52,091 nucleotides of DNA, taken from Candidatus Bathyarchaeia archaeon (GTDB lineage Archaea; Thermoproteota; Bathyarchaeia; TCS64). The stretch spans positions 1-52,091 of the forward strand of contig JBEKDF010000019.1 in NCBI GenBank assembly GCA_050014495.1, read 5' to 3'. Under the pieces are notes generated by a model. That model made no database searches, was not told the origin of the DNA, and was given only the letters and a program-made list of their open reading frames with translations. This document shows, in pieces, positions 1-52,091 of this stretch. The position numbers were made by a program, and so were the translations under genes. Numbering within the stretch: the stretch's first letter is position 1; every line of letters starts with the position of its first letter.

Positions 1-211
1 AACCATTAGCAGAAGTGTGGTAATGAAAGTTGAGATTCCTTTTCTCTTTTTAGTCACGACCATTTTCAAGACCTAATCTAAAGAAAGTTTCAATGTATTT
101 AATTCTTCGGTAACTTATGACCTTACCATTAGTTAGAACTATTTTTCCAATATTCTTAAATGATTTCCGATTTTTTACTATATAGAGAATTTGCTGACAG
201 GTGTAGGATGT

Positions 212-3200
212 ATGTTTAAGAATAATTCTATGTCAAAACATAGGGGTATATCGACTTACATCGCGGTACTCATATTAATAATAATAGCTATCATCGCCGG
301 CCTCTTGATCTACGCGTATACGATGGGTTACATCGGTGGTTTCAATGTCGGTGCTGGCGGAAATGAGCTTCAGATTGAGAGCACATCTCAAACTAATGGC
401 CAACTCTTACTATATGTAAAGAATATTGGTCAAAACTCTCTGAAACTTAACCCCGCAACCCCCTCGAATGCGAGGGTCTATGTTGACGATGTTTCGGTGC
501 TTTATCAAATAAAGGAGCTAGAGTATGCCAATTTACTTCCATCGGGAAGTACTTGCACTATTGGTATTCTCGTTTCACAGACTTGGGTTGGGAACACAGT
601 GCAAGTTAAAGTGGTTGCCGATGATGGAACCTTCGTTGTAACCACTGTTAAAATCAATGTCCCCGATGGGATCAGCCACACTATAACGGCTTCCGCGGGT
701 CCTAATGGTCAGATCAGTCCTTCGGGAACTGTATTTGTCGCAGACGGTGCAAGCGTTACCTTCACCATTACTCCTAATACCCAAGACTTTTACATTTCAA
801 TGGTAACGGTGGATACCCAATCAGTGGGCGCTGTAACCTCCTACACATTCAACTCGGTTACAGGCGACCACTCCATATCTGCTACTTTCGCAGGTGGTCC
901 CTCATTCATTATAACTTCTTCAGTTAGCTCAGGCGGAACAATAAGCCCGCTGGGACAAGTTATGGTCCCATATGGTGGTAGTCAAACATTCACAATTCAG
1001 GCTAATCCTGGATGGTATCTATCTGATGTGCTGATTAATGGCACGGTACACGTAGGCGCTATCGGATCCTATACCTTCACTGGTGTCGAAGCGAATGGTA
1101 TCACCATCGCAGCCACCTTTATCCAAGGAGTCGCACACACAATCACATCCTCGGCAAACACCGGTGGAAGCATTACCCCCCTGGGAACTGTTACGGTACC
1201 AGATGGCGGTAGTCAGGCTTTCACGATCACAGCTGATTCTAGCCATTATATAGCCAATGTAATGGTAGATGGCGTATCCGTTGGTGCAATCGGATCCTAT
1301 ACATTCACAAATGTGATCACTGATCACATCATCGTTGTTACATTCGCAACTGGATCTGCGTACCTGATAACGTCATCAGCTGGAGCGGGCGGGTCGATTT
1401 CTCCACTTGGCTCAGTTTATGTCGTGGCAGGTGGTAGCATATCCTTCACAATTGCGCCAAACACGGGCTACCACATCGTTGACGTGGTTGTCGATACCTA
1501 CTCATATGGCGCAATAAACTCCTATACATTCAGTAATATCAATGGGATTCACACGATAGCAGCCTCCTTTGCACTCAATACATACACCATCACCGTCACA
1601 GCAGGATTACATGGTGCTATAACTCCGGGGACGAGCCAGGTCTCATATGGAAGTAGTAAAGTTTTCACGATAACTGCGGACTCAGGCTATTATGTCGCGG
1701 ATGTCAAGGTGGACGGTGTCTCGATCGGAGCCGTCATGTCCTACACATTCACGAACATAGTAAGCGACCACACACTATCAGCAACATTTGCTTTTGGCCA
1801 CGCCTACACAATCACATCCACGGCTGGAGCCGGTGGTAGCATCAGCCCGTTGGGACCGGTCGCAGTCCCCGATGGCAGCAGCGTGACATTCACAATCAAA
1901 CCTAATTCGGGTTACCACATCGCTGACGTGAAGGTCGACACTGTGTCGGTAGGACTAGTCAATGTTTACACATTCACAAATGTTGCGGCGGATCACACTA
2001 TTGATGCATCCTTCACAGGAACAACGATAACCCACACGATAACATCCTCAGTCGACGCTAACGGTGGAGGCACCATTAATCCATTAGGCAAGGTCACAAT
2101 CCCAGATGGCGGTAGCCAGAGTTATGTGATACAGGCCTCAGGTGGGTATCACGTCAGTGATGTCAAGGTCGATGGCGTCTCCGTCGGAGCCGTAATGACC
2201 TACACATTCAGCAACGTAATCTCAGACCATGTGATAGTCGCTTCGTTTGCCGTAGGGATAGCTCACACTATCACATCATCAGCCGGCGTGGGTGGAACTA
2301 TAGCTCCGCTTGGGCCAGTTGCAGTAGTTGATGGTGGAAGCCAGACCTTTACGATGACCGCAAACTCGGGATACCACATAGTAGACGTCCTGGTTGATGG
2401 GGTCTCGGTTGGGGCGGTTGGAACTTATGGATTCACAGGGGTTACGAAGGATCACACAATATCTGTTGTGTTTTCAACTTTCACTTTCACCATCTCGGCG
2501 TCGGTAGGATCCGGAAGGGGAAGTATTAGCCCGAGTGGAGATGTAGATGTTGCGTATGGCGGAACTCAGACGTTTACAATCACTCCAAGCACGTCTGGTG
2601 GAGGCAATCATGTTAGTGATGTCTTAGTCGATGGTGTATCGGTTGGACCGGTATTATCATATACTTTCACAAATGTACAAGCTGACCACACGATAGTAGC
2701 CTCCTTCTCATCAGGTGCTTCACACACCATCACCTCATCAGCTGGCCCGGGAGGCATAATCTTCCCAGCTGGGTCAATCTCTGTGGGTAACCTTCAGAGT
2801 CAGACATTCACAATAACACCAAATACCGGCTACAGCATCGCCGCAGTCATGGTCGATGGCGTTTCGAAGGGGACAGTAAATACATACACTTTCAGTAGCG
2901 TGACCTCGGATCACACAATATCTGTAACATTCATGCTCAACACAGTGACTATCACTGCTTCAGCTGGTTTGAATGGTGCAATAAGCCCATCGGGCTCAGT
3001 TATTGTACCTTATGGTAGCAGTCAAACATTCACGATCACGGCTAGCACGGGATACCATGTGCAGGATGTATTAGTCGATGGACAAACAGTTGGACCAGTA
3101 ATGTCCTATACATTTTACAACATCATTATCCCGCACACTATCGCAGCATCTTTCGCGTCAGGTACGGCCCACACAATCACATCCTCGGCGGGTCCGGGTG

Positions 3201-6200
3201 GAAAAATTTTCCCACTTGGACCGGTGGCTGTCATTGACGGTGGAAGCCAGACATTCACCATAACACCGAATGCATATTATCAGATCCAGGATGTGAAGGT
3301 CGACGGAGCATCTGTAGGGGCAGTTACAAGCTACCCATTCACTGCTGTTACTAAGGATCATACTATATCCGTAACATTCATTCCAGTCGCGTCTCTGACA
3401 ATAACGGCGACTGCTGGTCCAAATGGCTCCATCAACCCATCTGGGGCCGTTCAAGTATCCTACGGCGGAAGCCAGACCTTCACAATGACGCCTAATAATA
3501 ACTTCCATGTACAGGATGTCCAGGTAGATGGCGTATCCGTCGGAGCCCTAGCATCATATACCTTCAGTAACGTGGTTGCAAGTCACACGATTTCAGTGAC
3601 ATTCACTACTGGGGCACAACACGTTATAACAGCTACAGCGGGTAGCGGTGGGACTATAAGCCCCTCGGGTCAGGTCGTTGTGGCTGATGGTGGAAGCCAA
3701 ACCTTTACGATAACAGCCAATGGAGGATACAAGATAACCGACGTGTTAGTCGATAAAGTATCAGTTGGTGCAGTCGGAACCTATCCGTTCACGGGTGTAA
3801 CTGCTGATCACACAATAGAGGCATCGTTTGCAGTCGTTACTTCCTACACGATAACGGCTTCAGCAGACACCAACGGATCCATCAACCCATCAGGAGCCGT
3901 GTCAGTGAATGTTGGAGCAAGTCAGCCATTCGCAATTAGCGCGAACTCCGGCTATTACATCTTGGATGTGAAGGTTGATGGCTCGTCAGTTGGAGCAGTG
4001 GGCTCATACACCTTCACGAATGTTCAGGCTGATCATATAATCGTAGTGACTACTGCATCCGGACACGCGTACACTATCACATCCTCGTCGACAGCGGGTG
4101 GATCGATCAGTCCACTGGGTCCAGTGTCTGTCCCGGATGGCAAAAGCCAGACATTCACTTTGACCCCCAGCACAGGTTACCGTATATCGGATGTAAAAGT
4201 CGATCAGGTGTCAGTTGGAACTCCCTCGACCTATACATTCTCCAATGTCATTGCTAACCACAGAATAGATGCCTACTTCGCCATTCAGCAGTTCATAATA
4301 ACTGCCTCCGCGGGCGCGAATGGTCAGATTAGCCCGCTCGGCCAGACTACGGTGAATTATGGAGGCAGCCAGTCTTACACCATAACTGCCAACTCGGGAT
4401 ACCACGTGTCCGATGTACTCGTGGACGGAAAATCCGTTGGAGCAGTAGAATCCTACTCCTTCAGTAACGTGGTTGTAGCCCACACAATAGCAGCCTCATT
4501 CGCCTCCGGTGTAGCTCACACAATTACAGCGTCAGCTGGGACAGGTGGCACAATAGCACCGGTCGGCCCAGTCTCAGTAATAGACGCAGGAAGCCAGAGC
4601 TTCACGATTACGGCTAGTGCAGGTTACAAGATAGCTGATGTACTAGTCGACGGCGCCTCAGTGGGAGCTGTGAGTACCTACCAATTCACGGATGTAGTAG
4701 CGGACCACACGATACAAGCGTCTTTCGCAGCCGATACTTACACGCTCACTGTAAATGTATCTGGATCCGGCAGTGTAACAATTCTACCAAAGCAGACATC
4801 CTATGCCTACGGGGCACAGGTTCAGCTAACCGCCATCCCCGCCAACGGCGTGACCTTCACCAGTTGGACTGGCGGAGGCCTAACGGGGAACACCAACCCA
4901 ATAACCGTGACGATAAACTCCAACACAGTAATTACGGCAACGTTCTCCAATGCTCAAGCTACATCTATGGGTTGGTATAGCTGGTCTCCAACAACAGTAA
5001 TTGGCCAGAGCTACCAATCGATTGGCATCCTCACAGCGAGTGGAAATGGTGTATTAAATGGAAAGCTTATCAGAATCCAATTAACAAGGCCCGATGGCAC
5101 GCAGGTCGTCTCAACGACGACTACTGCACTACTTGGATTATTCTATGTTAATGCAGTACCTGATGCGGTAGGAACCTGGACCGTCTATTGTCAGTTCTTA
5201 GGTGACTCCACTTACGGCGCATCGGTTTTAGGACCTAGAACATTCACTGTAACAAAAATGGGATCAACAACCACCTGTTCAGTCTCGCCCCCTGCCGCAA
5301 CTCTTGGCCAGCCAATAACAGTATCAGGTTCGGTTACGCCGGCCTCAGGGTCAGATATATCTGGACAGACAGTAACCTTCACATTCACAGCCCCAGGAGG
5401 CTCCACATTTACTGGCACAGCGACTACTGACTCGAGCGGCGACTACACATATCAGTTTACACCCAATGTTAGTGGTGCTTGGACTGTAGTTGCTAGCTTC
5501 GCGGGTGATCCATCTCACAACCCCTCCACAAGCTCTAGCCAGGCATTCACTGTAAAAGCAAGCGCGACAGTTGCGGCACCATCCTTCACTCCATCGAGTC
5601 CAATCACTGTTGGAACACAGGAGACTCTAACTGCTACCGTCACTGGTTCATCAGGAACTCCGACTGGAACTGTAACCTTCCAATACTCAACGAACGGAGG
5701 AACATCCTGGAGCAACGTTGGCTCAGCCGTCACGCTAAATGGCGGCTCAGCCTCAACAACCTACAATCCAGGTGCTGGTAGCTATGTGTTTAGGGCAACC
5801 TACAACGGTGACTCGACTTACAACAGTGCAACTAGTGTAGCATCTTCAACTCTTGTGGTTAACAAGAACACCATTTCAGTACCAGCCCCAACCTTTTCAC
5901 CCGCAAGTCCAATAGCCCTAGGCCAATCAGTGACTCTGAGTGTGACCATACCCGGTACCCCGACTCCGACTGGAACCGTCCAGTTCCAATACTCTCTTAA
6001 CGGAGGTACTTGGACGAACACTGGCTCGACTGTGACACTTAGCTCAGGCACAGCAACTCGGACTTTCACAGCTTCAAGCACGGGAAGCTACGTCTTCAGG
6101 GTAACCTACAACGGTGACAGCAACTACAATAGCGCAACTGGAGCGACGTCCTCCACACTAGTGGTAGGCAAGGCAAACCCAACAGTACCTGCTCCCACCT

Positions 6201-7120
6201 TCAGCCCATCTAGCCCGATAGCAGTTGGCACTACAGAGACGATCAGAGTCACGATTTCAGGAGGAAGCGGCACACCAACAGGCACTGTAACGTTCCAGTA
6301 CTCTACAGATAGCGGATCCACATGGACTAACTTAGGGTCAGCAGTAAATCTCAGTGGCTCAGGACAAGCATCAACGACGTACACGCCTGCAGCTGGTAGC
6401 TATATATTCCATGCCATCTATAGCGGCGACACTAACTACAATGGTGCAACCGGTGCGGCATCCTCGACTCTAGTCGTTAACCCACCAACACTTACGAACT
6501 TTACATTCAGCTCTACTAGCTCGAAGACGGCTGGAACAGCATTCAGTGAAACAATCACCGCAAAGGACCAGAATGGAAACACTCTCACAAGTTACACAGG
6601 CACAGTTCACTTTACATCAACAGACCCGCAGGCAACTTTACCACCCGACTATACATTCACGACAGCCGATGCTGGTGCGCACACATTCACTAGCGGCTTT
6701 ACACTGAGGACAGCAGGCTCACAGAGAATAACAGTAACCGACGCAGCCGCCAAAGTTTCAACGCAGAGCTCATCAATAACAGTTAATGCCGCAAGTGCAA
6801 CAAAGCTCGTATACACTGCTGGTGCATCTCAGACAATTGCTCACAACGTTAAATCCAGTGTAATTACAGCACAGTTGCAAGATGCATACGGGAACGCAGT
6901 CACTGCAAGTTCAACTGTAACCGTGAACTTTTCAACAACTTCCTCAGGTGGCTATTTCACTTCGACTTCAGGCTCGAGCACACACATAACTTCAAAAACT
7001 ATTACATCTGGTAACGATTCAGTGAACTTCTACTATACAGATGCTAATACTGGATCCCCAACAATAACCGCCTCTAGCAGCGGATTAACTTCGGCACAAA
7101 CAACATTCACAATAACATAA
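212..7120 (+). CDS. Giant pilin-fused surface adhesin: class III signal peptide, archaeal pilin domain, 18+1 InlB-B/bacterial-repeat domains and several Ig-like (Big_3-like) domains
   Basis: N-terminus KHRG|ISTYIAVLILIIIAIIAGLLIY is a type IV prepilin signal. 18 tandem ~77-aa repeats (xTITASAGxGGxISPxG...VxVDGxSVGAVxSYTFxNVxxDHTIxAxF) are followed by TPTGTVTFQYS...YNGDSNY Ig repeats. No C-terminal TM. ATG at 212 or 230 is preferred over TTG at 191. Confidence 0.85.
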   Translation: MFKNNSMSKHRGISTYIAVLILIIIAIIAGLLIYAYTMGYIGGFNVGAGGNELQIESTSQTNGQLLLYVKNIGQNSLKLNPATPSNARVYVDDVSVLYQIKELEYANLLPSGSTCTIGILVSQTWVGNTVQVKVVADDGTFVVTTVKINVPDGISHTITASAGPNGQISPSGTVFVADGASVTFTITPNTQDFYISMVTVDTQSVGAVTSYTFNSVTGDHSISATFAGGPSFIITSSVSSGGTISPLGQVMVPYGGSQTFTIQANPGWYLSDVLINGTVHVGAIGSYTFTGVEANGITIAATFIQGVAHTITSSANTGGSITPLGTVTVPDGGSQAFTITADSSHYIANVMVDGVSVGAIGSYTFTNVITDHIIVVTFATGSAYLITSSAGAGGSISPLGSVYVVAGGSISFTIAPNTGYHIVDVVVDTYSYGAINSYTFSNINGIHTIAASFALNTYTITVTAGLHGAITPGTSQVSYGSSKVFTITADSGYYVADVKVDGVSIGAVMSYTFTNIVSDHTLSATFAFGHAYTITSTAGAGGSISPLGPVAVPDGSSVTFTIKPNSGYHIADVKVDTVSVGLVNVYTFTNVAADHTIDASFTGTTITHTITSSVDANGGGTINPLGKVTIPDGGSQSYVIQASGGYHVSDVKVDGVSVGAVMTYTFSNVISDHVIVASFAVGIAHTITSSAGVGGTIAPLGPVAVVDGGSQTFTMTANSGYHIVDVLVDGVSVGAVGTYGFTGVTKDHTISVVFSTFTFTISASVGSGRGSISPSGDVDVAYGGTQTFTITPSTSGGGNHVSDVLVDGVSVGPVLSYTFTNVQADHTIVASFSSGASHTITSSAGPGGIIFPAGSISVGNLQSQTFTITPNTGYSIAAVMVDGVSKGTVNTYTFSSVTSDHTISVTFMLNTVTITASAGLNGAISPSGSVIVPYGSSQTFTITASTGYHVQDVLVDGQTVGPVMSYTFYNIIIPHTIAASFASGTAHTITSSAGPGGKIFPLGPVAVIDGGSQTFTITPNAYYQIQDVKVDGASVGAVTSYPFTAVTKDHTISVTFIPVASLTITATAGPNGSINPSGAVQVSYGGSQTFTMTPNNNFHVQDVQVDGVSVGALASYTFSNVVASHTISVTFTTGAQHVITATAGSGGTISPSGQVVVADGGSQTFTITANGGYKITDVLVDKVSVGAVGTYPFTGVTADHTIEASFAVVTSYTITASADTNGSINPSGAVSVNVGASQPFAISANSGYYILDVKVDGSSVGAVGSYTFTNVQADHIIVVTTASGHAYTITSSSTAGGSISPLGPVSVPDGKSQTFTLTPSTGYRISDVKVDQVSVGTPSTYTFSNVIANHRIDAYFAIQQFIITASAGANGQISPLGQTTVNYGGSQSYTITANSGYHVSDVLVDGKSVGAVESYSFSNVVVAHTIAASFASGVAHTITASAGTGGTIAPVGPVSVIDAGSQSFTITASAGYKIADVLVDGASVGAVSTYQFTDVVADHTIQASFAADTYTLTVNVSGSGSVTILPKQTSYAYGAQVQLTAIPANGVTFTSWTGGGLTGNTNPITVTINSNTVITATFSNAQATSMGWYSWSPTTVIGQSYQSIGILTASGNGVLNGKLIRIQLTRPDGTQVVSTTTTALLGLFYVNAVPDAVGTWTVYCQFLGDSTYGASVLGPRTFTVTKMGSTTTCSVSPPAATLGQPITVSGSVTPASGSDISGQTVTFTFTAPGGSTFTGTATTDSSGDYTYQFTPNVSGAWTVVASFAGDPSHNPSTSSSQAFTVKASATVAAPSFTPSSPITVGTQETLTATVTGSSGTPTGTVTFQYSTNGGTSWSNVGSAVTLNGGSASTTYNPGAGSYVFRATYNGDSTYNSATSVASSTLVVNKNTISVPAPTFSPASPIALGQSVTLSVTIPGTPTPTGTVQFQYSLNGGTWTNTGSTVTLSSGTATRTFTASSTGSYVFRVTYNGDSNYNSATGATSSTLVVGKANPTVPAPTFSPSSPIAVGTTETIRVTISGGSGTPTGTVTFQYSTDSGSTWTNLGSAVNLSGSGQASTTYTPAAGSYIFHAIYSGDTNYNGATGAASSTLVVNPPTLTNFTFSSTSSKTAGTAFSETITAKDQNGNTLTSYTGTVHFTSTDPQATLPPDYTFTTADAGAHTFTSGFTLRTAGSQRITVTDAAAKVSTQSSSITVNAASATKLVYTAGASQTIAHNVKSSVITAQLQDAYGNAVTASSTVTVNFSTTSSGGYFTSTSGSSTHITSKTITSGNDSVNFYYTDANTGSPTITASSSGLTSAQTTFTIT

Positions 7121-7129
7121 ACTTATAAC

Positions 7130-7141
7130 CACCCTTTTTTT
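7130..7141 (+). terminator. Archaeal oligo-T terminator
   Basis: CACCCTTTTTTT 10 nt after the stop at 7120. Confidence 0.55.
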
Positions 7142-7168
7142 AATACATTCTTCTCGTTTTGCGCGCGC

Positions 7169-8363
7169 ATAAGTGTTCATTAATTCATTTTCGGTCTTAT
7201 TTCTCGAATGAAGCTTTTTCCGAGCCTTAATACGTGAAGGCAGCAATACAGTTTGCAAGCTCCGGCCTCCCTATCTTGTGAGCAGATATCGCGACGGCGT
7301 AGATGCAGGCGAAGCAGATGCCGACGTGCATCCTCACCTTAGCCACCCCTCTCCACCGCAGGTTCTCCATCATCAGCTCAAGCTTACCCGCCTTGAAGCT
7401 CCGCTCCACCGACATCCTCAGCCTGTAGAGACCCACCAGCCTCGGGTCACCCTTAACCCTGAAGCGCTTAGTAAGCCACAGGTCGATCAGCGGCTCCCTC
7501 GCTTGGGACGTGTGCGGGATCACGGGCTCGACCCCCAACGCCTTAACCAATTCGAAGACCTCCGCCGAGTAGTACTGCCTATCCGCTATGACGTGGCTTA
7601 TATGCTTCCCCAGCGGCTTGAGCAGCCGTGGAGCCTCCCTCAGCAGCGGCCTCGCCACGTCCTTATCGTTGACGTTCGCGGCCCTCACCACGTACGTCAG
7701 AGGGAAGGCCTTCATCGAGACGGCGGCGTGGGCCCTCCAGCCGAGCCCGTAGTTCCTCCGGTCGGTCTTGCCGACGCGGGCGCCCCTGTCGCTCTTACCT
7801 CCCTTCCTCCCGCGCCTGGAGTACGCCCTCATGAAGGTGCTGTCCAGGCTGACCTTGACTGCCTCGCCCGGGTCCACTATGCCCACCGCGAGGGCCTGGT
7901 CCCTAAGCTCCCCGAAGAGGCCCTCGATGGCCTCGGGGCCCGCCCTGGCGATGAAGAGGCTGAACGTGTTGTGCTTCGGCGTAGAGTCGCCGAACTCGCA
8001 GATGTCTCGAGCATACTGCCTCCTCTCCAGCCTCCTGCAGAGCTTCCTCACCGATGGTATGGCCTCGAACCGCATGAACATCAGCGAGAGAAGCATGGAG
8101 CGCACGGGAAAGCGTGGCCTGCCCATCCCTGAGTTGGCGTACTTGGCTTCAATCCGGGCGGTAGTGAGGCTTATATCGATGTTTGAGAACAGGAGCTTGA
8201 GGGTGTCAAGGGGGAGGCGTTGGTAGCCGTCTGAAACGGTTTATCACCTCCATCATGACATGTTTTCAAAATTTCCTTGCATCCTCGCCTCTAAATATTT
8301 ATTCACGCCACAAATAGGCTTAATCAGGAGAAAAAGGCCGAAAAATAATTAATGAACACTTAT
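7169..8363 (-). mobile_element. Insertion sequence with DDE transposase (IS5/IS1182-like)
   Basis: Terminal inverted repeats ATAAGTGTTCATTAATT at 7169-7185 and 8347-8363, extending imperfectly inward. Flanked by GCGCGC at 7163-7168 and 8364-8369 (candidate 6-bp TSD). GC-rich interior. Confidence 0.88.
7227..8126 (-). CDS. DDE transposase (DUF772-like N-terminus plus DDE_Tnp_1-like domain); real start probably upstream near 8237
   Basis: GRPRFP, SLDST, IADRQY and YRLRMSVERSF motifs. The frame stays open 37 codons upstream of the ATG. Confidence 0.85.
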   Translation of the reverse strand: MGRPRFPVRSMLLSLMFMRFEAIPSVRKLCRRLERRQYARDICEFGDSTPKHNTFSLFIARAGPEAIEGLFGELRDQALAVGIVDPGEAVKVSLDSTFMRAYSRRGRKGGKSDRGARVGKTDRRNYGLGWRAHAAVSMKAFPLTYVVRAANVNDKDVARPLLREAPRLLKPLGKHISHVIADRQYYSAEVFELVKALGVEPVIPHTSQAREPLIDLWLTKRFRVKGDPRLVGLYRLRMSVERSFKAGKLELMMENLRWRGVAKVRMHVGICFACIYAVAISAHKIGRPELANCIAAFTY

Positions 8364-8403
8364 GCGCGCACATTAAAATGTTTTTTTTTAATGTAAATTA
8401 CTT

Positions 8404-8616
8404 TCAATTCGAAAATGATCCTCTTAAGCCAAGGTACAACAAAGCTAAACCACTCACGATTAAGAATGCTGTATCAAATAAGTTAGGTATGGATGGTAGC
8501 CAGTACCAATTGTCGAGGAAGGTTGAAAATTTTAAGGCGAAGGAGATTGTGCCAACTCCGAGCGCAACAACGATGGCTTTGAGGGCTAATTCCCGCCCAG
8601 AAAAATTCCGTTTCAT
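8404..8616 (-). CDS. Small two-TM membrane protein
   Basis: 70-aa ORF with two hydrophobic segments. Confidence 0.55.
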   Translation of the reverse strand: MKRNFSGRELALKAIVVALGVGTISFALKFSTFLDNWYWLPSIPNLFDTAFLIVSGLALLYLGLRGSFSN

Positions 8617-8839
8617 GATTACTCACTTAAACTTCTGGGTTTTATTTGAATTAAATTTCATTTAAATTTTATGCGAGCCGCTACTCCTTCTTTTTCTCAA
8701 TTATTCTCAGGCTAAGGATCGCTCGTCTTTATTCTCTTTGTGATATACTTCCTCGTATCAGGTCGAGCGCACACGCTTCGAGTCCACCATTCAACCCTTA
8801 AAGTACCAATAACTTTCTTTATTTTTTAAAGATATAATT

Positions 8840-9436
8840 TCACCCGAGGCATTTTGCATGAGTGAATGACGTACATACATCAGATGTTTTTCTTCTCTTA
8901 TTCCTCGGAAAGTATTTGTTGCAGTCGAAGCAAATTAGCTCGGTGACACGAACCAACTCTCGATCTGGTCTCCCTGCCAGTGAAATATCGGAGTACGCGG
9001 ACAAGACATGTTCACCCCCAGCAAATCTCTCATAGAGCTTCTTAAGAAGATGCGAATTTGGCATATACTTCCAATACTGGCAATAGCCATTCAACGAATA
9101 GTAGCAGTCGATGGTCTTCACCCTCGCTCTCTCGAACCTGATGTCGAAGATAGCCGACTCTATCTCTTCTCTAGAAAACTCAGTCAGCTCTTGCGTAGGA
9201 TATGTTTGTGTAGGATGTAATCTCACGATATATTTCGACATTTGTCGCCGTGATTCATCGATTTCAGACCCATTTTGTTTTTCTTGGGGTCTCTTCAGCT
9301 TCTCTATAAAGTCACGGAGCTCAGGTGTTAGGAAGCCGAGGCCGTTTTCCTCTTTGCCTTTTCTGGCTGATAGATACGGTTTGCCCTTTACAGTTTTGAT
9401 CCTGAAGTGGTATCCCTCTCGGTAATATGCCTTCAT
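8840..9436 (-). CDS. Hypothetical protein; N-terminal basic beta-hairpin domain reminiscent of SSV1 D-335/integrase N-termini, C-terminal Cys cluster
   Basis: YHFRIKTVKGKPYLSARKGKEENGLG at the N-terminus; CYYSLNGYC...CFDC at the C-terminus. Confidence 0.6.
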   Translation of the reverse strand: MKAYYREGYHFRIKTVKGKPYLSARKGKEENGLGFLTPELRDFIEKLKRPQEKQNGSEIDESRRQMSKYIVRLHPTQTYPTQELTEFSREEIESAIFDIRFERARVKTIDCYYSLNGYCQYWKYMPNSHLLKKLYERFAGGEHVLSAYSDISLAGRPDRELVRVTELICFDCNKYFPRNKRRKTSDVCTSFTHAKCLG

Positions 9437-9690
9437 TTTTTCTCTAATACTGTCATCAAGTGTAATTACAGCTCCCTCCTATGTTTCTCCCCGTGTCCCA
9501 AAATATTTCCCTTCTCACTTAGGGCTTAATATGTGCAAGGATACCCCCTCCATTAGTAGCTATCCTCTCTCTTCGATTCCCCAGACCACTATGTGATTAC
9601 TCCATTTCCCCGAGTTCCCCACGTTCTCTAGGAGCCAACAAGCTTGTATAGGCTAGCCTATATTCATCAATATGGGGAAGGAAAAATAAT

Positions 9691-10563
9691 ATGTCACACT
9701 TGATTTGCCCCCTATGCGGTCTTAATGTACCTCTCTCCAAACTAGAACGGGGAAATTTCCCCATCGACCTTAAAACCATAAGTTTCAGGAATCTGGGCTA
9801 CAGAAAAGGCTTCGGGGTCAGCGAAATAGTCTCCATTATGGGCGACGGGGAGATTACCCCGATCATCGCCGCAAGGGTAAAGAAACTGCATGACTACTTC
9901 GTTGAGCACGGGGAGATCGATACACCATTACGGCTTATCAATGAGTCTCATCTAAAGCAATGTAATGAATATGAGGAACAGCTATCTAAGTCGAATACCT
10001 ATAATATGTCTCTGAAAACGAAGTTGGAGAAGATAGAAGAAGAATATGAGCAGGATAGACAAGTAGACTACATTATTCGGGAGAGTCTTAGCATAGATAA
10101 TGCTCGTCAGCAGTTGATAGTTGATGAGCATGGATGGAAATTAACTATCTCTCCTAAACCTGGTCAACTGGAGTTTTATTTGTTTCTGCTGATGCTCGAC
10201 ATACCAGGATTACTAAAAGAGAGACTGTTGAATCACATCGAAGGCGGTGAGAACCGGGTCTTTTATAATAGGATGTTAAAAAGCTTCCCCAGGCGGCAAA
10301 GTGTCGCAGAGAGGCGTATGGATTATGACAACCCGAACACCATTATAACGATGGATGAAAATGGGAAAAGAGTCGAACGTATTTACAAGTCTAGATATTA
10401 TTTGAATAACGCTGATAAGTCAATAGACTTCGAGGAGCTAAGGAGACTCGTAAGGAAAGCGAAGGAGCACTCTACCGAACCTTTGTATATCGGTAAAACC
10501 TTATTAGAGGTCATGTATCCTGAGAAGTTGTCTCTAACATATAGAGTCGAAGACTCAAAATAG
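9691..10563 (+). CDS. Hypothetical protein with N-terminal CxxC and a central coiled coil
   Basis: 290-aa ORF; LICPLCG; E/K-rich helix; divergent from 8840..9436. Confidence 0.7.
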   Translation: MSHLICPLCGLNVPLSKLERGNFPIDLKTISFRNLGYRKGFGVSEIVSIMGDGEITPIIAARVKKLHDYFVEHGEIDTPLRLINESHLKQCNEYEEQLSKSNTYNMSLKTKLEKIEEEYEQDRQVDYIIRESLSIDNARQQLIVDEHGWKLTISPKPGQLEFYLFLLMLDIPGLLKERLLNHIEGGENRVFYNRMLKSFPRRQSVAERRMDYDNPNTIITMDENGKRVERIYKSRYYLNNADKSIDFEELRRLVRKAKEHSTEPLYIGKTLLEVMYPEKLSLTYRVEDSK

Positions 10564-10587
10564 AAACGTCTATCCCTAATTAAAAAT

Positions 10588-11786
10588 GAGAATTTTGATT
10601 AACCTAGTTTTTTCTCCCCCTCGGTTAAATTTATAGATCAAAGTCGATAGAACAAGTCTCATGGACAACTTCACCTCATACATCCTCAGACAAGCCTACT
10701 AAAAAGCCGCGAGACTAGGAGACAGACTCGCCAAACTCGACCAAGCCATAGACTGGGAAACCTTCAGACCAATAATCAGCGCAATGTACCACAACAACAC
10801 CACCCTAGGCGGAAGACCCAACACTGACGAGGTACTCATGGTGAAGCTCCTCGTCCTCCAGCAGTGGTACAGCCTCAGCGACATGGAGCTCGAAAGGCAG
10901 GCCGCGTACCGACTCGACTTCCAGAACTTCCTCGGGTGGCCCGAGAGGCCACCTGACTACTCGACGGTCTGGCAATTCAGGGAACGCCTAGCAGCCACGA
11001 TGACCGACGCCGCCCTCTGGGCGGAGCTGCAGAGGCAGCTCGACGAGGCTGGCCTCAAGGTGCGCAAGGGTGTGGCCCAGGACGCCTCATTCATCGAGGC
11101 GGATCCCGGCCCCTCGGGGAAGCCGCGTGGCGGTGACGCGTTGACTCGGAGGAGCCGGGATGGGGACTGGGCGAAGAGGCTGAAGGAGTCGTTCTTCGGC
11201 TTCAAGCTGCACGTTAAGACTGATCTCGAGTATGGATTGGCTCGGGCCGTTGAGGCGACCTCGGCGTCTGTGCATGACAGCCGCGTGGATCTGAGTCTGC
11301 CTGGCGAGGTGGTGTATCGCGACAAGGGGTACTTCGGGGTGGAGCCGAGAGGATATGATGCGACGATGAGGCGTGGGGTGCGTGGCCACCCGCTGGGTGA
11401 GGAGGATCGGCTGAGGAATAGGCGGATCGGGTCTAAGCGGAGGCCGGTTGAGAGGACGTTTGCGGTTATCAAGCGGGTGTTCAACGGTGGGCGGGTGTTG
11501 GTTACGTCGCTTCCCAGGGTCCGGGTGAAGCTGGTTTTTACGTGTCTGTGTTTTGATCTGCTTCAGCTGTGCTCGATTGGCTTCGTCTGATAGCGTGAGC
11601 CATCGATCTTTTGCTGGGGGAGGGTGAGTGGGGTGGTTTGGACCCGTTTTGGGGGGTTTTCGTTGTCTTTTTTCGCTGGTTTGCCGTGGTTTTTGGTGTT
11701 CTCGGCGCTTTGCTTCGGTTTTTTCACTCTTTTATAATTGGCTCTTATGAGCTAAAACCACAAAACAGAGGTTATTACGAATCCTC
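10588..11786 (+). mobile_element. IS5-family insertion sequence
   Basis: Imperfect 18-bp TIRs: GAGAATTTTGATTAACCT (10588-10605) vs reverse complement of 11769-11786, GAGGATTCGTAATAACCT (13/18 match). AAAAT direct repeat at 10583-10587 and 11787-11791. Confidence 0.82.
10661..11590 (+). pseudogene. IS5-family transposase with an in-frame TAA at codon 14
   Basis: MDNFTSYILRQAY*KAARLGDRLAKLDQAIDWETFRP is in frame with the 10784 ORF. Motifs GGRP, QDASF, FGFKLH, YRDKGY, RRPVERTF. Confidence 0.8.
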
Positions 11787-11924
11787 AAAATATCTAATCC
11801 CAAAGGCTCTTTCCGGTTAGCCTCATCTAACGTACAAATATTTTGTCAGACGAATGTCTCATCCTAACTTCCGCGCGCCTCCTGAACAGCTCCTCGATCC
11901 TATAGATGATTGACTGCGCGAGTG

Positions 11925-11952
11925 CATCTACTTCAAAATCTCGAAGTAGATG
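11925..11952. terminator. Perfect 10-bp stem-loop just past the 3' end of the 11960..12532 gene
   Basis: CATCTACTTC-N8-GAAGTAGATG. Confidence 0.45.
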
Positions 11953-11959
11953 TATATTT

Positions 11960-12532
11960 CTAAATGTTAAATGCATTAAACCAGACTACAGAAATTATGT
12001 TGATGAGCAGATAAGCCAGTAAATAATAAAAATAATTAACGAAGATGGTTTTGATGCTGTTAAACCTTGTATCTTTTCTACGGATAGTTATGTACAAACT
12101 AATACCGCCGACAAAGATGATGCCCAGTAAGAATGCTAAGAACTGTGCATCTAGTCCATCGAACATTAAACGAGTTGATCCAGAATAATTATAGAACATC
12201 ACACCGAGGTTGTTTAATGAGGCTGATAAATGAATGGCAAGGAGAATGATTGCGACACCGTATTCGACGATGGTATTAAATCTGAATAATAAGATGATGC
12301 CTAGAAAAGATGCCAGATAAAGGTATGTCCAGAAGGGATTAATCTTGAGCAGGAGATCAAGAACCGGGTTTAGCTCCAAGCCAGTGTGAGTTAGATAGAT
12401 CGTCACCGTCGTGAAGGAGTCAATCAGGTTAAAGAGCAGTGTCGTGAGGATGATGACCGATTCTAGGTTACCAAGAGGCCTCAACCATCCCTTTTTGAGG
12501 GTTGATGTGATCTTCTTCTCCACCCAGTTCAC
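11960..12532 (-). CDS. DUF5658-like polytopic membrane protein
   Basis: NLIDSFTT...GLELNPV motif; about 5 TM segments. Confidence 0.7.
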   Translation of the reverse strand: MNWVEKKITSTLKKGWLRPLGNLESVIILTTLLFNLIDSFTTVTIYLTHTGLELNPVLDLLLKINPFWTYLYLASFLGIILLFRFNTIVEYGVAIILLAIHLSASLNNLGVMFYNYSGSTRLMFDGLDAQFLAFLLGIIFVGGISLYITIRRKDTRFNSIKTIFVNYFYYLLAYLLINIISVVWFNAFNI

Positions 12533-12686
12533 CCTGACCCGATATTACCTGACTGTATCCTAGATTTCCATATAAAAATGATGGATATCGAGGACTCGCC
12601 GTGAACATAGATTATCCCAAAAAATTGTAATCATCTAAAGTTTCATATACAAGTCCCAAATGATATTCAGATGGAACGGATGATTA

Positions 12687-13196
12687 ATGCAGAGTGAGCG
12701 TCAAACCGAGTTATCTTTTCAAGGCATCGGACGCCAACCCTTCATCCTCATAAGGCATGCCTTCCTTGAAAATATGTTGACACCTATTATCAAATATCTC
12801 CACGCCGCAGGATATCCCATAGTCTACATGATGGGGAGAGAAAGTGGAGTACAGGAAGTTAGACAAATCCGAGATGAACAGGTCACAATTAATAGTCCCC
12901 TGATAAAGATAGAGATGCTGGAAAAGTCACTGAACCGACTCAGCCAAATGGGCTGGGGAAAAATATCCCTCACCCAATACAACGTCACAGACGGCGGAAT
13001 CAACATCAAGATAAAATTCAACCCATTCACGGAGGAATGTAAGACGGAGACCAATGCAAGCTGCACCTTCCTGAGGGGACTAATCGGTGGGATAACCTCA
13101 GAGATACTCGAACAAGACATGCAATTCAGCGACCCAATCTGCCAAGCAACAGAGGACGAGACCTGCCTCCTCCAGCTGAAGGCTACGATGAAATAG
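12687..13196 (+). CDS. V4R (4-vinyl reductase-like) ligand-binding domain protein
   Basis: LSQMGWGKI, NPF, CTFLRGLIGG, CQATEDETC. Confidence 0.85.
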   Translation: MQSERQTELSFQGIGRQPFILIRHAFLENMLTPIIKYLHAAGYPIVYMMGRESGVQEVRQIRDEQVTINSPLIKIEMLEKSLNRLSQMGWGKISLTQYNVTDGGINIKIKFNPFTEECKTETNASCTFLRGLIGGITSEILEQDMQFSDPICQATEDETCLLQLKATMK

Positions 13197-13303
13197 CAGC
13201 CGAGCGTTAAATCCTTCTTTTTTTCACTGGTGCGAGCATTTCTCAAAATTATTGTGTAAGAAGGTTTAACTCGTCCCATCGTCGAAATCAGGCTGGTAAT
13301 TGT

Positions 13304-13624
13304 TTGGAGGATCTAAACGGGATCATTAGAAAGTTCGTGATGAGCGACACGATTCTCGAAGACGAGCTTTCACAGATCAAGGAATTATTGGTCGACATCG
13401 CCAGTAAGAGAACAAAGACATTCATTCTGTGGTTTCAGGGGGTCGAGTCGTCCGAGATGACTCATCGTGAGAGGATCCTGAAAGGTCTCTCCAGTGCTGG
13501 TCTTGTTAATCTCGAGTGGATATTTACGAATCATAACGCGTACATTAAGACGAGGATTACTGAGAAAGGCACCATTCTGATTCAGAATCTCATTGATGTC
13601 ATTCCAAAAGGCCCTATATCTTAA
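13304..13624 (+). CDS. Small winged-helix-like protein
   Basis: LKGLSSAGLV...TRITEKG wing pattern. Confidence 0.6.
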   Translation: MEDLNGIIRKFVMSDTILEDELSQIKELLVDIASKRTKTFILWFQGVESSEMTHRERILKGLSSAGLVNLEWIFTNHNAYIKTRITEKGTILIQNLIDVIPKGPIS

Positions 13625-13668
13625 GGGTCTTAATCTCTTAAATGGTTCATTGAAAGGCGCGCGAATAC

Positions 13669-14106
13669 CTAGCCATTATTCATATTACTAATTGATAGTT
13701 CGCTCTCTCTGTTTATTTTGAAGTTTATGACGACGAAACTAGATATCATTATGAATGGTAGGGCGTAGAAAAAGTTGATTCCATTTGTTAGGTTGAACAG
13801 AACTAGGAGATTCTGCACTGGGCCAGACCACTGTATTATCGCTAATGTATAGAAAACGTTATCAAAAACGGTCTTCCTCGGTATTATTAGATCAAAAGTC
13901 ACGTATGTGAGTACCATTAATGGAATGCCGATTGCTGGGTTAAGCATCATGTTAGACTCGTAATACCCATTTTGGCTATTCAGCATCCATCTAGATATTA
14001 ATGTATCAGTGAGAAAACCAAGCATCGCGATCGTGAGGGTCAGCTTCAGCCTCCCAAAATCTTTGAATGGCAGTCTTTCCCTCACGCTCTGCATGCAGAT
14101 CCCCAA
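13669..14106 (-). CDS. DUF5658-like membrane protein (second paralog)
   Basis: FLTDTLIS...GYYESN motif; multiple TM segments. Confidence 0.6.
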   Translation of the reverse strand: MGICMQSVRERLPFKDFGRLKLTLTIAMLGFLTDTLISRWMLNSQNGYYESNMMLNPAIGIPLMVLTYVTFDLIIPRKTVFDNVFYTLAIIQWSGPVQNLLVLFNLTNGINFFYALPFIMISSFVVINFKINRESELSISNMNNG

Positions 14107-14364
14107 ATAATATGGATTTAAAATACATATTTAAGGGCCTCCGAACCAGTGGTTAGAATTAAGCACGAGTTATTTATTGATAGCGAGAGTAACTGACTAT
14201 GATTAATACGATTCAACTAGCTTGTGCATATTGAGTACGATCGTTACATGCCTACCATTGGATGTCACTATCCATTATTGATTATATTAATCAACACTAA
14301 ACTCCTTATCCTTGATAAGAATCTAGGATATAGTAACATAATCTACAAGTATTAATAAGAACCA

Positions 14365-14616
14365 ATGATTCCAAACTTATATATGCTTAGAAACGAGTTC
14401 GAAGTCAAAGAGGATAAAGAAGCCTTGATTATAACTGAAGTATTGGACGCCCTATCAGATGGGAATTGGCATAACTTCGATGACCTCTTAAAAGAAACGA
14501 ACATGAGCAGGGAAATGGTTCTCCGAGTCGTGAATTTCTTCAGAGACTTCGGCTTCATCGAGATCAGCAATGGCGGCGAGGCCGCTAAGCTAGACAAAGA
14601 TTTCTTGAAACTGTAG
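14365..14616 (+). CDS. Stand-alone small winged-helix protein
   Basis: VLDALSDGNWHNFDDLLKETNMSREMVLRVVNFFRDFGFIEI. Confidence 0.7.
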   Translation: MIPNLYMLRNEFEVKEDKEALIITEVLDALSDGNWHNFDDLLKETNMSREMVLRVVNFFRDFGFIEISNGGEAAKLDKDFLKL

Positions 14617-14618
14617 CC

Positions 14619-14873
14619 TCAGACCATCTTCTGCATCTTATCTAGCTGCCTGAGGAACTCCCTCCCCTTGATCGATAGGGTATACTTGCTTTCGTCCTCG
14701 TTCTTCTCAAGCAAGTCCTTTTCGAGCAGGAAATCCAGGAAGGGATTAAGTCGGTTGAAGTTGAGATTCGACATGTAGACTAGCTTCGTCTTATTAACCC
14801 CGCGGGGATTATCTGCCACCTTTAGTATGTCCTCGATCACTTCTAGTCTGCTGCGATTCTTTCCGATCAACAA
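14619..14873 (-). CDS. Winged-helix regulator (HTH_45/ArnR1-like family)
   Basis: RSRLEVIEDIL...NKTKLVYMSNLNF...YTLSIKGREFL. Confidence 0.85.
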   Translation of the reverse strand: MLIGKNRSRLEVIEDILKVADNPRGVNKTKLVYMSNLNFNRLNPFLDFLLEKDLLEKNEDESKYTLSIKGREFLRQLDKMQKMV

Positions 14874-15159
14874 TGTAACATATTACTCCAGGGTTTAGCA
14901 ATATCCATGGCAGATTCTGATTATTAATAATGTTATGGATTTGAAGATAGATGATAAAGATACATCATTTAACTCATTAAACTGATTATAATAGGAGCAT
15001 TTAATTAGTGCAAATTAGAATGTTGCATTTCTCATTAGCTATTCCATATCATTAATCTATTTTGTGCAAGTAATATAGACATAAAAATATATCTCTATAA
15101 ACGTATTGGTTTCCCAATGAGAAATCCTATACTTTTAAAAACTCATCAAGTTGAAGGGG

Positions 15160-15918
15160 CTAAGCCTTAACGTTTAGCCTCTGAACAACTCCCTTGTTCT
15201 TCCAATATTTGATCAAGCCGACACCTGCGCAAAAGTTAGAAGTCCTCTCAACAACGACCAATGGCACCTTCAACTTGAAGGCAACAGTATTAGTAGACCA
15301 CATGTTGCCATCCTTAATTGTATCAAGGTAACTTGGGAGGAACTGTTCGAGGACACCGACTTCTTTCTCGCTCTGTTCCTTGAGTTTTGCCTCGATGAAG
15401 CTCAGGAACTCCTTGGGGCTCACTGGTTTCATGATGTAAGCATTGGCGCCGAAGTTGAGTGCCTCGACCGCATTATTGAGAGCCGCGTAGCCGGTTATCA
15501 TCATCACAAGTGTTCGTGGGGAGTCTTTTTTTATCCACTTCAATAGGTCGATTCCATTTATGTCGGGGAGATTCAGGTCAAGAAGGGCCATGTTGAAATA
15601 GCCTTCAAGGATCTTCTCCTTCGCTGCCTCCCCATCGAGGGCGCATTCAGCGATGTACCCACTCATTGTAAGGATGTCCTTCATGGTATCGCAAAAAGAC
15701 TCGTCATCATCAACGACCAGAATCCTTTTCTTATCGGCATCCTGAACTTGGCTTACTTGTTGGCTTGTTTTAATATCTTTTATAACGGGATTTTTCATTG
15801 ATTCCGACACCCCACTCACAGCTTTTTTCTCCATCGAAACGACCTTTCTTTTACCCGAAACCCTCACCGTCCCCTTATACCTAGACGCCCTTTTTTTGAC
15901 GGTTTTTCGGTTTGACAC
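15160..15918 (-). CDS. Response regulator: basic N-tail, REC domain, C-terminal small wHTH
   Basis: ILVVDDD, LLDLNLP (phospho-Asp), ITGY and YIMKP are all conserved. GTG start with upstream GAGGT. Confidence 0.9.
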   Translation of the reverse strand: MSNRKTVKKRASRYKGTVRVSGKRKVVSMEKKAVSGVSESMKNPVIKDIKTSQQVSQVQDADKKRILVVDDDESFCDTMKDILTMSGYIAECALDGEAAKEKILEGYFNMALLDLNLPDINGIDLLKWIKKDSPRTLVMMITGYAALNNAVEALNFGANAYIMKPVSPKEFLSFIEAKLKEQSEKEVGVLEQFLPSYLDTIKDGNMWSTNTVAFKLKVPLVVVERTSNFCAGVGLIKYWKNKGVVQRLNVKA

Positions 15919-16138
15919 ACTTCTTACCTCGGTACACTCTCAATACCCTACTTCGTATTACTAATTACCACTATTTGATTCAAATAATGAGTAATTATTT
16001 AAAAAGGTTTGAGGAACGCTGATACATATTCCAAGTATAATATATTCTCAGAATCTGAATCTTCAATTAAATAATAGGAATCCATAATCTCTTTAACAAT
16101 TAAACTGTTAACATAAATCACTAATATAGTGACCACTA

Positions 16139-16312
16139 ATGGCGTCGATGATTATACCCCTAATTGTGTCGATGATATTAGGTGGGGGTCTATATTTTTT
16201 CATCGGTGGTCTACCTCTCGACACTCCTGTTAAGATGATAATAGTGCTAGTTGTCATATTAGCATCCTACACCATCCTCGCAGAGGTATTCCATACTAAA
16301 TATACGTATTAG
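16139..16312 (+). CDS. Small two-TM protein (57 aa), absent from the ORF track
   Basis: MASMIIPLIVSMILGGGLYFFIGGLPLDTPVKMIIVLVVILASYTILAEVFHTKYTY, translated by hand. Confidence 0.6.
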   Translation: MASMIIPLIVSMILGGGLYFFIGGLPLDTPVKMIIVLVVILASYTILAEVFHTKYTY

Positions 16313-16352
16313 TGCTCCTGAGACCTTTAAAACAAGATAATTAGATTTTGTC

Positions 16353-17396
16353 TTGATACCCTTGGCTCAGCGAGTTGAATTATACAAGCGACCAGACGTC
16401 GAAGCCGTGATGAATGCGCTTCTCAGTAAGACTGGCCGGCTTGACCCAGTTTTCGACCTACAATACGGATATAGGTACCCCAATGTCGAGACGGCGATCA
16501 ATAAAGACTCAGATGGAGCCGTTGCACTGCTAGAGGATCTCTATGAGGGAGGGATTCTAGATAGCCAAATCTACGACATGGAGATACGATGCCCGGAGTG
16601 CGGAAGTCCAAACGTCTCAACAAGGTATCTATGCCCGGTCTGTGGATCCTTCCACATCAAGAAGACCATACTCATGGAGCACCTAGACTGTGGGTATCTC
16701 GGAAACTTGACGACATTCGGGGATCCACTAGTCTGTCCAAAATGCGAACAGCCCCTGGTAGAGGGTGCCTATAGAAACGCTGGAAGCATCTATGAGTGCG
16801 CCGACTGCAAAAAGCAGATCGATACCCCCTTCGTGAATCACTGGTGCAGAAACAAGGGAGTCAACTTTAGCTTCGAGAACGCTATCTACCAAGGAAAATT
16901 CTCCTACTTCCCAACCGCGGAGACTAAAGAGGATCTCGAGAGGGGAATTATCTTCATCTCCCCCATCACAAATATCTTCGAGGGATTGGGCCTGAAGCAG
17001 ATGGATGTCCCAAAAATCGTGGGAACATCCGGTGTGGAGCTAACCTTCGACGTCGGCTATCAAGGAGCCGGGAGAAAATACTTCGTCGATATCCTTCAGG
17101 GTAAGGAGCTATTCGGCGAGTTCGATATCCTAAGAGAATATGGCAAGATTACCGACTCTAAGGTGGAAACCTTCGTTCTCGTCCTGCCCGGGCTCGATAA
17201 CAAGGCGACCACAATGGCCAAGTCATACAAAATGAATATGATCGACGCTCCGACAGTCGGTGAGATACACGCGAAACTAACTTCAGCTCTCAGAAACAGT
17301 GGTTTATCCCAGAGTGCTATGTCGGTTCCAAGTCCTAAATCGGATAAGGAAGATAAGAAATCAGAAGAGAAACCTAAGAGTCGTTGGCGAACTTAG
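16353..17396 (+). CDS. TackOD1-like multi-Zn-ribbon protein with C-terminal Mrr/PD-(D/E)XK-like domain
   Basis: CPECGS, CPVCGS, EHLDCGY, CPKC, YECADC, HWC; C-terminal GTSGVELTFDV. Confidence 0.75.
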   Translation: MIPLAQRVELYKRPDVEAVMNALLSKTGRLDPVFDLQYGYRYPNVETAINKDSDGAVALLEDLYEGGILDSQIYDMEIRCPECGSPNVSTRYLCPVCGSFHIKKTILMEHLDCGYLGNLTTFGDPLVCPKCEQPLVEGAYRNAGSIYECADCKKQIDTPFVNHWCRNKGVNFSFENAIYQGKFSYFPTAETKEDLERGIIFISPITNIFEGLGLKQMDVPKIVGTSGVELTFDVGYQGAGRKYFVDILQGKELFGEFDILREYGKITDSKVETFVLVLPGLDNKATTMAKSYKMNMIDAPTVGEIHAKLTSALRNSGLSQSAMSVPSPKSDKEDKKSEEKPKSRWRT

Positions 17397-17648
17397 CTTC
17401 AATTTCCTCTTTTACTATTTTAAAGGAGTAATATTCAGCCACTTACGATTAAACAACTATCTTTGAAAATGTTATTTATTGTCTACTATTTTAATATTAT
17501 AAGATTTATTGATATTACTGATTAATTTCATTTATCCGTATTACTAATCGATAAAAACCCTAGTATTCTATATCTTTTAAAAATTATAATCATTTGAATA
17601 GATGATGTATCTATAATCTATTAATCTTAAATAATTAGGAGTATTGTT

Positions 17649-20252
17649 ATGAATAAATTGAATCGAAAAGGGTTAAAACTAATACTCCTGATCTTAATAC
17701 TCTCCTCCAGCGCCTCTATTTCTTATAAAGGCTCAGCCCAAACATTGACTCCGAGGCTGATCATTACACCCGCTATGACATCAATCCCATCTGATGGAAG
17801 GCCTCACCCGGCTCTCTTCATAGGAGTTCAGGACATTTCAGGTAAGCCATATCCGTTATCGCAATCACTCAATGTAACCCTGACAAGCTCTGACTCCAGT
17901 GCAATTAGTCTACCTGGGAGCGTGTTGCTTACACCAGCTTCCTACTACGCCGTGGTAAATGCCTCCAGTAATGTTGGGAGCGGTAAACAGGTTGAGATAA
18001 CCGCATCATCAACAGGATTTCAGTCCACTAAGACTGACATATCTGTTGGTCCCCCCGCTGGGGCTCCCAGTGCTCTCAAGGTCACAATTTTACCAGACGT
18101 TATCTTGCCTGAGGCTGGAAAGCAGGTTGATTTACTGGTCACCCTTGTTGATGGGTATGGTAGCCCAACACCAGCGAGGACGGACTTGAGCATCTCTCTC
18201 TTCTCCTCGAATCCAACTGTGGGTGATACATCAGTCAACACAATCACGATCTTGGCCGGAAGTTACACTGCTAAGACCTCTCTGATGACAACTGGTGCAC
18301 AAGGTACCACCACCATCACGGCTTCCTCGACAAATCTAAAGTCAGACGCCGGTGTTTTAACCGTGAACGGTCCTAAGCCAGTAGAAATTATTCTTTGGGC
18401 ATTGAACACGATGCCTGTAAATGATCAAAGCAACGTCCTATTCGTCGGAGTTGCAGACTCAAATGGGAATCTTGTTAAAACACTTTCCCCCATAACAATC
18501 AAACTTTATTCATCTGATCCAAATGTCGTATCCGTCCAGGACAGTGTCGTGATAAACACTAATCAGTGGCAGGTCATAGTTCCACTAAATTGCCTTGAGG
18601 CTAGCGACGTGACCATCACAGCTGCTGCTGAGAACTTAGCGAGCTCGAAGGTATATATTAGAGGAACAAGCAGTTCCTCTGGAGTAGTTTCGATTAAGAT
18701 CTATCCATTATCAACTAGTTTCCCGGCTGATGAAGCGAATCAGCAAGCAATGCTTGTACAGACAGTAGACCTAAACGGAGCTCCGACTGCTTCAACGGGA
18801 GAAGACCTTGATCTGTTCTCCTCTAGCGTAGGTGTAGCCTCCCCTCAAGCACATGTACAAATTCCCGCAGGGCAATCCGCTGCGCTAGTGTCGGTGACGA
18901 CTAAACTGCCTGGCAATACCATGATTACCGCCGGAAGTCAATTCCATGGATCAGCAACCGCCAATTTAATTTCCTATGCCCCAATTCCAGACAATGTCAA
19001 ACTTGAAACACCACCGATCCCAAACGAAGGCGAGGTTGAAGCATGCTTACTGACTCTGAAGGGAACTATCCCCGCACCTGTGTCTCAGGATACACTTATT
19101 CAACTTGTATCATCTGACACCCAGGTAGGTATCAGCGACGTCGACTCTGTATTATTAAATCAAAAAACGTACATGAAATATCTGAATGTTAAGGGTGGTT
19201 CACCTGGCCAGTTTTCAATAACTGCATCGGCTAGTGGAATTCCATCATCTAAAATAGATTTCACAGTGCTCGACACAAAACCATCTACTTTCAACGTGGT
19301 TGCCATGAGCCCCGCGAAGAATTTTGGTTTCCCGATACTGATCCAGATCTGCAACCTGGGCGGTAACCCCTCTGTAACCTCTGACATAACCCGAATTAAT
19401 GTTGTATCAAGTAATGCCTCAAACATTGAAGTACCTAGCACCGTTGAACTTCAGAGCGATCGGACTGAGATACTCTTCTATGCTAAGGCACTCTCATCGC
19501 AGTTAACCACATTGACAGTCTCCTCACCTGGCTTCAAGTCATCATCTATTCAGCTTATACCATCAGAAACAGCCCTCAAAATGCAGCTTAACGTTGGAAG
19601 CAAGATGCCAATCAATAAACTAGCTAATATCTCAGTAACATTAACCATAAACGACGCTCCAATACAGGGCGCCACCGTGAATTGGAAGGGCACAGGATTA
19701 ACCACAGCAACCTCAGTCACTGACTCTTCAGGAAACGCAAAGAACGGATTCACTCTTACTCAGCAGGAAACTCAACTCGAGGCAACGGTCAACGTCGGCG
19801 GAGGCTATCTAAATGCAACTCAAGACATCCTCGCTGTACCCGATGCATACAATTTAGTGGTATCCGCTAACGTACCAATCTCCGTCGAGGGAAGTGGAAC
19901 CTACAATTATGGTGACACCGTCTCACTCGATGTTCCCTCCGTCGCGCCTATGCCAAGCATACTGGGAATCTTAGGAGGCAAGTACATTTTCAACTCGTGG
20001 GTTGGGACAGCACCTTCGACCAGCAACCATGTTAGCCTAACAATAGACGGTGAGGTGACAGATCTCACTCAGCAAGCGCTGTTTTCATCTGACTATACTA
20101 TGCTCATTGTCTCAGTCGCTTTGATTGCGGTGGTAATACTCGTCGCATTTTTCTTGTATAGGAGGATGAAGAAAAAGAAGGTAGTTGAAAAGCCAAAGGA
20201 CAAAAAACCCATAGCCCCAGTTGTTAAACCAAGCCCAGTCAGGCACCATTGA
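17649..20252 (+). CDS. Secreted Ig-like repeat surface protein with C-terminal membrane anchor
   Basis: Sec-type signal peptide; S/T/V-rich beta repeats (LxSSDxxV); C-terminal TM followed by RRMKKKK. Confidence 0.8.
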   Translation: MNKLNRKGLKLILLILILSSSASISYKGSAQTLTPRLIITPAMTSIPSDGRPHPALFIGVQDISGKPYPLSQSLNVTLTSSDSSAISLPGSVLLTPASYYAVVNASSNVGSGKQVEITASSTGFQSTKTDISVGPPAGAPSALKVTILPDVILPEAGKQVDLLVTLVDGYGSPTPARTDLSISLFSSNPTVGDTSVNTITILAGSYTAKTSLMTTGAQGTTTITASSTNLKSDAGVLTVNGPKPVEIILWALNTMPVNDQSNVLFVGVADSNGNLVKTLSPITIKLYSSDPNVVSVQDSVVINTNQWQVIVPLNCLEASDVTITAAAENLASSKVYIRGTSSSSGVVSIKIYPLSTSFPADEANQQAMLVQTVDLNGAPTASTGEDLDLFSSSVGVASPQAHVQIPAGQSAALVSVTTKLPGNTMITAGSQFHGSATANLISYAPIPDNVKLETPPIPNEGEVEACLLTLKGTIPAPVSQDTLIQLVSSDTQVGISDVDSVLLNQKTYMKYLNVKGGSPGQFSITASASGIPSSKIDFTVLDTKPSTFNVVAMSPAKNFGFPILIQICNLGGNPSVTSDITRINVVSSNASNIEVPSTVELQSDRTEILFYAKALSSQLTTLTVSSPGFKSSSIQLIPSETALKMQLNVGSKMPINKLANISVTLTINDAPIQGATVNWKGTGLTTATSVTDSSGNAKNGFTLTQQETQLEATVNVGGGYLNATQDILAVPDAYNLVVSANVPISVEGSGTYNYGDTVSLDVPSVAPMPSILGILGGKYIFNSWVGTAPSTSNHVSLTIDGEVTDLTQQALFSSDYTMLIVSVALIAVVILVAFFLYRRMKKKKVVEKPKDKKPIAPVVKPSPVRHH

Positions 20253-20341
20253 TCTTTTAGATAGTTTCATGGAGCTCGCGAGATATGTGTTAACGCTCCA
20301 TAAACTCCTTTATCATCAACTACTTTTGAATTCTGGTTGAA

Positions 20342-20608
20342 TTGTCCGCGAAGCACAAAGATGTTGAATTTCGTGATGAATATCTACTAACACAGCTTAA
20401 AATCGTGGGTTTAATCGAAGATTTTGAAAATGGCACTTTAAGATGCGACTCATGTGGTAAGGAACTAAACGCTTCTAATATTGGATACGTCTCATCCGGA
20501 GATAACCTGGGTAAAGGAATGGCAACATGTCAAAATCCAGCCTGCATTTCCAAGGCTCGAACTTGGATGGATATAAGTTTCGAGAAACCTAACGATAATC
20601 GTCGTTAA
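20342..20608 (+). CDS. Small zinc-binding protein
   Basis: CDSCG...CQNPAC; TTG start. Confidence 0.6.
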   Translation: MSAKHKDVEFRDEYLLTQLKIVGLIEDFENGTLRCDSCGKELNASNIGYVSSGDNLGKGMATCQNPACISKARTWMDISFEKPNDNRR

Positions 20609-20882
20609 CTCTGATAAAAATTTGAGACGATATCGATGAATAAAAATTATTGTAGTAATTAAAATCCTGAGATTTAATATGTATTCTTAATATGAATTAA
20701 ATGTTCTTTTTATTTAATGAGAATAAATATATATTTAAAATAATATTAAAGAATGATTAACTGTAAATTAAAGTAATGTATTCTAGATATATTAAGCTTA
20801 AAAACTAAAATTACAACACTTGCTCAATTAAGTTTAACACCGGAGACAGGTTCAACTATGATGAGTAAGGAGATGGTATGAA

Positions 20883-21731
20883 TTGAAAAATGTAATTAAG
20901 GAGCGTAGGGGTGATTCGACAATTGTAGCTACCGTATTATTGATGGCAATAACCCTCTTCTGTATAAGTCTGACGTTAAACTTCGTTCAAACGAGTCTAG
21001 CCAGACACGATGGAGAGAACGACTTCACGCTCTCACAGACCTTCATGAAGAATATTGGACTAAGTGTGGACGATGTCGCTTGGCACCCCGGACAGAGCAA
21101 CACTATCCAATACAGCTCAGAATCAGCTGAGATAAACCTACGGCCGAGTCTCATTCACTACAAAATCGAGGTCTGGAAGGTAGGAGATCACAGCTATTCA
21201 ACGCTAAAAGAATATGACACGGCGGTTCTCTTCTACGATCTCCCGCTAACAAAATATTATCTAGATAACACCTATTTTGATAATATTCTTCCAAGTAATA
21301 TGACTCAGCTCATCCAAAACTCGACAGAGGCCCCAATAACCAGAGTATTTTCTGTGCAGAGGGCTCCAATAGTGGGCGAGAACGCTTACATTAAGACCTG
21401 TGTAGCCTCATTATTCAGAAGCGTTCAGTTTAATATCAATGCTAATGGGGCGAGCACCAGCTATCTAAAGCTGTATTTAGCAAATATGACCTTAGGCCCA
21501 TTAACGACTGCGAACCCCCGCTACATTACTCTGACTGGTAAAAATGTAGGTGCCTCGGTAATTAACAATGTTTTACATTTACGAGTTTCAGTATCGTTCC
21601 CGAGCTCGGTAAGTGGGTACAATTCAACCTTCTTCAACTTCCCAGTTACCAGTCAGACAATAGACTTTCCCATAACTGGGTCGGAAGTCGAGTTATACGT
21701 AGGCACAGTTCAGGTGGGATTCCTAGAGTAG
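20883..21731 (+). CDS. Minor pilin-like protein with class III signal peptide
   Basis: ERRG|DSTIVATVLLMAITL; first gene of a tightly packed operon. Confidence 0.8.
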   Translation: MKNVIKERRGDSTIVATVLLMAITLFCISLTLNFVQTSLARHDGENDFTLSQTFMKNIGLSVDDVAWHPGQSNTIQYSSESAEINLRPSLIHYKIEVWKVGDHSYSTLKEYDTAVLFYDLPLTKYYLDNTYFDNILPSNMTQLIQNSTEAPITRVFSVQRAPIVGENAYIKTCVASLFRSVQFNINANGASTSYLKLYLANMTLGPLTTANPRYITLTGKNVGASVINNVLHLRVSVSFPSSVSGYNSTFFNFPVTSQTIDFPITGSEVELYVGTVQVGFLE

Positions 21732-21742
21732 GTGAAAAGTGA

Positions 21743-22198
21743 TTGGCAAGCGTTGTTACTGAAAATATCATAATCATGATCCCGGTTTTTATCGCGATGA
21801 TGATCTTCGCTCTGGTCGCTAACGCCGTGGCTTCCAACTACTCGATGCAGCAGAGAACACTCATCATTAACAGCGCCGAGAATCAGCTTGCCACAACAAT
21901 ATCCCAGCTTTATTACACCATAAGTCAACAGGATATGCTCCCTTGTAACATCACAAAGTCGACTCCTCTACCTGATCAAATAGATGGGCAAAACTATTCT
22001 GTTAATGGAACGTTAAATGGAAACGTCCTAGCTCTAACATTCAATTTCCCCGGATTAACTGTCTCTGACACCACTCACGTTAACCTAGGCCCGGGTGTGC
22101 ACTGGGACTCCTCCTCAGTGTTTGTCAGCACCAACCGTCAATCGGTTATAGCGATCCAAAAGAAATCATCAGGAGAATTATGGATTAGTTTCAGGTGA
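21743..22198 (+). CDS. Minor pilin-like protein
   Basis: N-terminal VVTENIII plus hydrophobic helix; LPDQIDGQNYSV; AGGTGA SD upstream. Confidence 0.7.
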   Translation: MASVVTENIIIMIPVFIAMMIFALVANAVASNYSMQQRTLIINSAENQLATTISQLYYTISQQDMLPCNITKSTPLPDQIDGQNYSVNGTLNGNVLALTFNFPGLTVSDTTHVNLGPGVHWDSSSVFVSTNRQSVIAIQKKSSGELWISFR

Positions 22199-22203
22199 AA
22201 TAG

Positions 22204-25200
22204 ATGGGTGCCAACATAATAGACTACATCGCTAGCTTCGTCATACTCCTCGGTCTATTGACAATCACAGTGACCGTGACTACGCAGACCCTCGACAACA
22301 TCTATAATTATCACAGCAGCCAGCAGATGAACACAAGAGCAACGAATCTGCTGAACGATCTCACAGAGAGCACTGGTATTCCTGAAGATTGGGCTCAGGG
22401 TTCAACAGCACCCACCAGCATAGGATTTCGCTGGGCGGTGGGTGAAGGCTCCTACATCAATCCCTTCGCACCGATGAGGTTGATGAACTCGAGCGTAACC
22501 CATTCTCTGGGTCCGTATAACTATAATGACTTATCCAGCGCCACACTAAGCCCATGGCCAAACGCTAACATCAATTTCAAGGTTGGCGACGCAGTAAGCT
22601 ATGAGGAAGCTTCTCAGCTGCTCGACACAAGTGGCAGCTACGGCTGGAGGGTGACATACAATCCCCTACTAAACATAACCCTGGCACCCACAATTGTATC
22701 CACCATTCCATGGTATCAAGGATGGGGCTACAGACAAGCCATAACGATTGACCACACACAGGTACCGGAACTTCTCACAAACTATCCCTTTCTCATCAGC
22801 TTAACCCAGCAAAACATCGCGCAAAATGCACTTGGTGACGGCGGAGACATACTCTTCACAACCTCAGATAGGGTAACAAAAATCCCTCATGAGATCGACT
22901 CATATGATAGCTCGACTGGACATCTATTAGCTTGGGTGAAGATACCACAGCTATCAAACACTGTGGATACCGTCATTTACATTTATTATGGTAATCCATC
23001 AGCTCTCAACCAGGAATCACCCAGCCAAGTTTGGTCAGGGTATCGTCTAGTCTCTCACATGAGTGACAACCCTGACTCATCTCATATCTCCGACAGCTCT
23101 CCGGATGGGCTAACTGGAACTAAAAAGGGGGACTCGGAACCTGCGCAGACAAATGGCGTAATCTCCTTCGCACAAAACTTCGATGGCTCAAATGATTACG
23201 TTACACTAAATCAGGGCACATTAACAGGCGGTTTAGTAGTATACGAGATGTGGCTGAAGAGTGTTCAATCAACCAGTCCCCAGACTATACTAACGAGTGG
23301 ATTCAAAAACAACACCCTAGGGTTCATCGATATCAGCAGGCCTTCCTCTAGTGATGATCTCTCCTTTGATTACGCAGCGAGTTCTAACTGGGTCAGTAAA
23401 ACTAATGGACTCAGTGACGGAGTCAAGATTAACTGCGTCACCTCCTACAACGGGAAAGTCTATGGGGGGGTCTCGGATGGCTCTCTAGTAGAATGGGATG
23501 GTGCCAGTAAAATATGGGTTCTAAGAGCCGCCCAACTCAATTCGCAAACCAGCATCAACTGCTTGGCAGTCTTTAATGGGAAGCTCTACGGCGGTACAAG
23601 CCCGGGGGGTCGTTTATTTGAGTGGACAACCGGAGCCACAGTCTGGACACAGAGAGCCCCTCAACTCGGGGCCGAGACTGACATAAAGTCTCTCGCAGTC
23701 TACGATCCAGGCACAGGTAGCAAACTATACGGCGGAACAAGCCCCGGAGGAAAATTGTACCAGTGGGACTCCACAAATTATGTTTGGATTCAAGTGGCGC
23801 CCAAGCTCAAGATACTGAGCCTCGCTCTATTCAACAACAAAATATACGGAGGAACTGATGACGGCCGTCTACTCGAATGGGACTCAACTAACCTTGTATG
23901 GGTTCAGGCAGCTGCACAACTAGGATCCGAGACATCCGTCAACTGTTTAACCGTCTATAATCCCGGGTCGGGAAGCAACCTCTACGCCGGGACCTCACCT
24001 GATGGGATGCTCTACCAATGGGACTCCGTGGGTCGTGCATGGATTCAGAAAGCAACTAAAGGGGCACTCTCAATCACCGACATCACATCACTGAATGTTT
24101 TCAACGGGAAAATATACGCTGGGACAAACCCTAATGCATATCTCTGTTCATGGGTATCCTCCCAGACATCCTGGAACCAGGAGCAAACAGCAGCCGGCGA
24201 ATCAATGATCAACTCTCTGGCCACTGCTGGTTCAACATCGGCTAACAGCTACGGCTTCGGTACTAACTCCGGCAACTGGAACAATCCCACACAGGCAGCA
24301 ACATCAGACAATCTATACGCTACCCCCAATACTGTTTTGACGAGGTCTCCAATCTCGAATAACGGAGCTTGGTCAAACCCAACGAATGCTTACTCCTCAG
24401 GAGGTGGAGTAGCTAGTACAACGACGTCAAGTGCTCAGCATATCTATTTTGGCTATGGTTTCTCCGTAGGTGCTAGCTCTTCAGTTGATATGGTTAGAGT
24501 AAGATTAGATGCATATTGTTCAGCCATTACCCAACAGATTAAACTTGAGATCTCTACTGATGGAGGTTCCACGTGGCGCCCAACGTCGACCACCATTAAC
24601 GTAGCATCAACAACTCTAACAACCTACTGGGTTGATGTCACATCCTGGGACACTTGGACACCAACTAAAGTTAACAATATTAGAACTAGAGTGACCTTTA
24701 TTAAATCTGGAAGTGGAACTAAAACAATAGATTTGGATTGGATCCCTGTTGAAGTTACATATTCAACTCAACCCATGACTCACACATTTTCACAGTGGAA
24801 TATCAGTCCACCCTACACAACAATCTCAAAAGTTGAGGTCGGAATAGAAGGATACACAGCTGGAACTGGCCAGCTCTCAGTAACAGTTTCCTGGGATGGT
24901 GGCACAACATGGGCCACCGCACAGACCATTAATTTACCAACGACAGACCCAAACTCCTCCACCTACCTAGACTTCACTTCAGCCACCAGCTGGACCACTA
25001 CAAAGCTCAGTAACACGAATTTCCAGGTAAAAGCTACCTATGTATATAATGGTGCAGCGAGTGCTGGATACCTAGACTACATATCCACAAGGATAACGTC
25101 ATCAGCAACACTACTCTACGCATCAACATCACCTCACACATATCTCTATTCTCTAACCACTGTAGGATCTTGGACGAAGAAAATAACTACACAGTACGGC

Positions 25201-28020
25201 ACGGACACGATAGTCCTCTCCCTAGTTAACAACGCAAATTATATCTATGGATGTGCTTCCCCTAGCGGAAAACTTCTCAGATGGGACACAACTGTAGGAG
25301 GCTCTACGTGGACTCTGGCTACCAATCCACCTACTTCTCAGATCCCGATTTCACTATTCTCAAACGGCGCAACCCTCTACTGTGGAACAACGCCAAACGG
25401 GTACCTATACACATTCAACGGGGCATCATGGACCTCCGTAGTAACGACACAGTATGGTGTTGAAACTTCAATCCTATCAATGGCGTTAGACTCGGGTGGG
25501 AACCTCAGAGTTGGCACCGACATCAACGGTCTACTACTAGGCGTGAGCGGGAGCAGCTATACGAAGAGTGCAGATATTGTGATCACGGGAGAATCCGGAA
25601 TACTATCCCTAACCGTCTTCAATCCCGGCACCGGCAACCAACTATACGGTGGGACTACCCCCAATGGTAGACTATTCGCCTGGAGTGGATCAGGCACATG
25701 GGTCCCAAAAACCACGACACTAAACAGTCAAACTGACATAACATCACTAACAGTGTTCAACCCCGGTTCGGGAAACAAGATTTACGGTGGTACAAGCCCC
25801 GGGGGTCACCTATTCGAGTGGAGCTCCGGAGCATCATCATGGACGGAGAGGGCGCCTCAGCTGGGTTCCGAGACGAAGATAAACTCGCTAGCTGTGTACA
25901 ACCCCGGTTCAGGGAGTAAGATTTATGGTAGCACAAGCCCCGATGGTTGCCTATTCGAGTGGGGGTCCGGAGCATCCGCTTGGACGCAAAGGGCTACGGA
26001 GTTTAACTCGGAAACAGATGTTACATCCTTAGTCACCTTCGACCCAGGGTCAGGAACTAAACTTTATGGCTCAACTGGTCCAAGCGGGTCGCTGCTTGTG
26101 TGGGATAATAACAGTCAATGGAGTCAGGTCGTAACGTACTCGATAATACAGTCTATGACAGCATTCAATGGTAACATCTACTGTGGGACGTCAACTGGTA
26201 GACTGTATGTATGGAACTCTGTAGCATCCCGATGGGATATGAAGGCGAGCACTCTTGGGGCAACATCCGCCGTGGACTCCCTCATCATATTCAATAATCT
26301 GCTCTATGGAGGGACGGCAGATGGTCGTCTACTGCAGTGGGATGGAACAAGTACATGGATACTGAAGGCATCACAGCTCAGCAGTCAGGCCATCAATAGT
26401 CTCGCAGTGTATAATTCGAAGATCTATGGTGGGACTAGTCCAAGCGGATGCCTATTCGAGTGGAATGGAGTCGGTGCATGGACGCAAAAAGCAGCGCAGC
26501 TAAATTCACAAACCTCCATAAATACTATTACTACTTTTAATGGCAATTTATACGGCGGCACAAGCCCCGGTGGATGTCTATTTGTATGGATGACCGGTGC
26601 TGCTCAATGGACTCAGGTTGCACCTCAGTTAGGCTCAGAGACCTCGATAAACTCCCTCGTGGTCTTTAACAATAAAATATATGCAAGCACTTCGCCGGGT
26701 GGGCGCCTCTTCCAATGGGATGGAGCTGGTACATGGATAGGCAAAACCTACATTCTAGGCTCAGAAACCAATATCCTCAGTCTTGCGATATGTAATGATA
26801 AACTGTATGGCAGCACATCACCAGATGGATTACTATACGAGTGGGATGGGGCGACAAAATGGGTGCAGATTTGCAATACCCTCAACACCCAAAGCTCCGT
26901 CACGATCATCACATTAAATGGGAATTTATATGGGGCTTCTCAGCCAACTGGTTACCTCTTCCAACTGAGTGACAGTGGCACAAGAATCATCCCGAACTTC
27001 TTCACAGGCTATAGTAACAGCTGGTTACAACTAGTAATAGTAGCAAATTATGCGGCTGGCCGAGTGGATATATACAGAAATGGATTGCTGCAAGGATCCT
27101 TGACCTCAACAACTTCAATGATTGCCCCAACTTCAGGACCCAGGTATATGGGTGCATATGTAGTCGCGGGTGTCGCCAATAACCCCTATTTTGGGGGAAT
27201 AGACGAGCTGAGGATCTCCCAAACAAATCAGGATGCGAATTGGATAAAACTGAGTTACAATAACGAAGCGAATCCAGGCAGCTTCATCACAGTAAACACA
27301 AGCGAGTCTATCTACTTCAGAGTTAGTGCACTCGTCACAGCTAAAAATGGACCAGTTAGCAACGCAACTTTGACTGGGACACTTATCTACTGCATCCCCG
27401 GTGCAACAACGCCAAGCTACTCGCAATTGACATCTCAACCCGTAACAACCAGCTCGAACGGCGCTGCAACTTTGAGTTTCAGCGGCTACACATCAACAAT
27501 CGGCGTCTATTTCCTAGCTGTGAGGGCTAATCACGCTGGAGTACAAGATATCGGCTACTACGTTAGTTCACAAACTCCAAAACCTGATCCCTTGGGAGTA
27601 TTTGTTACTAATTATGGAAATGGCACACTGACCCTAGTCCATAGAAAGGACATGGATATACATTATCCCTCATCCACAGATGTGGCTTATAACACGACTT
27701 TTGCGATGCCCATCGGACCTTCTTCCTATCGATCGGTCTCATTAAACTCTGCAGGTGTGCTTAGTGTGGGTACTCAAAAAATTGTCCAATTAGGAGCAGC
27801 TGTGGATAACCCTGGAGTACTAATCACATTTTTGAAAACCGGAGCCAACACCTATGGATTGACTTACACACCTTGGGGTGTCAGCTCTCTCAACCTAAGA
27901 GCCACCTTTGGGGCACCCATAATGGATGCCACGAATGTCATCACTAAGACGAGGATAGTCAACATCGAATCTTACACATACGAGGTCCAGGTCCAGATGT
28001 GGAAAATAGGAGGCGACTGA
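22204..28020 (+). CDS. Giant minor pilin/adhesin with inserted DUF2341, LamG, 21 beta-propeller blades and two jelly-roll-like domains
   Basis: N-terminal IIDYIASFVILL helix; GIPEDW; DUF2341 (WGYRQAITID...IYIYYGNP); LamG (FDGSNDYV...GGIDELRIS); repeats INSLAVFNGKLYGGTSPGGRLFEW. Confidence 0.8.
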   Translation: MGANIIDYIASFVILLGLLTITVTVTTQTLDNIYNYHSSQQMNTRATNLLNDLTESTGIPEDWAQGSTAPTSIGFRWAVGEGSYINPFAPMRLMNSSVTHSLGPYNYNDLSSATLSPWPNANINFKVGDAVSYEEASQLLDTSGSYGWRVTYNPLLNITLAPTIVSTIPWYQGWGYRQAITIDHTQVPELLTNYPFLISLTQQNIAQNALGDGGDILFTTSDRVTKIPHEIDSYDSSTGHLLAWVKIPQLSNTVDTVIYIYYGNPSALNQESPSQVWSGYRLVSHMSDNPDSSHISDSSPDGLTGTKKGDSEPAQTNGVISFAQNFDGSNDYVTLNQGTLTGGLVVYEMWLKSVQSTSPQTILTSGFKNNTLGFIDISRPSSSDDLSFDYAASSNWVSKTNGLSDGVKINCVTSYNGKVYGGVSDGSLVEWDGASKIWVLRAAQLNSQTSINCLAVFNGKLYGGTSPGGRLFEWTTGATVWTQRAPQLGAETDIKSLAVYDPGTGSKLYGGTSPGGKLYQWDSTNYVWIQVAPKLKILSLALFNNKIYGGTDDGRLLEWDSTNLVWVQAAAQLGSETSVNCLTVYNPGSGSNLYAGTSPDGMLYQWDSVGRAWIQKATKGALSITDITSLNVFNGKIYAGTNPNAYLCSWVSSQTSWNQEQTAAGESMINSLATAGSTSANSYGFGTNSGNWNNPTQAATSDNLYATPNTVLTRSPISNNGAWSNPTNAYSSGGGVASTTTSSAQHIYFGYGFSVGASSSVDMVRVRLDAYCSAITQQIKLEISTDGGSTWRPTSTTINVASTTLTTYWVDVTSWDTWTPTKVNNIRTRVTFIKSGSGTKTIDLDWIPVEVTYSTQPMTHTFSQWNISPPYTTISKVEVGIEGYTAGTGQLSVTVSWDGGTTWATAQTINLPTTDPNSSTYLDFTSATSWTTTKLSNTNFQVKATYVYNGAASAGYLDYISTRITSSATLLYASTSPHTYLYSLTTVGSWTKKITTQYGTDTIVLSLVNNANYIYGCASPSGKLLRWDTTVGGSTWTLATNPPTSQIPISLFSNGATLYCGTTPNGYLYTFNGASWTSVVTTQYGVETSILSMALDSGGNLRVGTDINGLLLGVSGSSYTKSADIVITGESGILSLTVFNPGTGNQLYGGTTPNGRLFAWSGSGTWVPKTTTLNSQTDITSLTVFNPGSGNKIYGGTSPGGHLFEWSSGASSWTERAPQLGSETKINSLAVYNPGSGSKIYGSTSPDGCLFEWGSGASAWTQRATEFNSETDVTSLVTFDPGSGTKLYGSTGPSGSLLVWDNNSQWSQVVTYSIIQSMTAFNGNIYCGTSTGRLYVWNSVASRWDMKASTLGATSAVDSLIIFNNLLYGGTADGRLLQWDGTSTWILKASQLSSQAINSLAVYNSKIYGGTSPSGCLFEWNGVGAWTQKAAQLNSQTSINTITTFNGNLYGGTSPGGCLFVWMTGAAQWTQVAPQLGSETSINSLVVFNNKIYASTSPGGRLFQWDGAGTWIGKTYILGSETNILSLAICNDKLYGSTSPDGLLYEWDGATKWVQICNTLNTQSSVTIITLNGNLYGASQPTGYLFQLSDSGTRIIPNFFTGYSNSWLQLVIVANYAAGRVDIYRNGLLQGSLTSTTSMIAPTSGPRYMGAYVVAGVANNPYFGGIDELRISQTNQDANWIKLSYNNEANPGSFITVNTSESIYFRVSALVTAKNGPVSNATLTGTLIYCIPGATTPSYSQLTSQPVTTSSNGAATLSFSGYTSTIGVYFLAVRANHAGVQDIGYYVSSQTPKPDPLGVFVTNYGNGTLTLVHRKDMDIHYPSSTDVAYNTTFAMPIGPSSYRSVSLNSAGVLSVGTQKIVQLGAAVDNPGVLITFLKTGANTYGLTYTPWGVSSLNLRATFGAPIMDATNVITKTRIVNIESYTYEVQVQMWKIGGD

Positions 28021-28023
28021 TCG

Positions 28024-29370
28024 ATGCTTAAAACAGTTGAAGCGTTATTTGTTGTAGTATTGGTTTTTACTACGCTTGTCGCGATGGAGAGCTATATTCA
28101 GCTTCCTTCTCCCAGACTCGCATCAAGTATCGGTCAACAGGAATTAGCGACAACCACACTAAAGAGTCTAGATAACGATGGGACCCTAACGCAAGCGGTT
28201 TTTAGCAGTGATCAGCGTCAATGGGCGGAGCTTCTAAAATCAATTGACAACAATCTCCCATCTAACACGATCTATAAACTAACCTCCTACCAAATTATAA
28301 TCAACCAAACAACCGGCATCCTCGATTATGTTCAAGACAAGACGGGTGGAAACTTTAACGGTGTGTTTCCTTCCGGTTCAATAACCTCAGAGTATACTGT
28401 GACCTCCCCAAATGTTACTGTAACCCAGATTCCGGAAAAGATCAGAACGAAGAATGGACCCGTAACTCTTTACATACTAAATTGCAATGATGCTAATGGA
28501 TGGTGGATAACGGGGTACACAGGTTATACTTTAGCCAAGAGTGTCTATCAGACTATGTCCCCATACTTCACAACCACAATATTAGTGAACTCCACGTCTC
28601 AGCTTGGTTCATTACTTTCTGGAACCAAGCTCACCACTAACCCTAATGAGCGGATCCAGGACGCAGTTGTGGTTAATACGTTTGGTGAGTCCGTTCCCAT
28701 CCCTCAAAATTTGACCGCTAATTATCAACAATATCCCTATACCATAGGTAAAAGAGTCACTGCCTCAAATTGGACGTGGGTAAGCATCGTCGGATATCCT
28801 TTTTACTACGATTCGAATAAAGTCACATTTTCCTCATACGATAATTCTTGGGGCATACACGGTATGCGAATGATCGCTGCACAAGGTCTAAACTATTTCC
28901 TCCAAGGAATTGACTCCTCCTATCATTCTTCACCTGTGGAGAATGATACCTGGATTACTGACTCGATCGGAGTTGTCTCCTATACCGAACAGATTCGTGC
29001 GGCCATGGATTATTACGGAATATACCCTGGATTAACGCAGACTTCAACACGTGCCGTACCGTTTACTGACATCAGTCGATATCATATGGTTTTACCTATC
29101 GACTCTCAAGGTAATGCATACTCAAATATTTTCAACCCCATCACATCGGGTGGCAAGCAGTACTATGCTGGAGCAATCTGGGCTCATAGGATTGGCGGAG
29201 TAACCAATGGAGCGTTTATGGCTATGGGATTGGATAGAACTCCTGACATCAGGGTCACATTGATCGGCCTCCTCAATTACTATAAACCCACTCTACTGAG
29301 GTCACAGTTCGACGTCGTTGGGACGACTAGAATGATTGAGCTGCAGATAGGTCAATTAGGAGCAAGCTAA
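28024..29370 (+). CDS. Minor pilin-like protein
   Basis: MLKTVEALFVVVLV N-terminal helix with Glu; coupled to neighbours with 1-3 nt gaps. Confidence 0.7.
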   Translation: MLKTVEALFVVVLVFTTLVAMESYIQLPSPRLASSIGQQELATTTLKSLDNDGTLTQAVFSSDQRQWAELLKSIDNNLPSNTIYKLTSYQIIINQTTGILDYVQDKTGGNFNGVFPSGSITSEYTVTSPNVTVTQIPEKIRTKNGPVTLYILNCNDANGWWITGYTGYTLAKSVYQTMSPYFTTTILVNSTSQLGSLLSGTKLTTNPNERIQDAVVVNTFGESVPIPQNLTANYQQYPYTIGKRVTASNWTWVSIVGYPFYYDSNKVTFSSYDNSWGIHGMRMIAAQGLNYFLQGIDSSYHSSPVENDTWITDSIGVVSYTEQIRAAMDYYGIYPGLTQTSTRAVPFTDISRYHMVLPIDSQGNAYSNIFNPITSGGKQYYAGAIWAHRIGGVTNGAFMAMGLDRTPDIRVTLIGLLNYYKPTLLRSQFDVVGTTRMIELQIGQLGAS

Positions 29371-29371
29371 T

Positions 29372-31330
29372 ATGAAGATCAGAGCTCGCCGCGGGCAATT
29401 CCAAATTATGGCCGCTTTTCTAGTCCTCGTGATAATGGTAAGTGCAATAATTGCCGCGTTCAATAGAATTCAGGACAATCCATTTAAGACCCCTGTCACA
29501 TTGGCTGATTCAATTAAAACTGTAGATAATTCACTTCACGAACTACTAGGTTTCTCTGTTGGTTACTATGGATCAATAATTAAACTCACGGGCAATGTCA
29601 CCTACGCCAAAGAGAAAACGACATCTTATTTCCAAAGCGGACTTGAGACTGTAGCACATCAAGACATTAACAGCGGAGTGTCTCTCTCGCTTCAACAAAT
29701 CTCCGTCTCCACAAACTGGTTTGAGAAGCAGGGATATACAAAGGGAAGTCTAATCGTTAATTACTCTATTCCAACTCTAGGACTTTACGGGATCAAGTAC
29801 AGCGGATCAGCGTCTCTAACTGTGAGTATTCTACAAACAACAGGTACCACCTGTAATGTACAAGTTCTAGGAGATAATAACGAACCAAACTTATCCCTAA
29901 CAAAAGATGATTTTCAATTCTTCAAATACGACAGCTCTCAGAATGCTTGGATCTACATCAACCCCACTTATGATCCAATAATCTCAAACTTTGGAATATA
30001 CTCAATCACGTTGCCCTCTGGGATAAATCAGGACGCCTATTATCTACAGGTCACTGACCAGAGGGGTATCGTTGCTTCAAGTGGTTACGTCAGGGGTATT
30101 GGTGGAAACAACAAGGATCTGACCTCATATACCTATAATTTCACTTGGAATCCCGCACTGTACAATTCCCTCAATGAACCGAAGATGGAGATAGAGCTAC
30201 TTCAGAATGGTACGATGCGTTGGCTGGGGCAAAGCCTTCCCTTCAGTGGTACTCCGAGGCCTATAGCACCTATACCCGTGAAGGGTATTCACCTCAACCA
30301 GACTATTGACGGCGTCAACCAGGAGGTGCCCTTCCAGATCGAGAACTGGGGTTCAAACTATAGAGTTCCATATGGAATGACAAGTAATTCGACTATATTC
30401 GATGATAACTGTATGATCGTGTTCCTAGTCAACCATCACGTGTCGAAGGTGACTCTTTGGTGGGATGGATCGGACACAGCTGTCCAGACAAAAAATGCAT
30501 ACAAAGATACAGCTTTCCTTAACGACAACACTGGGAACAACGTCCTTGACAACGGAGTCATAACCCTAGATCTTTCTAACTTTGCTAATGGTGTTAAATC
30601 GACTACGAAATCTAACCCATTATTAAGTTCATGGATTAACTTTGCGAGGGTAAATAGCGTGGTGCCGACGTATGGTTCGGCTGTTTCATATACACTAATA
30701 CATGGGGTTGTAAGAGACGTCGTAATACAGGAACCTGAGTGGAGCGGAGGTGTTCCAAACTCCCCAGATCTTTATGGCCACATCGTTATCACACTTCCCG
30801 CTGGAACAGATTATTACACCTACAGGGTGAGAAATATCTTCGTTTCAACCTCTCTGACCAGAAGCATAAGCGACTTGAGCGTTATTCAGTTGAAGGCACC
30901 GACTGGAAGCTATAGTCAACTGACTGAGGACGGTCAGAATAGCGGTTCACCCATAAAGAGTTCAAGTGCTCTCTTCGCTAACGGACTGACAGCCTACCAA
31001 CATCAATGGAGTGAGTACATAGACTCGTCTAATAGAGGAGTAGGACTATTCATGCGTTCCAATTTCAACGATCTTATTTATGCATTTGATAATGTTATTG
31101 GGCAGCACACAGGCTCGATTTCCCTAAATCCTTCACAAATGAATATAGAAATTGACCCCATCAAGCGCTTCGCTGTGACTGGATTTTCACAAAGCCTTGA
31201 TGTAACATGGGTGGGTGGAGTAGTCAACTTTAATTCAGGCAGCCCAGCTGACTCAATTTACCCAAACTCCAGTGGAACCCTGGGTCTTTGGGTACTTGTT
31301 GAATCTCCACCAACTGTCACTCCGAATTAG
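29372..31330 (+). CDS. Minor pilin-like protein with class III signal peptide
   Basis: RARRG|QFQIMAAFLVLVIM. Confidence 0.78.
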   Translation: MKIRARRGQFQIMAAFLVLVIMVSAIIAAFNRIQDNPFKTPVTLADSIKTVDNSLHELLGFSVGYYGSIIKLTGNVTYAKEKTTSYFQSGLETVAHQDINSGVSLSLQQISVSTNWFEKQGYTKGSLIVNYSIPTLGLYGIKYSGSASLTVSILQTTGTTCNVQVLGDNNEPNLSLTKDDFQFFKYDSSQNAWIYINPTYDPIISNFGIYSITLPSGINQDAYYLQVTDQRGIVASSGYVRGIGGNNKDLTSYTYNFTWNPALYNSLNEPKMEIELLQNGTMRWLGQSLPFSGTPRPIAPIPVKGIHLNQTIDGVNQEVPFQIENWGSNYRVPYGMTSNSTIFDDNCMIVFLVNHHVSKVTLWWDGSDTAVQTKNAYKDTAFLNDNTGNNVLDNGVITLDLSNFANGVKSTTKSNPLLSSWINFARVNSVVPTYGSAVSYTLIHGVVRDVVIQEPEWSGGVPNSPDLYGHIVITLPAGTDYYTYRVRNIFVSTSLTRSISDLSVIQLKAPTGSYSQLTEDGQNSGSPIKSSSALFANGLTAYQHQWSEYIDSSNRGVGLFMRSNFNDLIYAFDNVIGQHTGSISLNPSQMNIEIDPIKRFAVTGFSQSLDVTWVGGVVNFNSGSPADSIYPNSSGTLGLWVLVESPPTVTPN

Positions 31331-31535
31331 TAAAATACAATTCGCAAACTAAAGCGGCGCGTGTGCATTACCCTGCAACTTAGTAAATATCCAAACAATG
31401 TCCAACTAATAATTTTTCGAGTCTAAATAATAGCCAATACAGTATTTTTTAATTTCGAATACTTACGATCCTTAACCATATTAATTTCATCAAACAAGAA
31501 AAAACAGATTTTTAAAAAAAATCTTTACGTGTAAA

Positions 31536-32180
31536 CTAAGCTGGGTTGAAAATATAATAGCTGATGTTAAAAACTATATGAAAAATTGAAGGTATGGAGA
31601 TATTCTTTTGAATAATGTAGATACCTCCCACGGCCCAACCGAATATCATTCTAATTAGAATTAACGCTAAAAGCATAAAACCGATGTTTCCGCTAATAAT
31701 AAGTGAAATTGTGTCGGAATGAACTAGAGCAAAAGCGAGAGAGGTCAAGAGGAGTGGTTGAGTAGCCCTTATTACAAAAGATCGTCTATCCTCCCTCGGT
31801 ATTGAGTAAAATTTTGGCCAGTCATTTATCATAGATCCGAGGAGGTAGCATCGGAAAAAAAGTTCCTCAATTATTGGGAGCAAAATTGAACCTCCGAATA
31901 GTATTGTAGCTGTTCCGAAATTATTCTTAAAGTATAAAAACACAATTGAAAATACTAAAGCGTATATTAAAAATTGAAAGTTTTTTAAATGTAGATCAAG
32001 TCTATCGCGTAAAGACCTCTTTTCCGCCCATTTTATCCATATAATTGAGGTCGCTGTCATGTAAGTTGATAGTATGCCTACTTTGAATAACGTATCCTGA
32101 TTATAGATGCTGAAAAAAACTTGAATACTAAACAAACCAACCCAGGAGAATAATTTTAATATAGTTTTATTTGATTTCAT
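31536..32180 (-). CDS. CPBP (CAAX protease/Abi-like) intramembrane protease
   Basis: PIIEELFFR, FALVH and HIVFN motifs; multiple TMs. Confidence 0.88.
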   Translation of the reverse strand: MKSNKTILKLFSWVGLFSIQVFFSIYNQDTLFKVGILSTYMTATSIIWIKWAEKRSLRDRLDLHLKNFQFLIYALVFSIVFLYFKNNFGTATILFGGSILLPIIEELFFRCYLLGSMINDWPKFYSIPREDRRSFVIRATQPLLLTSLAFALVHSDTISLIISGNIGFMLLALILIRMIFGWAVGGIYIIQKNISIPSIFHIVFNISYYIFNPA

Positions 32181-32389
32181 TTATTAACATCCTTTAACAA
32201 CAATAATATATGGGAGGTTTCATCTTCATTCTTTGTATGAATGGCAATTATGGGATTTCATATGTTAGAACCTTTTTAAGGTAATGTAGAATAAATATGG
32301 ATTACTAATACTATATTAGTGATATTGATGGATAATCTAAAAACTATATATGCATAATGACGTGAACATGTAGTTCGGAGAAAAATAAA

Positions 32390-32836
32390 ATGCAACTCCT
32401 TAAGATAGAAAAGAGGAAAGGAATCAGCCCACTAATCGCCACCCTGTTGCTAATAGCGATCGCAGTCGCTGCATCTGTACTAACCTACTCATGGGTCATG
32501 TCCATGATCACTAGCCAGTCCGCACAGGCACAGACCCAAGTACGCATAGATTCAGTTACATGGGCCAGTGGTTCTCAATTTTCACTCGATGTTAGGAACA
32601 CCGGAAGCGTTGATGCCACAATTGAATCAGTGTCGATCAGGACCAATTCCGCTGGCAGTACAGCAACTGTTGACAGCACAAGTGCAGGTGTTAAATTAAT
32701 AAGTATTGGACAAGGAACACACCTACCTATTGGGCCAGTCAGTTACACTTATGGTAAAAGCCAGTCTTACGTCATAAGAGTGACCACTAACACCGGATTC
32801 TACTACGAAGCAGTCTTCACGTCCCCTGCATCTTAA
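32390..32836 (+). CDS. Major archaeal type IV pilin
   Basis: KRKG|ISPLIATLLLIAIAVAASVLTYSW; VRNTGS; 148 aa. Confidence 0.92.
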   Translation: MQLLKIEKRKGISPLIATLLLIAIAVAASVLTYSWVMSMITSQSAQAQTQVRIDSVTWASGSQFSLDVRNTGSVDATIESVSIRTNSAGSTATVDSTSAGVKLISIGQGTHLPIGPVSYTYGKSQSYVIRVTTNTGFYYEAVFTSPAS

Positions 32837-32837
32837 A

Positions 32838-32873
32838 CACCCTTTTTCCTGGTGAAATATTCCCCCTTTTTTT
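32838..32873 (+). terminator. Oligo-T tracts between pilin and ATPase
   Basis: CACCCTTTTT (32838-32847) and T7 (32867-32873). Confidence 0.5.
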
Positions 32874-32932
32874 AAGGTAATCGCAGAGTCTAGTGAGAAT
32901 GTCCTGACAAAAAATAGAGATGAAGTGAATCA

Positions 32933-34600
32933 ATGAGAGACACACAACTTCTTATTAACAAAGAAAAAGAACATCAGAAGGATATGCCCGCAAAAGAGGT
33001 TAAAGAAGTGCAGAAGGCCTTCGAGGAGGATCTTCAGAAACTCCTAAAGGAGGAAGCTGCGAAATCCCCCAGCAACGCGATGGGGTTCACCCCTGTTCGT
33101 GCATTCATTCCCGATCGTACTCCTCTGAAGAATATCTATCCCATAATAGATGGGAAAGCGTATGCGGTCATATCAACAAATCATACAACAAGACAGACAA
33201 AATACGAAGCAGTTGAACCCACACTAAATGATGAAGATAAGAAGGCTCTAAAACTCGTCAGAGATCACTTCACGGCAACCATCGACACAACCCTAACGGA
33301 GGTGGGTGGCTTGGACGCTGCCTTAGGCTCTTTGAAGAAAGGGCTCGATGAAGCCGTCTCACTACATAAACTGAATCTTGAAGAGTTCAGGAAAGAGAAG
33401 CTGATGTACTACCTCGCCAGAGACTACCTAGACTATGATAAGATCGACATCATGATGAAGGATCCCTACATAGAGGACATCAGCTGCAACGGGCCCAATG
33501 TGCCCCTGTACATTTGGCACAGGGTCTATGAGTCAATCCCCACAAACATCGTATTTGATAACGATAGTGAGCTTGACTCCTACATAATCAGGCTCGCATA
33601 CAAATCAAAGAGGATGATCAGTGTAGCTAATCCCATTCTAGACGCTGCGCTACCTGATGGCAGCAGAGCCCAAATGACTTACAGTAAATACGCCACCAAG
33701 CAGGGCAGCACCTTCACGATCAGAAAGTTCAAAGCCGATCCACTGACTATAATTGACCTGATCAAGAACCACACAATCTCGGCGAAGATGGCCGGATTAT
33801 TCTGGTACCTCGTTGAGAACAAGATCAGCATATTCTGTTGTGGCGGCGTTGCATCTGGTAAAACAACGATGCTGAATGGCTTATCCACCTTCATCGCTCC
33901 TGATGCGAAGATTATCACAATCGAGGACACTCCTGAGGTTCAACTCTACCACGAAAACTGGATTAGGGCAGTAACTAGACCAAGCACGGGCTCATCCGTC
34001 GGTATCACACTATTTGACCTACTCAAGGCGGCTATGCGTCAGCGCCCCGACTACATCCTAGTGGGTGAGATCCGTGGAGAAGAAGCATACACACTATTCC
34101 AGGCAATGTCCACTGGCCACTTGGGTCTAGCCACTCTTCACGCTGAATCGACTCAATCAGCCCTCAGGAGGCTTGAGACCGAGCCAATGAACATCCCACG
34201 CATGATGATCGCTGGGTTAAACATGGTAGTCATCATGGCGAGACGTGATGTTAATGGAAGACCCGGACGACGCATCCTCACCGCTGCTGAGGTCCAAGGA
34301 CTCAGCGATGATAACGAGATCATAGTGAAGGACATCTTCGACTGGGACCCCAAGACCGACACATGGAATATGCCTAACCAGAGCTTCTACCTCAAGAAAG
34401 CCGCAATTATGAAGGGAATCACATTGGAACAGGCCCAGTCTGACATCGATGCGAGGGCCGAGATGCTGACGTATCTAGTGAATCATAACAAGAGGGGCTT
34501 CAAAGAGGTTACCCAGGTTATCCGAGACTACATGAGTACCCCTGAGAGCGCAAGAGAGGCCCTGATGAAGGAGGATGAGGCAGAAGTTGAAGCCAATTAA
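32933..34600 (+). CDS. Type IV pilus assembly ATPase (ArlI/TadA/VirB11-like)
   Basis: DPYIEDISC, Walker A GGVASGKTT, TIEDTPE, RQRPDYILVGEIRG, TGH...TLHA. Confidence 0.95.
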   Translation: MRDTQLLINKEKEHQKDMPAKEVKEVQKAFEEDLQKLLKEEAAKSPSNAMGFTPVRAFIPDRTPLKNIYPIIDGKAYAVISTNHTTRQTKYEAVEPTLNDEDKKALKLVRDHFTATIDTTLTEVGGLDAALGSLKKGLDEAVSLHKLNLEEFRKEKLMYYLARDYLDYDKIDIMMKDPYIEDISCNGPNVPLYIWHRVYESIPTNIVFDNDSELDSYIIRLAYKSKRMISVANPILDAALPDGSRAQMTYSKYATKQGSTFTIRKFKADPLTIIDLIKNHTISAKMAGLFWYLVENKISIFCCGGVASGKTTMLNGLSTFIAPDAKIITIEDTPEVQLYHENWIRAVTRPSTGSSVGITLFDLLKAAMRQRPDYILVGEIRGEEAYTLFQAMSTGHLGLATLHAESTQSALRRLETEPMNIPRMMIAGLNMVVIMARRDVNGRPGRRILTAAEVQGLSDDNEIIVKDIFDWDPKTDTWNMPNQSFYLKKAAIMKGITLEQAQSDIDARAEMLTYLVNHNKRGFKEVTQVIRDYMSTPESAREALMKEDEAEVEAN

Positions 34601-35474
34601 CTTCCATAGCATAGGTTACAGGTTCCTCGGGGATGCTCCTTCTAGACTCCCGCTGAGTGACTTTATTAAAACTAACCTAGATCGGGCAAGCATCAGGATG
34701 AGCTACGTCGTCTACATGAGCAGTATGGCTTTCTGGATGATAGTCAGTGCTGCTTTAACTGGCCTCATAGCCATTCCAATTGTTTACTTCCTCGGGCCAA
34801 TGCTGAAACTTCCTACATACTTCCTCTACGTGGCTCTAGCATCACCACTGATAGCTGCAGCGGTTGTTCTCATTTGCTTCATCTATTATCCATTCTCCGT
34901 GGCTGATGCAAAAAAGATGAAACTCGACAAGAACATGGTCTACATCATTAACTACATGAGTGTCTTGGCCGGCGCGGGGATCATGACGGAGGATGTATTC
35001 CAGTCCTTCGCGACTCTCAAAGACACCTATGGAATCAGAGACAGCGCCAGGTCGATAGTTCGAGACATCGGCTTACTGGGAAAAGACATCATCTCAGCTA
35101 TCGAAGCAGAGGCGAAGAGAACTCCCTCTAAGAAGTATTCAAAGCTGCTTAATGGTCTTCTCGGAATCACGAAGTCGGGAGGCGACTTCAAGAAGTACCT
35201 CGAGGAGACTGCGAAGCACGAGCAGGAGGTAAGACGTCGAGAATTGGTAGATATAGTGAATAAACTGAATATGTGCGCGGAGATCTACATCACACTTGGG
35301 ATTACATTTCCAATCATCCTCATCGTCCTGCTATCTCTCATGGGTATCTTCGGAGGAAGCATAGGCGGAGGATTTAGCCCTGTTCAACTCATGGAACTAA
35401 TGACTTACGCGATCTTTCCGGTAGCCGCGATCGGAATTATATTGTTAATAGACGGGATGACCCAGAATTGGTGA
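34575..35474 (+). CDS. T2SS-F/TadC-like membrane platform protein
   Basis: TM helices, LGKDIISAI, RTPS, SGGD; overlaps the ATPase gene. Confidence 0.88.
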   Translation: MRQKLKPINFHSIGYRFLGDAPSRLPLSDFIKTNLDRASIRMSYVVYMSSMAFWMIVSAALTGLIAIPIVYFLGPMLKLPTYFLYVALASPLIAAAVVLICFIYYPFSVADAKKMKLDKNMVYIINYMSVLAGAGIMTEDVFQSFATLKDTYGIRDSARSIVRDIGLLGKDIISAIEAEAKRTPSKKYSKLLNGLLGITKSGGDFKKYLEETAKHEQEVRRRELVDIVNKLNMCAEIYITLGITFPIILIVLLSLMGIFGGSIGGGFSPVQLMELMTYAIFPVAAIGIILLIDGMTQNW

Positions 35475-36322
35475 GCATACCACTTAATAGCGAAATCATA
35501 TTCAACAAGAAGTTGAAATACGCACTAATGGGCGCTTCAGTAGTAGCTGCAATAGGCGTAGTATTATTCGGCTACAGTCTCTATCTAGCCAACACAATCA
35601 GTCTATACGATGCCCACATCTTCGTGGCAGCTGGGGTAATCGTTGGAATGATTGCACCGGCTTTCATTATGATTCTTCAGGATATTAGAAGGAATGAGAT
35701 TGATAAGGCGTTACCTCGAGTCCTCGAGGAGATATCTGAAGGTCTAATGTCCGGCATGACACTAATAGAGGCCATTGAGGAGGCTTCCAGACGGGATTAT
35801 GGATGGATCAGCAGAGAGCTTAAGATCCTCACTAGCCAGATGAGCTGGGGCGTTCCAATCGAGAAAGCATTCGACAACTTCGCGACTAGAATAGGCACAG
35901 ATATGGCTCAGAAGACGACGTCTCTTCTACTCTCGTCAATCGAACTCGGAGGAGACCTCAGAACAACCTTCCTATCCACAGCCGATTTCCTGAGGCAGAT
36001 GTTGGAGGCAAGAGATGACAGGAACGAGGAGATGCGGCCATATCTAACCATCATCTATGTGACCCTGATCGTCTTCCTGGCCATGATGATTATGCTTTAT
36101 GGTAGCCTAAATCAGCTCCTCAGCATCCAGAGTCCAATCGTCAAAGTCCAGATGACGAAGGAGCAGCTGAAGATCTTACTATACGACTTAGCCATAATGG
36201 AAGCCGCATTCGGTGGACTCATCGCTGCAAAGCTTAGCTCTGGGAGTATCTGGCCTGGGCTTAAGCACAGCATCATCATGTTAGCGATGAACACCATTAT
36301 ATTCCTACTATTCATCTCGTAG
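35468..36322 (+). CDS. Second T2SS-F/TadB/C-like membrane platform protein
   Basis: IDKALPRVL...SGMTL...WGVP...GGDL...GLKH. Confidence 0.88.
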   Translation: MVSIPLNSEIIFNKKLKYALMGASVVAAIGVVLFGYSLYLANTISLYDAHIFVAAGVIVGMIAPAFIMILQDIRRNEIDKALPRVLEEISEGLMSGMTLIEAIEEASRRDYGWISRELKILTSQMSWGVPIEKAFDNFATRIGTDMAQKTTSLLLSSIELGGDLRTTFLSTADFLRQMLEARDDRNEEMRPYLTIIYVTLIVFLAMMIMLYGSLNQLLSIQSPIVKVQMTKEQLKILLYDLAIMEAAFGGLIAAKLSSGSIWPGLKHSIIMLAMNTIIFLLFIS

Positions 36323-36484
36323 CAACTTTTTTTAATACAGTCATAAGGCAATTGGTCCTCATTCACAATGATTTGGTTGAAATTTACTTCAAGTAAATGT
36401 ATGCATCAAGTTCAAAAAATAAGAGGCATAACGTCAACTACGGAGCAAAAATAGACGATTGGAAGCCTGCTCGCGCACGCGTTA

Positions 36485-36979
36485 TTAGATTGAACTAATC
36501 TTTCTAATGTCCTCTGCCAGAATGGATGGATTTCGAACTCGACTCATCCTAATTTCTCTTCCACCCTCACCCCAGATTCTTATGAATATCTCGCCAGAGC
36601 CTAAGATTTTTCCGATGATAGACTGCATCACCACGATATCTGGGGAACTTGAGGGAGACACCGTAAACGACCTTTTCTTAAAGATTCCTGTCGTCATTTC
36701 AAGACCATTCCTCCGCAGCACATATTGACTCGATGATCTAACGAGAATAAGATGGAATGCGTTGATTAGCCATATGGACAGGAGACCTAAACCTGTCAAC
36801 GTAATGAATTGTTCGCCCAATATTGAGATATACGTGACTCCAAAAATTAATTCAACAAAAAGACTTATGATGAAGACGATAAAAGCCATTATTGTCTCCT
36901 CTAGGAGACTCGGAATTATCCACGGTCGACTCGTCCAAATTACCTCATCGTCGTTACCGTTCCCCTTAACAAGCATCAT
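36485..36979 (-). CDS. Membrane protein with bacterial PH (bPH_2) domain
   Basis: EVIWTSRP, two TMs, QSIIGKILGSGEI, VRNP. Confidence 0.78.
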   Translation of the reverse strand: MMLVKGNGNDDEVIWTSRPWIIPSLLEETIMAFIVFIISLFVELIFGVTYISILGEQFITLTGLGLLSIWLINAFHLILVRSSSQYVLRRNGLEMTTGIFKKRSFTVSPSSSPDIVVMQSIIGKILGSGEIFIRIWGEGGREIRMSRVRNPSILAEDIRKISSI

Positions 36980-37044
36980 TACTTCAGTTTTTATATCCCC
37001 TTATAAATCAAGTATAAATCTTAGAAAACATCAATCGAGTTTAC

Positions 37045-38396
37045 GATCAGTTCCCCAGAAAGCCCACGGTTTTAACCGTGGGATGAATGGGGAGTGAAAG
37101 TGGTGAAACTGGCTATTATATATAAAGCTTCTACATTGACTCCTGTAGTCCCATCCCGAAACATTCGGTTAAGAAACAAGTAGAGGCGTGGAAGGGTCAA
37201 TTGAATCTCTCATACAAGTACCGCATAGACCCATCAGCTTCGCAGGCTCGGATACTTGAGGAACAGCTGAACCTGTGCCGATTCACCTACAACACGCTTC
37301 TGAGACACTGCTACGACGAGAGGAGAGCCGGGAGAGGAACACCCACACACGAGTCCCTGACCTACCTACTGCCAGCAATGAAGGTTGAGACACCTGAGCT
37401 GGGAAGGGTGTTCAGCCAGGTCCTGCAGAACATCGCCAAAAGAGTGAGGCTGGGCTTCGAAGGCTACTGGGCCAGGCGGAGGGCTGGGCTGAAGGCGAAC
37501 GTCCCGCACTTCAGGCGGGTGAGGGACTACAACAGCTTGACGTATCCTCAGTTCGGGTTCAAGCTGGACGAGTCAACCCTGAGGCTCTCAAGGATCGGTG
37601 AGTTAAGAATACGGCTGCATCGACCGGTTGAGGGAAAGATTAAGACTCTGACGATCAGTCGTAGTCCATCCGGGAAGTGGTACGCAGTCTTCGCATCTAC
37701 GGTTGAGGCTAGGCCGATACCCGGTAGGGAGAAGGCGGTCGGCGTGGACCTCGGGTTAAACAGCCTTGTGGCCTTATCTGATGGGACTCTAATCGAGGCT
37801 CCGAGGAGCTATCGGGAGTCGGAGGCTAAGTTGAGGAAGCTGCATCGCCGCGTCAGCAGACGATGTATGGGTTCCAACAATAGGGGGAGGGCTAGGCTTC
37901 AGTTGGCGGCTCAGTATGAGAGGGTGTCTAACCAGAGGAGGGACTTCGCGTATAAGGCTGCGAGGAGCATCGTGAACAGGTATGAGAGGATAGTTGTTGA
38001 GGACCTGAAGATCGAATATATGAGGCGGAACAGGCATCTGTCGAAGAGTATCGGTGACGCTGGGTGGGGATTGTTGGGGGACGCCTTGACCTACATGGCG
38101 CATCTGTCAGAGGGTGTGATGGCGTCTGTTGATCCCCGGTACACCAGTCAGTTATGCTCGGGATGCGGTAAGCTGGTTCCTAAAGACATAGCTGAGAGGG
38201 TTCACAGATGCCCCCACAGTGGGCTTGTGTTGGATCGTGACGTGAACGCTGCTAGGGTCATACTCCGTAAGGGGATAGGCATGGTGCGTGCCGAATCTAC
38301 GCCTGTTGGAGAGGTGGCCTCCACCCAGCTCAGCGATGTTGGGCGAGTCGCCTCGGTGAATCAGGAAGCCCACCTCTTTAGAGGTGGGTAGCTCAC
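37045..38396 (+). mobile_element. tnpB-only IS200/IS605-family element (IS1341-type)
   Basis: Left hairpin CCCACGGTTTTAACCGTGGG preceded by AAAG, with TTAC at 37041-37044. Right hairpin CCCACCTCTTTAGAGGTGGG preceded by GAAG, element ending TCAC at 38396. No tnpA. Confidence 0.88.
37201..38391 (+). CDS. tnpB: RNA-guided endonuclease TnpB
   Basis: YKYRIDP HTH, GVDLGL (RuvC-I), VVEDL (RuvC-II), TSQLCSGCG...CPHS, DRDVNAA (RuvC-III). Confidence 0.95.
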   Translation: MNLSYKYRIDPSASQARILEEQLNLCRFTYNTLLRHCYDERRAGRGTPTHESLTYLLPAMKVETPELGRVFSQVLQNIAKRVRLGFEGYWARRRAGLKANVPHFRRVRDYNSLTYPQFGFKLDESTLRLSRIGELRIRLHRPVEGKIKTLTISRSPSGKWYAVFASTVEARPIPGREKAVGVDLGLNSLVALSDGTLIEAPRSYRESEAKLRKLHRRVSRRCMGSNNRGRARLQLAAQYERVSNQRRDFAYKAARSIVNRYERIVVEDLKIEYMRRNRHLSKSIGDAGWGLLGDALTYMAHLSEGVMASVDPRYTSQLCSGCGKLVPKDIAERVHRCPHSGLVLDRDVNAARVILRKGIGMVRAESTPVGEVASTQLSDVGRVASVNQEAHLFRGG

Positions 38397-38416
38397 AAGT
38401 CCCATTGTTGAGATGA
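38250..38416 (+). ncRNA. Predicted omegaRNA (reRNA) scaffold overlapping the tnpB 3' end plus flanking guide; 5' boundary approximate
   Basis: Known TnpB architecture: the scaffold ends at the right-end TCAC and the guide is the following flank AAGTCCCATTGTTGAGATGA. Confidence 0.55.
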
Positions 38417-38519
38417 TAGTAGATTTATACAATATGATTGTCGTCCATAAACGCTATTTTGAGCCCGATAGTTGATACTTACAATAAATTATATGCGCAT
38501 TACAAACGAGTTGAAGTTA

Positions 38520-38768
38520 ATGGTTGCTAGAAGAAGAGATAAGCTCGAGGTAATTGAGGACCTACTAAAAGCCGCGGATAAGCCCGATGGTGCGAACAAG
38601 ACACACCTCGTCTACGAATCTAATCTAAACTTCAACCGACTTAATGTATTTCTTCCTTACCTTCTAAAGAACGGGCTGATCGAGAGCGAGTCTGAAAATA
38701 AATACATTACAACCATGAAGGGGAGAGAGTTCCTCAAACAACTGCATTCGATGCATAAAATGTTATAA
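38520..38768 (+). CDS. Winged-helix regulator (HTH_45/ArnR1-like), paralog of 14619..14873
   Basis: RRDKLEVIEDLL...NKTHLVYESNLNFNRLN...KGREFL; ATG at 38520 matches the paralog length. Confidence 0.85.
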   Translation: MVARRRDKLEVIEDLLKAADKPDGANKTHLVYESNLNFNRLNVFLPYLLKNGLIESESENKYITTMKGREFLKQLHSMHKML

Positions 38769-38951
38769 GAATCGCTTGCAGTAATCGAGACACATCTCAA
38801 CTTTCTCCTGTTTCAGTTACATGAACCATCGATTTAGACATAACGAGCACGCGAAAATGTCAATGTATGTTTAAAATGAAGTTTTTCTGAACTCACCTTG
38901 CCCATTTCACGCTTCGCCTTTATCGAGACTGATCATCCAAACGTAATCCTC

Positions 38952-39581
38952 TTAATGTGTTTCATCTCGCCTTCTCCATCGGCTTTTATCAGTGTGCTCT
39001 CCAGGGTCAGCAGACTTTACCCTCCATGTTTCCCTCTCCTCCTCATAGCCATACTCCCGGTAACCAGGTTTACCCAACCTCCCAAGACTCCATGCAAGCC
39101 GTTCCCAGAGATCTCCATTTATCACCTTCCCATGAAGATTCATTACGGATTCGAGATTTAGGTAACAGAAGTCCGAAGCCTTTTCGAGCTTCACCTTCCT
39201 CTCCTCTTGCATCTGGATTTCCTCCCGGTCCCAACGGGTTTCCTTCCACGAGTAGACGAGGCAGCCACTGGTGTCAATAATATACTGCTCTCTGGCTCCA
39301 TCAAGACTCTGGTAAAGTAGGATTATGGGCTCTACATCAGATCCTAAATAGAGTCTCAGTGGCTCGAGTAGAGAAGGATCGCCGAGCAGATCCGCAAGTG
39401 CAGAGAGTACTTCACCTCCTAACCTTTCCTTCTCATTCTCCTCCCACCCCGAATCTTGTGGCCCAAATCTTCTCCTCCCCCTTACCCTCTGCAGAACACG
39501 TTTTATGGCTCCTTCATCATTCAATTCCCAAAACGCTCCGTATCGCTTACATCGTGAGTGTTGAGGTCTGCTGAACCACAC
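38952..39581 (-). CDS. Hypothetical protein (start uncertain)
   Basis: 209-aa ORF with charged, globular-like composition; no motif recognised. Confidence 0.55.
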   Translation of the reverse strand: MWFSRPQHSRCKRYGAFWELNDEGAIKRVLQRVRGRRRFGPQDSGWEENEKERLGGEVLSALADLLGDPSLLEPLRLYLGSDVEPIILLYQSLDGAREQYIIDTSGCLVYSWKETRWDREEIQMQEERKVKLEKASDFCYLNLESVMNLHGKVINGDLWERLAWSLGRLGKPGYREYGYEEERETWRVKSADPGEHTDKSRWRRRDETH

Positions 39582-39667
39582 TTCTTTTCCTCGAAATTCT
39601 TTCTTTCAGCGTAGCTCAACTTAGCCACCAACCAATTATGTGTTAAACGAATGATTAATACATAACC

Positions 39668-39686
39668 TCATTAGATATTCTAATGA
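39668..39686. promoter_or_regulatory. Palindromic operator candidate
   Basis: TCATTAGA-TAT-TCTAATGA, a perfect 8-bp inverted repeat ending 10 nt before ATG 39696. Confidence 0.6.
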
Positions 39687-39695
39687 CTGATATAC

Positions 39696-40349
39696 ATGGT
39701 CGATTTCACACCGCTTCTGTCTAAGGAGAAATTGCTCGAACAGATTCGAGACGCCCAACGTGAGTTTGGAATATCATCATCAGAGATCGGTCGTGGTATC
39801 GGGCTAAGCCAATCGACGATGTCTAACCTCCTGAGCCCGAATTCAAGGAACCCAAGAGAACTGAGCTATACAGATGCATACGACATCATTCAGTTCATTA
39901 GCACTCGTGTGTCGCTGATACGACCGAGATTGAGTGTCAGTGACATTATGACGGACTCCAGTGGTCTCGAGTGGGCCGAAGACGATCAGACGCTGAATGA
40001 AGTATCCGAACTAATGTTCACTAAGGGCTATAGTCAAATGCCCGTGAGGGGAAAAAAAACTCTCCATTTCAAGGGTGTAGTAACCGATCTGTCGATACTG
40101 AGAAGGCTCATGAGAGGAGGCGAGGGCAATTCATCCATCGATGAGTTGGGTAAATTAAGACTCATAGAGGCCGGTGTAGTGGAGAATGTCCTAAAGTGTC
40201 CACTAGATACTTCGCTCAGGGAGGCGGCTAACATACTGCTGGGTTACCCAGCTGTTCTCATCACATCGAAGGAAGACCAAATTATAGGAATATTGACGCG
40301 TTCCGACTTACTAAAATTATTCAACAAACGCAGGATGAAATTACCCTAG
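39696..40349 (+). CDS. XRE-type HTH plus CBS-pair transcriptional regulator
   Basis: GISSSEIGRGIGLSQSTMSNL; VSDIM, GYSQMPV, IIGILTRSDLL. Confidence 0.88.
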   Translation: MVDFTPLLSKEKLLEQIRDAQREFGISSSEIGRGIGLSQSTMSNLLSPNSRNPRELSYTDAYDIIQFISTRVSLIRPRLSVSDIMTDSSGLEWAEDDQTLNEVSELMFTKGYSQMPVRGKKTLHFKGVVTDLSILRRLMRGGEGNSSIDELGKLRLIEAGVVENVLKCPLDTSLREAANILLGYPAVLITSKEDQIIGILTRSDLLKLFNKRRMKLP

Positions 40350-40498
40350 GCTACGAGTCAGGTGAACTTCGAGCACGCGCGCCTTGAAGTGAAGCGATGT
40401 TGTCTAATTTGGCACATTAACGAAGTGGTTGAGTCTAATTGGGTGAATCGGTAACTGATCTCTCTACTCAAACACTTCACAAGAGATAGCGACGATAG

Positions 40499-41779
40499 CT
40501 AACCCGCGTCTGGACTGTTGATTCGTGTCACAGTCTGTGTTGCAAGGAGCATTATAATCGAGGCGATGATGAATCCCACTGAATAACCGTACAAGGTTAT
40601 CAGTATGCCCCCAACTGCCGAGCCTAAGGCTCCGGCGATGGCTGTGGCTGAAATCAGTTGGCCCACCACACTGCTCTTCCTATCCTCTGGTGCTGACGAG
40701 ATGGCGAAGCTACTCAATGGGAGCCATAACATAGCGTATAAGACGTTAATCACTGCTGAGATTATCATGGGAAAGATGAATACATAGGTTGGCGGGTTGA
40801 GGATGAACAGAGGAAGAGGTGCCCAACATAAAACAAGGATGGCCCTAGCAATTATGAGTTCCTTCAGGTGCTTAGAGCCATTTTTTGCTCGGGGAACTAT
40901 CCAGATGAAGGATACTGCTGCGGCGATGCCGTTTACGACGTTGAGTGCTAAGATGATGCTGTCACTGAGGCCAAGTGCCTTCATTAGAGGAGTCATTCCG
41001 ATTGAATAGATGCTTATACCCGTCCAGTGGATGAAGGCGGTAAGTAGAAGAAGCTGGATCGAGCTCAGTCTCCTCAGGCTCGTGGGTGGCCTGATTTTCC
41101 TGATGTTGAGGTGCTGAAGCAGGGGTCTCGGGGATAGTAAGCCCTCCACGTCGTGTAGGATCTTGCTAAAGGAGTGCCTCTCAAAGGTCATCTCAGGTTC
41201 CTTTCCTAGTCTCCATAGGGAGATCGTTGATGCTAGGCAAGCAGCCGCGGAGATGTAGAAGAGGCTCTGCGTTGGATAATAATTTGCAGCTAGTGTAAAG
41301 ATGAGGAGGCCAGCTATGTTTCCTATGCTCATAATTGAATTAACTCTGGCGACCTCGTTTGACCAGTCCTTGCCCCCGCAACACTCAACTGTATACATCA
41401 CAGCGATGGGGGCGACTCCACTACTGATTGCTATTATGAGTGTGTAGAGAGTGGTGATCTCTGGAATACCAATCACTAAGCTAAGGGCCGCGAAGAGGGG
41501 GACTAAGATTAGAGCGAAGAATAGGAGGTAGACCTTCCTCCGGGATGACATGTCTGACAGTCGTCCCCATATCATTGAGAAGACGAAACTGGCTACTGAA
41601 CCAGATGCACTTATCGCGCCTATCTGTGCTACACTCGCGCCCAAGGATAGCGCGACTAGGGTCACAAGTAAACCAGGGTTCCCAATAGCCATGTAGAGAG
41701 GGATCATAGAGAGGTGCCAACGCGTCTCCCTCTCCTTAACATGAGTCATATCCCTGCGATTCCCTCTCATCGCCCCCAC
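40499..41779 (-). CDS. MFS transporter
   Basis: WGRLSDMSSRRK motif A; about 12 TMs. Confidence 0.9.
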   Translation of the reverse strand: MGAMRGNRRDMTHVKERETRWHLSMIPLYMAIGNPGLLVTLVALSLGASVAQIGAISASGSVASFVFSMIWGRLSDMSSRRKVYLLFFALILVPLFAALSLVIGIPEITTLYTLIIAISSGVAPIAVMYTVECCGGKDWSNEVARVNSIMSIGNIAGLLIFTLAANYYPTQSLFYISAAACLASTISLWRLGKEPEMTFERHSFSKILHDVEGLLSPRPLLQHLNIRKIRPPTSLRRLSSIQLLLLTAFIHWTGISIYSIGMTPLMKALGLSDSIILALNVVNGIAAAVSFIWIVPRAKNGSKHLKELIIARAILVLCWAPLPLFILNPPTYVFIFPMIISAVINVLYAMLWLPLSSFAISSAPEDRKSSVVGQLISATAIAGALGSAVGGILITLYGYSVGFIIASIIMLLATQTVTRINSPDAG

Positions 41780-41898
41780 TGTTGAGGACTAGAGATATGG
41801 TAACCATCAAGAATAATAGCTAAACCATTTCAAAGAGGACGAGCGCCTCTTGTACAATGTATTTCCTTGTGCATATTGTGCTAGAATGTTATGCTATT

Positions 41899-42654
41899 CT
41901 AAATGAATAGATCCTTATCCCTTGGCCAGATCAAGTCCGTCGCTTTTGATGTCTCATCAGCGTTAACCGAGTAACCGCGAATAATTGCTAGTGGTGTACC
42001 CTCAGCTACCTGTCCAATTACAAGCTCAGCAGCTCCGGCTAATTCATCCGCGATGGCGATCCTTTTCACCTTCAACTCGTAGCCGAAGAGGTCCTTCTCC
42101 CCCCTCCTGTCGAATATGACTGGAAGCCCTGACGCCCCAATGGCAACATTCACCTCGCCGTCCCTGTGGGCCCTCCCATGTGTATCCGAGATGATCACTG
42201 AGACACTATTGCCGGTAAGTTCCTCAATTCTTCGGCGAATTCTCTTTGCGGATGCATCAGGGTCCATCGGGAGAAGTGCAATCTTGTCCTGGCCTTCTAC
42301 GTTTGATTTGTCGACACCGGCATTAGCGCAGATAAACCCATGTTTTGTCTCGGTGATGAGTACCCCCGGGGCCATCCTCCTGATGGCTCTGGACTCCCTC
42401 AGGACCTCTTCGACGACTCTTGGGTCCTTACCCGTGTACTCCGCGAAGTTATTTGCTGGTTGGGATGGGGTGATGACCGTGAGGTCGATGAGTCTGTTCT
42501 CTGCTTTAGAGACTATCTTATGGGTTATTACAATAATATCCTTCTTCTCGATGGATTGATCCATGTTCTTGACTGCCTCTACGATGAGTTTTGCTAGGTC
42601 GTCTCCGGGTTGTATAAGTGGCATACCTTTGATTGGGATGATGTTGATGGTCAT
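41899..42654 (-). CDS. cofE: Coenzyme F420-0:L-glutamate ligase
   Basis: PLIQPGDDL, KIVSKAE, CANAGVDKSN, SDTHGR, ADELA, EGTP. Confidence 0.93.
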   Translation of the reverse strand: MTINIIPIKGMPLIQPGDDLAKLIVEAVKNMDQSIEKKDIIVITHKIVSKAENRLIDLTVITPSQPANNFAEYTGKDPRVVEEVLRESRAIRRMAPGVLITETKHGFICANAGVDKSNVEGQDKIALLPMDPDASAKRIRRRIEELTGNSVSVIISDTHGRAHRDGEVNVAIGASGLPVIFDRRGEKDLFGYELKVKRIAIADELAGAAELVIGQVAEGTPLAIIRGYSVNADETSKATDLIWPRDKDLFI

Positions 42655-42745
42655 GCTCTCATTTCTCGATCGCGTTTACATGTAAAAGGAATTGCGCCGA
42701 ATAACCTATAATATGTGTGAGCGCATTATTCCTTCACCATAAAAT

Positions 42746-42937
42746 TCAATTAGTCTGTGTTTTCCCGCCTTTTCCCCTCTCCCTGATGAATAGGGCAGCT
42801 AAGATGATGACGACGAGGATCCCGTAGACCCACCAGATCGATGGATTCGTTGAGATAAGGTCTAGACCGGTTATGGCGATCACTCCTAGTATGATAAGGA
42901 TTCGGAGGTTGCGGCTTAGTGTTGTATCCATGAGCAT
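42746..42937 (-). CDS. Small two-TM membrane protein
   Basis: 63-aa ORF with two hydrophobic helices and a basic tail. Confidence 0.6.
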   Translation of the reverse strand: MLMDTTLSRNLRILIILGVIAITGLDLISTNPSIWWVYGILVVIILAALFIRERGKGGKTQTN

Positions 42938-43043
42938 AGAAGATGCGTGATGGTGTTTTTAGACCTTCCCAAGTGGAGTCTCTTTAGCCTCGGTTCCTTT
43001 ATAATTCAATTCTAGAATAGGTTTGCACACTAATATTGTTTTT

Positions 43044-43505
43044 TTAAATTGGACTTTGGATCCTCTGTGCGAGTCCGGGAGGTGGATTACCCCCGTTAAT
43101 CAATTGGAAAGAGGCTGGGCCCTCGTATCTTTTTATGTATTTCTCATTGCGAATGGGTTTTATCTTATAAATCAGAAGTTTCTCCGCGCCTTCTACATGA
43201 GGTAACTCCTCTCTACTGGCCACACCAGCATATAGAGAGCAGTGTTTGAAGACATCGTCTTGTAGCTTGTACCAGGCTGGTCTCTCCTCAGACACAACCT
43301 TGAGTTTCCTCAGCCCTTCCCAGTACGTAGGCAATCTCCCCTCCTTCGCCTCGCGGAAAATTCCCTTGCCATGCAGTGCCTTGCCTACGAAAATTATTCT
43401 CGAGTCACTAGCCGTTGCATATAATCCCTTTTTACCCCTGATCTCCTTAGGGGTAGTCTGATTCAGGGAGTACGGGCCTGACCAGTTCAGGGTAATGGTA
43501 TCCAT
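43044..43505 (-). CDS. GIY-YIG-like protein
   Basis: GLY...IIFVGKA...R...AEKLLI...PIRN. Confidence 0.65.
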   Translation of the reverse strand: MDTITLNWSGPYSLNQTTPKEIRGKKGLYATASDSRIIFVGKALHGKGIFREAKEGRLPTYWEGLRKLKVVSEERPAWYKLQDDVFKHCSLYAGVASREELPHVEGAEKLLIYKIKPIRNEKYIKRYEGPASFQLINGGNPPPGLAQRIQSPI

Positions 43506-43615
43506 TCTCTAGCCTAAGATGTAAACTGGTGAATTTTGTTTTAAGATTTACTATATCATAGAGGTACGATGTTGCTGGGCTTTTTATATACCGTAAATAA
43601 TTCACTGTGTGATGA

Positions 43616-44035
43616 ATGATCTTGAGTGAGGAGTCCAGGCCGCCAATGGAGTTCGATGTTACTGACCTGAGGACTGGTAAACCTATCCGCTTCAAGATTA
43701 ATCTTGGAAAGGTTTCCCTCCCACATCATGTGAATCTCGTAATTCCCCCGTTCAAATATAGCGTAGAATTCGCGGAGAGCGCCATAGATGGCGACAAGTC
43801 GTACGGTGGTATGAACTATTACGCCGCTAAGGAACTGAAGATGGCGTTCAACCACACACCTGACGTCGTAATCGTCGCCAAACAGACCACTGGAGACCCC
43901 TCGAATCGGGAAAATAAGCTCGAGTGCACGATCGCCCACGAGATCATTGAAGCGGAACTCATGAAAACTGGACTACCCTACCACATCGCCCACATGTATG
44001 CCATGGAGTATGAGAAAGGAGTCTACAAAGACTAG
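43616..44035 (+). CDS. Hypothetical protein with HExxE/YxxAH metal-binding motif
   Basis: IAHEIIEAELMKTGLPYHIAHMYA. Confidence 0.65.
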   Translation: MILSEESRPPMEFDVTDLRTGKPIRFKINLGKVSLPHHVNLVIPPFKYSVEFAESAIDGDKSYGGMNYYAAKELKMAFNHTPDVVIVAKQTTGDPSNRENKLECTIAHEIIEAELMKTGLPYHIAHMYAMEYEKGVYKD

Positions 44036-44697
44036 GTTTGAATTCAGTATTAAAAATAATAAAGTCAGGTTTTAATTGAGATAAAGATTATATAGGTTGT
44101 CAAGATCAATAAGACATGACAGACAATCGAGTAGAACCAATTATCATAAAAGATGGTCTTATAGGTATCGATTCTTTTGTAGCACAAAAACCTCACTAGC
44201 TACTAGGAACGCTTACGACACAGCTCTTCGTTACTTCTTTACTACTATTAATCCCACTCTTTTACCAGACGGTGCGCGCGCGTTGTTTTCCCTCATTAAT
44301 TTTAAGCTAAAAGTAAGTACAACTACATCTTTCCATTCTAATCCTATATTAAATATTAAAGATAGTGGAAAAGGCAACTTAGAAATTATAATGATTGATT
44401 TCATGTTCCTTAGTATATTTGAATAATTTGGGATAATTTTTGATCAAAGGATTAATAAAAATTTTATCGTATTTTAGACTATAAAATGGGGAATTTGGTA
44501 AGCACTTGTATACAATTATGGGTTCTCTCAAAACTAATGCCTATTGTTTTCAAACCCTAACCATATTTATTAAATTTGAGGAATTCTTGGGGTTCAAGTC
44601 TTACGCTCACCCCTCAGATACTTGGCGAAGAGGAGCGCACGTGCGCGCTTTTTACGTACCTTGCCAAATAAAATATATGCTAAACTCATCTTACTTG

Positions 44698-44865
44698 TTA
44701 CTCTTCCTTGAGTCTTTTCTTCATACGTTTTTCTTTCATTTCTTTTTTTGTGTGTGGTTTTGGTTTAGCATCTCTATCTAACGTTCTTCTCTCTTTCTTT
44801 GTAATAGTTTTCCTCTCAGCTATGCTTTCAGGTGTTATCTCTTTAGCTTCTCCTTTTTCACCCAT
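44698..44865 (-). CDS. Small highly charged Lys/Glu/Arg-rich protein (55 aa), absent from the ORF track
   Basis: MGEKGEAKEITPESIAERKTITKKERRTLDRDAKPKPHTKKEMKEKRMKKRLKEE with GAGGTGA SD upstream. Confidence 0.55.
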   Translation of the reverse strand: MGEKGEAKEITPESIAERKTITKKERRTLDRDAKPKPHTKKEMKEKRMKKRLKEE

Positions 44866-45402
44866 TTGTATTAATCACCTCACTATTCTTTTCTCTAGCC
44901 AATCTAGCCCTTGTGTCAAAGTGTAATTCCACTATTGACCTATGTACCTTCTGTCCGGGTGGTGTCCAAGGTGCAAAAATAGTGAATGTAGCCATTTTTT
45001 GAAAGACCTTCAAATCGACCTAAGACGGTTGAGCCTTCGTACTTGATTAATATCTTATCGTTATACTTTAGCTTTTTAGCAGTTTCAAGTTCCATTTTAT
45101 ATCAACCACTGTCCATCTACTAGTCCTTCATTTGCTTCCTCAATATGAAATAAATTGTCATACAGTATGCTTGCGCGCTCAACGATGTACCTTACTAGGA
45201 AATTTACAAGTTACGACTCATTCTACTAAAGTGCTTTACTCCGTGGAGCTAAGGTTCATTGGGCAATTATATCTTCGCTACTTGGCGCGCGCACGCATCT
45301 GGCGAAGAGAACGTTTCTTCTCCTTCATCGGTCTGATGATCGGCAACATTCCTTCTCGGGAACGCCTTTAAAGACCAAGAACAAGCCTGATCTGAACCAA
45401 AA

Positions 45403-46548
45403 ATGAGCAACGAAGACGACACCTACTCCACGATGTTCACAGCACTCAAACACCCAATAAGGAGAAAGATACTACGAATCCTCGACCAGACGCCGACAAC
45501 GTATACAGACATACAACTGCAGCTAGGAATCGACAACGGGCTACTCAACTACCACCTCGACAACATGAAGGACCTCATCACCAAGGGCGAGGATGGAAAG
45601 TACAGCCTCTCCGAGTTCGGCAGAGCTGCAGTCAACGTGACGGAGAAAGTAGAAGCACCGACAAGGAGCAGAGGAGGAGGGCTGAGCGCCAACCAGCAGA
45701 TTGGAGTCTTCTTGATCCTAAGCATCGCAATCGCGTCGCTATCAGGATTAGGCATCCTCCTCTACAGCGACAACGTCAGCCAAAACAGGGTCCTCACCGA
45801 TAGGACCACTCAACTAAACGCGGCGTCTCAGCAACTCAGAGCCCTGATTCCCCTCGGCGAACTCGCAAACGTCTCCGAGCCTGCGACGCCGGCGACAGCG
45901 GGTACGCAGATAGTGAGGGGATTCCCGATGTCGTACTCCTACCTAGAGGAGGGAGGCATAAGCACTGCGGGTAACAGTTCCACCCATAGCGGCTTATACA
46001 ACCCGATAGATGGCACCCTCAGATTAGGGGTCACCGGCACTGTAAACTACGCATCCTCCGCGATAGTCTTCTACAACCCAACAGACGGAGCCATCGCCCA
46101 CGTGGAGCTGGCTGTGAACCCCGTGAATGTGAAGCTGCTTGAGCTCACCATCCAGAGCGGCGACGCATGGAGGAACGAAAGCTGTGTCAGGGTCGGGACT
46201 AGGGGCGGGTGGTTCAACGTTTCTGACCCCAGCGACCCGGTGCTCAAGGAGCCTGTTTGGATGTCCCCAATTCTGTGGGACATGAAGACGAGTGGAAACG
46301 GCGTCTACGAGTCGCCTGCGCTCCCTCGGGGTTGGTACACCTTCAGCCTGTTGGGGCCAGTGACGGTACTCGACCCGAATAGCTTGAAGTTCACCATAAT
46401 CGATCGTAACCCCTCCTTCGCCGATGCCCCAATCTTCACCGTGAATAACTCGACTTCTGATCTGCATAGTTTCACGGTTCTCGCTGACTTCACCCTTAGG
46501 ATTGGTGGGAAGGCAACGTTCTTCGCCGAGTCAACTGATCACTTATGA
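45403..46548 (+). CDS. ArsR-like wHTH plus TM plus extracellular domain (membrane-bound one-component regulator)
   Basis: FTALKHPIRRKIL...LNYHL...YSLSEFG; single TM; beta-rich C-terminal domain. Confidence 0.85.
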   Translation: MSNEDDTYSTMFTALKHPIRRKILRILDQTPTTYTDIQLQLGIDNGLLNYHLDNMKDLITKGEDGKYSLSEFGRAAVNVTEKVEAPTRSRGGGLSANQQIGVFLILSIAIASLSGLGILLYSDNVSQNRVLTDRTTQLNAASQQLRALIPLGELANVSEPATPATAGTQIVRGFPMSYSYLEEGGISTAGNSSTHSGLYNPIDGTLRLGVTGTVNYASSAIVFYNPTDGAIAHVELAVNPVNVKLLELTIQSGDAWRNESCVRVGTRGGWFNVSDPSDPVLKEPVWMSPILWDMKTSGNGVYESPALPRGWYTFSLLGPVTVLDPNSLKFTIIDRNPSFADAPIFTVNNSTSDLHSFTVLADFTLRIGGKATFFAESTDHL

Positions 46549-46840
46549 GAGGCTATCATTTGTTGACTCAGCTCACTAACGATCTTGGAAAGGACAAAGC
46601 GATATTTTGTCGCGCGGGCGATCGTTCAAGCAATTCGTATGCTGTTCTAAACAGTAGCGTTAAGTCACCGATACTAAGGACTAATGCACGCGCGAATCAT
46701 GAAACTATATATTATGACTATTCTGTATACGATGGATATAATTTGTATAAATTCAGTTAAAAGAAATGCGCGCGCGCAACCGTAGCTGACAAACCTGCAA
46801 TCTACGAGTACAGAAGTCGATAGTCTTCGTTTTAGTATAT

Positions 46841-47827
46841 TTAAACTGGTTTCAGACTGTTTGCCATCCTCATCAGATCGGAGGAGGAGAAACTCGTCGG
46901 CGCCCTGAGATAATACAGGACATCACCATACCGCACAATCACAACCTTCGCCCCGTTATAGCCATACAGATCAGGATAACTACCATAGTACCAGCCAATC
47001 ACACCAACGTATCCCGGATTCCCGTTGATCACAGTATAGTTACCCTCACCAATCTTCACGCCGGGGCTGGGAACCATCCAAGGCGAGTTCCAAATCATCT
47101 GAACCCCCAGCAGAACCTCGGCTGATCCCGGGTCGTCTCGTCCACTGAAACTGTAGAGGGTCGTCACCATGGTTATGATGCCCTTCTGGGTGCTCACGGC
47201 GCCCTCTTTCAACACGTAGACGGCTGTCTGCTTCATACCGTTGGGCAACCACGTTGGCTGTAGTAGTGGTGCTCCCCGATCCATACTCCACTGCGCTGCC
47301 GTAGATGTGAGGTTGGCTTTGAGACCGTACGTTTCTTCAAGGGGTATCTGTGGTATATGTTCGGGAAAGCCTCCGCTGGGGGAGTTATTCGAGGTGCTTA
47401 TGTGTGTACTATTTGAAATCAGTGAGGTCGCCGTTTTTAGCTCATTGTTCAGCGCCTGATTACTTGAATAGAGGGACCAAGTGCTGAATGAGAGGGCGAT
47501 GATTATCGCGACGCTCAGTACCTTGACTAAAAGGTCCCGACGTGAGTTAGATGGAACATCGTTGGTGATGGGTTCCTCCACCCTCTTGAGGAGCTGGACC
47601 CCGGCTCTACCGAACTCGTTGAGTGTGTATCTGCCGTCCTCCCGCTTCGTCAGTAGCTCCCTGACGCTTTCTAGGTGGTAGTTTAGGAGCCCGTTTTCTA
47701 TTGATAGCTCGTTGAGTAGATCGGTGTAGGTGGCTGGGGAGGCTTGGAGGCGTCTGAGGATTCTTCTGCGTAGTGGGTGTTTGAGGGCGGTGAATATTGT
47801 TGAATAGGTATCGTCCTCGCCGCTCAT
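46841..47827 (-). CDS. ArsR-like wHTH plus TM plus extracellular domain (paralog)
   Basis: FTALKHPLRRRIL...LNYHL...YTLNEFG; single TM; PTWLPNG...LMRMANSL (DUF4367-like) C-terminal domain. Confidence 0.85.
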   Translation of the reverse strand: MSGEDDTYSTIFTALKHPLRRRILRRLQASPATYTDLLNELSIENGLLNYHLESVRELLTKREDGRYTLNEFGRAGVQLLKRVEEPITNDVPSNSRRDLLVKVLSVAIIIALSFSTWSLYSSNQALNNELKTATSLISNSTHISTSNNSPSGGFPEHIPQIPLEETYGLKANLTSTAAQWSMDRGAPLLQPTWLPNGMKQTAVYVLKEGAVSTQKGIITMVTTLYSFSGRDDPGSAEVLLGVQMIWNSPWMVPSPGVKIGEGNYTVINGNPGYVGVIGWYYGSYPDLYGYNGAKVVIVRYGDVLYYLRAPTSFSSSDLMRMANSLKPV

Positions 47828-48364
47828 GGCTTGTGGTTCATGTCGAGTGTTTATGAGGCTTCTCGAAAAGGTTCCTTGTCTAGGGAGAAGCGTGGGTTAG
47901 AAAAGAATCGTTTTCCAAGTCGTATTTGTATGGTGCACAGGTGTTTTGAATAGCTCTATGTCACCTTTGATCCTGGCATGATTAGTATATCAGTATCCAA
48001 TCCGGCAAAAATATTGGTTGGTTTAGGTAAATAGGTCATAACTACCGATAGTATCGGTATTGAAGGGTTGTTGGGTCATTATACGCACACAACTTGTGAC
48101 GAAATCATTAGCTTTGCTTTCATTCGCAATGGTTTAAAAATCTAAGATCAAAATGTGATGAAAATTAAACTTAAGTTCTGGGGGAGTCCGCCTAAGAGTT
48201 TTGGAGTTCAGTTAAAAGTATCTCCAAAGTGTTCGAGTGCAGATACCGCCAGAGGTGTCTACAGGAGACTAAACGTTCCATTCGTTAAAAGAGTCATATC
48301 CCCTAGCATAATGACGCGCGCGAGCCCCCTCATTAAATCAATTAAAAATCCCATTAAAAATAAT

Positions 48365-49723
48365 TTACTTGGAGCCTAGTTTTTTAGCGAGTTCCACGGT
48401 TATCGAGGCCACATCCTCAGCGGATTCGCCCACAATTGAAACCATGGCCTCCTTGCCCCAGTCTCCGACATGATAGATCGCGTCAGGCACCCTACCTATT
48501 CTCCGAACTGCTTGCTCCGCACCCCAGAAAGTTGTGCCACCCTCACGGCTCTTCACCTCCGGTGGCTCCTCTCTTCTATCATAGTAAGATACCGTGAGAT
48601 CCATCTCCTCGAGGGCCTTGATGATGTCCTCTCCATACCTTAGGTTGATTGCCGCCCTCTTAAAGTCATCAAATGACTTTACTGCCAATATTGTCCGCGC
48701 AACGTGGCTTGAAGCACCGAAGCGTGGACAGCCTGTGGCTTTTACTCCATCTCTCATCTTGACTATCCGTCCCTCGATCGCAGCAACGTCCTTGATTCCT
48801 GCTGAGTAGGAAAGAGCCATCCCGATGTTCATCTGAACCTCGGCGACGAGGTCCCTCACCTCCGGGCAGCTCTCCAGCATCTTGACCGCGCCTTGGATGT
48901 TTTCGAGCACCATGTATCTCTCGGCGTCGTTGAAGAGTTTAGCCGCTGGGTTAAGTGGTCCACTCCCTTTTCCAATTCTTAGCCCGTATTTGATCGATGT
49001 GTTGACGAAGTCCTTAGCTTCCGAGGCTGATTCTGTTACCGTCAAACCCTTCGCGAGACCCGCCGCGATGGCGGAGGCGAAGCTGCACCCAGTCCCATGC
49101 GTGTCCTTTGTATCATATCGTTCACCAACGAGGAGGGTGAACTCCCCGTCGTGGAGCAGGATGTCAACCGCCTTATCGGTCTCGAATATGTGGCCACCCT
49201 TCACTAGCACCGATTTCGGGCCCATGGAGGAGATTTTTTCAGCAGCCCTCTTTCCCTCCTCGATGTTCCTGACCCTTACACCGGAGATGGCCTCGGCCTC
49301 CACCGCGTTAGGAGTTACAACCGTTGCCAGTGGGAAGATCCTCTTGATGAGCGTTTCCTTAGCCTCGGGTAATAGTAGCAGGGTGCTACTCTTCGAGATC
49401 ATAACGGGATCAACCACTATGGGACATCTAATTGTCTCCAGCTCATCGGCGACTGCCCCAATTATCTCGGATGTGTGAAGCATACCCGTCTTAACCGCGT
49501 CCACGCCGATGTCGTCAACAACCGCCCTGATCTGAGCCTTGATTATATCGATCGGTATGTCATAGACCGACCTGACCTCAACCGTGTTCTGAGCGGTCAC
49601 AGAGGTGATCGCTGACATTCCATGAACCCCAAGAGCCATCATGGTCTTGAGGTCTTCCTGTATTCCAGCGCCGCCACTCGAGTCTGATCCCGCGATCGTC
49701 AAGCATCTGTACACCCTTCTCAT
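48365..49723 (-). CDS. thiDN: Bifunctional HMP/HMP-P kinase and thiamine-phosphate synthase (ThiD-ThiN fusion)
   Basis: LTIAGSDSSGGAGIQ, VDPVM, TPN, HGTGC (ThiD); EVQMNI, FGASSHVA, GDWGKE (ThiN). Start at ATG 49723 with SD-like AGGTG. Confidence 0.93.
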   Translation of the reverse strand: MRRVYRCLTIAGSDSSGGAGIQEDLKTMMALGVHGMSAITSVTAQNTVEVRSVYDIPIDIIKAQIRAVVDDIGVDAVKTGMLHTSEIIGAVADELETIRCPIVVDPVMISKSSTLLLLPEAKETLIKRIFPLATVVTPNAVEAEAISGVRVRNIEEGKRAAEKISSMGPKSVLVKGGHIFETDKAVDILLHDGEFTLLVGERYDTKDTHGTGCSFASAIAAGLAKGLTVTESASEAKDFVNTSIKYGLRIGKGSGPLNPAAKLFNDAERYMVLENIQGAVKMLESCPEVRDLVAEVQMNIGMALSYSAGIKDVAAIEGRIVKMRDGVKATGCPRFGASSHVARTILAVKSFDDFKRAAINLRYGEDIIKALEEMDLTVSYYDRREEPPEVKSREGGTTFWGAEQAVRRIGRVPDAIYHVGDWGKEAMVSIVGESAEDVASITVELAKKLGSK

Positions 49724-49800
49724 AGCTTCACACCTCTTTGTATCGGGTCTAACGTTGCTCCTTAAATCCTTGGCTGGTTGGATGCGCATTTTTCTACTAG

Positions 49801-50355
49801 TCATAATCGAATCACTCCATCCATCTTCTCCCCAAGAATCAGAACTAGTTCCCTCTCACGTTTTGATAGGCCTGTTCCGAGGTCGTTTTTCAGCCTCTCG
49901 CCGAGGTACGCGTTCACAACAGATGTTTGAGCCCTGGAGATTACGGCGTATAGTGTGTCTAGTTTCCCTCTCTGCAGATACATGGAGGCGTCATTGATGA
50001 AAAGTATATCTGAGGGTGATTTGATGAACGCTTCAAGTACTTTTTCTATTTTGGCCTTGTTCGATTCAGCTATTGATACGAGTTCCCCCGGTGTCTTCGC
50101 AGTTAGACGTGGTGCCCTTAAATTCGAAGGATTCAACTCCCGAATTCTATTAACAGGGTATTCCAGGAGTTTGCCGCCGATCGATTCGTTTGATGTCGAG
50201 ACCCTTTCTGGAGCCATGTCTATCAGGGTGATATCATCATCCCCTTCGAGTGCTTCGTTCAGGAGCTTCCTCGTGAGCGTGGTCTTTCCCGACCCTACCT
50301 CTCCCGTGATTAGGATGCGCCTCCCGTAGACATCGCTAAATGATGTGTTTATCAA
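49801..50355 (-). CDS. Small P-loop NTPase of unknown function
   Basis: Walker A GEVGSGKT; ILFIND; overlaps thiW. Confidence 0.8.
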   Translation of the reverse strand: MINTSFSDVYGRRILITGEVGSGKTTLTRKLLNEALEGDDDITLIDMAPERVSTSNESIGGKLLEYPVNRIRELNPSNLRAPRLTAKTPGELVSIAESNKAKIEKVLEAFIKSPSDILFINDASMYLQRGKLDTLYAVISRAQTSVVNAYLGERLKNDLGTGLSKRERELVLILGEKMDGVIRL

Positions 50356-50920
50356 GGCCCGATCTTCTCAGCAGCTTGATAATCATTAAGCCCAAGATTG
50401 ATCCAGGTATGCAACTGGCGGCGAAGGCCAACCAGAAGAAGTAGAGGGTTGCTGACCCCCCCATTAGCGGTGACACCACTAACGCGCTTAGGGTTGCTCC
50501 TATAACGACTGTCCCAAGCGGCTCCGTCAATGCGGCGTAGTCCGTCTTCTTTATATATCTATAGACAAGCCCGACGACTAATCCACCAAATATGCTGCCT
50601 GGGTACGCGTAGATGGTGCCAACACCGAGGCCTACTCGGATCGTCGCTGTCATGAATGCCATAATCACGGCGTACCATGGACCGAGAAGTATGCCAGCTA
50701 TCGCGTTGATCATATGCTGCGAGGGTGCGACCTTCGTCACACCTATTGGGATACTCAGCGATCCCAACACAACGCTAAGAGCTGTGAGAACCGCTGCTAG
50801 TGCCAGCTTCCTGGTCGTTGTTCGTACTAGCCCAACATTTGTATCGGGCTCTTTCACATAGGTCATCAAAAAATTGACAAGTTCTGATTTCTTGCTAATC
50901 GAATCTGATCTGTTTTCCAT
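50336..50920 (-). CDS. thiW: ECF S-component ThiW (thiazole precursor uptake)
   Basis: PSQHMINAIAGILLGPWYA, YAYPGSIFG, EPLGTVVIG. Start reassigned to ATG 50920 (or 50866) because the upstream part of the ORF is a riboswitch. Confidence 0.9.
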   Translation of the reverse strand: MENRSDSISKKSELVNFLMTYVKEPDTNVGLVRTTTRKLALAAVLTALSVVLGSLSIPIGVTKVAPSQHMINAIAGILLGPWYAVIMAFMTATIRVGLGVGTIYAYPGSIFGGLVVGLVYRYIKKTDYAALTEPLGTVVIGATLSALVVSPLMGGSATLYFFWLAFAASCIPGSILGLMIIKLLRRSGLDKHII

Positions 50921-50925
50921 TTCTT

Positions 50926-51010
50926 TTTCCTCCGCCGGTATTACCCGGATCAGGTTCCAAGGGTCGACGTTTATCGTCCTCTCAGCCGGGATGATTCCCA
51001 GCTCCCCTTC
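50926..51010 (-). ncRNA. TPP riboswitch aptamer (THI element)
   Basis: Minus strand AAGGGGAGCTGGGA...TCCCGGCTGAGAGGACG...CGTCGACCCTTGGAACCTGATCCGGGTAATACCGGCGGAGG matches the TPP consensus; directly upstream of thiW-thiDN. Confidence 0.9.
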
Positions 51011-51058
51011 CAACACTATACCCTCACTTGGCATCAGATAAGAATTACTAACTCGTGA

Positions 51059-51370
51059 ATAAGTGGGATAAGTCTATGGCCCCAAACCCAAACCCAAACA
51101 AGCCTCCCAAGAAGCACCGATACACTCACTCAACGAAGCCCTTGATGCGCCGAACCATACCAGGAGAGCCCAGCCTGACAGCCGAAAAGGCCACAGCAAG
51201 CATCGAGATCAGGCTCAGAGAAACATGAATCCCCACCTGAGCCAGACCCCTGACCCTGAGACCATCCAGAAGCAACCACTCTTTAGCACGACCAAAGAGA
51301 CGCTCTTTGCTCCATCGCTTCCGGAACAACTCAACAATCCTCCTAGCACCCTTAGCAACGAACGTACCCG
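51059..51370 (-). pseudogene. 3' remnant of a DDE transposase/IS related to 7169..8363
   Basis: FVAKGARRIVELFRKRWSKERLF...LRVRGLAQVGIHV aligns with FRVKGDPRLVGLYRLRMSVERSF...LRWRGVAKVRMHV. The end motif ATAAGTG at 51059 equals the first 7 nt of that element's TIR. Confidence 0.75.
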
Positions 51371-51824
51371 ACCATGAACGCGTCCCTCAGCGCGCGCGTC
51401 AATCAGCTAGTTGTTAATTCTCCAAATGAGATGGTTGGCATAACGTTGCTTGGGAGGAATTCCTTCATTCTCGCCCAACGAACTCTATTATTGCCAGCTT
51501 CAGTGTTGGAGATATCGACGAACATGCGGTAGTTGACCATAGAGGTAACGCTGCTGCCGCCTGGGCTGCAGGAACCCCTAGGATCCTGGAAATATTCGCT
51601 TTCAATCACTCCAGGCGACCGACCATATACAAACGGGTACGCTTGCTTGAGCGAGACAGCAACGTAGTTTCAGCTCGACCCAGCTAAGTTGTATCCCCAG
51701 TACGCGCGCGCTTTGACTGGCTCGTTAAAGCGGGCGATCAACCATGGTGGCTGAGTCGATCCAAGCCCTGCAGGACAGGCGTACGCGAAAAACGTTAAAT
51801 GAAGGCGTAAACTCAGCGACCTAC

Positions 51825-52091
51825 ATGGGAAAAAGGCTCATAATAGATCTAAAAGATGCTAAAACAGGTGTCTTACACGGTGGACAAGGCATCTTCAGGA
51901 TCCTAATCGACAAAAAGACCACGGGCGCGAACAATTTTTCTATGCTGGTCAACACCTCGAAGGCTGGAGCAAGGGGCTCAGAGCACAGGCACGATGTTGA
52001 GCATGGCTTCTACATCCTCTCTGGGACTGGAACGATCTATCTTGACGGTGAGCCGAAGAAGATCTCTCCGAGGGAGGCGGTCTTCGTGCCG
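51825..52091 (+). CDS. Cupin-domain protein (truncated by window end)
   Basis: MGKRLIIDLK...SEHRHDVEHGFYILSGTG...AVFVP, cupin motifs 1 and 2. Confidence 0.85.
   Translation, partial: MGKRLIIDLKDAKTGVLHGGQGIFRILIDKKTTGANNFSMLVNTSKAGARGSEHRHDVEHGFYILSGTGTIYLDGEPKKISPREAVFVP

Follow-up and report, generated by a model that had tools for sequence, protein, structure and literature searches.

Modular pilins and related surface proteins

The principle of a modular pilin is already known in bacteria, which limits the surprise of an archaeal case. A survey of bacterial modular pilins (Raynaud et al. 2021, PMC8179133) covers 1,219 proteins; in its Dataset S1, IPR013378 occurs in up to four copies per pilin and IPR044060 in up to three, and the most extreme case named in its text has 12 copies in 860 aa. 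PilB and PilC of Streptococcus sanguinis (PMC8179133, PMC9934059) have a class III signal and a pilin module followed by extra C-terminal domains, have no second anchor and are encoded with the pilus operon. In Archaea, both Aap-like and subsystem 4A filaments are reported from Bathyarchaeota and large Ig-fold or DUF2341 proteins occur near type IV filament loci (PMC13705601, PMC4858521), with the components described in the text of these reports being separate adhesin-like proteins or pilin-like proteins of ~250-550 aa. Fibrillar adhesins and Periscope proteins (PMC8201768) consist of small beta domains in tandem, are predicted to project as a rod and are anchored at the C-terminus.

The 2,302-aa protein described here has all the features listed for PilB and PilC and resembles the fibrillar adhesins in its tandem beta domains and predicted rod, but its anchor is an N-terminal pilin. 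Its 26 domains C-terminal to the pilin module exceed the bacterial case with 12 copies, and it differs further from the bacterial modular pilins in having an archaeal pilin fold, a head that resembles a major pilin and no recognised ligand-binding module, and in being known from sequence alone. Compared with the reported components of archaeal type IV filaments, it joins a head of major-pilin type to a stalk of >2,000 residues. In the literature searched, we found no description of giant modular pilins in Archaea, although the supplement of PMC13705601 may list such proteins.

A giant pilin gene beside a pilus operon

The gene lies at the left end of the stretch of DNA analysed (52,091 nt, hereafter the window), which has the following features.

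1..63, minus strand: 5′ end of a major pilin gene, whose remainder lies on contig C23 with the other genes of this second type IV pilus operon (contig-end match, bridging contigs)
64..211, no strand: divergent intergenic region, 148 bp, AT-rich, with a putative TATA-like palindrome at 179-184 (sequence)
212..247, plus strand: leader peptide of class III with Arg-Gly at its end; cleavage is predicted between 247 and 248 (motif scan; weak TIGR02537)
248..670, plus strand: complete archaeal type IV pilin module, hydrophobic helix and beta-sandwich head (AlphaFold2, Foldseek, phmmer)
674..4738, plus strand: stalk of 18 tandem all-beta repeats of ~75 aa, divergent InlB B-repeat-like (repeat HMM, model, Atlas clusters)
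4739..4954, plus strand: PF18998 (Flg_new_2, divergent InlB B-repeat) domain (E 3.9e-16)
4964..6463, plus strand: five bacterial Ig-like domains, one weak and four matching Big_3_5/Big_1 (Pfam)
6464..7120, plus strand: a pair of distal beta domains, the one with no Pfam match and the other with a weak Invasin_D3/Big_1 match; stop codon 7118-7120
20883..36322, plus strand: a different pilus cluster, with minor pilins, pilin 32390, an ATPase and two TadC, earlier proposed as the partner (annotation)

The giant ORF (212-7120) is uninterrupted, with its length counted from the ATG at 212; translation could alternatively start at a TTG upstream (191) or at an ATG within the frame (230). Contigs from sequencing run X5 tile positions 1-7300; each main piece differs by no more than one letter, the gene is free of indels, and the ORF is therefore not an assembly artefact. 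The source is an uncultured archaeon from peat. The leader is short and basic, ends K-H-R-G before I-S-T-Y, and is compatible with the class III motif in a FlaFind-like scan; TIGR02537 matches weakly (16.8 bits vs a cut-off of 20). A hydrophobic tract of ~20 residues follows, and the sole segment of transmembrane strength in the protein begins at residue 17 (Kyte-Doolittle 3.2). As the next-strongest hydrophobic window of the entire protein reaches only 1.6, there is no C-terminal transmembrane segment, and neither a transmembrane segment nor a sorting signal was found in the distal region (6464..7120). The preliminary description, of a ~2300-aa protein with a prepilin-type N-terminus, a long stalk and no other anchor, is borne out by these data, and the protein is a modular type IV pilin in which a complete pilin domain carries a 26-domain stalk.

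Window positions 1-40 agree with the terminal 40 nt of C23 in 39 of 40 letters, a match unique among all contig ends, a longer public contig (L039) spans both contigs, and contigs from all four sequencing runs compared bridge the junction. The giant gene is therefore positioned head-to-head with, and 148 bp from, the pilin gene of the C23 operon, and its product consequently is likely to ride on that pilus. The operon encodes a pilin, two minor pilins, an ATPase, two TadC, TackOD1 and V4R; judged on gene content only, it shares its PilA-like major pilin, ATPase and two TadC with Aap-like and subsystem 4A filaments. A prepilin peptidase is encoded on C18 (Arc_PepC_II above cut-off), and the genome thus has peptidase, ATPase and TadC.

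Composition of the stalk

The 18 repeats of ~75 aa span aa 155-1509, and an HMM built from them recovers 18 of 18. They are followed by the PF18998 domain (aa 1510-1581, domain 19) and seven larger C-terminal domains (four Big_3_5, two weak Big/invasin and one without a Pfam match), giving the total of 26 beta domains that had first been estimated. The original wording, an Ig-repeat stalk, is apt only for the last seven, to which Ig-like character looks confined; the nineteen short repeats lean, on sequence comparison, towards divergent InlB B-repeats. PF18998 passes at five stretches over the whole protein, and two single short repeats searched alone against Pfam gave no match. Atlas clusters neighbouring the repeats carry PF18998, weak evidence by the Atlas's own recognition score. 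IPR013378 and IPR044060, found in the bacterial pilins, are presumably InlB B-repeat/Flg_new entries. A model of three repeats (pLDDT 96) gave Foldseek matches at low TM only, and PDB sequence searches with the repeats and with the tail returned nothing significant.

The repeats are mutually 40-72% identical in amino acids and 52-68% in nucleotides, and thus do not constitute the long, highly identical DNA repeats of Periscope genes. They are old, and rapid length switching is therefore not expected. No well-supported repeat-skipping joint was found in the sequencing-run contigs over the giant gene; joints considered as repeat-number variants were rejected, as they had short sides or belonged to repeats of other organisms. 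As in Periscope proteins, the repeat number differs among relatives, from 3 to 18 per frame.

Fold and kinship of the pilin head

Structure prediction returned the archaeal pilin fold, a helix and beta-sandwich (AlphaFold2, pLDDT 88), as expected for a pilin head. The top Foldseek match is the flagellar-like type IV pilin of Pyrobaculum calidifontis (8fk7; phmmer E 4.4e-6), with FlaF/FlaG at ranks 2-5 and other archaeal pili also next. The best sequence and fold matches, 8fk7 and the Sulfolobales pilins 6nav and 8q30, are ~130-145 aa in length and, unlike the giant, have no stalk. The likeness to pilin 32390 that was originally noticed holds up (37% over 68 aa, E 1e-9), yet is weaker than that to the C23 major pilin just beyond the left edge of the window (31% over 159 columns, E 2e-17). 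In a tree of 40 heads, the giant falls within a 14-row clade (100/99) that contains the pilin type of the C23 operon and not pilin 32390, and a clade uniting giant-type heads with pilin 32390, which is a long branch, was rejected (AU p 0.0025; both AU tests were performed after the tree had been inspected). The pattern filter excluded the C14 pilin, as well as those of L021 and L038, from the tree, and L028_10317, a 90-aa head that is the frame-broken start of a long protein, is labelled short in the tree and counted as modular elsewhere. Over the first 30 mature residues, all seven giant-type heads are closer to the C23 pilin than to pilin 32390; the giant itself matches its C23 neighbour at only 18 of 30 positions, no better than several pilins of family f11 (18 of 30), which weighs against the C23 pilus as its partner. 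A word-index search with the head against proteins <1,266 aa found nothing among 922 candidates, a limit of sensitivity, since head relatives shorter than 1,266 aa do exist. An alignment of mixed heads and repeats (A1) was mis-registered and excluded.

Relatives in the genus and beyond

The link to C23-type operons is kept in two further genomes of the genus, giving tight linkage in three. In G005, a 68%-identical orthologue of the giant and a pilin of the C23 type are encoded head-to-head, and the first minor pilin comes next. G016 encodes two modular pilins within the orthologous operon, on the same strand and between the major and minor pilins; the operon ATPase is 78% identical to that of C23. 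The expectation that homologues occur only with the assembly machinery holds for the peptidase and TadC, present in all four same-genus genomes that have close homologues of the head; G001 shows only a dissimilar TadC and no ATPase over the cut-off. True absence of the ATPase was not accepted, as the TadC is at the first bases of a 3.2-kb contig; G001 and G007 are both fragmented at the machine genes. G007 (88% complete) has a same-clade head; among machines, just a window-type one was found in this genome, with an ATPase 66% identical to 32933.

Among the best 150 profile matches, 107 are ≥250 aa; 91 of these 107 have a class III motif and none has a hydrophobic window ≥2.0 after residue 200. 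These modular pilins form a large family in Bathyarchaeia with exchangeable stalks, in which no member longer than the giant was seen, and its relatives terminate in varied non-repeat domains. In family f11, 6 of the 8 large pilins examined are within ~25 kb of a pilus operon, and in the seven pairs scored, 22-30 of their first 30 residues are shared with the local major pilin.

Assembly and possible function

With a probability of about 0.58, we consider the giant to be a peptidase-cleaved, minor subunit of the pilus encoded by the C23 operon, with the stalk as an arm predicted to be adhesive. The data themselves show the architecture, the single anchor, the gene adjacency, the kinship of the head and the presence of peptidase, ATPase and TadC genes; processing by the peptidase, assembly into the pilus and adhesion are inferences. 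The prepilin would be exported via Sec and cleaved after Arg-Gly, its N-terminal helix would pack into the core of the filament as a minor component of the C23-type pilus, and the stalk would project outward as a rod of, by our own estimate, ~90-100 nm (26 domains of ~3.5-4 nm each). The distal domains, or the avidity of the repeats, might then bind surfaces or partner cells. PilB and PilC provide the bacterial precedent (PMC8179133, PMC9934059), whereas the report that cultivated Bathyarchaeum tardum has no pili or other appendages (PMC10477458) counts against a pilus.

The main rival, which we regard as rather unlikely, is a membrane-anchored fibrillar surface protein, tethered by the class III helix, cleaved or not, in the manner suggested for class III sugar-binding proteins or FlaF/FlaG. 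A rod of the length estimated would clear the S-layer without a pilus. FlaF/FlaG are membrane-anchored pilin-like proteins, and they are among the top fold matches of the head. Class III binding proteins are also widespread in Archaea, with their incorporation only hypothesised (PMC13705601); same-clade heads stand alone on C20 of this genome and in G001 and G007, the same head domain is internal, behind a coiled coil, in a 460-aa phosphoesterase, and the same stalk repeats follow a non-pilin N-terminus on C4. Against a tether, the entire pilin globular domain is retained and not the helix alone, linkage to pilus operons is tight in three genomes of the genus and at six of eight f11 loci examined, and in relatives as many as 29-30 of 30 helix positions agree with the major pilin, which suggests selection for co-assembly.

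A purely spacing or structural role of the stalk, with no adhesion (cell spacing, sheath, matrix scaffold), is improbable. Pfam detected no lectin, vWA or other recognised ligand-binding domain in the giant, the orthologue P0003, which may be incomplete, ends after the first Ig-like domain, and B-repeats were initially viewed as spacers (PMC12415215); against this, the varied ends of relatives are as expected of exchangeable tips, and an adhesin role has been proposed for Flg_new proteins of other Archaea (PMC9723798). Still more doubtful is a promiscuous subunit, or one that depends on the machine encoded in the window itself (ATPase 32933, TadC 34575/35468), whose ATPase is 40% identical to that of C23. 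The homology of the head to pilin 32390 and the window-type machine of G007 are in its favour, but the giant gene abuts the other operon, the tree test separates its head type from pilin 32390, and the window cluster already has large minor pilins of its own. Display on the pilus encoded ~14 kb away, as first proposed, accordingly gives way to the C23 pilus.

As a minor subunit of that pilus, the giant would carry the modular-pilin principle into the Archaea at a scale of 26 domains, beyond the named cases of the bacterial survey, and raises the mechanistic question of how a type IV machine polymerises a subunit of ~230 kDa and passes it through the S-layer. Bathyarchaeia are among the most abundant microbes in anoxic sediments and peat. 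To our knowledge, almost nothing is known of their attachment to substrates or partners, for which a widespread family of pilin-headed stalk proteins with exchangeable cargo is a concrete and testable candidate. More speculatively, and we think this unlikely, major-pilin-like heads with stalks could be inserted along the shaft and not at the tip only, giving bottle-brush pili with side arms of ~100 nm and swappable surface-binding tips; exchangeable stalks, up to 2,150 residues long, would then have been joined to duplicated major-pilin heads on at least two independent occasions. Such pili, if real, would provide Archaea with a display platform by which to attach to plant-derived particles or syntrophic partners.

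The giant gene and its product

The gene is real and the preliminary description of it is correct in outline; it is the pilus partner that is reassigned. A single ORF, the longest of the whole genome, encodes a protein of 2,302 aa, close to the ~2300 aa first described.

212-7120 (+), modular pilin: pilin head followed by a 26-domain stalk

The protein begins with a 12-residue leader that ends in Arg-Gly and is followed by a hydrophobic tract. A FlaFind-like scan for the class III motif flags this N-terminus together with three further ORFs of the downstream pilus cluster of the window. Hydropathy identified one segment of membrane strength, starting at residue 17 (value 3.2); the second-best window reaches 1.6, and the giant is therefore without a C-terminal anchor, none being found by hydropathy along the protein, as had been claimed. 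Directly behind the head are 18 repeats of ~75 aa, with identities of 40-72% (protein) and 52-68% (DNA), then a single PF18998 domain and, last, seven domains of larger size, of which four match Big_3_5, two have weak Big or invasin matches and one has no match. The total of 26 agrees with the ~26 tandem domains first counted. Contigs from run X5 tile the gene with zero indels, and the protein encoded at L039, a locus from a 151-kb metagenome contig, is identical. At this low identity the stalk repeats differ from the highly identical DNA repeats of Periscope proteins (PMC8201768).

Two DDE transposase genes and an IS605 TnpB-like gene are present in the window (7227-8126 (-), 10784-11590 (+) and 37201-38391 (+)), and one of the DDE genes begins ~100 bp past the giant's stop codon.

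The head and the pilus machinery

An AlphaFold2 model of the head, built on a 21-row alignment, has an N-terminal helix and a beta-sandwich (pLDDT 88). In a Foldseek search with this model, the top hit is 8fk7, a type IV pilus of Pyrobaculum, ahead of FlaG/FlaF and then Sulfolobales pili, and phmmer also matched 8fk7 with the head (E 4.4e-6). Judged by predicted fold and sequence similarity, the head is a real pilin. The genome has one candidate prepilin peptidase (Arc_PepC_II 49 bits, cut-off 29.9; Peptidase_A24 score under its cut-off), two secretion ATPases and four TadC genes. The second ATPase is located within a pilus operon on another contig, C23:

C23, major pilin, gene interrupted by the contig end
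C23, two minor pilins
C23, ATPase
C23, two TadC
C23, TackOD1
C23, V4R gene
Window 1-63 (-), missing N-terminus of the C23 major pilin

Bases 1-40 of the window and the last 40 of C23 are identical at 39 positions, the sole such match among contig ends. L039 spans C23:36187-46065 (100%) and then positions 1-10201 of the window (99.99%), and contigs bridge the junction in all four further runs. The giant gene is therefore head-to-head with the C23 major pilin gene, 148 bp apart. At base 21, within the overlap where the assembly broke, the window differs from C23, with which L039 agrees; the difference changes one codon in the helix of the major pilin. Adjoining the C23 operon is a possible exopolysaccharide cluster:

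L002:1972-6176, GT2 glycosyltransferase, two polysaccharide deacetylases and UDP-sugar dehydrogenase

Probable assignment to a pilus

The eight metagenomes that best cover this DNA all come from peat, and four of them are flagged as its possible source. Linkage of giant and pilus operon is present in related genomes: G005, of the same genus, has a 68% identical orthologue on contig C153 and also retains the head-to-head layout with the pilin gene, and the orthologous operon of G016 includes a modular pilin of 859 aa as well as a repeat giant whose reading frame is broken, probably by assembly indels.

L028:5497-10404 (-), contig C11 of G016, giant-type pilin gene split over three reading frames

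We favour, with a probability of about 0.58, a pathway in which the giant would be exported by Sec and cleaved after Arg-Gly, its helix held in the membrane and then polymerised together with the neighbouring C23 major pilin, the stalk, by our estimate a rod of roughly 90-100 nm, reaching surfaces or cells. The preliminary description had placed the giant on the window's own pilus, encoded ~14 kb away, citing a likeness to the major pilin at 32390. That likeness is real (E 1e-9) but confined to 68 residues, whereas the head aligns with the C23 pilin over its full length (E 2e-17). In a 40-row tree the giant is within a 100/99 clade shared with the C23 pilin type; a clade uniting giant-type heads with the 32390 pilin, a long branch, was rejected (p 0.0025) in a test run after the tree. 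With the gene also 148 bp from another pilin, service by the window's own machine is unlikely, although in G007, a fragmented MAG with a same-clade head, the sole machine found is of the window type.

That last observation counts against the C23 pilus, as does G001, also a fragmented MAG, where the one TadC found, at the start of a contig, is dissimilar and no ATPase scores above the cut-off. So does a second same-clade head in this genome, which stands alone:

L003:7926-8957 (+), contig C20, 343 aa, class III head like the giant's, then a single C-terminal domain that is not a repeat and matches no Pfam family

The sequence of the giant's first 30 mature residues also argues against it: 18 are identical to those of the C23 pilin, a value equalled by several pilins of family f11, and 14 to those of the 32390 pilin. 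A stalk simply anchored in the membrane is the main alternative but a less likely one, to be set against the pilin head and the conserved operon linkage. A non-adhesive role for the stalk, which overlaps with the other readings, is improbable.

A wider family of modular pilins

Within the class, 401 genomes were scanned with a profile built from eight heads; 142 have matches, most of which are ordinary short pilins. Among the matches listed, which leave aside 67 weaker ones, at least 13 open frames, from 12 genomes, are longer than 800 codons, the giant being the longest. In a 50%-cluster protein library, the profile matches 1,057 proteins at E <= 0.001; 107 of the best 150 have at least 250 aa and 12 at least 1,000 aa (maximum 1,838). 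None of these 107, some possibly incomplete, has a hydrophobic window >= 2.0 past residue 200. Domain scans of 35 relatives (32 of the 34 with >= 700 aa and three shorter) found PF18998 in 18 and PKD domains in five; the others have cadherin-like, He_PIG or Big domains, or no domain match (seven).

A pilus operon lies within ~25 kb of six of eight large pilins examined in family f11, at five loci <= 3 kb away when the nearest modular pilin per locus is counted, and none was found within the fetched stretch for the other two. Their helices share 22-30 of 30 residues with the local major pilin (seven pairs scored). A single clade of all modular heads was rejected (p 0.0043). This suggests that modular heads arose two or more times from different major pilins, or were homogenised with them.

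The concept of a modular pilin comes from bacteria (PMC8179133, PMC9934059); the most extreme example in the accessible text of PMC8179133, where archaea are not mentioned, has 860 residues with 12 repeats. Surveys of archaea, in the portions available, report class III binding proteins and, close to T4F loci, large proteins resembling adhesins (PMC4858521, PMC13705601), and Bathyarchaeum tardum is reported to show no appendages (PMC10477458). A full-text literature search, with most subscription journals outside its coverage, returned no paper describing fusions of a pilin to a giant stalk in Bathyarchaeia. The archaeal family is apparently unpublished, and the giant is the largest of its members seen.

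Its parts also occur in other combinations, the first apparently a further independent fusion:

L061:5813-7552 (+), contig C76 of G009, 580+ aa, reading frame running off the contig: the giant's short repeats on another class III N-terminus
L006:5448-7754 (+), contig C4 of this genome, 768 aa: N-terminal helix and low-complexity linker, then giant-type short repeats and PF18998 domains, no pilin head
L004:6755-8137 (-), contig C17 of this genome, 460 aa: pilin-head beta domain internal, behind a membrane helix and coiled coil, fused to a metallophosphoesterase

Genes around the pilus operons

Further genes were noted at the window's own cluster and the C23 operon:

12687-17396, TackOD1 and V4R genes with a response regulator
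17649-20252 (+), 867 aa, surface protein of Ig repeats and a C-terminal membrane helix, immediately upstream of the cluster
22204-28020 (+), 1,938 aa, DUF2341, split LamG-like domain and inserted beta-propeller repeats
L002:6967-8791, TackOD1 and V4R genes near the C23 operon

The 1,938-aa protein is a candidate tip adhesin of the window's own pilus; the neighbouring genes at 20883 and 29372 have class III-like signals. A split homologue of the 867-aa protein is located beside the C23-type operon of G015. A similar TackOD1/V4R set flanks the operons of G007, G013, G015 and G016, which suggests a regulatory module common to these operons.

Follow-up and report, generated by a model that had tools for sequence, protein, structure and literature searches.

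The window analysed here is a stretch of 52,091 nt from the genome of a Bathyarchaeia archaeon, which contains an insertion sequence (IS), a TnpB element and a series of short tracts of alternating G and C. The initial annotation had listed 19 such tracts, and all 19 are real and correctly placed. When a tract is defined as a purine–pyrimidine (RY) run of at least 8 letters with at least 5 CG/GC steps, or as a GCGCGC/CGCGCG core, 18 of them are included; the exception, at 38847, reads only GCACGCG. The spacers in which they lie are convergent in 11 cases, tandem in 4 and divergent in 4. In the window, searches against Rfam and for tRNA genes returned a TPP riboswitch only. The features are given below in window positions, the tracts having no strand.

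7160..7171: tract TGCGCGCGCATA with the left end of the IS5/IS1182-like element
7168..8363, minus strand: IS5/IS1182-like insertion sequence, both ends adjoining CGCGC
8361..8373: tract TATGCGCGCACAT with the right end of the same element
8767..8776: decayed tract GCGCACACGC, tandem spacer
11872..11878: tract CGCGCGC, exact end of an 86-bp stretch that recurs at 83% on contigs C15 and C80
13657..13663: tract GCGCGCG, convergent spacer of 44 bp
31357..31368: decayed tract GCGCGTGTGCAT, convergent spacer
36472..36482: tract CGCGCACGCGT
37064..38318, plus strand: inside part of a TnpB (IS200/IS605-type) element
38847..38853: weak tract GCACGCG, outside the definition, convergent spacer
40373..40382: tract GCACGCGCGC, convergent spacer
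44272..44283: tract GTGCGCGCGCGT
44635..44648: tract GCGCACGTGCGCGC; similarity to genome G016 (89%, 44570–44632) ends at its left edge
45172..45178: tract TGCGCGC, divergent spacer
45285..45298: tract GCGCGCGCACGCAT, divergent spacer; similarity to contig C71 starts at 45307
46611..46616: tract CGCGCG
46684..46694: tract ATGCACGCGCG; a piece shared with contig C2 ends at 46685, one shared with C1 starts at 46695
46766..46778: tract ATGCGCGCGCGCA with an AT edge and the full core of 10 bp; at 46766 the C1-like piece stops
48314..48322: tract ACGCGCGCG; similarity to C2 starts at 48328
51390..51399: tract GCGCGCGCGT, divergent spacer; similarity to genome G012 ends at 51391
51700..51711: tract GTACGCGCGCGC, divergent spacer

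The IS encodes a transposase with DDE_Tnp_1 and DUF772 domains (7227–8081) and has 73-bp imperfect terminal inverted repeats. A derivative of the TnpB element (contig C33; runs X8 and X12) lacks the 1255-bp stretch 37064..38318 and has 7–9 new G/C-alternating letters in its place, while in the window allele CGCG stands at neither breakpoint of this deletion. Two joints in the contigs of run X12 (36323 to 36481 and 36401 to 36485) resume within or just past the tract at 36472..36482, and the joints 48141 to 48331 (X8) and 48158 to 48331 (X12) resume 9 bp past that at 48314..48322. The right flank of the tract at 51700..51711 is 96.9% identical to contig C69, where no tract stands at the corresponding position.

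Distribution of the Tracts in the Genome and the Class

The genome was divided into coding and intergenic DNA by our own gene calls, with spacers compared against a dinucleotide shuffle and coding sequence against synonymous shuffling. GCGCGC exceeds the shuffles 14–16 times in spacers of all three orientations (tandem 473 against 35, convergent 277 against 18, divergent 293 against 20), and in coding sequence it falls below expectation (307 against 398); that is to say, the proposed intergenic enrichment and coding rarity are both borne out. For GCGCGCGC, 400 copies lie in spacers against about 5 expected. The (CA)n tracts are enriched as well, but only about 1.9-fold when taken alone, and TA and AT repeats show no enrichment in this genome. 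Where compared, the tracts are no assembly artefacts: contigs from another sample (run X2) are identical in every letter to a tract-rich 20 kb of contig C33.

The substitutions that keep the RY alternation proved real and above background: net of the null, transitions make up 88–94% of changes in tracts, against about 61% in non-coding alignments, an excess for which ordinary decay does not account. The tracts are genome-wide and intergenic, with variable letters and a preserved alternation, and the literature searched gave no description of them. Their enrichment is alike in genomes G111, G213, G136 and G021. Within the class, 32 of 201 genomes are tract-rich, and the close relatives G001 and G010 are without tracts.

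A tract had been claimed for nearly every convergent spacer, which holds in the window (8 of 8 spacers of at least 30 bp) but not genome-wide, where 154 of 328 convergent spacers above 50 bp have one. Specificity for 3′ ends and convergent junctions is likewise contradicted by tracts in 321 of 1069 tandem and 169 of 530 divergent spacers above 50 bp. Tract density is about 1.7 times higher in convergent spacers, a modest peak lies 10–30 bp past stop codons (about 4/kb against about 2/kb), and the 40 bp ahead of start codons form a 4–5-fold hole. Such a convergent bias, together with promoter avoidance, would be what the survival of junctions gives.

Gene Ends and Rearrangement Junctions

Comparison with the gene order of two other genomes shows where the tracts fall. 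Relative to G016, spacers with a tract number 7 of 114 where gene adjacency is conserved, 29 of 70 where it is broken and 47 of 119 at accessory genes; relative to G012 the corresponding counts are 1 of 80, 11 of 57 and 20 of 107. The tracts mark rearrangement junctions and are no gene-end signals. The function first suggested for them, namely Z-DNA buffers, termination, chromatin (SMC) or methylation sites that would be kept at gene ends and convergent junctions, is not supported by these spacers and is judged very improbable. The convergent density, the small peak past stop codons and the transition excess speak for it, as do the three of seven tract-bearing conserved spacers of G016 that also have a tract in the present genome (G000; Fisher p 0.001), at positions that do not align. 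Against it, 105 of the 114 and 76 of the 80 conserved spacers are without a tract in either genome, so that the anticipated conservation at orthologous gene ends is not seen; divergent spacers are equally enriched; close relatives and most of the class have no such tracts; gyrase is found in 0 of 61 family genomes; and the edge TA|GC favoured in three other families interrupts the RY alternation.

Neither a flank consensus nor a T-run was found beside the tracts, and a repeated flank of any kind accompanies 157 of 987; the clusters listed consist of IS ends, tRNA genes and one other repeat. The search for a Z-alpha protein gave no match, and its control search also gave none. An iterated palindrome driven by methylation (HIP1-like) was rejected, since PF00145 C5 methylase is absent from this genome (present in 4 of 61 in the family) and coding GCGCGC lies below expectation.

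At intergenic cores of at least 8 bp, the similarity of a flank to another copy breaks off at the tract in 76 of 86 cases and continues through it in 2, against 126 and 613 of 809 at random spacer sites. CGCG/GCGC is missing at the break in the homologous copy in 127 of 152 non-IS cases, and where both sides of a junction are known the motif is on neither in 6 of 10; the homologues compared are paralogues or other species and not true ancestors, and they presumably represent the ancestral state. For example, (CG)5 stands in place of 455 bp at C33:31598, 9 letters replace 320 bp at C14:4044, and at C9:85300 an equal-length swap has turned 7 letters into GCGCGCG. Pieces of other loci, 214 and 341 bp long, have a tract on both flanks. 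In other genomes, truncated transposase genes are cut at a tract in 3 of 6 cases and end without one in the other 3; of the sharp non-IS repeat ends, 88 of 110 have no CG run of at least 5, which means that joining with tracts is not the sole route. Tracts later decay by transitions, both alleles being seen in one case.

The core lengths of the 11 youngest motif-free junctions are 10, 10, 10, 10, 10, 9, 9, 8, 7, 7 and 6, with 1–2 shared bases in 9 of them. Pure runs number 161, 115, 87, 4 and 1 at lengths 8, 9, 10, 11 and 12, a sharp drop past 10 bp; degenerate cores also drop there, from 180 to 39. Pure runs above 10 bp are rarer than length alone predicts (5 of 103 at 11–14 bp), which hints at some selection or instability.

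The tract edges are lineage-specific, either AT|GCGC or TA|GCGC, with TA/AT counts of 128/14 in G127, 256/25 in G128, 11/88 in G151, 16/52 in G209 and 54/121 in G013. In G111, a single scaffold with 202 gaps in 1.22 Mb, where tract counts cover 1.22 of 1.98 Mb, the bounded form A(GC)nT occurs as A(GC)4T (50), A(GC)5T (48) and with a core of 12 (6), and in at least 5 cases the homologue lacks the edge base. TA on both sides of a tract is found in 12 of 99, about the product of the two single-side rates. A TA target-site duplication (IS630/mariner-like) was rejected for this form, since TA stands on both sides about as often as independent edges would give, and since the T is not native. No element-end repeats were found next to 702 G111 tracts.

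Origin of the Tracts and Candidate Enzymes

The reading preferred here, with a probability of roughly 0.6, is that the tracts are scars of an end joining in which a putative enzyme provides broken ends with short GC tails that are self-complementary. To each broken 3′ end this enzyme, a host protein, would attach T or A followed by about GCGCGC, and these tails would allow any two ends to pair, to be filled in and to be ligated. Both ends would be tailed, and annealing in variable register would yield cores of 6, 8, 10 and rarely 12 bp with G...C ends. The junctions would then persist outside genes and promoters, and some of the breaks may be supplied by IS excision and TnpB cuts. Against tailing, of 51 tracts in G111 similarity continues across 26 and breaks off at 21 (control 34/208).

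The same junction evidence would follow if a ready-made linker, such as a short palindromic oligonucleotide resembling A(GC)nT (e.g., a de novo primase primer), were captured between ends through 1–2-base microhomology. The dominance of A(GC)4T and A(GC)5T in G111, the shared bases of young junctions and the length cliff past 10 bp agree with this, which is nevertheless unlikely, for the bounded forms vary in length (50, 48 and 6 for cores of 8, 10 and 12) and the two edges are independent; because of these several lengths and independent edges, two tails fit better than one fixed piece. It is quite improbable that the tracts are fragile microsatellites, that is, CG runs growing by slippage, breaking, as hairpin or Z-DNA, once longer than about 10 bp and having their halves rejoined elsewhere, so that the tracts cause the junctions. 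The depletion of pure relative to impure runs above 10 bp and the location at breakpoints would suit them; in-place growth is almost never seen (2 of 86), TA and AT repeats are not enriched, the motif is absent from both parents in 6 of 10 two-sided cases, and slippage would not be expected to give a fixed, non-alternating TA edge.

Transposon footprints are improbable as well. Here the IS5/IS1182-like clade, including the element at 7168–8363, would target RCGCGY and duplicate CGCG, and successive rounds of insertion, excision and adjacent deletion would leave tracts at junctions. As with IS5/IS1182 target-site duplications, the clade ends in CGCG+C within tracts and its transposase has DDE_Tnp_1 and DUF772: 68 of 80 IS-type ends adjoin CGCGC, with a preceding G in 64 of the 68; all terminal repeats found (18 of 19 relatives' loci) have CGCGC or a one-letter variant; and G+CGCG+CGCG+C amounts to 10. 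Across genomes the clade is associated with tract richness (16 of 32 tract-rich against 25 of 169 others, kin not being independent; rho 0.43 within the family), and IS-linked adjacent deletions are known (PMC11708052). On the other side, 79 IS-type ends face 1538 tracts, about 5% of which adjoin an IS end, and the target is missing from homologues at most breaks, in G111 at 13 of 21. No member of the clade turned up in 16 of 32 tract-rich genomes, including all five of family f26, where collapsed MAG repeats may contribute, yet the clade is present in tract-poor G184, G202, G167 and G116. DDE_Tnp_1 was not found in the single-record genomes G111 and G056, the DDE_Tnp_1 and IS-clade searches of G111 covering all 1.98 Mb of this gapped scaffold. 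Left and right runs sum to 17 and 18 in 2 of 5 intact elements, above what a 10-bp target permits, and the TA edge base is not native. One metagenome contig scan found no empty site of the window's IS. The element makes use of the tracts, and the tracts do not require it.

Candidates for the tailing enzyme were sought among known end-joining and polymerase families. Ku is not found in tract-rich G021, while this genome has a Ku/LigD operon on contig C3; Ku/LigD joining was rejected as the tract maker, since in two tract-rich genera none of the 10 genomes has LigD polymerase, and G001 and G010, which are free of tracts, do have it. Reverse transcriptase (PF00078) was detected in 0 of 5 genomes, where controls were detected and from which a very divergent enzyme could escape, and PolY in none of 5. 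The PolB set and PolX (5 of 5 tested) occur in tract-rich and tract-free genomes alike, and NurA copy number failed as a correlate. A 439-aa primase-like protein is found in only 6 of 201 genomes; one of 268 aa is found in 19 (7 of 32 rich, 12 of 169 poor), mostly as fragments, and no shared upstream element that might be a template RNA lies around 8 small-primase loci. From 628 genes common to G111 and this genome, 139 that are tract-flanked in both were picked, two (one of them PolB) were left out, and the Pfam scan of the remaining 137 gave no polymerase, nucleotidyltransferase or reverse transcriptase at E 1e-18. Because the tract edge follows families, our guess is a vertically inherited core enzyme, either the replicative primase PriSL or PolX.

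Tentatively, and at somewhat less than even odds, several Bathyarchaeia lineages may possess a dedicated "universal sticky-end" repair polymerase, which would write a protein- or RNA-templated T- or A-GCGCGC tail, its first base set by the lineage, on any broken end, stitch in unrelated or foreign DNA without homology, stamp each join and so have made landing pads for the IS clade. Tailing bears on how Ku-less archaea repair breaks and acquire unrelated DNA. If joins receive a fixed, self-complementary insert, this would be end joining of a new form, and its polymerase is predicted to have an unusual and easily assayed product. As a record, the scars could be read for about 1,500 joins in this genome, their decay giving dates and their positions showing which genes and fragments had been acquired, lost or relocated. 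Through the two edge types, any candidate enzyme would have a built-in test of its specificity, and a homology-free joining enzyme would also serve as a tool.

Several known systems resemble the tracts in part. REP/BIME extragenic palindromes are intergenic, numerous and targeted by IS, whereas the tracts are 6–12 bp long, have no conserved flank or 20–40-bp stem-loop body, are not kept in place and are tied to breakpoints. In telomerase healing and interstitial telomeric repeats, a defined repeat is added at a break after 1–2-base alignment and then decays in place; the tract repeat, in contrast, is self-complementary and joins ends instead of capping them, and no reverse transcriptase was found in the five genomes. 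Unrelated ends are also joined in archaeo-prokaryotic NHEJ (Ku, LigD polymerase, phosphoesterase, ligase), which may insert bases without a template; its known additions are short and form no fixed repeat, and its presence does not track the tracts. An alternating dinucleotide can be written without a nucleic-acid template, as in the protein-templated poly(dCdA) synthesis of DRT3b, or iteratively during end joining, as in the dinucleotide expansion by Pol mu (PMC13174585 and PMC3592450, respectively); these are a phage-defence reverse transcriptase and a human enzyme, with other repeats and no known genome-wide scars. The precedent for archaeal primase end joining with terminal transfer is Saccharolobus PriSL(X), which is Ku-independent and combines terminal transfer with annealing at very short microhomology; the accessible parts of PMC12019639 and PMC3333859 report mostly 1–2-bp indels and neither a fixed 6–10-bp GC-alternating insert nor a lineage-specific edge. 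Of its features, PriS is present in 5 of 5 genomes here, and 1–2-base microhomology is seen at 9 of the 11 young junctions.

Distribution of the tracts in spacers

All 19 tracts listed by the initial annotation were present at their positions in the window, and its account of these short alternating GC runs as intergenic and scarce in coding DNA held for the whole genome (G000, 3.1 Mb in 92 contigs, the window being contig C19). GCGCGC exceeded a dinucleotide shuffle 14–16-fold in every spacer class (tandem 473 vs 35, convergent 277 vs 18, divergent 293 vs 20, classes that carry some error because genes were called with our own hexamer model), while 307 occurrences in genes stood against 398 by synonymous shuffle. 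Of the comparison words in this genome, those with equal GC content showed no enrichment, TA/AT repeats rose barely above expectation and CACACA reached only some 1.9-fold. Of the 1538 tracts, spacers hold 987 and called genes 444; the remaining 107 lie past the last gene of a contig. As a check on assembly artefacts, contigs from another sample proved identical to a tract-rich region; the best-matching sequencing runs are peat metagenomes. The tract excess is unusual, since GC6/GC8 patterns are generally suppressed across prokaryotes according to the parts consulted of a survey (PMC4060949), whose Table S2 of genomes with purine-pyrimidine (RY) excess could bear on the tract range. Pure CG runs that go well beyond 10 bp are rare (G144 C124:128-151+, locus L033 1404-1419 and one 18-mer in G000).

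Across Bathyarchaeia, the tract 9-mer reached at least 20 per Mb in 32 of 201 genomes spread over seven families, and was near zero in most of the 201, two of this genus included. In G111, G213, G136 and G021 the enrichment was intergenic and similar across spacer classes; in G012 it was weak.

The initial annotation had read the tracts as punctuation of gene 3′ ends and convergent junctions. All 8 convergent window spacers of at least 30 bp do carry a tract, but tandem or divergent spacers hold 8 of the 19 tracts, and the specificity was lost among G000 spacers longer than 50 bp, where a tract occurred in 154/328 convergent, 321/1069 tandem and 169/530 divergent cases. Tract density around genes peaked slightly 10–30 bp past stops and dropped sharply in the 40 bp preceding starts. 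The apparent marking of gene ends would follow from the loss of most junctions that fall within genes or promoters. The claim that substitutions keep the RY alternation was borne out (88–94% of tract interruptions are transitions vs about 61% in background non-coding alignments), and synthesis errors or fast C-to-T change could be the source. The Z-DNA constraint is argued against, because the TA|GC edge, favoured in three other families, breaks purine-pyrimidine alternation. Overall, the initial annotation was partly confirmed as observation and partly supported as interpretation.

Junctions and the letters found at them

Synteny was compared with G016 over 400 kb and with G012 over 384 kb. 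Spacers of conserved gene pairs held a tract in 7/114 and 1/80 cases, respectively (5/114 and 4/80 on the G000 side), spacers at broken adjacencies in 29/70 and 11/57, and accessory spacers in 47/119 and 20/107. Moreover, for tracts whose flank is matched by another copy at ≥80%, similarity ended at the tract in 173/282 overall and in 76/86 intergenic cores of at least 8, the control being 126 stops at 809 random spacer sites. In the window, similarity to other loci breaks off no more than about 10 bp from the tracts at 11872, 44635, 45285, 46684, 46766, 48314, 51390 and 51700. Short pieces from other loci are bounded by tracts on either side, and in a contig of run X19 the match to contig C33 is confined to the stretch between two tracts. 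Among joints in other samples' contigs, 5/13 end at or contain a tract, although short-sided joints can arise from repeats. A universal role is disfavoured, because 88 of 110 sharp repeat ends not belonging to an insertion sequence (IS) lack a CG run; of the ends inspected, many were another repeated motif or the ends of other IS types.

The tract letters themselves are mostly missing from the other copy. Of 152 non-IS cases, 127 had neither CGCG nor GCGC in that copy at the break, and among two-sided cases 6/10 lacked them on both sides. Three replacements come from a set of 15 two-sided, non-identical cases (8 of them a single tandem-repeat gene in G012): (CG)5 stands where the other copy has 455 bp, 9 tract letters stand in place of 320 bp, and 7 letters are exchanged for 7. 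On C33, a derivative of the window's TnpB element lacks 37064-38318 and carries GCGCGCGTG in its place, whose pure form is found in a derivative from run X12; this is consistent with an insert born as (GC)5 followed by one transition. In other genomes, 3/6 truncated transposases end at a tract missing from intact relatives.

The inserts are short and of narrow form. Pure spacer runs of 8, 9, 10, 11 and 12 bp number 161, 115, 87, 4 and 1, degenerate cores drop from 180 to 39 past 10, and the youngest motif-free junctions are mostly 9–10 bp with 1–2 shared bases. Before G-starting runs of at least 8, the preceding base is T in 0.63 and the next A in 0.41 in G000, and A in 0.78 and the next T in 0.55 in G111, whose dominant forms are A(GC)4T and A(GC)5T. 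Among 21 stopping cases in G111, at least 5 have a homologue without the edge base, the following base being native; the G000 edge base is native in 12/20. The edge tracks families, with AT in f1 and f27 and TA in f17, f26 and f11, yet in G021 (f1) T mostly precedes G and AT is not favoured.

Several further features were observed at junctions. A second motif, GGAAGTGAGGATAAGGCTAT-like, occurs in many G000 spacers (C7:91904, C24:5929, C32:2555), and similarity between copies stops there too. G000 C24:1425-1503 and G012 C3:53386-53465 share a 99–100% identical stretch with a tract at its end, a probable recent transfer between two species whose proteins are about 85% identical. The window also contains:
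37050-38397, the hairpin-ended TnpB element, whose non-autonomous derivatives at other loci of G000 are cut off at GC tracts
45403-47827, a pair of ArsR-like/DUF7347 paralogues that face each other across a mosaic spacer with three tracts

Insertion sequence and end joining as possible sources

Two tracts of the window flank an IS:
7168-8363, IS5/IS1182-like element, flanking tracts at 7160 and 8361, transposase DDE_Tnp_1 + DUF772

Its transposase scores under the curated cut-offs of the IS1182 and IS5 models alike. Relatives also end in CGCG+C, as did 68/80 IS-type ends in the DNA examined, and the clade occurs more often where tracts are abundant (16/32 tract-rich vs 25/169 tract-poor genomes). 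It occurs in tract-poor genomes as well, was not found in any of the five f26 genomes searched, and accounts for a small share, 79 ends vs 1538 tracts in G000. In G111, the genome richest in tracts, DDE_Tnp_1 had no match and no repeated ends lay beside its 702 tracts; yet 7/19 of its sharp repeat ends have a run vs 9% expected. Collapsed IS copies are possible there, because the scaffold is gapped. We infer that the IS makes use of the scars and also supplies breaks. The clade's end form is C-N5-TGT-N4-AAATT in strict CGCG context (window 7168-8363, about 79 G000 ends, loci L017-L035); the clade was called active, its copies are mostly collapsed at contig ends, and four adjoin another IS's end instead of CGCG.

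The tracts are real, apparently unpublished and probably a repair signature, that of a variant form of end joining; our search of mostly open-access literature found no description of them. Each broken end would receive a short self-complementary tail, the tails would anneal in variable register, and the join would then be filled and ligated. This route, to which we give a probability of roughly 0.6, most simply explains where the tracts sit, why their letters are new, how long they are, their G...C ends and the independence of their edges. Within the parts of the sources consulted, alternating repeats are written without a DNA template by DRT3b (PMC13174585) and Pol mu (PMC3592450), and Saccharolobus PriSL bridges ends and adds untemplated bases (PMC12019639, PMC3333859). 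We favour as candidate a core enzyme such as PriSL or PolX, because the edge follows families.

Among the enzymes compared, LigD polymerase, found in 28/61 family genomes, occurs in tract-free genomes and is lacking in two genera rich in tracts; PolB, PolX and NurA did not separate tract-rich from tract-free genomes; neither RT nor PolY was found in the five genomes tested for each; and two extra primase-like genes are too rare. G000 carries a complete NHEJ operon with LigD polymerase, Ku and a ligase-phosphoesterase fusion (L096 4207-7464, C3). A 439-aa protein (L086 844-2163, C20), present in 5 genomes of this genus, has a primase (AEP) domain and a C-terminal half without assignment. A 268-aa PriS-like protein (L218 1259-2062, C53) is also present as fragments on five more contigs; its 91 database relatives lie mostly on short contigs, and its gene looks mobile.

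Other features of the window are as follows:
50910-51018, minus strand, TPP riboswitch upstream of thiW, an ATPase and thiD
191-7120, very large repeat-rich surface-type protein with Ig-like and InlB B-repeats
22204-28020, a second such protein, with DUF2341, beta-propeller and laminin G

Follow-up and report, generated by a model that had tools for sequence, protein, structure and literature searches.

Subsystem 4A of the archaeal type IV pili, in the complex form of Desulfurococcales, has been described in silico only, and the origin of its pilins was called untraceable (Makarova, Koonin and Albers 2016, PMC4858521). In D. fermentans its layout comprises a fused TadC, arCOG08836 (254 aa, first copy FlaFind-positive), arCOG03511 (870 aa, negative), arCOG08837 (367 aa, negative), arCOG10426 (about 130 aa, positive) and arCOG10615 (Table S4, PMC4858521). 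In H. volcanii, HVO_1154-1158 correspond to arCOG02911, 03926, 07777, 04652 and 06117; we linked the Pfam families DUF7289, 7266, 7261, 7288/7262 and 7287/7263 to arCOGs by order and length, not by sequence. The clade-2 locus of Nitrosopumilus consists of arCOG01817, two arCOG01808, arCOG06883/TackOD1, arCOG03871 and arCOG11939 (Makarova 2016), and TackOD1 is a known neighbour of thaumarchaeal pilus loci, according to a passage of PMC5847659. The Epd pilus (clade 1) is marked by a clade-1 ATPase, a dedicated EppA peptidase in the locus and a short arCOG06620 major pilin, while for the characterised Aap pilus of Sulfolobales an adhesive role has been proposed.

Gene content and identity of the locus

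The window (the whole stretch of bathyarchaeial DNA analysed, 52,091 nt) holds nine open reading frames of interest, all located where the earlier note had placed them: five minor-pilin genes (MP1 to MP5, the cassette; 282, 151, 1938, 448 and 652 aa), a 148-aa pilin, a 555-aa ATPase and two TadC genes. With their neighbours and inner parts, they are as follows.

16353..17396, + strand: TackOD1 zinc-ribbon protein (PF18551, E 7e-24)
17649..20252, + strand: 867-aa Ig-like surface protein with C-terminal membrane anchor
20883..21731, + strand: MP1, 282 aa, slot-1 minor pilin, class III leader RRG|DSTIV, DUF7289/arCOG02911-like
21743..22198, + strand: MP2, 151 aa, leaderless slot-2 pilin, DUF7266/arCOG03926-like
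22204..28020, + strand: MP3, 1938 aa, leaderless slot-3 pilin, DUF7287-like, with nested cargo insert
22687..27285, + strand: MP3 cargo (aa about 162-1694), a nested insert of ~1,530 aa; DUF2341, then a LamG/ConA-like domain split by propellers
23389..26985, + strand: about 21 beta-propeller blades (20 by repeat HMM, one degenerate blade by eye)
24259-25098, + strand: two related beta-sandwich-like domains inserted in blade 7 (AF2 pLDDT about 55)
28024..29370, + strand: MP4, 448 aa, leaderless slot-4 pilin, DUF7288-like, with class I glutamine-amidotransferase-like insert
29372..31330, + strand: MP5, 652 aa, slot-5 minor pilin, class III leader RRG|QFQIM, DUF7261-like
31536..32180, - strand: Rce1/CPBP-family intramembrane protease (PF02517, E 3e-11)
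32390..32836, + strand: predicted major pilin, 148 aa, KRKG|ISPLI, PilA/UpsA-like
32933..34600, + strand: assembly ATPase, 555 aa, VirB11-type (PF00437, E 3e-38)
34575..35474, + strand: TadC-like platform protein 1 (PF00482, E 8e-11)
35468..36322, + strand: TadC-like platform protein 2 (PF00482, E 8e-20)

The five minor-pilin genes form a tight operon with gaps of 11, 5, 3 and 1 nt; the stop and start codons do not overlap. The major pilin, ATPase and two TadC genes do come after the cassette, although not in one run: a gap of 1,059 nt, which contains the minus-strand protease gene, lies between, and cassette and pilin-motor operon are separate transcription units. A scan with a sigma-70 promoter model, ill-suited to archaea, gave matches at chance level.

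As the earlier note had claimed, the locus is by gene content a bathyarchaeial type IV pilus and not an archaellum. We found the components of the archaeal type IV filament superfamily, namely a VirB11-type ATPase (Walker A and Walker B intact), a TadC platform, a class III pilin (the 148-aa protein, over the cut-off of TIGR02537 and under that of NF046073, E 3e-12) and a prepilin peptidase in the genome. The earlier note saw no such peptidase in the window, rightly, and the search elsewhere that it proposed recovered an A24 enzyme on contig C18 (24.7 bits in one search, 28.7 bits against a cut-off of 26.5 in another). In the 96%-complete genome, archaellin (PF01917) was not found and tblastn with ArlB/F/G/H/J queries gave nothing at E<1e-4; NF058587 scores 404 bits against a cut-off of 550, and the ATPase falls outside the 100/100 ArlI clade. 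An Aap pilus was rejected on the AU test against grouping with AapE (p 0.001) and on the lack of an AapX-like Fe-S protein in the locus, and a Ups pilus or bindosome (4I) on UpsA, UpsF, BasE and BasF models far below cut-off and on an ATPase clade separate from UpsE and BasE. Compared with Epd, the locus has no peptidase gene and its pilin has 148 aa; clade-1 ATPases lie outside our trees.

In comparison with subsystem 4A, the pilins there fit slots 1-5 by order, size and leader pattern, a likeness of layout. The motor there is of the 4A/Aap side, whereas here it belongs to another clade and TadC is encoded by two genes; moreover, MP4 here contains an inserted domain, its leader is gone, and it is slot 3 that bears the cargo. 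The H. volcanii PilB4 variant (clade 2 / System 2) and subclade 4C share five homologous pilin slots and an ATPase on the clade-2 side. Slot order in 4C loci is identical to that of the cassette, but PilB4 loci run 3-4-5-2-1, with a fused TadC, leaders on all five pilins and small heads. A single platform gene is given for clade 2 / System 2 (PMC13705601), unlike the two tadC genes here, and two TadC genes occur in many clade-2 loci (Makarova 2016, PMC4858521). The Nitrosopumilus clade-2 locus shares the motor branch (97/89), two TadC genes, TackOD1 and a roughly 900-aa anchored surface protein, but thaumarchaeal clade-2 loci have other pilins, without the five-slot set (Table S4 rows 982-990). 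The Aap pilus likewise has a PilA-type major pilin, and no five-slot set. The check by ATPase phylogeny thus produced no characterised system that shares both motor and pilin set with this locus, and the description as an experimentally uncharacterised, probably adhesive type IV pilus holds. Its novelty has to be qualified, since neither half is unprecedented in silico (PilB4/4C and 4A-like pilins on one side, the thaumarchaeal clade-2 motor on the other): a cassette beside this motor is a variation on a kind of system known in silico and experimentally uncharacterised.

The earlier note had also assigned about 38 kb to one system, which overstates it. TackOD1 and the 867-aa protein do travel with related loci. 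In G066, TackOD1, likely a regulator, sits between TadC and MP1. Relatives of the 867-aa protein (58-60%) occur in loci L173-L177, of which L174, L175 and L177 also have cassette, pilin or protease genes; it matches weakly (E 5e-5) a protein of a Nitrosopumilales pilus locus and is likely an accessory. The CPBP protease has intact catalytic motifs, invariant in 7/7 aligned copies, and its gene, found in L166, L167, L170, L172, L174 and L175, is co-conserved with the window-type locus. For the 2,309-aa pilin no such company is seen: two DDE transposase genes set it apart, no full-length relative lies beside a cassette in any fetched locus, and its place as a fixed part of the locus is unsupported.

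The five-slot set, its cargo and its leaders

Profile comparison identifies the five genes as homologues of the euryarchaeal DUF7289/7266/7287/7288/7261 set; in Thermoproteota they form a conserved set of five slots whose order is kept across the phylum. The order was kept in 38 of 40 fetched bathyarchaeial loci, and all five slots were present in 18 of 20 further loci chosen by a short MP4-like match (12 of them from 8 families outside class Bathyarchaeia); across the phylum the slots are single-copy and ordered. When profiles were compared with the euryarchaeal families, the expected pair was best in 5/5 rows and 5/5 columns, and intermediate sequences match both profile sets. MP1, which has no Pfam match itself, gave an hhalign P of 48 to DUF7289 (80 for the N-terminal part), mainly via the N-terminal helix, and intermediates bridge to arCOG02911 (DUF7289) at E 4e-7 to 8e-6. 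MP2 matched Pfam DUF7266 (E 5e-4; hhalign P 95), MP3 reached P 22-56 with intermediates matching both profiles, and MP4 P 63 and 85. On removal of the membrane helix a clear match was kept only by MP2 (P 89) and MP3 (P 56), with MP1, MP4 and MP5 dropping to P <2. Most cassette members are missed by Pfam's own DUF models. Only 21/40 loci showed a major-type pilin following the cassette. Literature searches, with subscription papers outside their coverage, found no papers on DUF7287/7288/7289/7266/7261/arCOG08837 and no study of the bathyarchaeial five-gene cassette.

That all five minor pilins carry large cargo was overstated: in this locus only MP3 has a large variable one, and MP1 and MP2 are ordinary-sized. 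The pilin part of MP3 (aa 1-161 and about 1695-1938, DUF7287-like) encloses the insert, and intact relatives (n=35, 385-458 aa) align to both ends of MP3 only. Within the insert, DUF2341 at aa 212-277 is over the Pfam cut-off (E 3e-10) and Laminin_G_3 at aa 1602-1674 is under it (E 2e-5); the blades, modelled at AF2 pLDDT about 90 and with Foldseek propeller matches at E about 1e-10, likely form three 7-bladed propellers. Giant forms of MP3 elsewhere have 1,891 and about 2,492 aa, with 19, 27 and 33 blades detected. Among 19 propeller relatives scanned, a selection from 115, the propeller family is fused in 11 to phage Dit, baseplate, tail or head-closure proteins. We predict that the propeller/LamG insert is an adhesin. 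By architecture it can be likened to PilB and PilC of Streptococcus sanguinis (PMC8179133, PMC9934059) and to archaeal clade-1 DUF2341 adhesins (arCOG03508), pilins with an adhesive ConA/LamG-like or DUF2341 module that was shown or proposed to sit at the tip. Unlike in those modular pilins, the cargo here interrupts the pilin head of a leaderless subunit, nested three layers deep, and the largest modular pilin in an InterPro census has 860 aa, against 1,938 to about 2,493 here.

MP4 has a conserved 280-aa insert (aa about 143-425, class I glutamine-amidotransferase-like; AF2 pLDDT 79) that aligns with a GH42 glycosidase domain (VIA Z 9.7, rmsd 4.5, 196 aligned); Foldseek with the MP4 model returned nothing at E<=0.001. 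MP5 is the usual cargo slot in relatives, which reach 1,488 aa, and is empty in this locus, where the 652-aa protein is a short form. In 19 relatives scanned, the MP5 cargo contained an F5/8C galactose-binding domain in 2 (over the cut-off), and DUF4082 in 3 and a GH2 sugar-binding domain in 1 (both under it). Judged by these domains, the cargo of the cassette is variable and of a binding type.

Class III leaders are confined to MP1 and MP5 among the five minor pilins. An in-frame stop lies immediately 5' of the start codon in MP2 and MP3 and two codons 5' in MP4, and the leader is seen in 0/37 MP2, 0/25 MP3 and <=2/35 MP4 relatives; in short-form loci it is still present on MP4. The N-termini of MP2-MP4 are in register with the mature N-termini of leader-bearing euryarchaeal homologues, which suggests selection for a filament-compatible end. 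Leaderless pilins across a phylum would be at odds with the rule that every pilin is processed by the class III peptidase, and would account for leader-based screens missing them; searches under phrases for such pilins, again with subscription papers outside coverage, found no literature.

The motor and its pairing with the cassette

Within the tree, the ATPase falls in a branch of Thermoproteota on the side of clade 2 and the archaellum. In one tree it lies inside a 98-supported group with PilB3/PilB4, in another it is sister to clade 2 and ArlI, and on the 97/89 branch it groups with thaumarchaeal loci bearing clade_2 genes in Table S4 of Makarova 2016. The usual motor of the set elsewhere in the phylum is Aap-side, and that of bathyarchaeial cassettes lies near AapE (AapE was assigned from locus context in G530, G535 and G615). 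A 100/99 branch splits the two motor clades, and a shared clade of the window ATPase and the usual cassette motors was rejected (AU p 2.5e-11). On these trees, the five-slot set stands here and in a few relatives beside a thaumarchaeal-type clade-2 motor.

Cassette and window-type motor are linked in G066, in L167 (same order) and, after rearrangement and with an ATPase of 58-60%, in L170 and L172, which makes the pairing more than a single case; L166 extends only as far as the pilin. An accident of assembly or clustering unique to this genome is weakened by G066 and four metagenome loci. We dropped the idea, suggested by the unrooted MP4 tree, that the window pairing is ancestral, as ATPases beside short-form cassettes are Aap-side (15/15 nearer that type, 47-55%, than the window ATPase, 34-43%). 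An ATPase of the usual cassette type was not found in this genome, the best matches being 43% and 37%; the second ATPase, on contig C23, stands on the clade-4 side of the tree with 43% to the usual cassette motor against 37%, and three pilin genes adjoin it. For some close motor relatives no cassette was found: G167 (81%), whose pilin gene is broken, G143, and L174, which has other pilins. The closest cassette, in G052, has no ATPase within the 20 kb fetched.

A proposed tip complex and its alternatives

We consider it probable that the locus encodes a pilus whose five minor pilins, a conserved gene set, stand beside a motor of a clade unlike that of most relatives. The five pilins likely make up a tip complex or a priming complex, the filament itself being built from the 148-aa pilin, and the MP3 insert is the predicted adhesin. 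PibD from contig C18 would cleave MP1, MP5 and the major pilin, while MP2-MP4, whose translation starts near position +1 of the mature protein, would join the membrane pool uncleaved. Assembly would begin with the five minor pilins, since a cargo of 1,500 aa has no room inside the filament, and the ATPase and two TadC proteins would then add major pilin below, by analogy with bacterial tip complexes (PMC8179133, PMC9934059). Cargo swapped or expanded between lineages, in MP1, MP3 or MP5, may change the binding target of the tip, most likely glycans on cells or particles. The pairing with the window-type motor may have arisen once, in a small bathyarchaeial lineage, with the CPBP protease and the anchored Ig protein joining as accessories. 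Against a place at the tip, arCOG03926 (slot 2) was taken for a major pilin (Makarova 2016, PMC4858521), and such pilins were placed there in the filament or at its base; a cultivated bathyarchaeon, whose gene content is outside our comparison, showed no pili by electron microscopy in a passage of PMC10477458. More tentatively, and with some doubt, we hypothesise that the five slots represent a single tip-initiation complex of ancient archaeal origin, a PilHIJK counterpart common to Halobacteriota and Thermoproteota and portable between motor clades; two or three subunits would be leaderless, bypassing the prepilin peptidase, adhesive cargo including a phage-tail propeller module would occupy fixed slots, and here the complex would be re-wired to a different motor with its own intramembrane protease.

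It seems unlikely that the cassette is served in trans by the C23 motor, or by either motor, with adjacency to the clade-2-type motor reflecting surface-gene clustering. The C23 ATPase is nearer the usual cassette motor and on the same side of the tree, the two operons are separate, the G052 cassette lies apart from any motor, and motor modules and pilin sets have been argued to evolve independently and mix in trans (Makarova 2016, PMC4858521). However, the window-type linkage has outlasted rearrangement and about 40% ATPase divergence (G066, L167, L170, L172), the C23 motor has three pilin genes of its own, and cross-complementation between motors is reportedly poor (PMC13705601). The cassette may also be a recent horizontal gain, with observations on either side: MP4 occurs in 0/70 genomes of its own family, and cassette GC3 (0.44-0.51) is below that of the motor (0.57-0.58) and the genome median (0.60), but low GC3 is common to other surface-protein genes, the unrooted MP4 tree follows families, and G167 looks like decay.

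Other readings take the five proteins off the filament tip. They could build a short membrane-proximal structure of their own, a pseudopilus or bindosome-like scaffold with MP2 as main subunit, displaying an adhesin or capturing polysaccharide for uptake; we find this quite improbable. Single-copy, ordered slots throughout the phylum are what is expected of a fixed-ratio complex, and no ABC transporter or binding-protein genes adjoin the window's cassette. In its favour, arCOG03926/06296 were named dedicated major pilins (Makarova 2016, PMC4858521), H. volcanii pilB4/pilC4 are expressed yet build no PilA pili (as reported in a passage of PMC4371748), and the MP4 insert resembles a glycosidase accessory domain; the patchy occurrence of a major-type pilin after the cassette points the same way, but major pilins are often encoded away from the locus. 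That MP2-MP4 are ordinary surface proteins with a membrane anchor, stator-like or associated with the S-layer and no longer entering a filament, we hold to be very improbable. Their near-total lack of leaders would fit, and the archaellum has pilin-derived stators (PMC13705601), but their register with mature homologues and the MP4 leader of short-form loci speak against it.

For the proposed tip complex, the question that the locus addresses is how assembly of archaeal type IV pili starts and what composes their tips. Were the untraced pilins of subclade 4A tied to the PilB4 set of H. volcanii, this question could be put to the test in a genetic model in which the PilB4 locus is already expressed, and the motor swap has a bearing on whether a pilin set can be exchanged between motors. 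Bathyarchaeia are abundant in sediments and have hardly any described cell biology; the locus gives them a candidate device for adhesion and points to the slots in which its specificity may change.

The locus and its genome

The window (contig C19) belongs to a 3.1-Mb genome that is 96% complete, and the nine genes described in the earlier note were all found: five minor pilins with an N-terminal hydrophobic helix (MP1 to MP5, the cassette), a 148-aa pilin, an ATPase and two TadC genes, with bathyarchaeotal sequences as the closest ATPase relatives. This layout stands, but the note had overlooked a protease gene and the absence of leaders on MP2-MP4. Its view that the system is not an archaellum was borne out by a search of the whole 96%-complete genome, which found no archaellum genes, and the prepilin peptidase that it proposed to seek elsewhere was located, as an A24 peptidase, on contig C18. 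Its inclusion of the large pilin in one system was not upheld, since this gene is not conserved beside the cassette. Further features of the window are:

191-7120: 2,309-aa class III pilin, about 16 tandem Ig-like repeats and four Big_3_5 domains
7227-8126, 10784-11590 and 37201-38391: two DDE (DUF772-type) transposase genes and a TnpB/IS605 OrfB gene, flanking the pilus region
1,059-nt gap from MP5 to the pilin, minus strand: Rce1/CPBP protease gene
45403-46548 and 46841-47827: two convergent genes, each with an ArsR-like/DUF7347 N-terminus and a membrane helix, with unrelated C-terminal domains

On contig C23 the genome encodes one other pilus ATPase, whose neighbours are TackOD1, a pair of TadC genes and three separate pilins; this second locus (C23:38966-46031) also holds a V4R protein. 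TackOD1 is described as a neighbour of thaumarchaeal pilus loci (PMC5847659), and the presence of TackOD1 and a V4R paralogue near each of the two pilus loci hints at a shared regulatory module. Paralogues of the 2,309-aa pilin lie on C4 (768 aa) and C20 (343 aa). Four further proteins, on C42, C1, C17 and C14, carry the head of the major pilin (44-64% identity), three of them longer (213-277 aa) and aligning only from residue 36-41 onward.

The CPBP protease retains its catalytic motifs in 7/7 copies and is present in six metagenome loci other than the window; it had no match in the 40 bathyarchaeial cassette loci and matched one of five GTDB genomes examined, in a different context. One candidate substrate would be the conserved C-terminal anchor of the 867-aa protein, as weak myxosortase-family matches suggest. 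Directly after the gene for that protein, the five metagenome loci L173-L177 carry a 22-26-aa remnant, 73-82% identical to the MP3 C-terminal motif, as if left by rearrangement.

A conserved five-gene set and its motors

The five genes recur together as a set. MP5 matches occurred in 69 of 301 bathyarchaeial genomes (the window's included) and in 0/52 of its own family, and MP4 matched 0/70 own-family genomes. We retrieved loci from 40 of the remaining 68 MP5-positive genomes, giving preference to long contigs; the order MP1-5 was unbroken in 38, and in 38 an ATPase and one fused TadC stood directly upstream, these ATPases being just 35-41% identical to the window's. An MP4 profile matched 56/301 Thermoproteota genomes, and we retrieved 20 loci with short N-terminal MP4 matches, 12 of them from eight families outside Bathyarchaeia. 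All five slots were matched in 18 of these short-form loci (one lacked slot 1 and one had slot 5 by motif only), and in six loci the motor sat between slots 2 and 3. A second cassette, of the short form and with its motor in that position, is present in some Bathyarchaeia (L189-L191, L194, L198, L200).

The ATPase phylogeny that the earlier note had called for places the window's ATPase apart from AapE, UpsE and BasE. Reference sequences were labelled from locus context and clade-1 sequences were not included; a quick tree used 104 of 149 distinct rows, leaving out redundant ones, and a careful tree 65, leaving out also long branches such as haloarchaeal 4C. The window's ATPase belongs to a Thermoproteota branch, Nitrosopumilales included, that has two TadC genes and often TackOD1. 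A 100/99 split sets this branch on the clade-2/archaellum side, with the usual cassette motors, AapE, UpsE, BasE and C23 opposite. Under LG+G4 on the quick tree, AU tests rejected a clade of the window's ATPase with the usual cassette motors (p 2.5e-11) and its grouping with AapE (p 0.001). Nitrosopumilus loci have the same motor module, with clade_2 genes, but different pilins (PMC4858521 Table S4).

The pairing with a window-type motor is common to other loci and not confined to the window. We compared 13 metagenome loci, one of them the window itself and several short: L167 keeps the window's gene order as far as the ATPase and L166 as far as the pilin, while L170 and L172 have the same genes rearranged. 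Genome G066 reads pilin, ATPase (65%), TadC, TadC, TackOD1 and MP1 before its contig ends. Against a fixed partnership, however, in G167 the motor (81%) stands next to a broken pilin gene and no cassette turned up, L174 carries motor, pilin and protease but other pilins, and in G052 the cassette adjoins a prepilin peptidase, with no ATPase in the 20 kb retrieved. The broken gene in G167 (L039:7640-8063) adjoins the closest motor relative, and upstream the cassette's place is taken by ESCRT-III-like genes. Because 15/15 ATPases next to short-form cassettes are nearer the Aap-side type, the window's pairing is likely derived.

Euryarchaeal counterparts and leaderless subunits

MP2 matched DUF7266 weakly in Pfam, as did 2/6 MP2 sequences in a further scan, and 3/19 MP5 sequences matched DUF7261, so we examined 20 Halobacteriota loci, in which DUF7289, 7266, 7287/7263, 7288/7262 and 7261 occur as five-gene sets. 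When the five slots were compared by profile with the five DUF families (5x5), every row and column had the expected slot/DUF pair on top, with P of 48, 95, 22, 63 and 43 for MP1 to MP5 (N-terminal parts 80, 96, 53, 85 and 78), against at most 18 for a major-pilin control. With the membrane helix removed, only MP2 (P 89) and MP3 (P 56) kept their matches. In an independent blind search 3/21 short MP4 relatives matched DUF7288 (E 8e-4 to 5e-3), and Thermoproteota intermediates matched both profile sets, with E-values computed against ORFs of the 20 short-form loci only. Pfam's curated models missed most of these intermediates. By layout rather than sequence, the DUF set fits H. volcanii HVO_1154-1158 (arCOG02911, 03926, 07777, 04652 and 06117) in arCOG lengths and order, and slots 1-5 fit a Desulfurococcus subclade-4A locus in order, size and FlaFind status (PMC4858521, Table S4); the same paper calls the origin of subclade-4A components untraceable.

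Class III leaders occur only on MP1, MP5 and the 148-aa pilin; in MP2-MP4 an in-frame stop shortly before the start codon leaves no room for one, and these starts correspond to about residue +1 of cleaved euryarchaeal homologues. Counting only relatives with a recognised anchor motif, 25/31 MP1 and 8/8 MP5 sequences bear a [KR][GA] leader, as against 0/37 MP2, 0/25 MP3 and 2/35 MP4. Inspection of the short-form loci shows that slot 4 retains its leader and that slots 2 and 3 have none. For System 2, PMC13705601 notes pilin-like proteins that lack the motif, though not in this slot-by-slot pattern.

Cargo and the proposed pilus

MP3 spans 385-458 aa in 35 intact relatives. The window's form carries about 1,530 inserted residues in nested layers, an outer DUF2341 and a split LamG domain enclosing about 21 propeller blades, the seventh of which holds two related inserted domains (31% identical to each other). 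This form was found in nine database proteins, one full-length, and MP3 reaches about 2,492 aa in L170 and L172. Giant forms had 19, 20, 27 and 33 detected blades and 38/115 propeller relatives exactly seven, which would fit expansion in complete 7-bladed units. Of the 19 propeller relatives picked for scanning, 11 were phage proteins of the tail, baseplate, head-closure or virion class; members of the 7-bladed family sit within phage Dit, baseplate, head-closure and virion proteins (P0154, P0161, P0163, P0166, P0181, P0207, P0209), and the scans run showed neither a Pfam nor a PHROG model specific to this family. Other lineages carry cargo in MP5, whose intact forms measure 635-1,488 aa and take inserts near aa 240-265, 460 or 555-605 or near the C-terminus, in MP1 (954 aa, G052) or at the MP3 C-terminus (L175). 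The conserved MP4 insert is predicted to adopt a class I glutamine-amidotransferase-like fold, at a modest score (Z 9.7, rmsd 4.5, 196 aligned), and also occurs in proteins of about 900-1,000 aa with lectin or LamG domains (P0065, P0071, P0074, P0096). MP3 is among the largest modular pilins that we found described.

The system combines a pilin set of 4A/PilB4 type, some of its subunits leaderless, with a motor of thaumarchaeal type. It is a new variant within a kind that is known yet uncharacterised, and the survey in PMC13705601 may have counted this locus under its System 2, 4A or Aap model. The cassette could be served in trans by the C23 motor, which lies on the same side of the ATPase tree as the usual cassette motors, but we think this unlikely, and window-type motors adjoin the cassette elsewhere. 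That the five proteins build a short scaffold of their own is likewise unlikely, and that the leaderless MP2-MP4 are non-filament anchors very improbable. By analogy with bacterial tip complexes and modular pilins (PMC8179133, PMC9934059), we favour an adhesive pilus, in which the five minor pilins would probably form a tip or priming complex and so display the MP3 cargo. More tentatively, the five slots might represent one ancient archaeal tip-initiation complex, portable between motor clades and partly leaderless.

Follow-up and report, generated by a model that had tools for sequence, protein, structure and literature searches.

A pilin-like archaeal protein with a predicted six-level nest of inserted domains: a likely loop-anchored adhesive arm

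Introduction

The gene at 22204-28020 on the forward strand of the window, the whole analysed stretch of 52,091 nucleotides, is a single open reading frame of 1938 amino acids without internal stop, and it raises the question of how its many domains are arranged along one chain and what such an arrangement might serve. The original prediction had read it as a minor pilin with at least five levels of nested domain insertion. The nesting was borne out, whereas the number was an undercount: since LamG is predicted inside DUF2341 and a second propeller (B) inside the first (A), the recursive nesting of this protein, confirmed at the level of structure prediction, is predicted to comprise six insertion levels. 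The order from the outside inwards is an immunoglobulin-like (Ig) domain of the scaffold, DUF2341, LamG, propeller A, propeller B, a jelly-roll and a homologous jelly-roll, with propeller C (blades 15-21) placed after A in the chain. All 17 of the 17 sequence motifs searched for were found at or near the places first assigned to them. The split halves of the scaffold, of DUF2341+LamG and of the jelly-roll matched contiguous natural homologues, and the structure predictions gave discontinuous, not collinear, domains, including the guessed nesting of blades 4-10.

The pilus locus and its host

The gene sits in an archaeal type IV pilus locus of an uncultured peat archaeon, probably a member of the Bathyarchaeia, in keeping with which a TackOD1 domain was matched. 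Upstream lie a conserved pilin-like gene of 282 aa with a class III-type leader (20883-21731, +) and a conserved small pilin-like gene of 151 aa with a weak DUF7266 match (21743-22198, +). Downstream are two further conserved pilin-like genes, of 448 aa (28024-29370, +), which served as the locus marker, and of 652 aa (29372-31330, +), and then, between 32390 and 36322 (+), a probable major pilin (148 aa), a secretion ATPase and two platform genes, assigned by Pilin_N and TIGR02537 above cut-off, T2SSE (E 3e-38) and two T2SSF matches. The secretion ATPase is found within the fetched stretch in most orthologous loci. The orthologue of the 282-aa gene in locus L033 has 954 aa and carries nested inserts, and orthologues of the 652-aa gene possess loop inserts or C-terminal additions. 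It was also observed that other pilin-like genes of the operon carry inserts of their own, nested on a sequence reading (L033, L037), and that IS elements occur in the vicinity of the locus.

The 448-aa marker gene was matched in 95 of the 401 genomes searched in the class and in none of the 70 genomes of its own family. A housekeeping gene on the contig is 89-91% identical to those of two same-genus genomes, so the contig belongs here and the distribution of the locus is patchy.

The scaffold and the insertion site

Orthologues were reached via the marker gene, 80 regions being fetched around its stronger matches with upstream sequence present. At 75 of these loci an empty scaffold was found, a single open reading frame of 385-458 aa (median 409) which matches both ends of the window protein; four of the remaining loci were fragmented and one matched the C part alone, and none of the 80 held a long insert in the positional orthologue. 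In the window protein approximately 1,530 aa interrupt this scaffold at one hairpin, and the 75 empty orthologues matching both ends bear out the proposal of a pilin-like scaffold split by DUF2341 and LamG. The N part (aa 1-162; 22204-22689, +) contains a long N-terminal helix, an alpha/beta part and the first strand of Ig domain 1, and the C part (27304-28020, +) contains the rest of that domain, a second beta domain and a C-terminal hairpin. A hidden Markov model (HMM) of the 75 empty orthologues matched aa 2-162 at its positions 2-160 (iE 6e-27) and aa 1695-1937 at its positions 156-401 (iE 1.7e-39). The AlphaFold2 model of a closer empty orthologue, P0024 (86 sequences; pLDDT 94.5, pTM 0.88), places the insertion site between strands 150-156 and 164-173, the first two of an Ig-like domain, and its residues 147-250 match invasin/intimin-type Ig domains with Z 8-10.

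The same model shows a 54-residue N-terminal helix (residues 2-55), long and, from model and sequence together, with a hydrophobic first half. Class III signal peptides present one or more basic residues and a Gly or Ala ahead of the helix. A basic leader of this class is absent from the window protein, whose reading frame opens with the first start codon that follows the upstream stop, and likewise from the orthologue consensus; the scaffold is therefore described as pilin-like and was not filed as a canonical pilin. Leaderless pilin-like proteins are mentioned for archaeal filaments in the available text of PMC13705601. No solved pilin was present among the top fold matches of the scaffold, the lists being filled by Ig domains, and DUF7287 was matched weakly in five of the 75 orthologues (best E 0.015) and gave no match when searched against the own genome. 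The C part as a lone query matched nothing in 78 further genomes of the order or in the first scan of genome contigs. A seventh level was considered, with the pilin head wrapped round both Ig-like domains; no short contiguous homologue was matched by a head-only profile, and covariation on 86 sequences gave noise. The scaffold may nevertheless be a minor pilin that is incorporated into the pilus.

The DUF2341 and LamG levels

The first level is the N part of DUF2341 (aa ~163-277; 22690-23034, +), which matches PF10102 with E 2.6e-10 and is covered by the homologue HMM from aa 170. It is followed by the second level, the N half of LamG (aa 278-396; 23035-23391, +; motifs FDGSNDYV at 23179 and EMW at 23245), which matches the N part of a contiguous module. 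On the far side of the propellers stand the C half of LamG (aa 1597-1675; 26992-27228, +; WLQLVIV at 27022, IYRNG at 27070, GGIDELRIS at 27193) and a return segment (aa ~1676-1700; 27229-27303, +) predicted from complex-prediction contacts to complete DUF2341. Pfam PF13385 matches the C half only, at profile positions 76-143, and falls short of the cut-off for the whole protein; homologues matched by the N half do hold full PF13385 hits, and a PDB sequence search with the C half returned solely matches with E>0.6.

By our own count the DUF2341 and LamG halves are contiguous, as a module of ~330 aa, in 21 of the 29 loci with such a relative, and a profile from which the window was left out still covers aa 170-~393 and ~1597-1700 at consecutive positions. 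In a complex prediction, aa 166-397 and aa 1597-1702 together scored 0.80 against 0.18 for the best control, a result that may pass through likeness to solved LamG folds; the mark used was reached by 116 of 157 solved complexes and by 2 of 215 mismatched pairs, the runs agreed in 97% of contacts, and the partner pLDDT was at least 82. The LamG strands are paired across the gap in this prediction (aa ~346-351 with ~1608-1614), and the view that the blades split LamG is upheld by halves that match contiguous homologues and are predicted to fold together. Contacts within DUF2341 join aa ~180-181 with ~1695-1697 and aa ~197 with ~1687-1688 (expected error 0.7-0.8 Å). Because the first DUF2341 strands thus pair with aa ~1687-1697, the prediction places LamG itself inside DUF2341. 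DUF2341 as the host of LamG fits L150, where it surrounds a different, non-LamG stretch; L144, a distant paralogue (hhalign 93.7%), holds an uninterrupted DUF2341+LamG later in the scaffold.

The propeller shells

Twenty-one blades were counted, the number originally given, in segments of 3, 7, 4 and 7. Irregular linkers had been proposed after blades 3, 10 and 14; the one after blade 10 is irregular, and after 3 and 14 the spacings are 39 or less. The third level is the N part of propeller A (closing strand and blades 1-3; 23392-23784, +) and the fourth is the N part of propeller B (blades 4-6 and strand a of blade 7; 23785-24231, +). The C part of B (the rest of blade 7 and blades 8-10; 25111-25557, +) is followed by the C part of A (blades 11-14; 25558-26118, +), where the model range ends at 905-915, and by propeller C (26119-26991, +), which is contiguous and in tandem with A.

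The AlphaFold2 model of aa 397-1596 (21 sequences) had pLDDT 81.1 and pTM 0.46. Single solved 7-bladed propellers align with ~281 residues over model positions 1-909, the span of aa 397-1305, at rmsd 2.3-2.9 Å (7kqq, Z 28.8, rmsd 2.9; 2z2n, Z 30.7, rmsd 2.3), and single propellers align to positions 916-1195 at rmsd ~2.6 Å; for A and C against solved 7-bladed propellers Z was 26-31. Alignments over one or the other of these ranges lead to a discontinuous A (blades 1-3 and 11-14), a contiguous C and B as the remainder. Blades 4-10 are accordingly predicted to form propeller B nested in A, B being identified as the remaining seven blades; in this the model and the structural alignments agree with the anticipated three 7-bladed propellers. 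The N-terminal strand of the model, which has pLDDT <50, is assigned only tentatively to propeller A as its closing strand. Pairwise blade similarity gave no partition of the propellers.

Propeller B recurs as a conserved 7-blade block in P0007, P0027 and P0034, each time with different flanks. Full-length relatives have 14, 19, 21 or 34 blades, which mostly pair concentrically into sevens. P0034 (1639 aa) has 14 blades in segments of 2, 7 and 5 (two blades read by eye), and P0027 (2446 aa) has 34, arranged as 4,3,5, then 7, then 2,3,3, then 7 (the last blade read by eye), while the N-truncated P0007 shows 2,4,3 and then 7 on its C side. The mirror pairing of N 4,3,5 with C 2,4,3 gives 7,7,7 and is unique among the 6 pairings, the N side being that of P0027, the C side that of P0007, and one boundary being set by eye. 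Exceptions are P0027 alone (7,6,7), shell A of P0002 (3+2=5) and propeller C of P0004 (6); these odd counts may be collapsed assemblies or real odd rings. Across the family the number of propellers is 2, 3 or 5, and from its sequence P0027 would reach eight insertion levels, the highest number.

The jelly-roll tip

An insert of ~294 aa separates strands a and b of blade 7, with INSLATAG (24208-24231) before it and LLYASTSP (25111) after it. In the AlphaFold2 model strand a continues into the jelly-roll (model strand 272-294) and the last jelly-roll strand into strand b (model strand 559-580), in keeping with a blade split at its turn by a jelly-roll-like domain. The fifth level is the outer jelly-roll, with an N piece (aa 677-712; 24232-24339, +; motif WNNPTQAATSDNLYAT at 24277) and a C part (aa 856-969; 24769-25110, +; HTFSQW at 24781, SWDGGTTW at 24889, LDYI at 25072) that has 32% identity to the inner copy (E 3e-14). 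Between them the sixth level, the tip, is a complete copy (aa 713-855; 24340-24768, +; WSNPTNAY at 24370, STDGGSTW at 24553, LDWI at 24733). When the outer halves were joined by excising the inner insert in silico, blastp gave 31% identity over 142 aa with the inner jelly-roll (143 aa), with E 2.5e-18 and 0 of 1000 shuffles reaching the score, and a full homologous copy within the split domain is thus corroborated. The short outer N piece alone gave a weaker match (E 1.6e-5, 1 of 1000 shuffles), and its model residues 302-310 have pLDDT under 50.

Contiguous copies of the inner jelly-roll occur in P0006, P0009, P0011 and P0012, with three in a row in P0006; P0007 has two 99%-identical tandem copies at the same site, and in the fragment P0030 the domain stands directly ahead of the scaffold C part. 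The tip domains were modelled as all-beta within the prediction of aa 397-1596. The tip profile matches 2w46 and 2w87, which the search output names 'Esterase D' and which we take to be carbohydrate-binding modules of family 35 (CBM35), with E 0.019-0.035 over ~90 residues, a weak match below significance. No Pfam or NCBIfam family was above cut-off for the tip domain and no NCBIfam family was found for the whole protein; no solved jelly-roll appeared in the top fold lists, which were filled by Ig domains and propellers and are not evidence of absence. The tip jelly-rolls are probably sugar-binding. The GC3 of the inner jelly-roll, 0.33 against 0.44-0.59 in 13 other segments, is suggestive of a later arrival and was not relied on. 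Phage proteins are found among the Atlas clusters closest to the jelly-roll, a weak lead.

Variation among relatives

Ten of the 66 representative hits were examined in full; L154, whose match holds a stop codon, was excluded from the alignments. As had been anticipated, the inserts differ among orthologues. P0002 is 93, 91 and 88% identical to the window protein in scaffold N, DUF2341 and LamG N, and it has a different propeller B, with DUF2341-like cargo in another loop of the fourth blade. P0027 and P0034 are only 37-46% identical in scaffold N and 62-63% in propeller B, and have the same tip. The close relative with another tip and the distant ones with the tip of the window make the tip a mosaic character. 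In L119, P0038 and P0041 the same scaffold bears C-terminally appended repeats instead, and the idea that the termini are blocked and insertion is forced was rejected on this ground.

Mirror-symmetric numbers of jelly-roll halves were found in unrelated surface proteins (3+3 in P0010, 2+2 in P0016, 1+1 in P0013, P0014 and P0017). In P0010 the likeness reaches 94% between the outer two N halves and 85% between the outer two C halves, other values being 72-77%, and this greatest likeness of the outermost shells is expected if both halves of a shell were copied in one event.

Proposed function and growth of the nest

Each split domain is predicted to fold whole, in which case the chain would pass outward through the N halves and return through the C halves; since an insert in a loop must begin and end at one spot, nesting is a way to lengthen such an arm. 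The pilin-like scaffold with its six-deep predicted nest in one hairpin is, on balance, likely to be a loop-anchored adhesive arm with changeable reach and target. The scaffold helix would join the scaffold to the pilus, the insert would extend out and back from a single loop, the shells would set the reach and the innermost modules the specificity, and the arm would hold its two jelly-rolls, probably sugar-binding, at a distance from the pilus. The adhesion reading draws on the locus context, the domain kit, the proposal of DUF2341 tip adhesins and the split domains of RTX adhesins. The extended, telescoping shape is a suggestion made beside a whole-model pTM of 0.46, a value that leaves the arrangement of the domains open. 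It is therefore conceivable, albeit rather unlikely, that the protein packs its binding modules (LamG, three propellers and two jelly-rolls) into a compact cluster, in which the nesting is real and added shells contribute binding sites or avidity instead of reach. As a double propeller, A and C can be aligned with 2ymu and 7mq8 (rmsd 6-9 Å), and the divergent blades 7-10 and 19-21 show the conservation across relatives that is expected of binding faces; however, the added shells are made of generic, near-interchangeable blades and every insertion chain terminates in one conserved or swapped tip.

Less probable still is an arm that acts mainly as shield or decoy, its tip and shells changing under pressure from viruses or predators for which the pilus is a receptor. 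The replacement of the tip in the ~90%-identical P0002, the patchy distribution with the marker in 0 of 70 own-family genomes and the weak phage lead of the jelly-roll would suit it, but adhesins under substrate selection are expected to show the same pattern, and the four runs described below contained no length or tip variants, with the reservation that contigs drop rare variants.

For the adhesive arm, a manner of growth can be put forward tentatively, as a possibility that we hold somewhat less probable than its contrary: the adhesin family would telescope via concentric propeller shells, one mis-registered event copying both halves of a shell, so that the reach changes in whole-propeller steps, and the innermost propeller with its lectin-like cargo would be exchanged as a cassette between distant alleles. 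The likely reading as an adhesive arm itself includes that arm length would shift by gain or loss of whole 7-bladed shells, and specificity by swapping of the inner propeller together with its cargo. The most likely route would be ordinary recombination between similar blades or half-domains (a mis-registered double crossover or gene conversion) and not a mobile element; insertion by an intein or mobile element was rejected, the protein being free of Hint/intein, nuclease and transposase families and, among the families listed, no insertion junction being flanked by a repeat. The same absences, and an architecture intact in proteins 32-46% identical in the scaffold, make it very improbable that selfish or self-splicing modules have accumulated in permissive loops as tolerated passengers with no host function, an idea to which the recurrence of the small domain kit of the insert within many unrelated surface proteins and the nearby IS elements had given occasion.

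An assembly artefact arising from the repeated blades, which the repetitive blades and possible collapses in the blade counts of some relatives might bring to mind, is refuted for the window, because the blade DNA is merely 60-87% alike, contigs of other runs tile the gene without joints, and three independent full-length homologues with the same architecture exist (P0002, P0027, P0034). Contigs from four other public peat or wetland runs cover the gene, the listed pieces showing 0 other letters; jointly they bridge every domain junction, none individually spanning the whole stretch. Of the 22 runs listed, 10 contain at least half of the sequence words, four of those ten being possible sources; runs with small shares were left out of use, and no RNA dataset is among the listed runs that hold the sequence. 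L113, 100% identical to the window, was not counted as independent.

Relation to known systems

The principle of recursive insertion is already known from PMC13114784 and PMC12077191. In the former, a survey of 2.7 million domains, the complex case is a six-level recursive insertion in cyanobacterial RpoC2, and inserts are as a rule smaller than their hosts. The RpoC2 Si3 region resembles the present protein in its recursive A1-B1-C-B2-A2 order, its similar depth and the placement of a domain inside its own kind; in contrast, the nest described here is extracellular, involves five different folds in an unbranched chain of six insertions (eight would be present in P0027), has inserts far larger than their hosts, and varies in depth among orthologues. 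The main text of that survey has 0 mentions of 'propeller' and of 'archae'.

Split domains project ligand-binding domains in RTX adhesins such as AhLap of Aeromonas hydrophila (PMC12077191), in which, according to the available text, the split in an Ig-like domain falls just behind the first strand, the same position as in this scaffold. In AhLap the nesting is one or two levels deep along a collinear fibre secreted by the type I route, whereas here the whole arm is nested and stands on a pilin-like scaffold. Archaeal DUF2341 proteins (arCOG03508 and others) were proposed as type IV pilus-tip adhesins (PMC4858521), and the PilY-like arCOG03511 was assigned to subsystem 4A/B (PMC13705601). Shared with the present case is a large DUF2341 protein whose pilus locus also encodes an ATPase, two platform proteins and several minor pilins, but the available text of PMC4858521 describes no insertion architecture ('insert' has 0 mentions), and that of PMC13705601, the 2026 census of archaeal type IV filaments, has 0 mentions of 'propeller'.

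The propeller number is fixed in the 2ymu double propeller and in DDB1, CPSF160 and SF3b130, unlike the number of shells here, and here the propeller block is itself inserted in LamG. The DDB1 group consists of triple 7-bladed propellers with one inserted in another and with the chain ends close. No description of the present architecture was found in the open-access papers searched; what is new is a nest of five folds carried by a pilin-like scaffold, in which propeller shells set one inside another vary in number and the tip is exchanged.

Significance

The depth of this nest equals the deepest case in the available text of the survey of 2.7 million domains (PMC13114784), yet it breaks the size rule of that survey. 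Family scans miss such proteins because LamG lies below cut-off and the tip is unnamed. Insertion-tolerant loops have been mapped here in the Ig, DUF2341, LamG, propeller and jelly-roll folds, and during export six open domains must wait for their C halves. The natural series from the empty 400-aa scaffold to alleles with 14, 21 and 34 blades makes the origin and folding of deep nests testable, together with the question of depth versus reach. If the proposed reading is true, the protein is among the deepest heterotypic nests reported, and telescoping shells would offer loop-anchored surface arms a general way to diversify. For abundant uncultured archaea of peat it represents a candidate attachment organ.

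Inner jelly-roll domain and related nests

The inner jelly-roll (window 24340-24768), the innermost insert of the 1938-aa protein, has a GC3 of 0.33, compared with 0.44-0.59 in the rest of the gene, and its closest Atlas clusters are unnamed proteins of Chloroflexota and of phages. The same type of jelly-roll is found in six secreted proteins (P0010 and P0013-P0017), where it is nested in itself one to three times around differing cores, and a pilin-like VWA protein (P0018) represents a further nest built from the same domain kit. Two more nests use this kit: in P0009 a second, doubly nested jelly-roll family surrounds the tip domain; at positions 868-2847 of locus L146 it is DUF2341 and LamG that lie within this second family. 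In the secreted protein encoded at 1384-3360 (+) of locus L130, DUF2341 is separated from most of LamG by a domain resembling class II glutamine amidotransferases (GATase_4, E 2e-18), and the sequence of L133 appears to have the same arrangement.

Inserts and fragmented genes in the operon

Other pilin-like genes of the operon are also enlarged in some loci. The orthologue of the 282-aa gene in L033 (4431-7295, +) encodes 954 aa, and its extra part reads, from its sequence, as other beta domains inserted one within another to a depth of three levels; a Pfam search of this protein gave no match. Orthologues of the 652-aa gene (window 29372-31330) have an insert of about 120-190 aa near position 236-267 in L037, L043, L060, L081 and L082, and a C-terminal extra part in L058, L067 and L079. 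The empty scaffold gene, which lacks the long insert, is fragmented in 4 of the 80 orthologous loci (L045, L049, L109 and L111), owing to frameshifts or decay.

Surroundings of the pilus locus

The marker of the pilus locus (window 20883-36322) was not found in the 70 genomes of its own family that were searched, and the ATPase and platform genes lie downstream in this locus, whereas they are upstream in most relatives; transfer or rearrangement of the locus is therefore likely. It is flanked by two DDE (IS5-like) transposases (7227-8126 and 10784-11590) and an intact 396-aa TnpB/IS605 OrfB (37201-38391). The receiver-domain and TackOD1 zinc-ribbon proteins encoded upstream of it (15160-17396) are possible regulators. 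A 2309-aa protein (191-7120, +) has a pilin N terminus of class III type, after which Ig-like/Flg_new_2 repeats are strung collinearly over a long stretch, and it is the tandem alternative to nesting within the same window as the nested gene.
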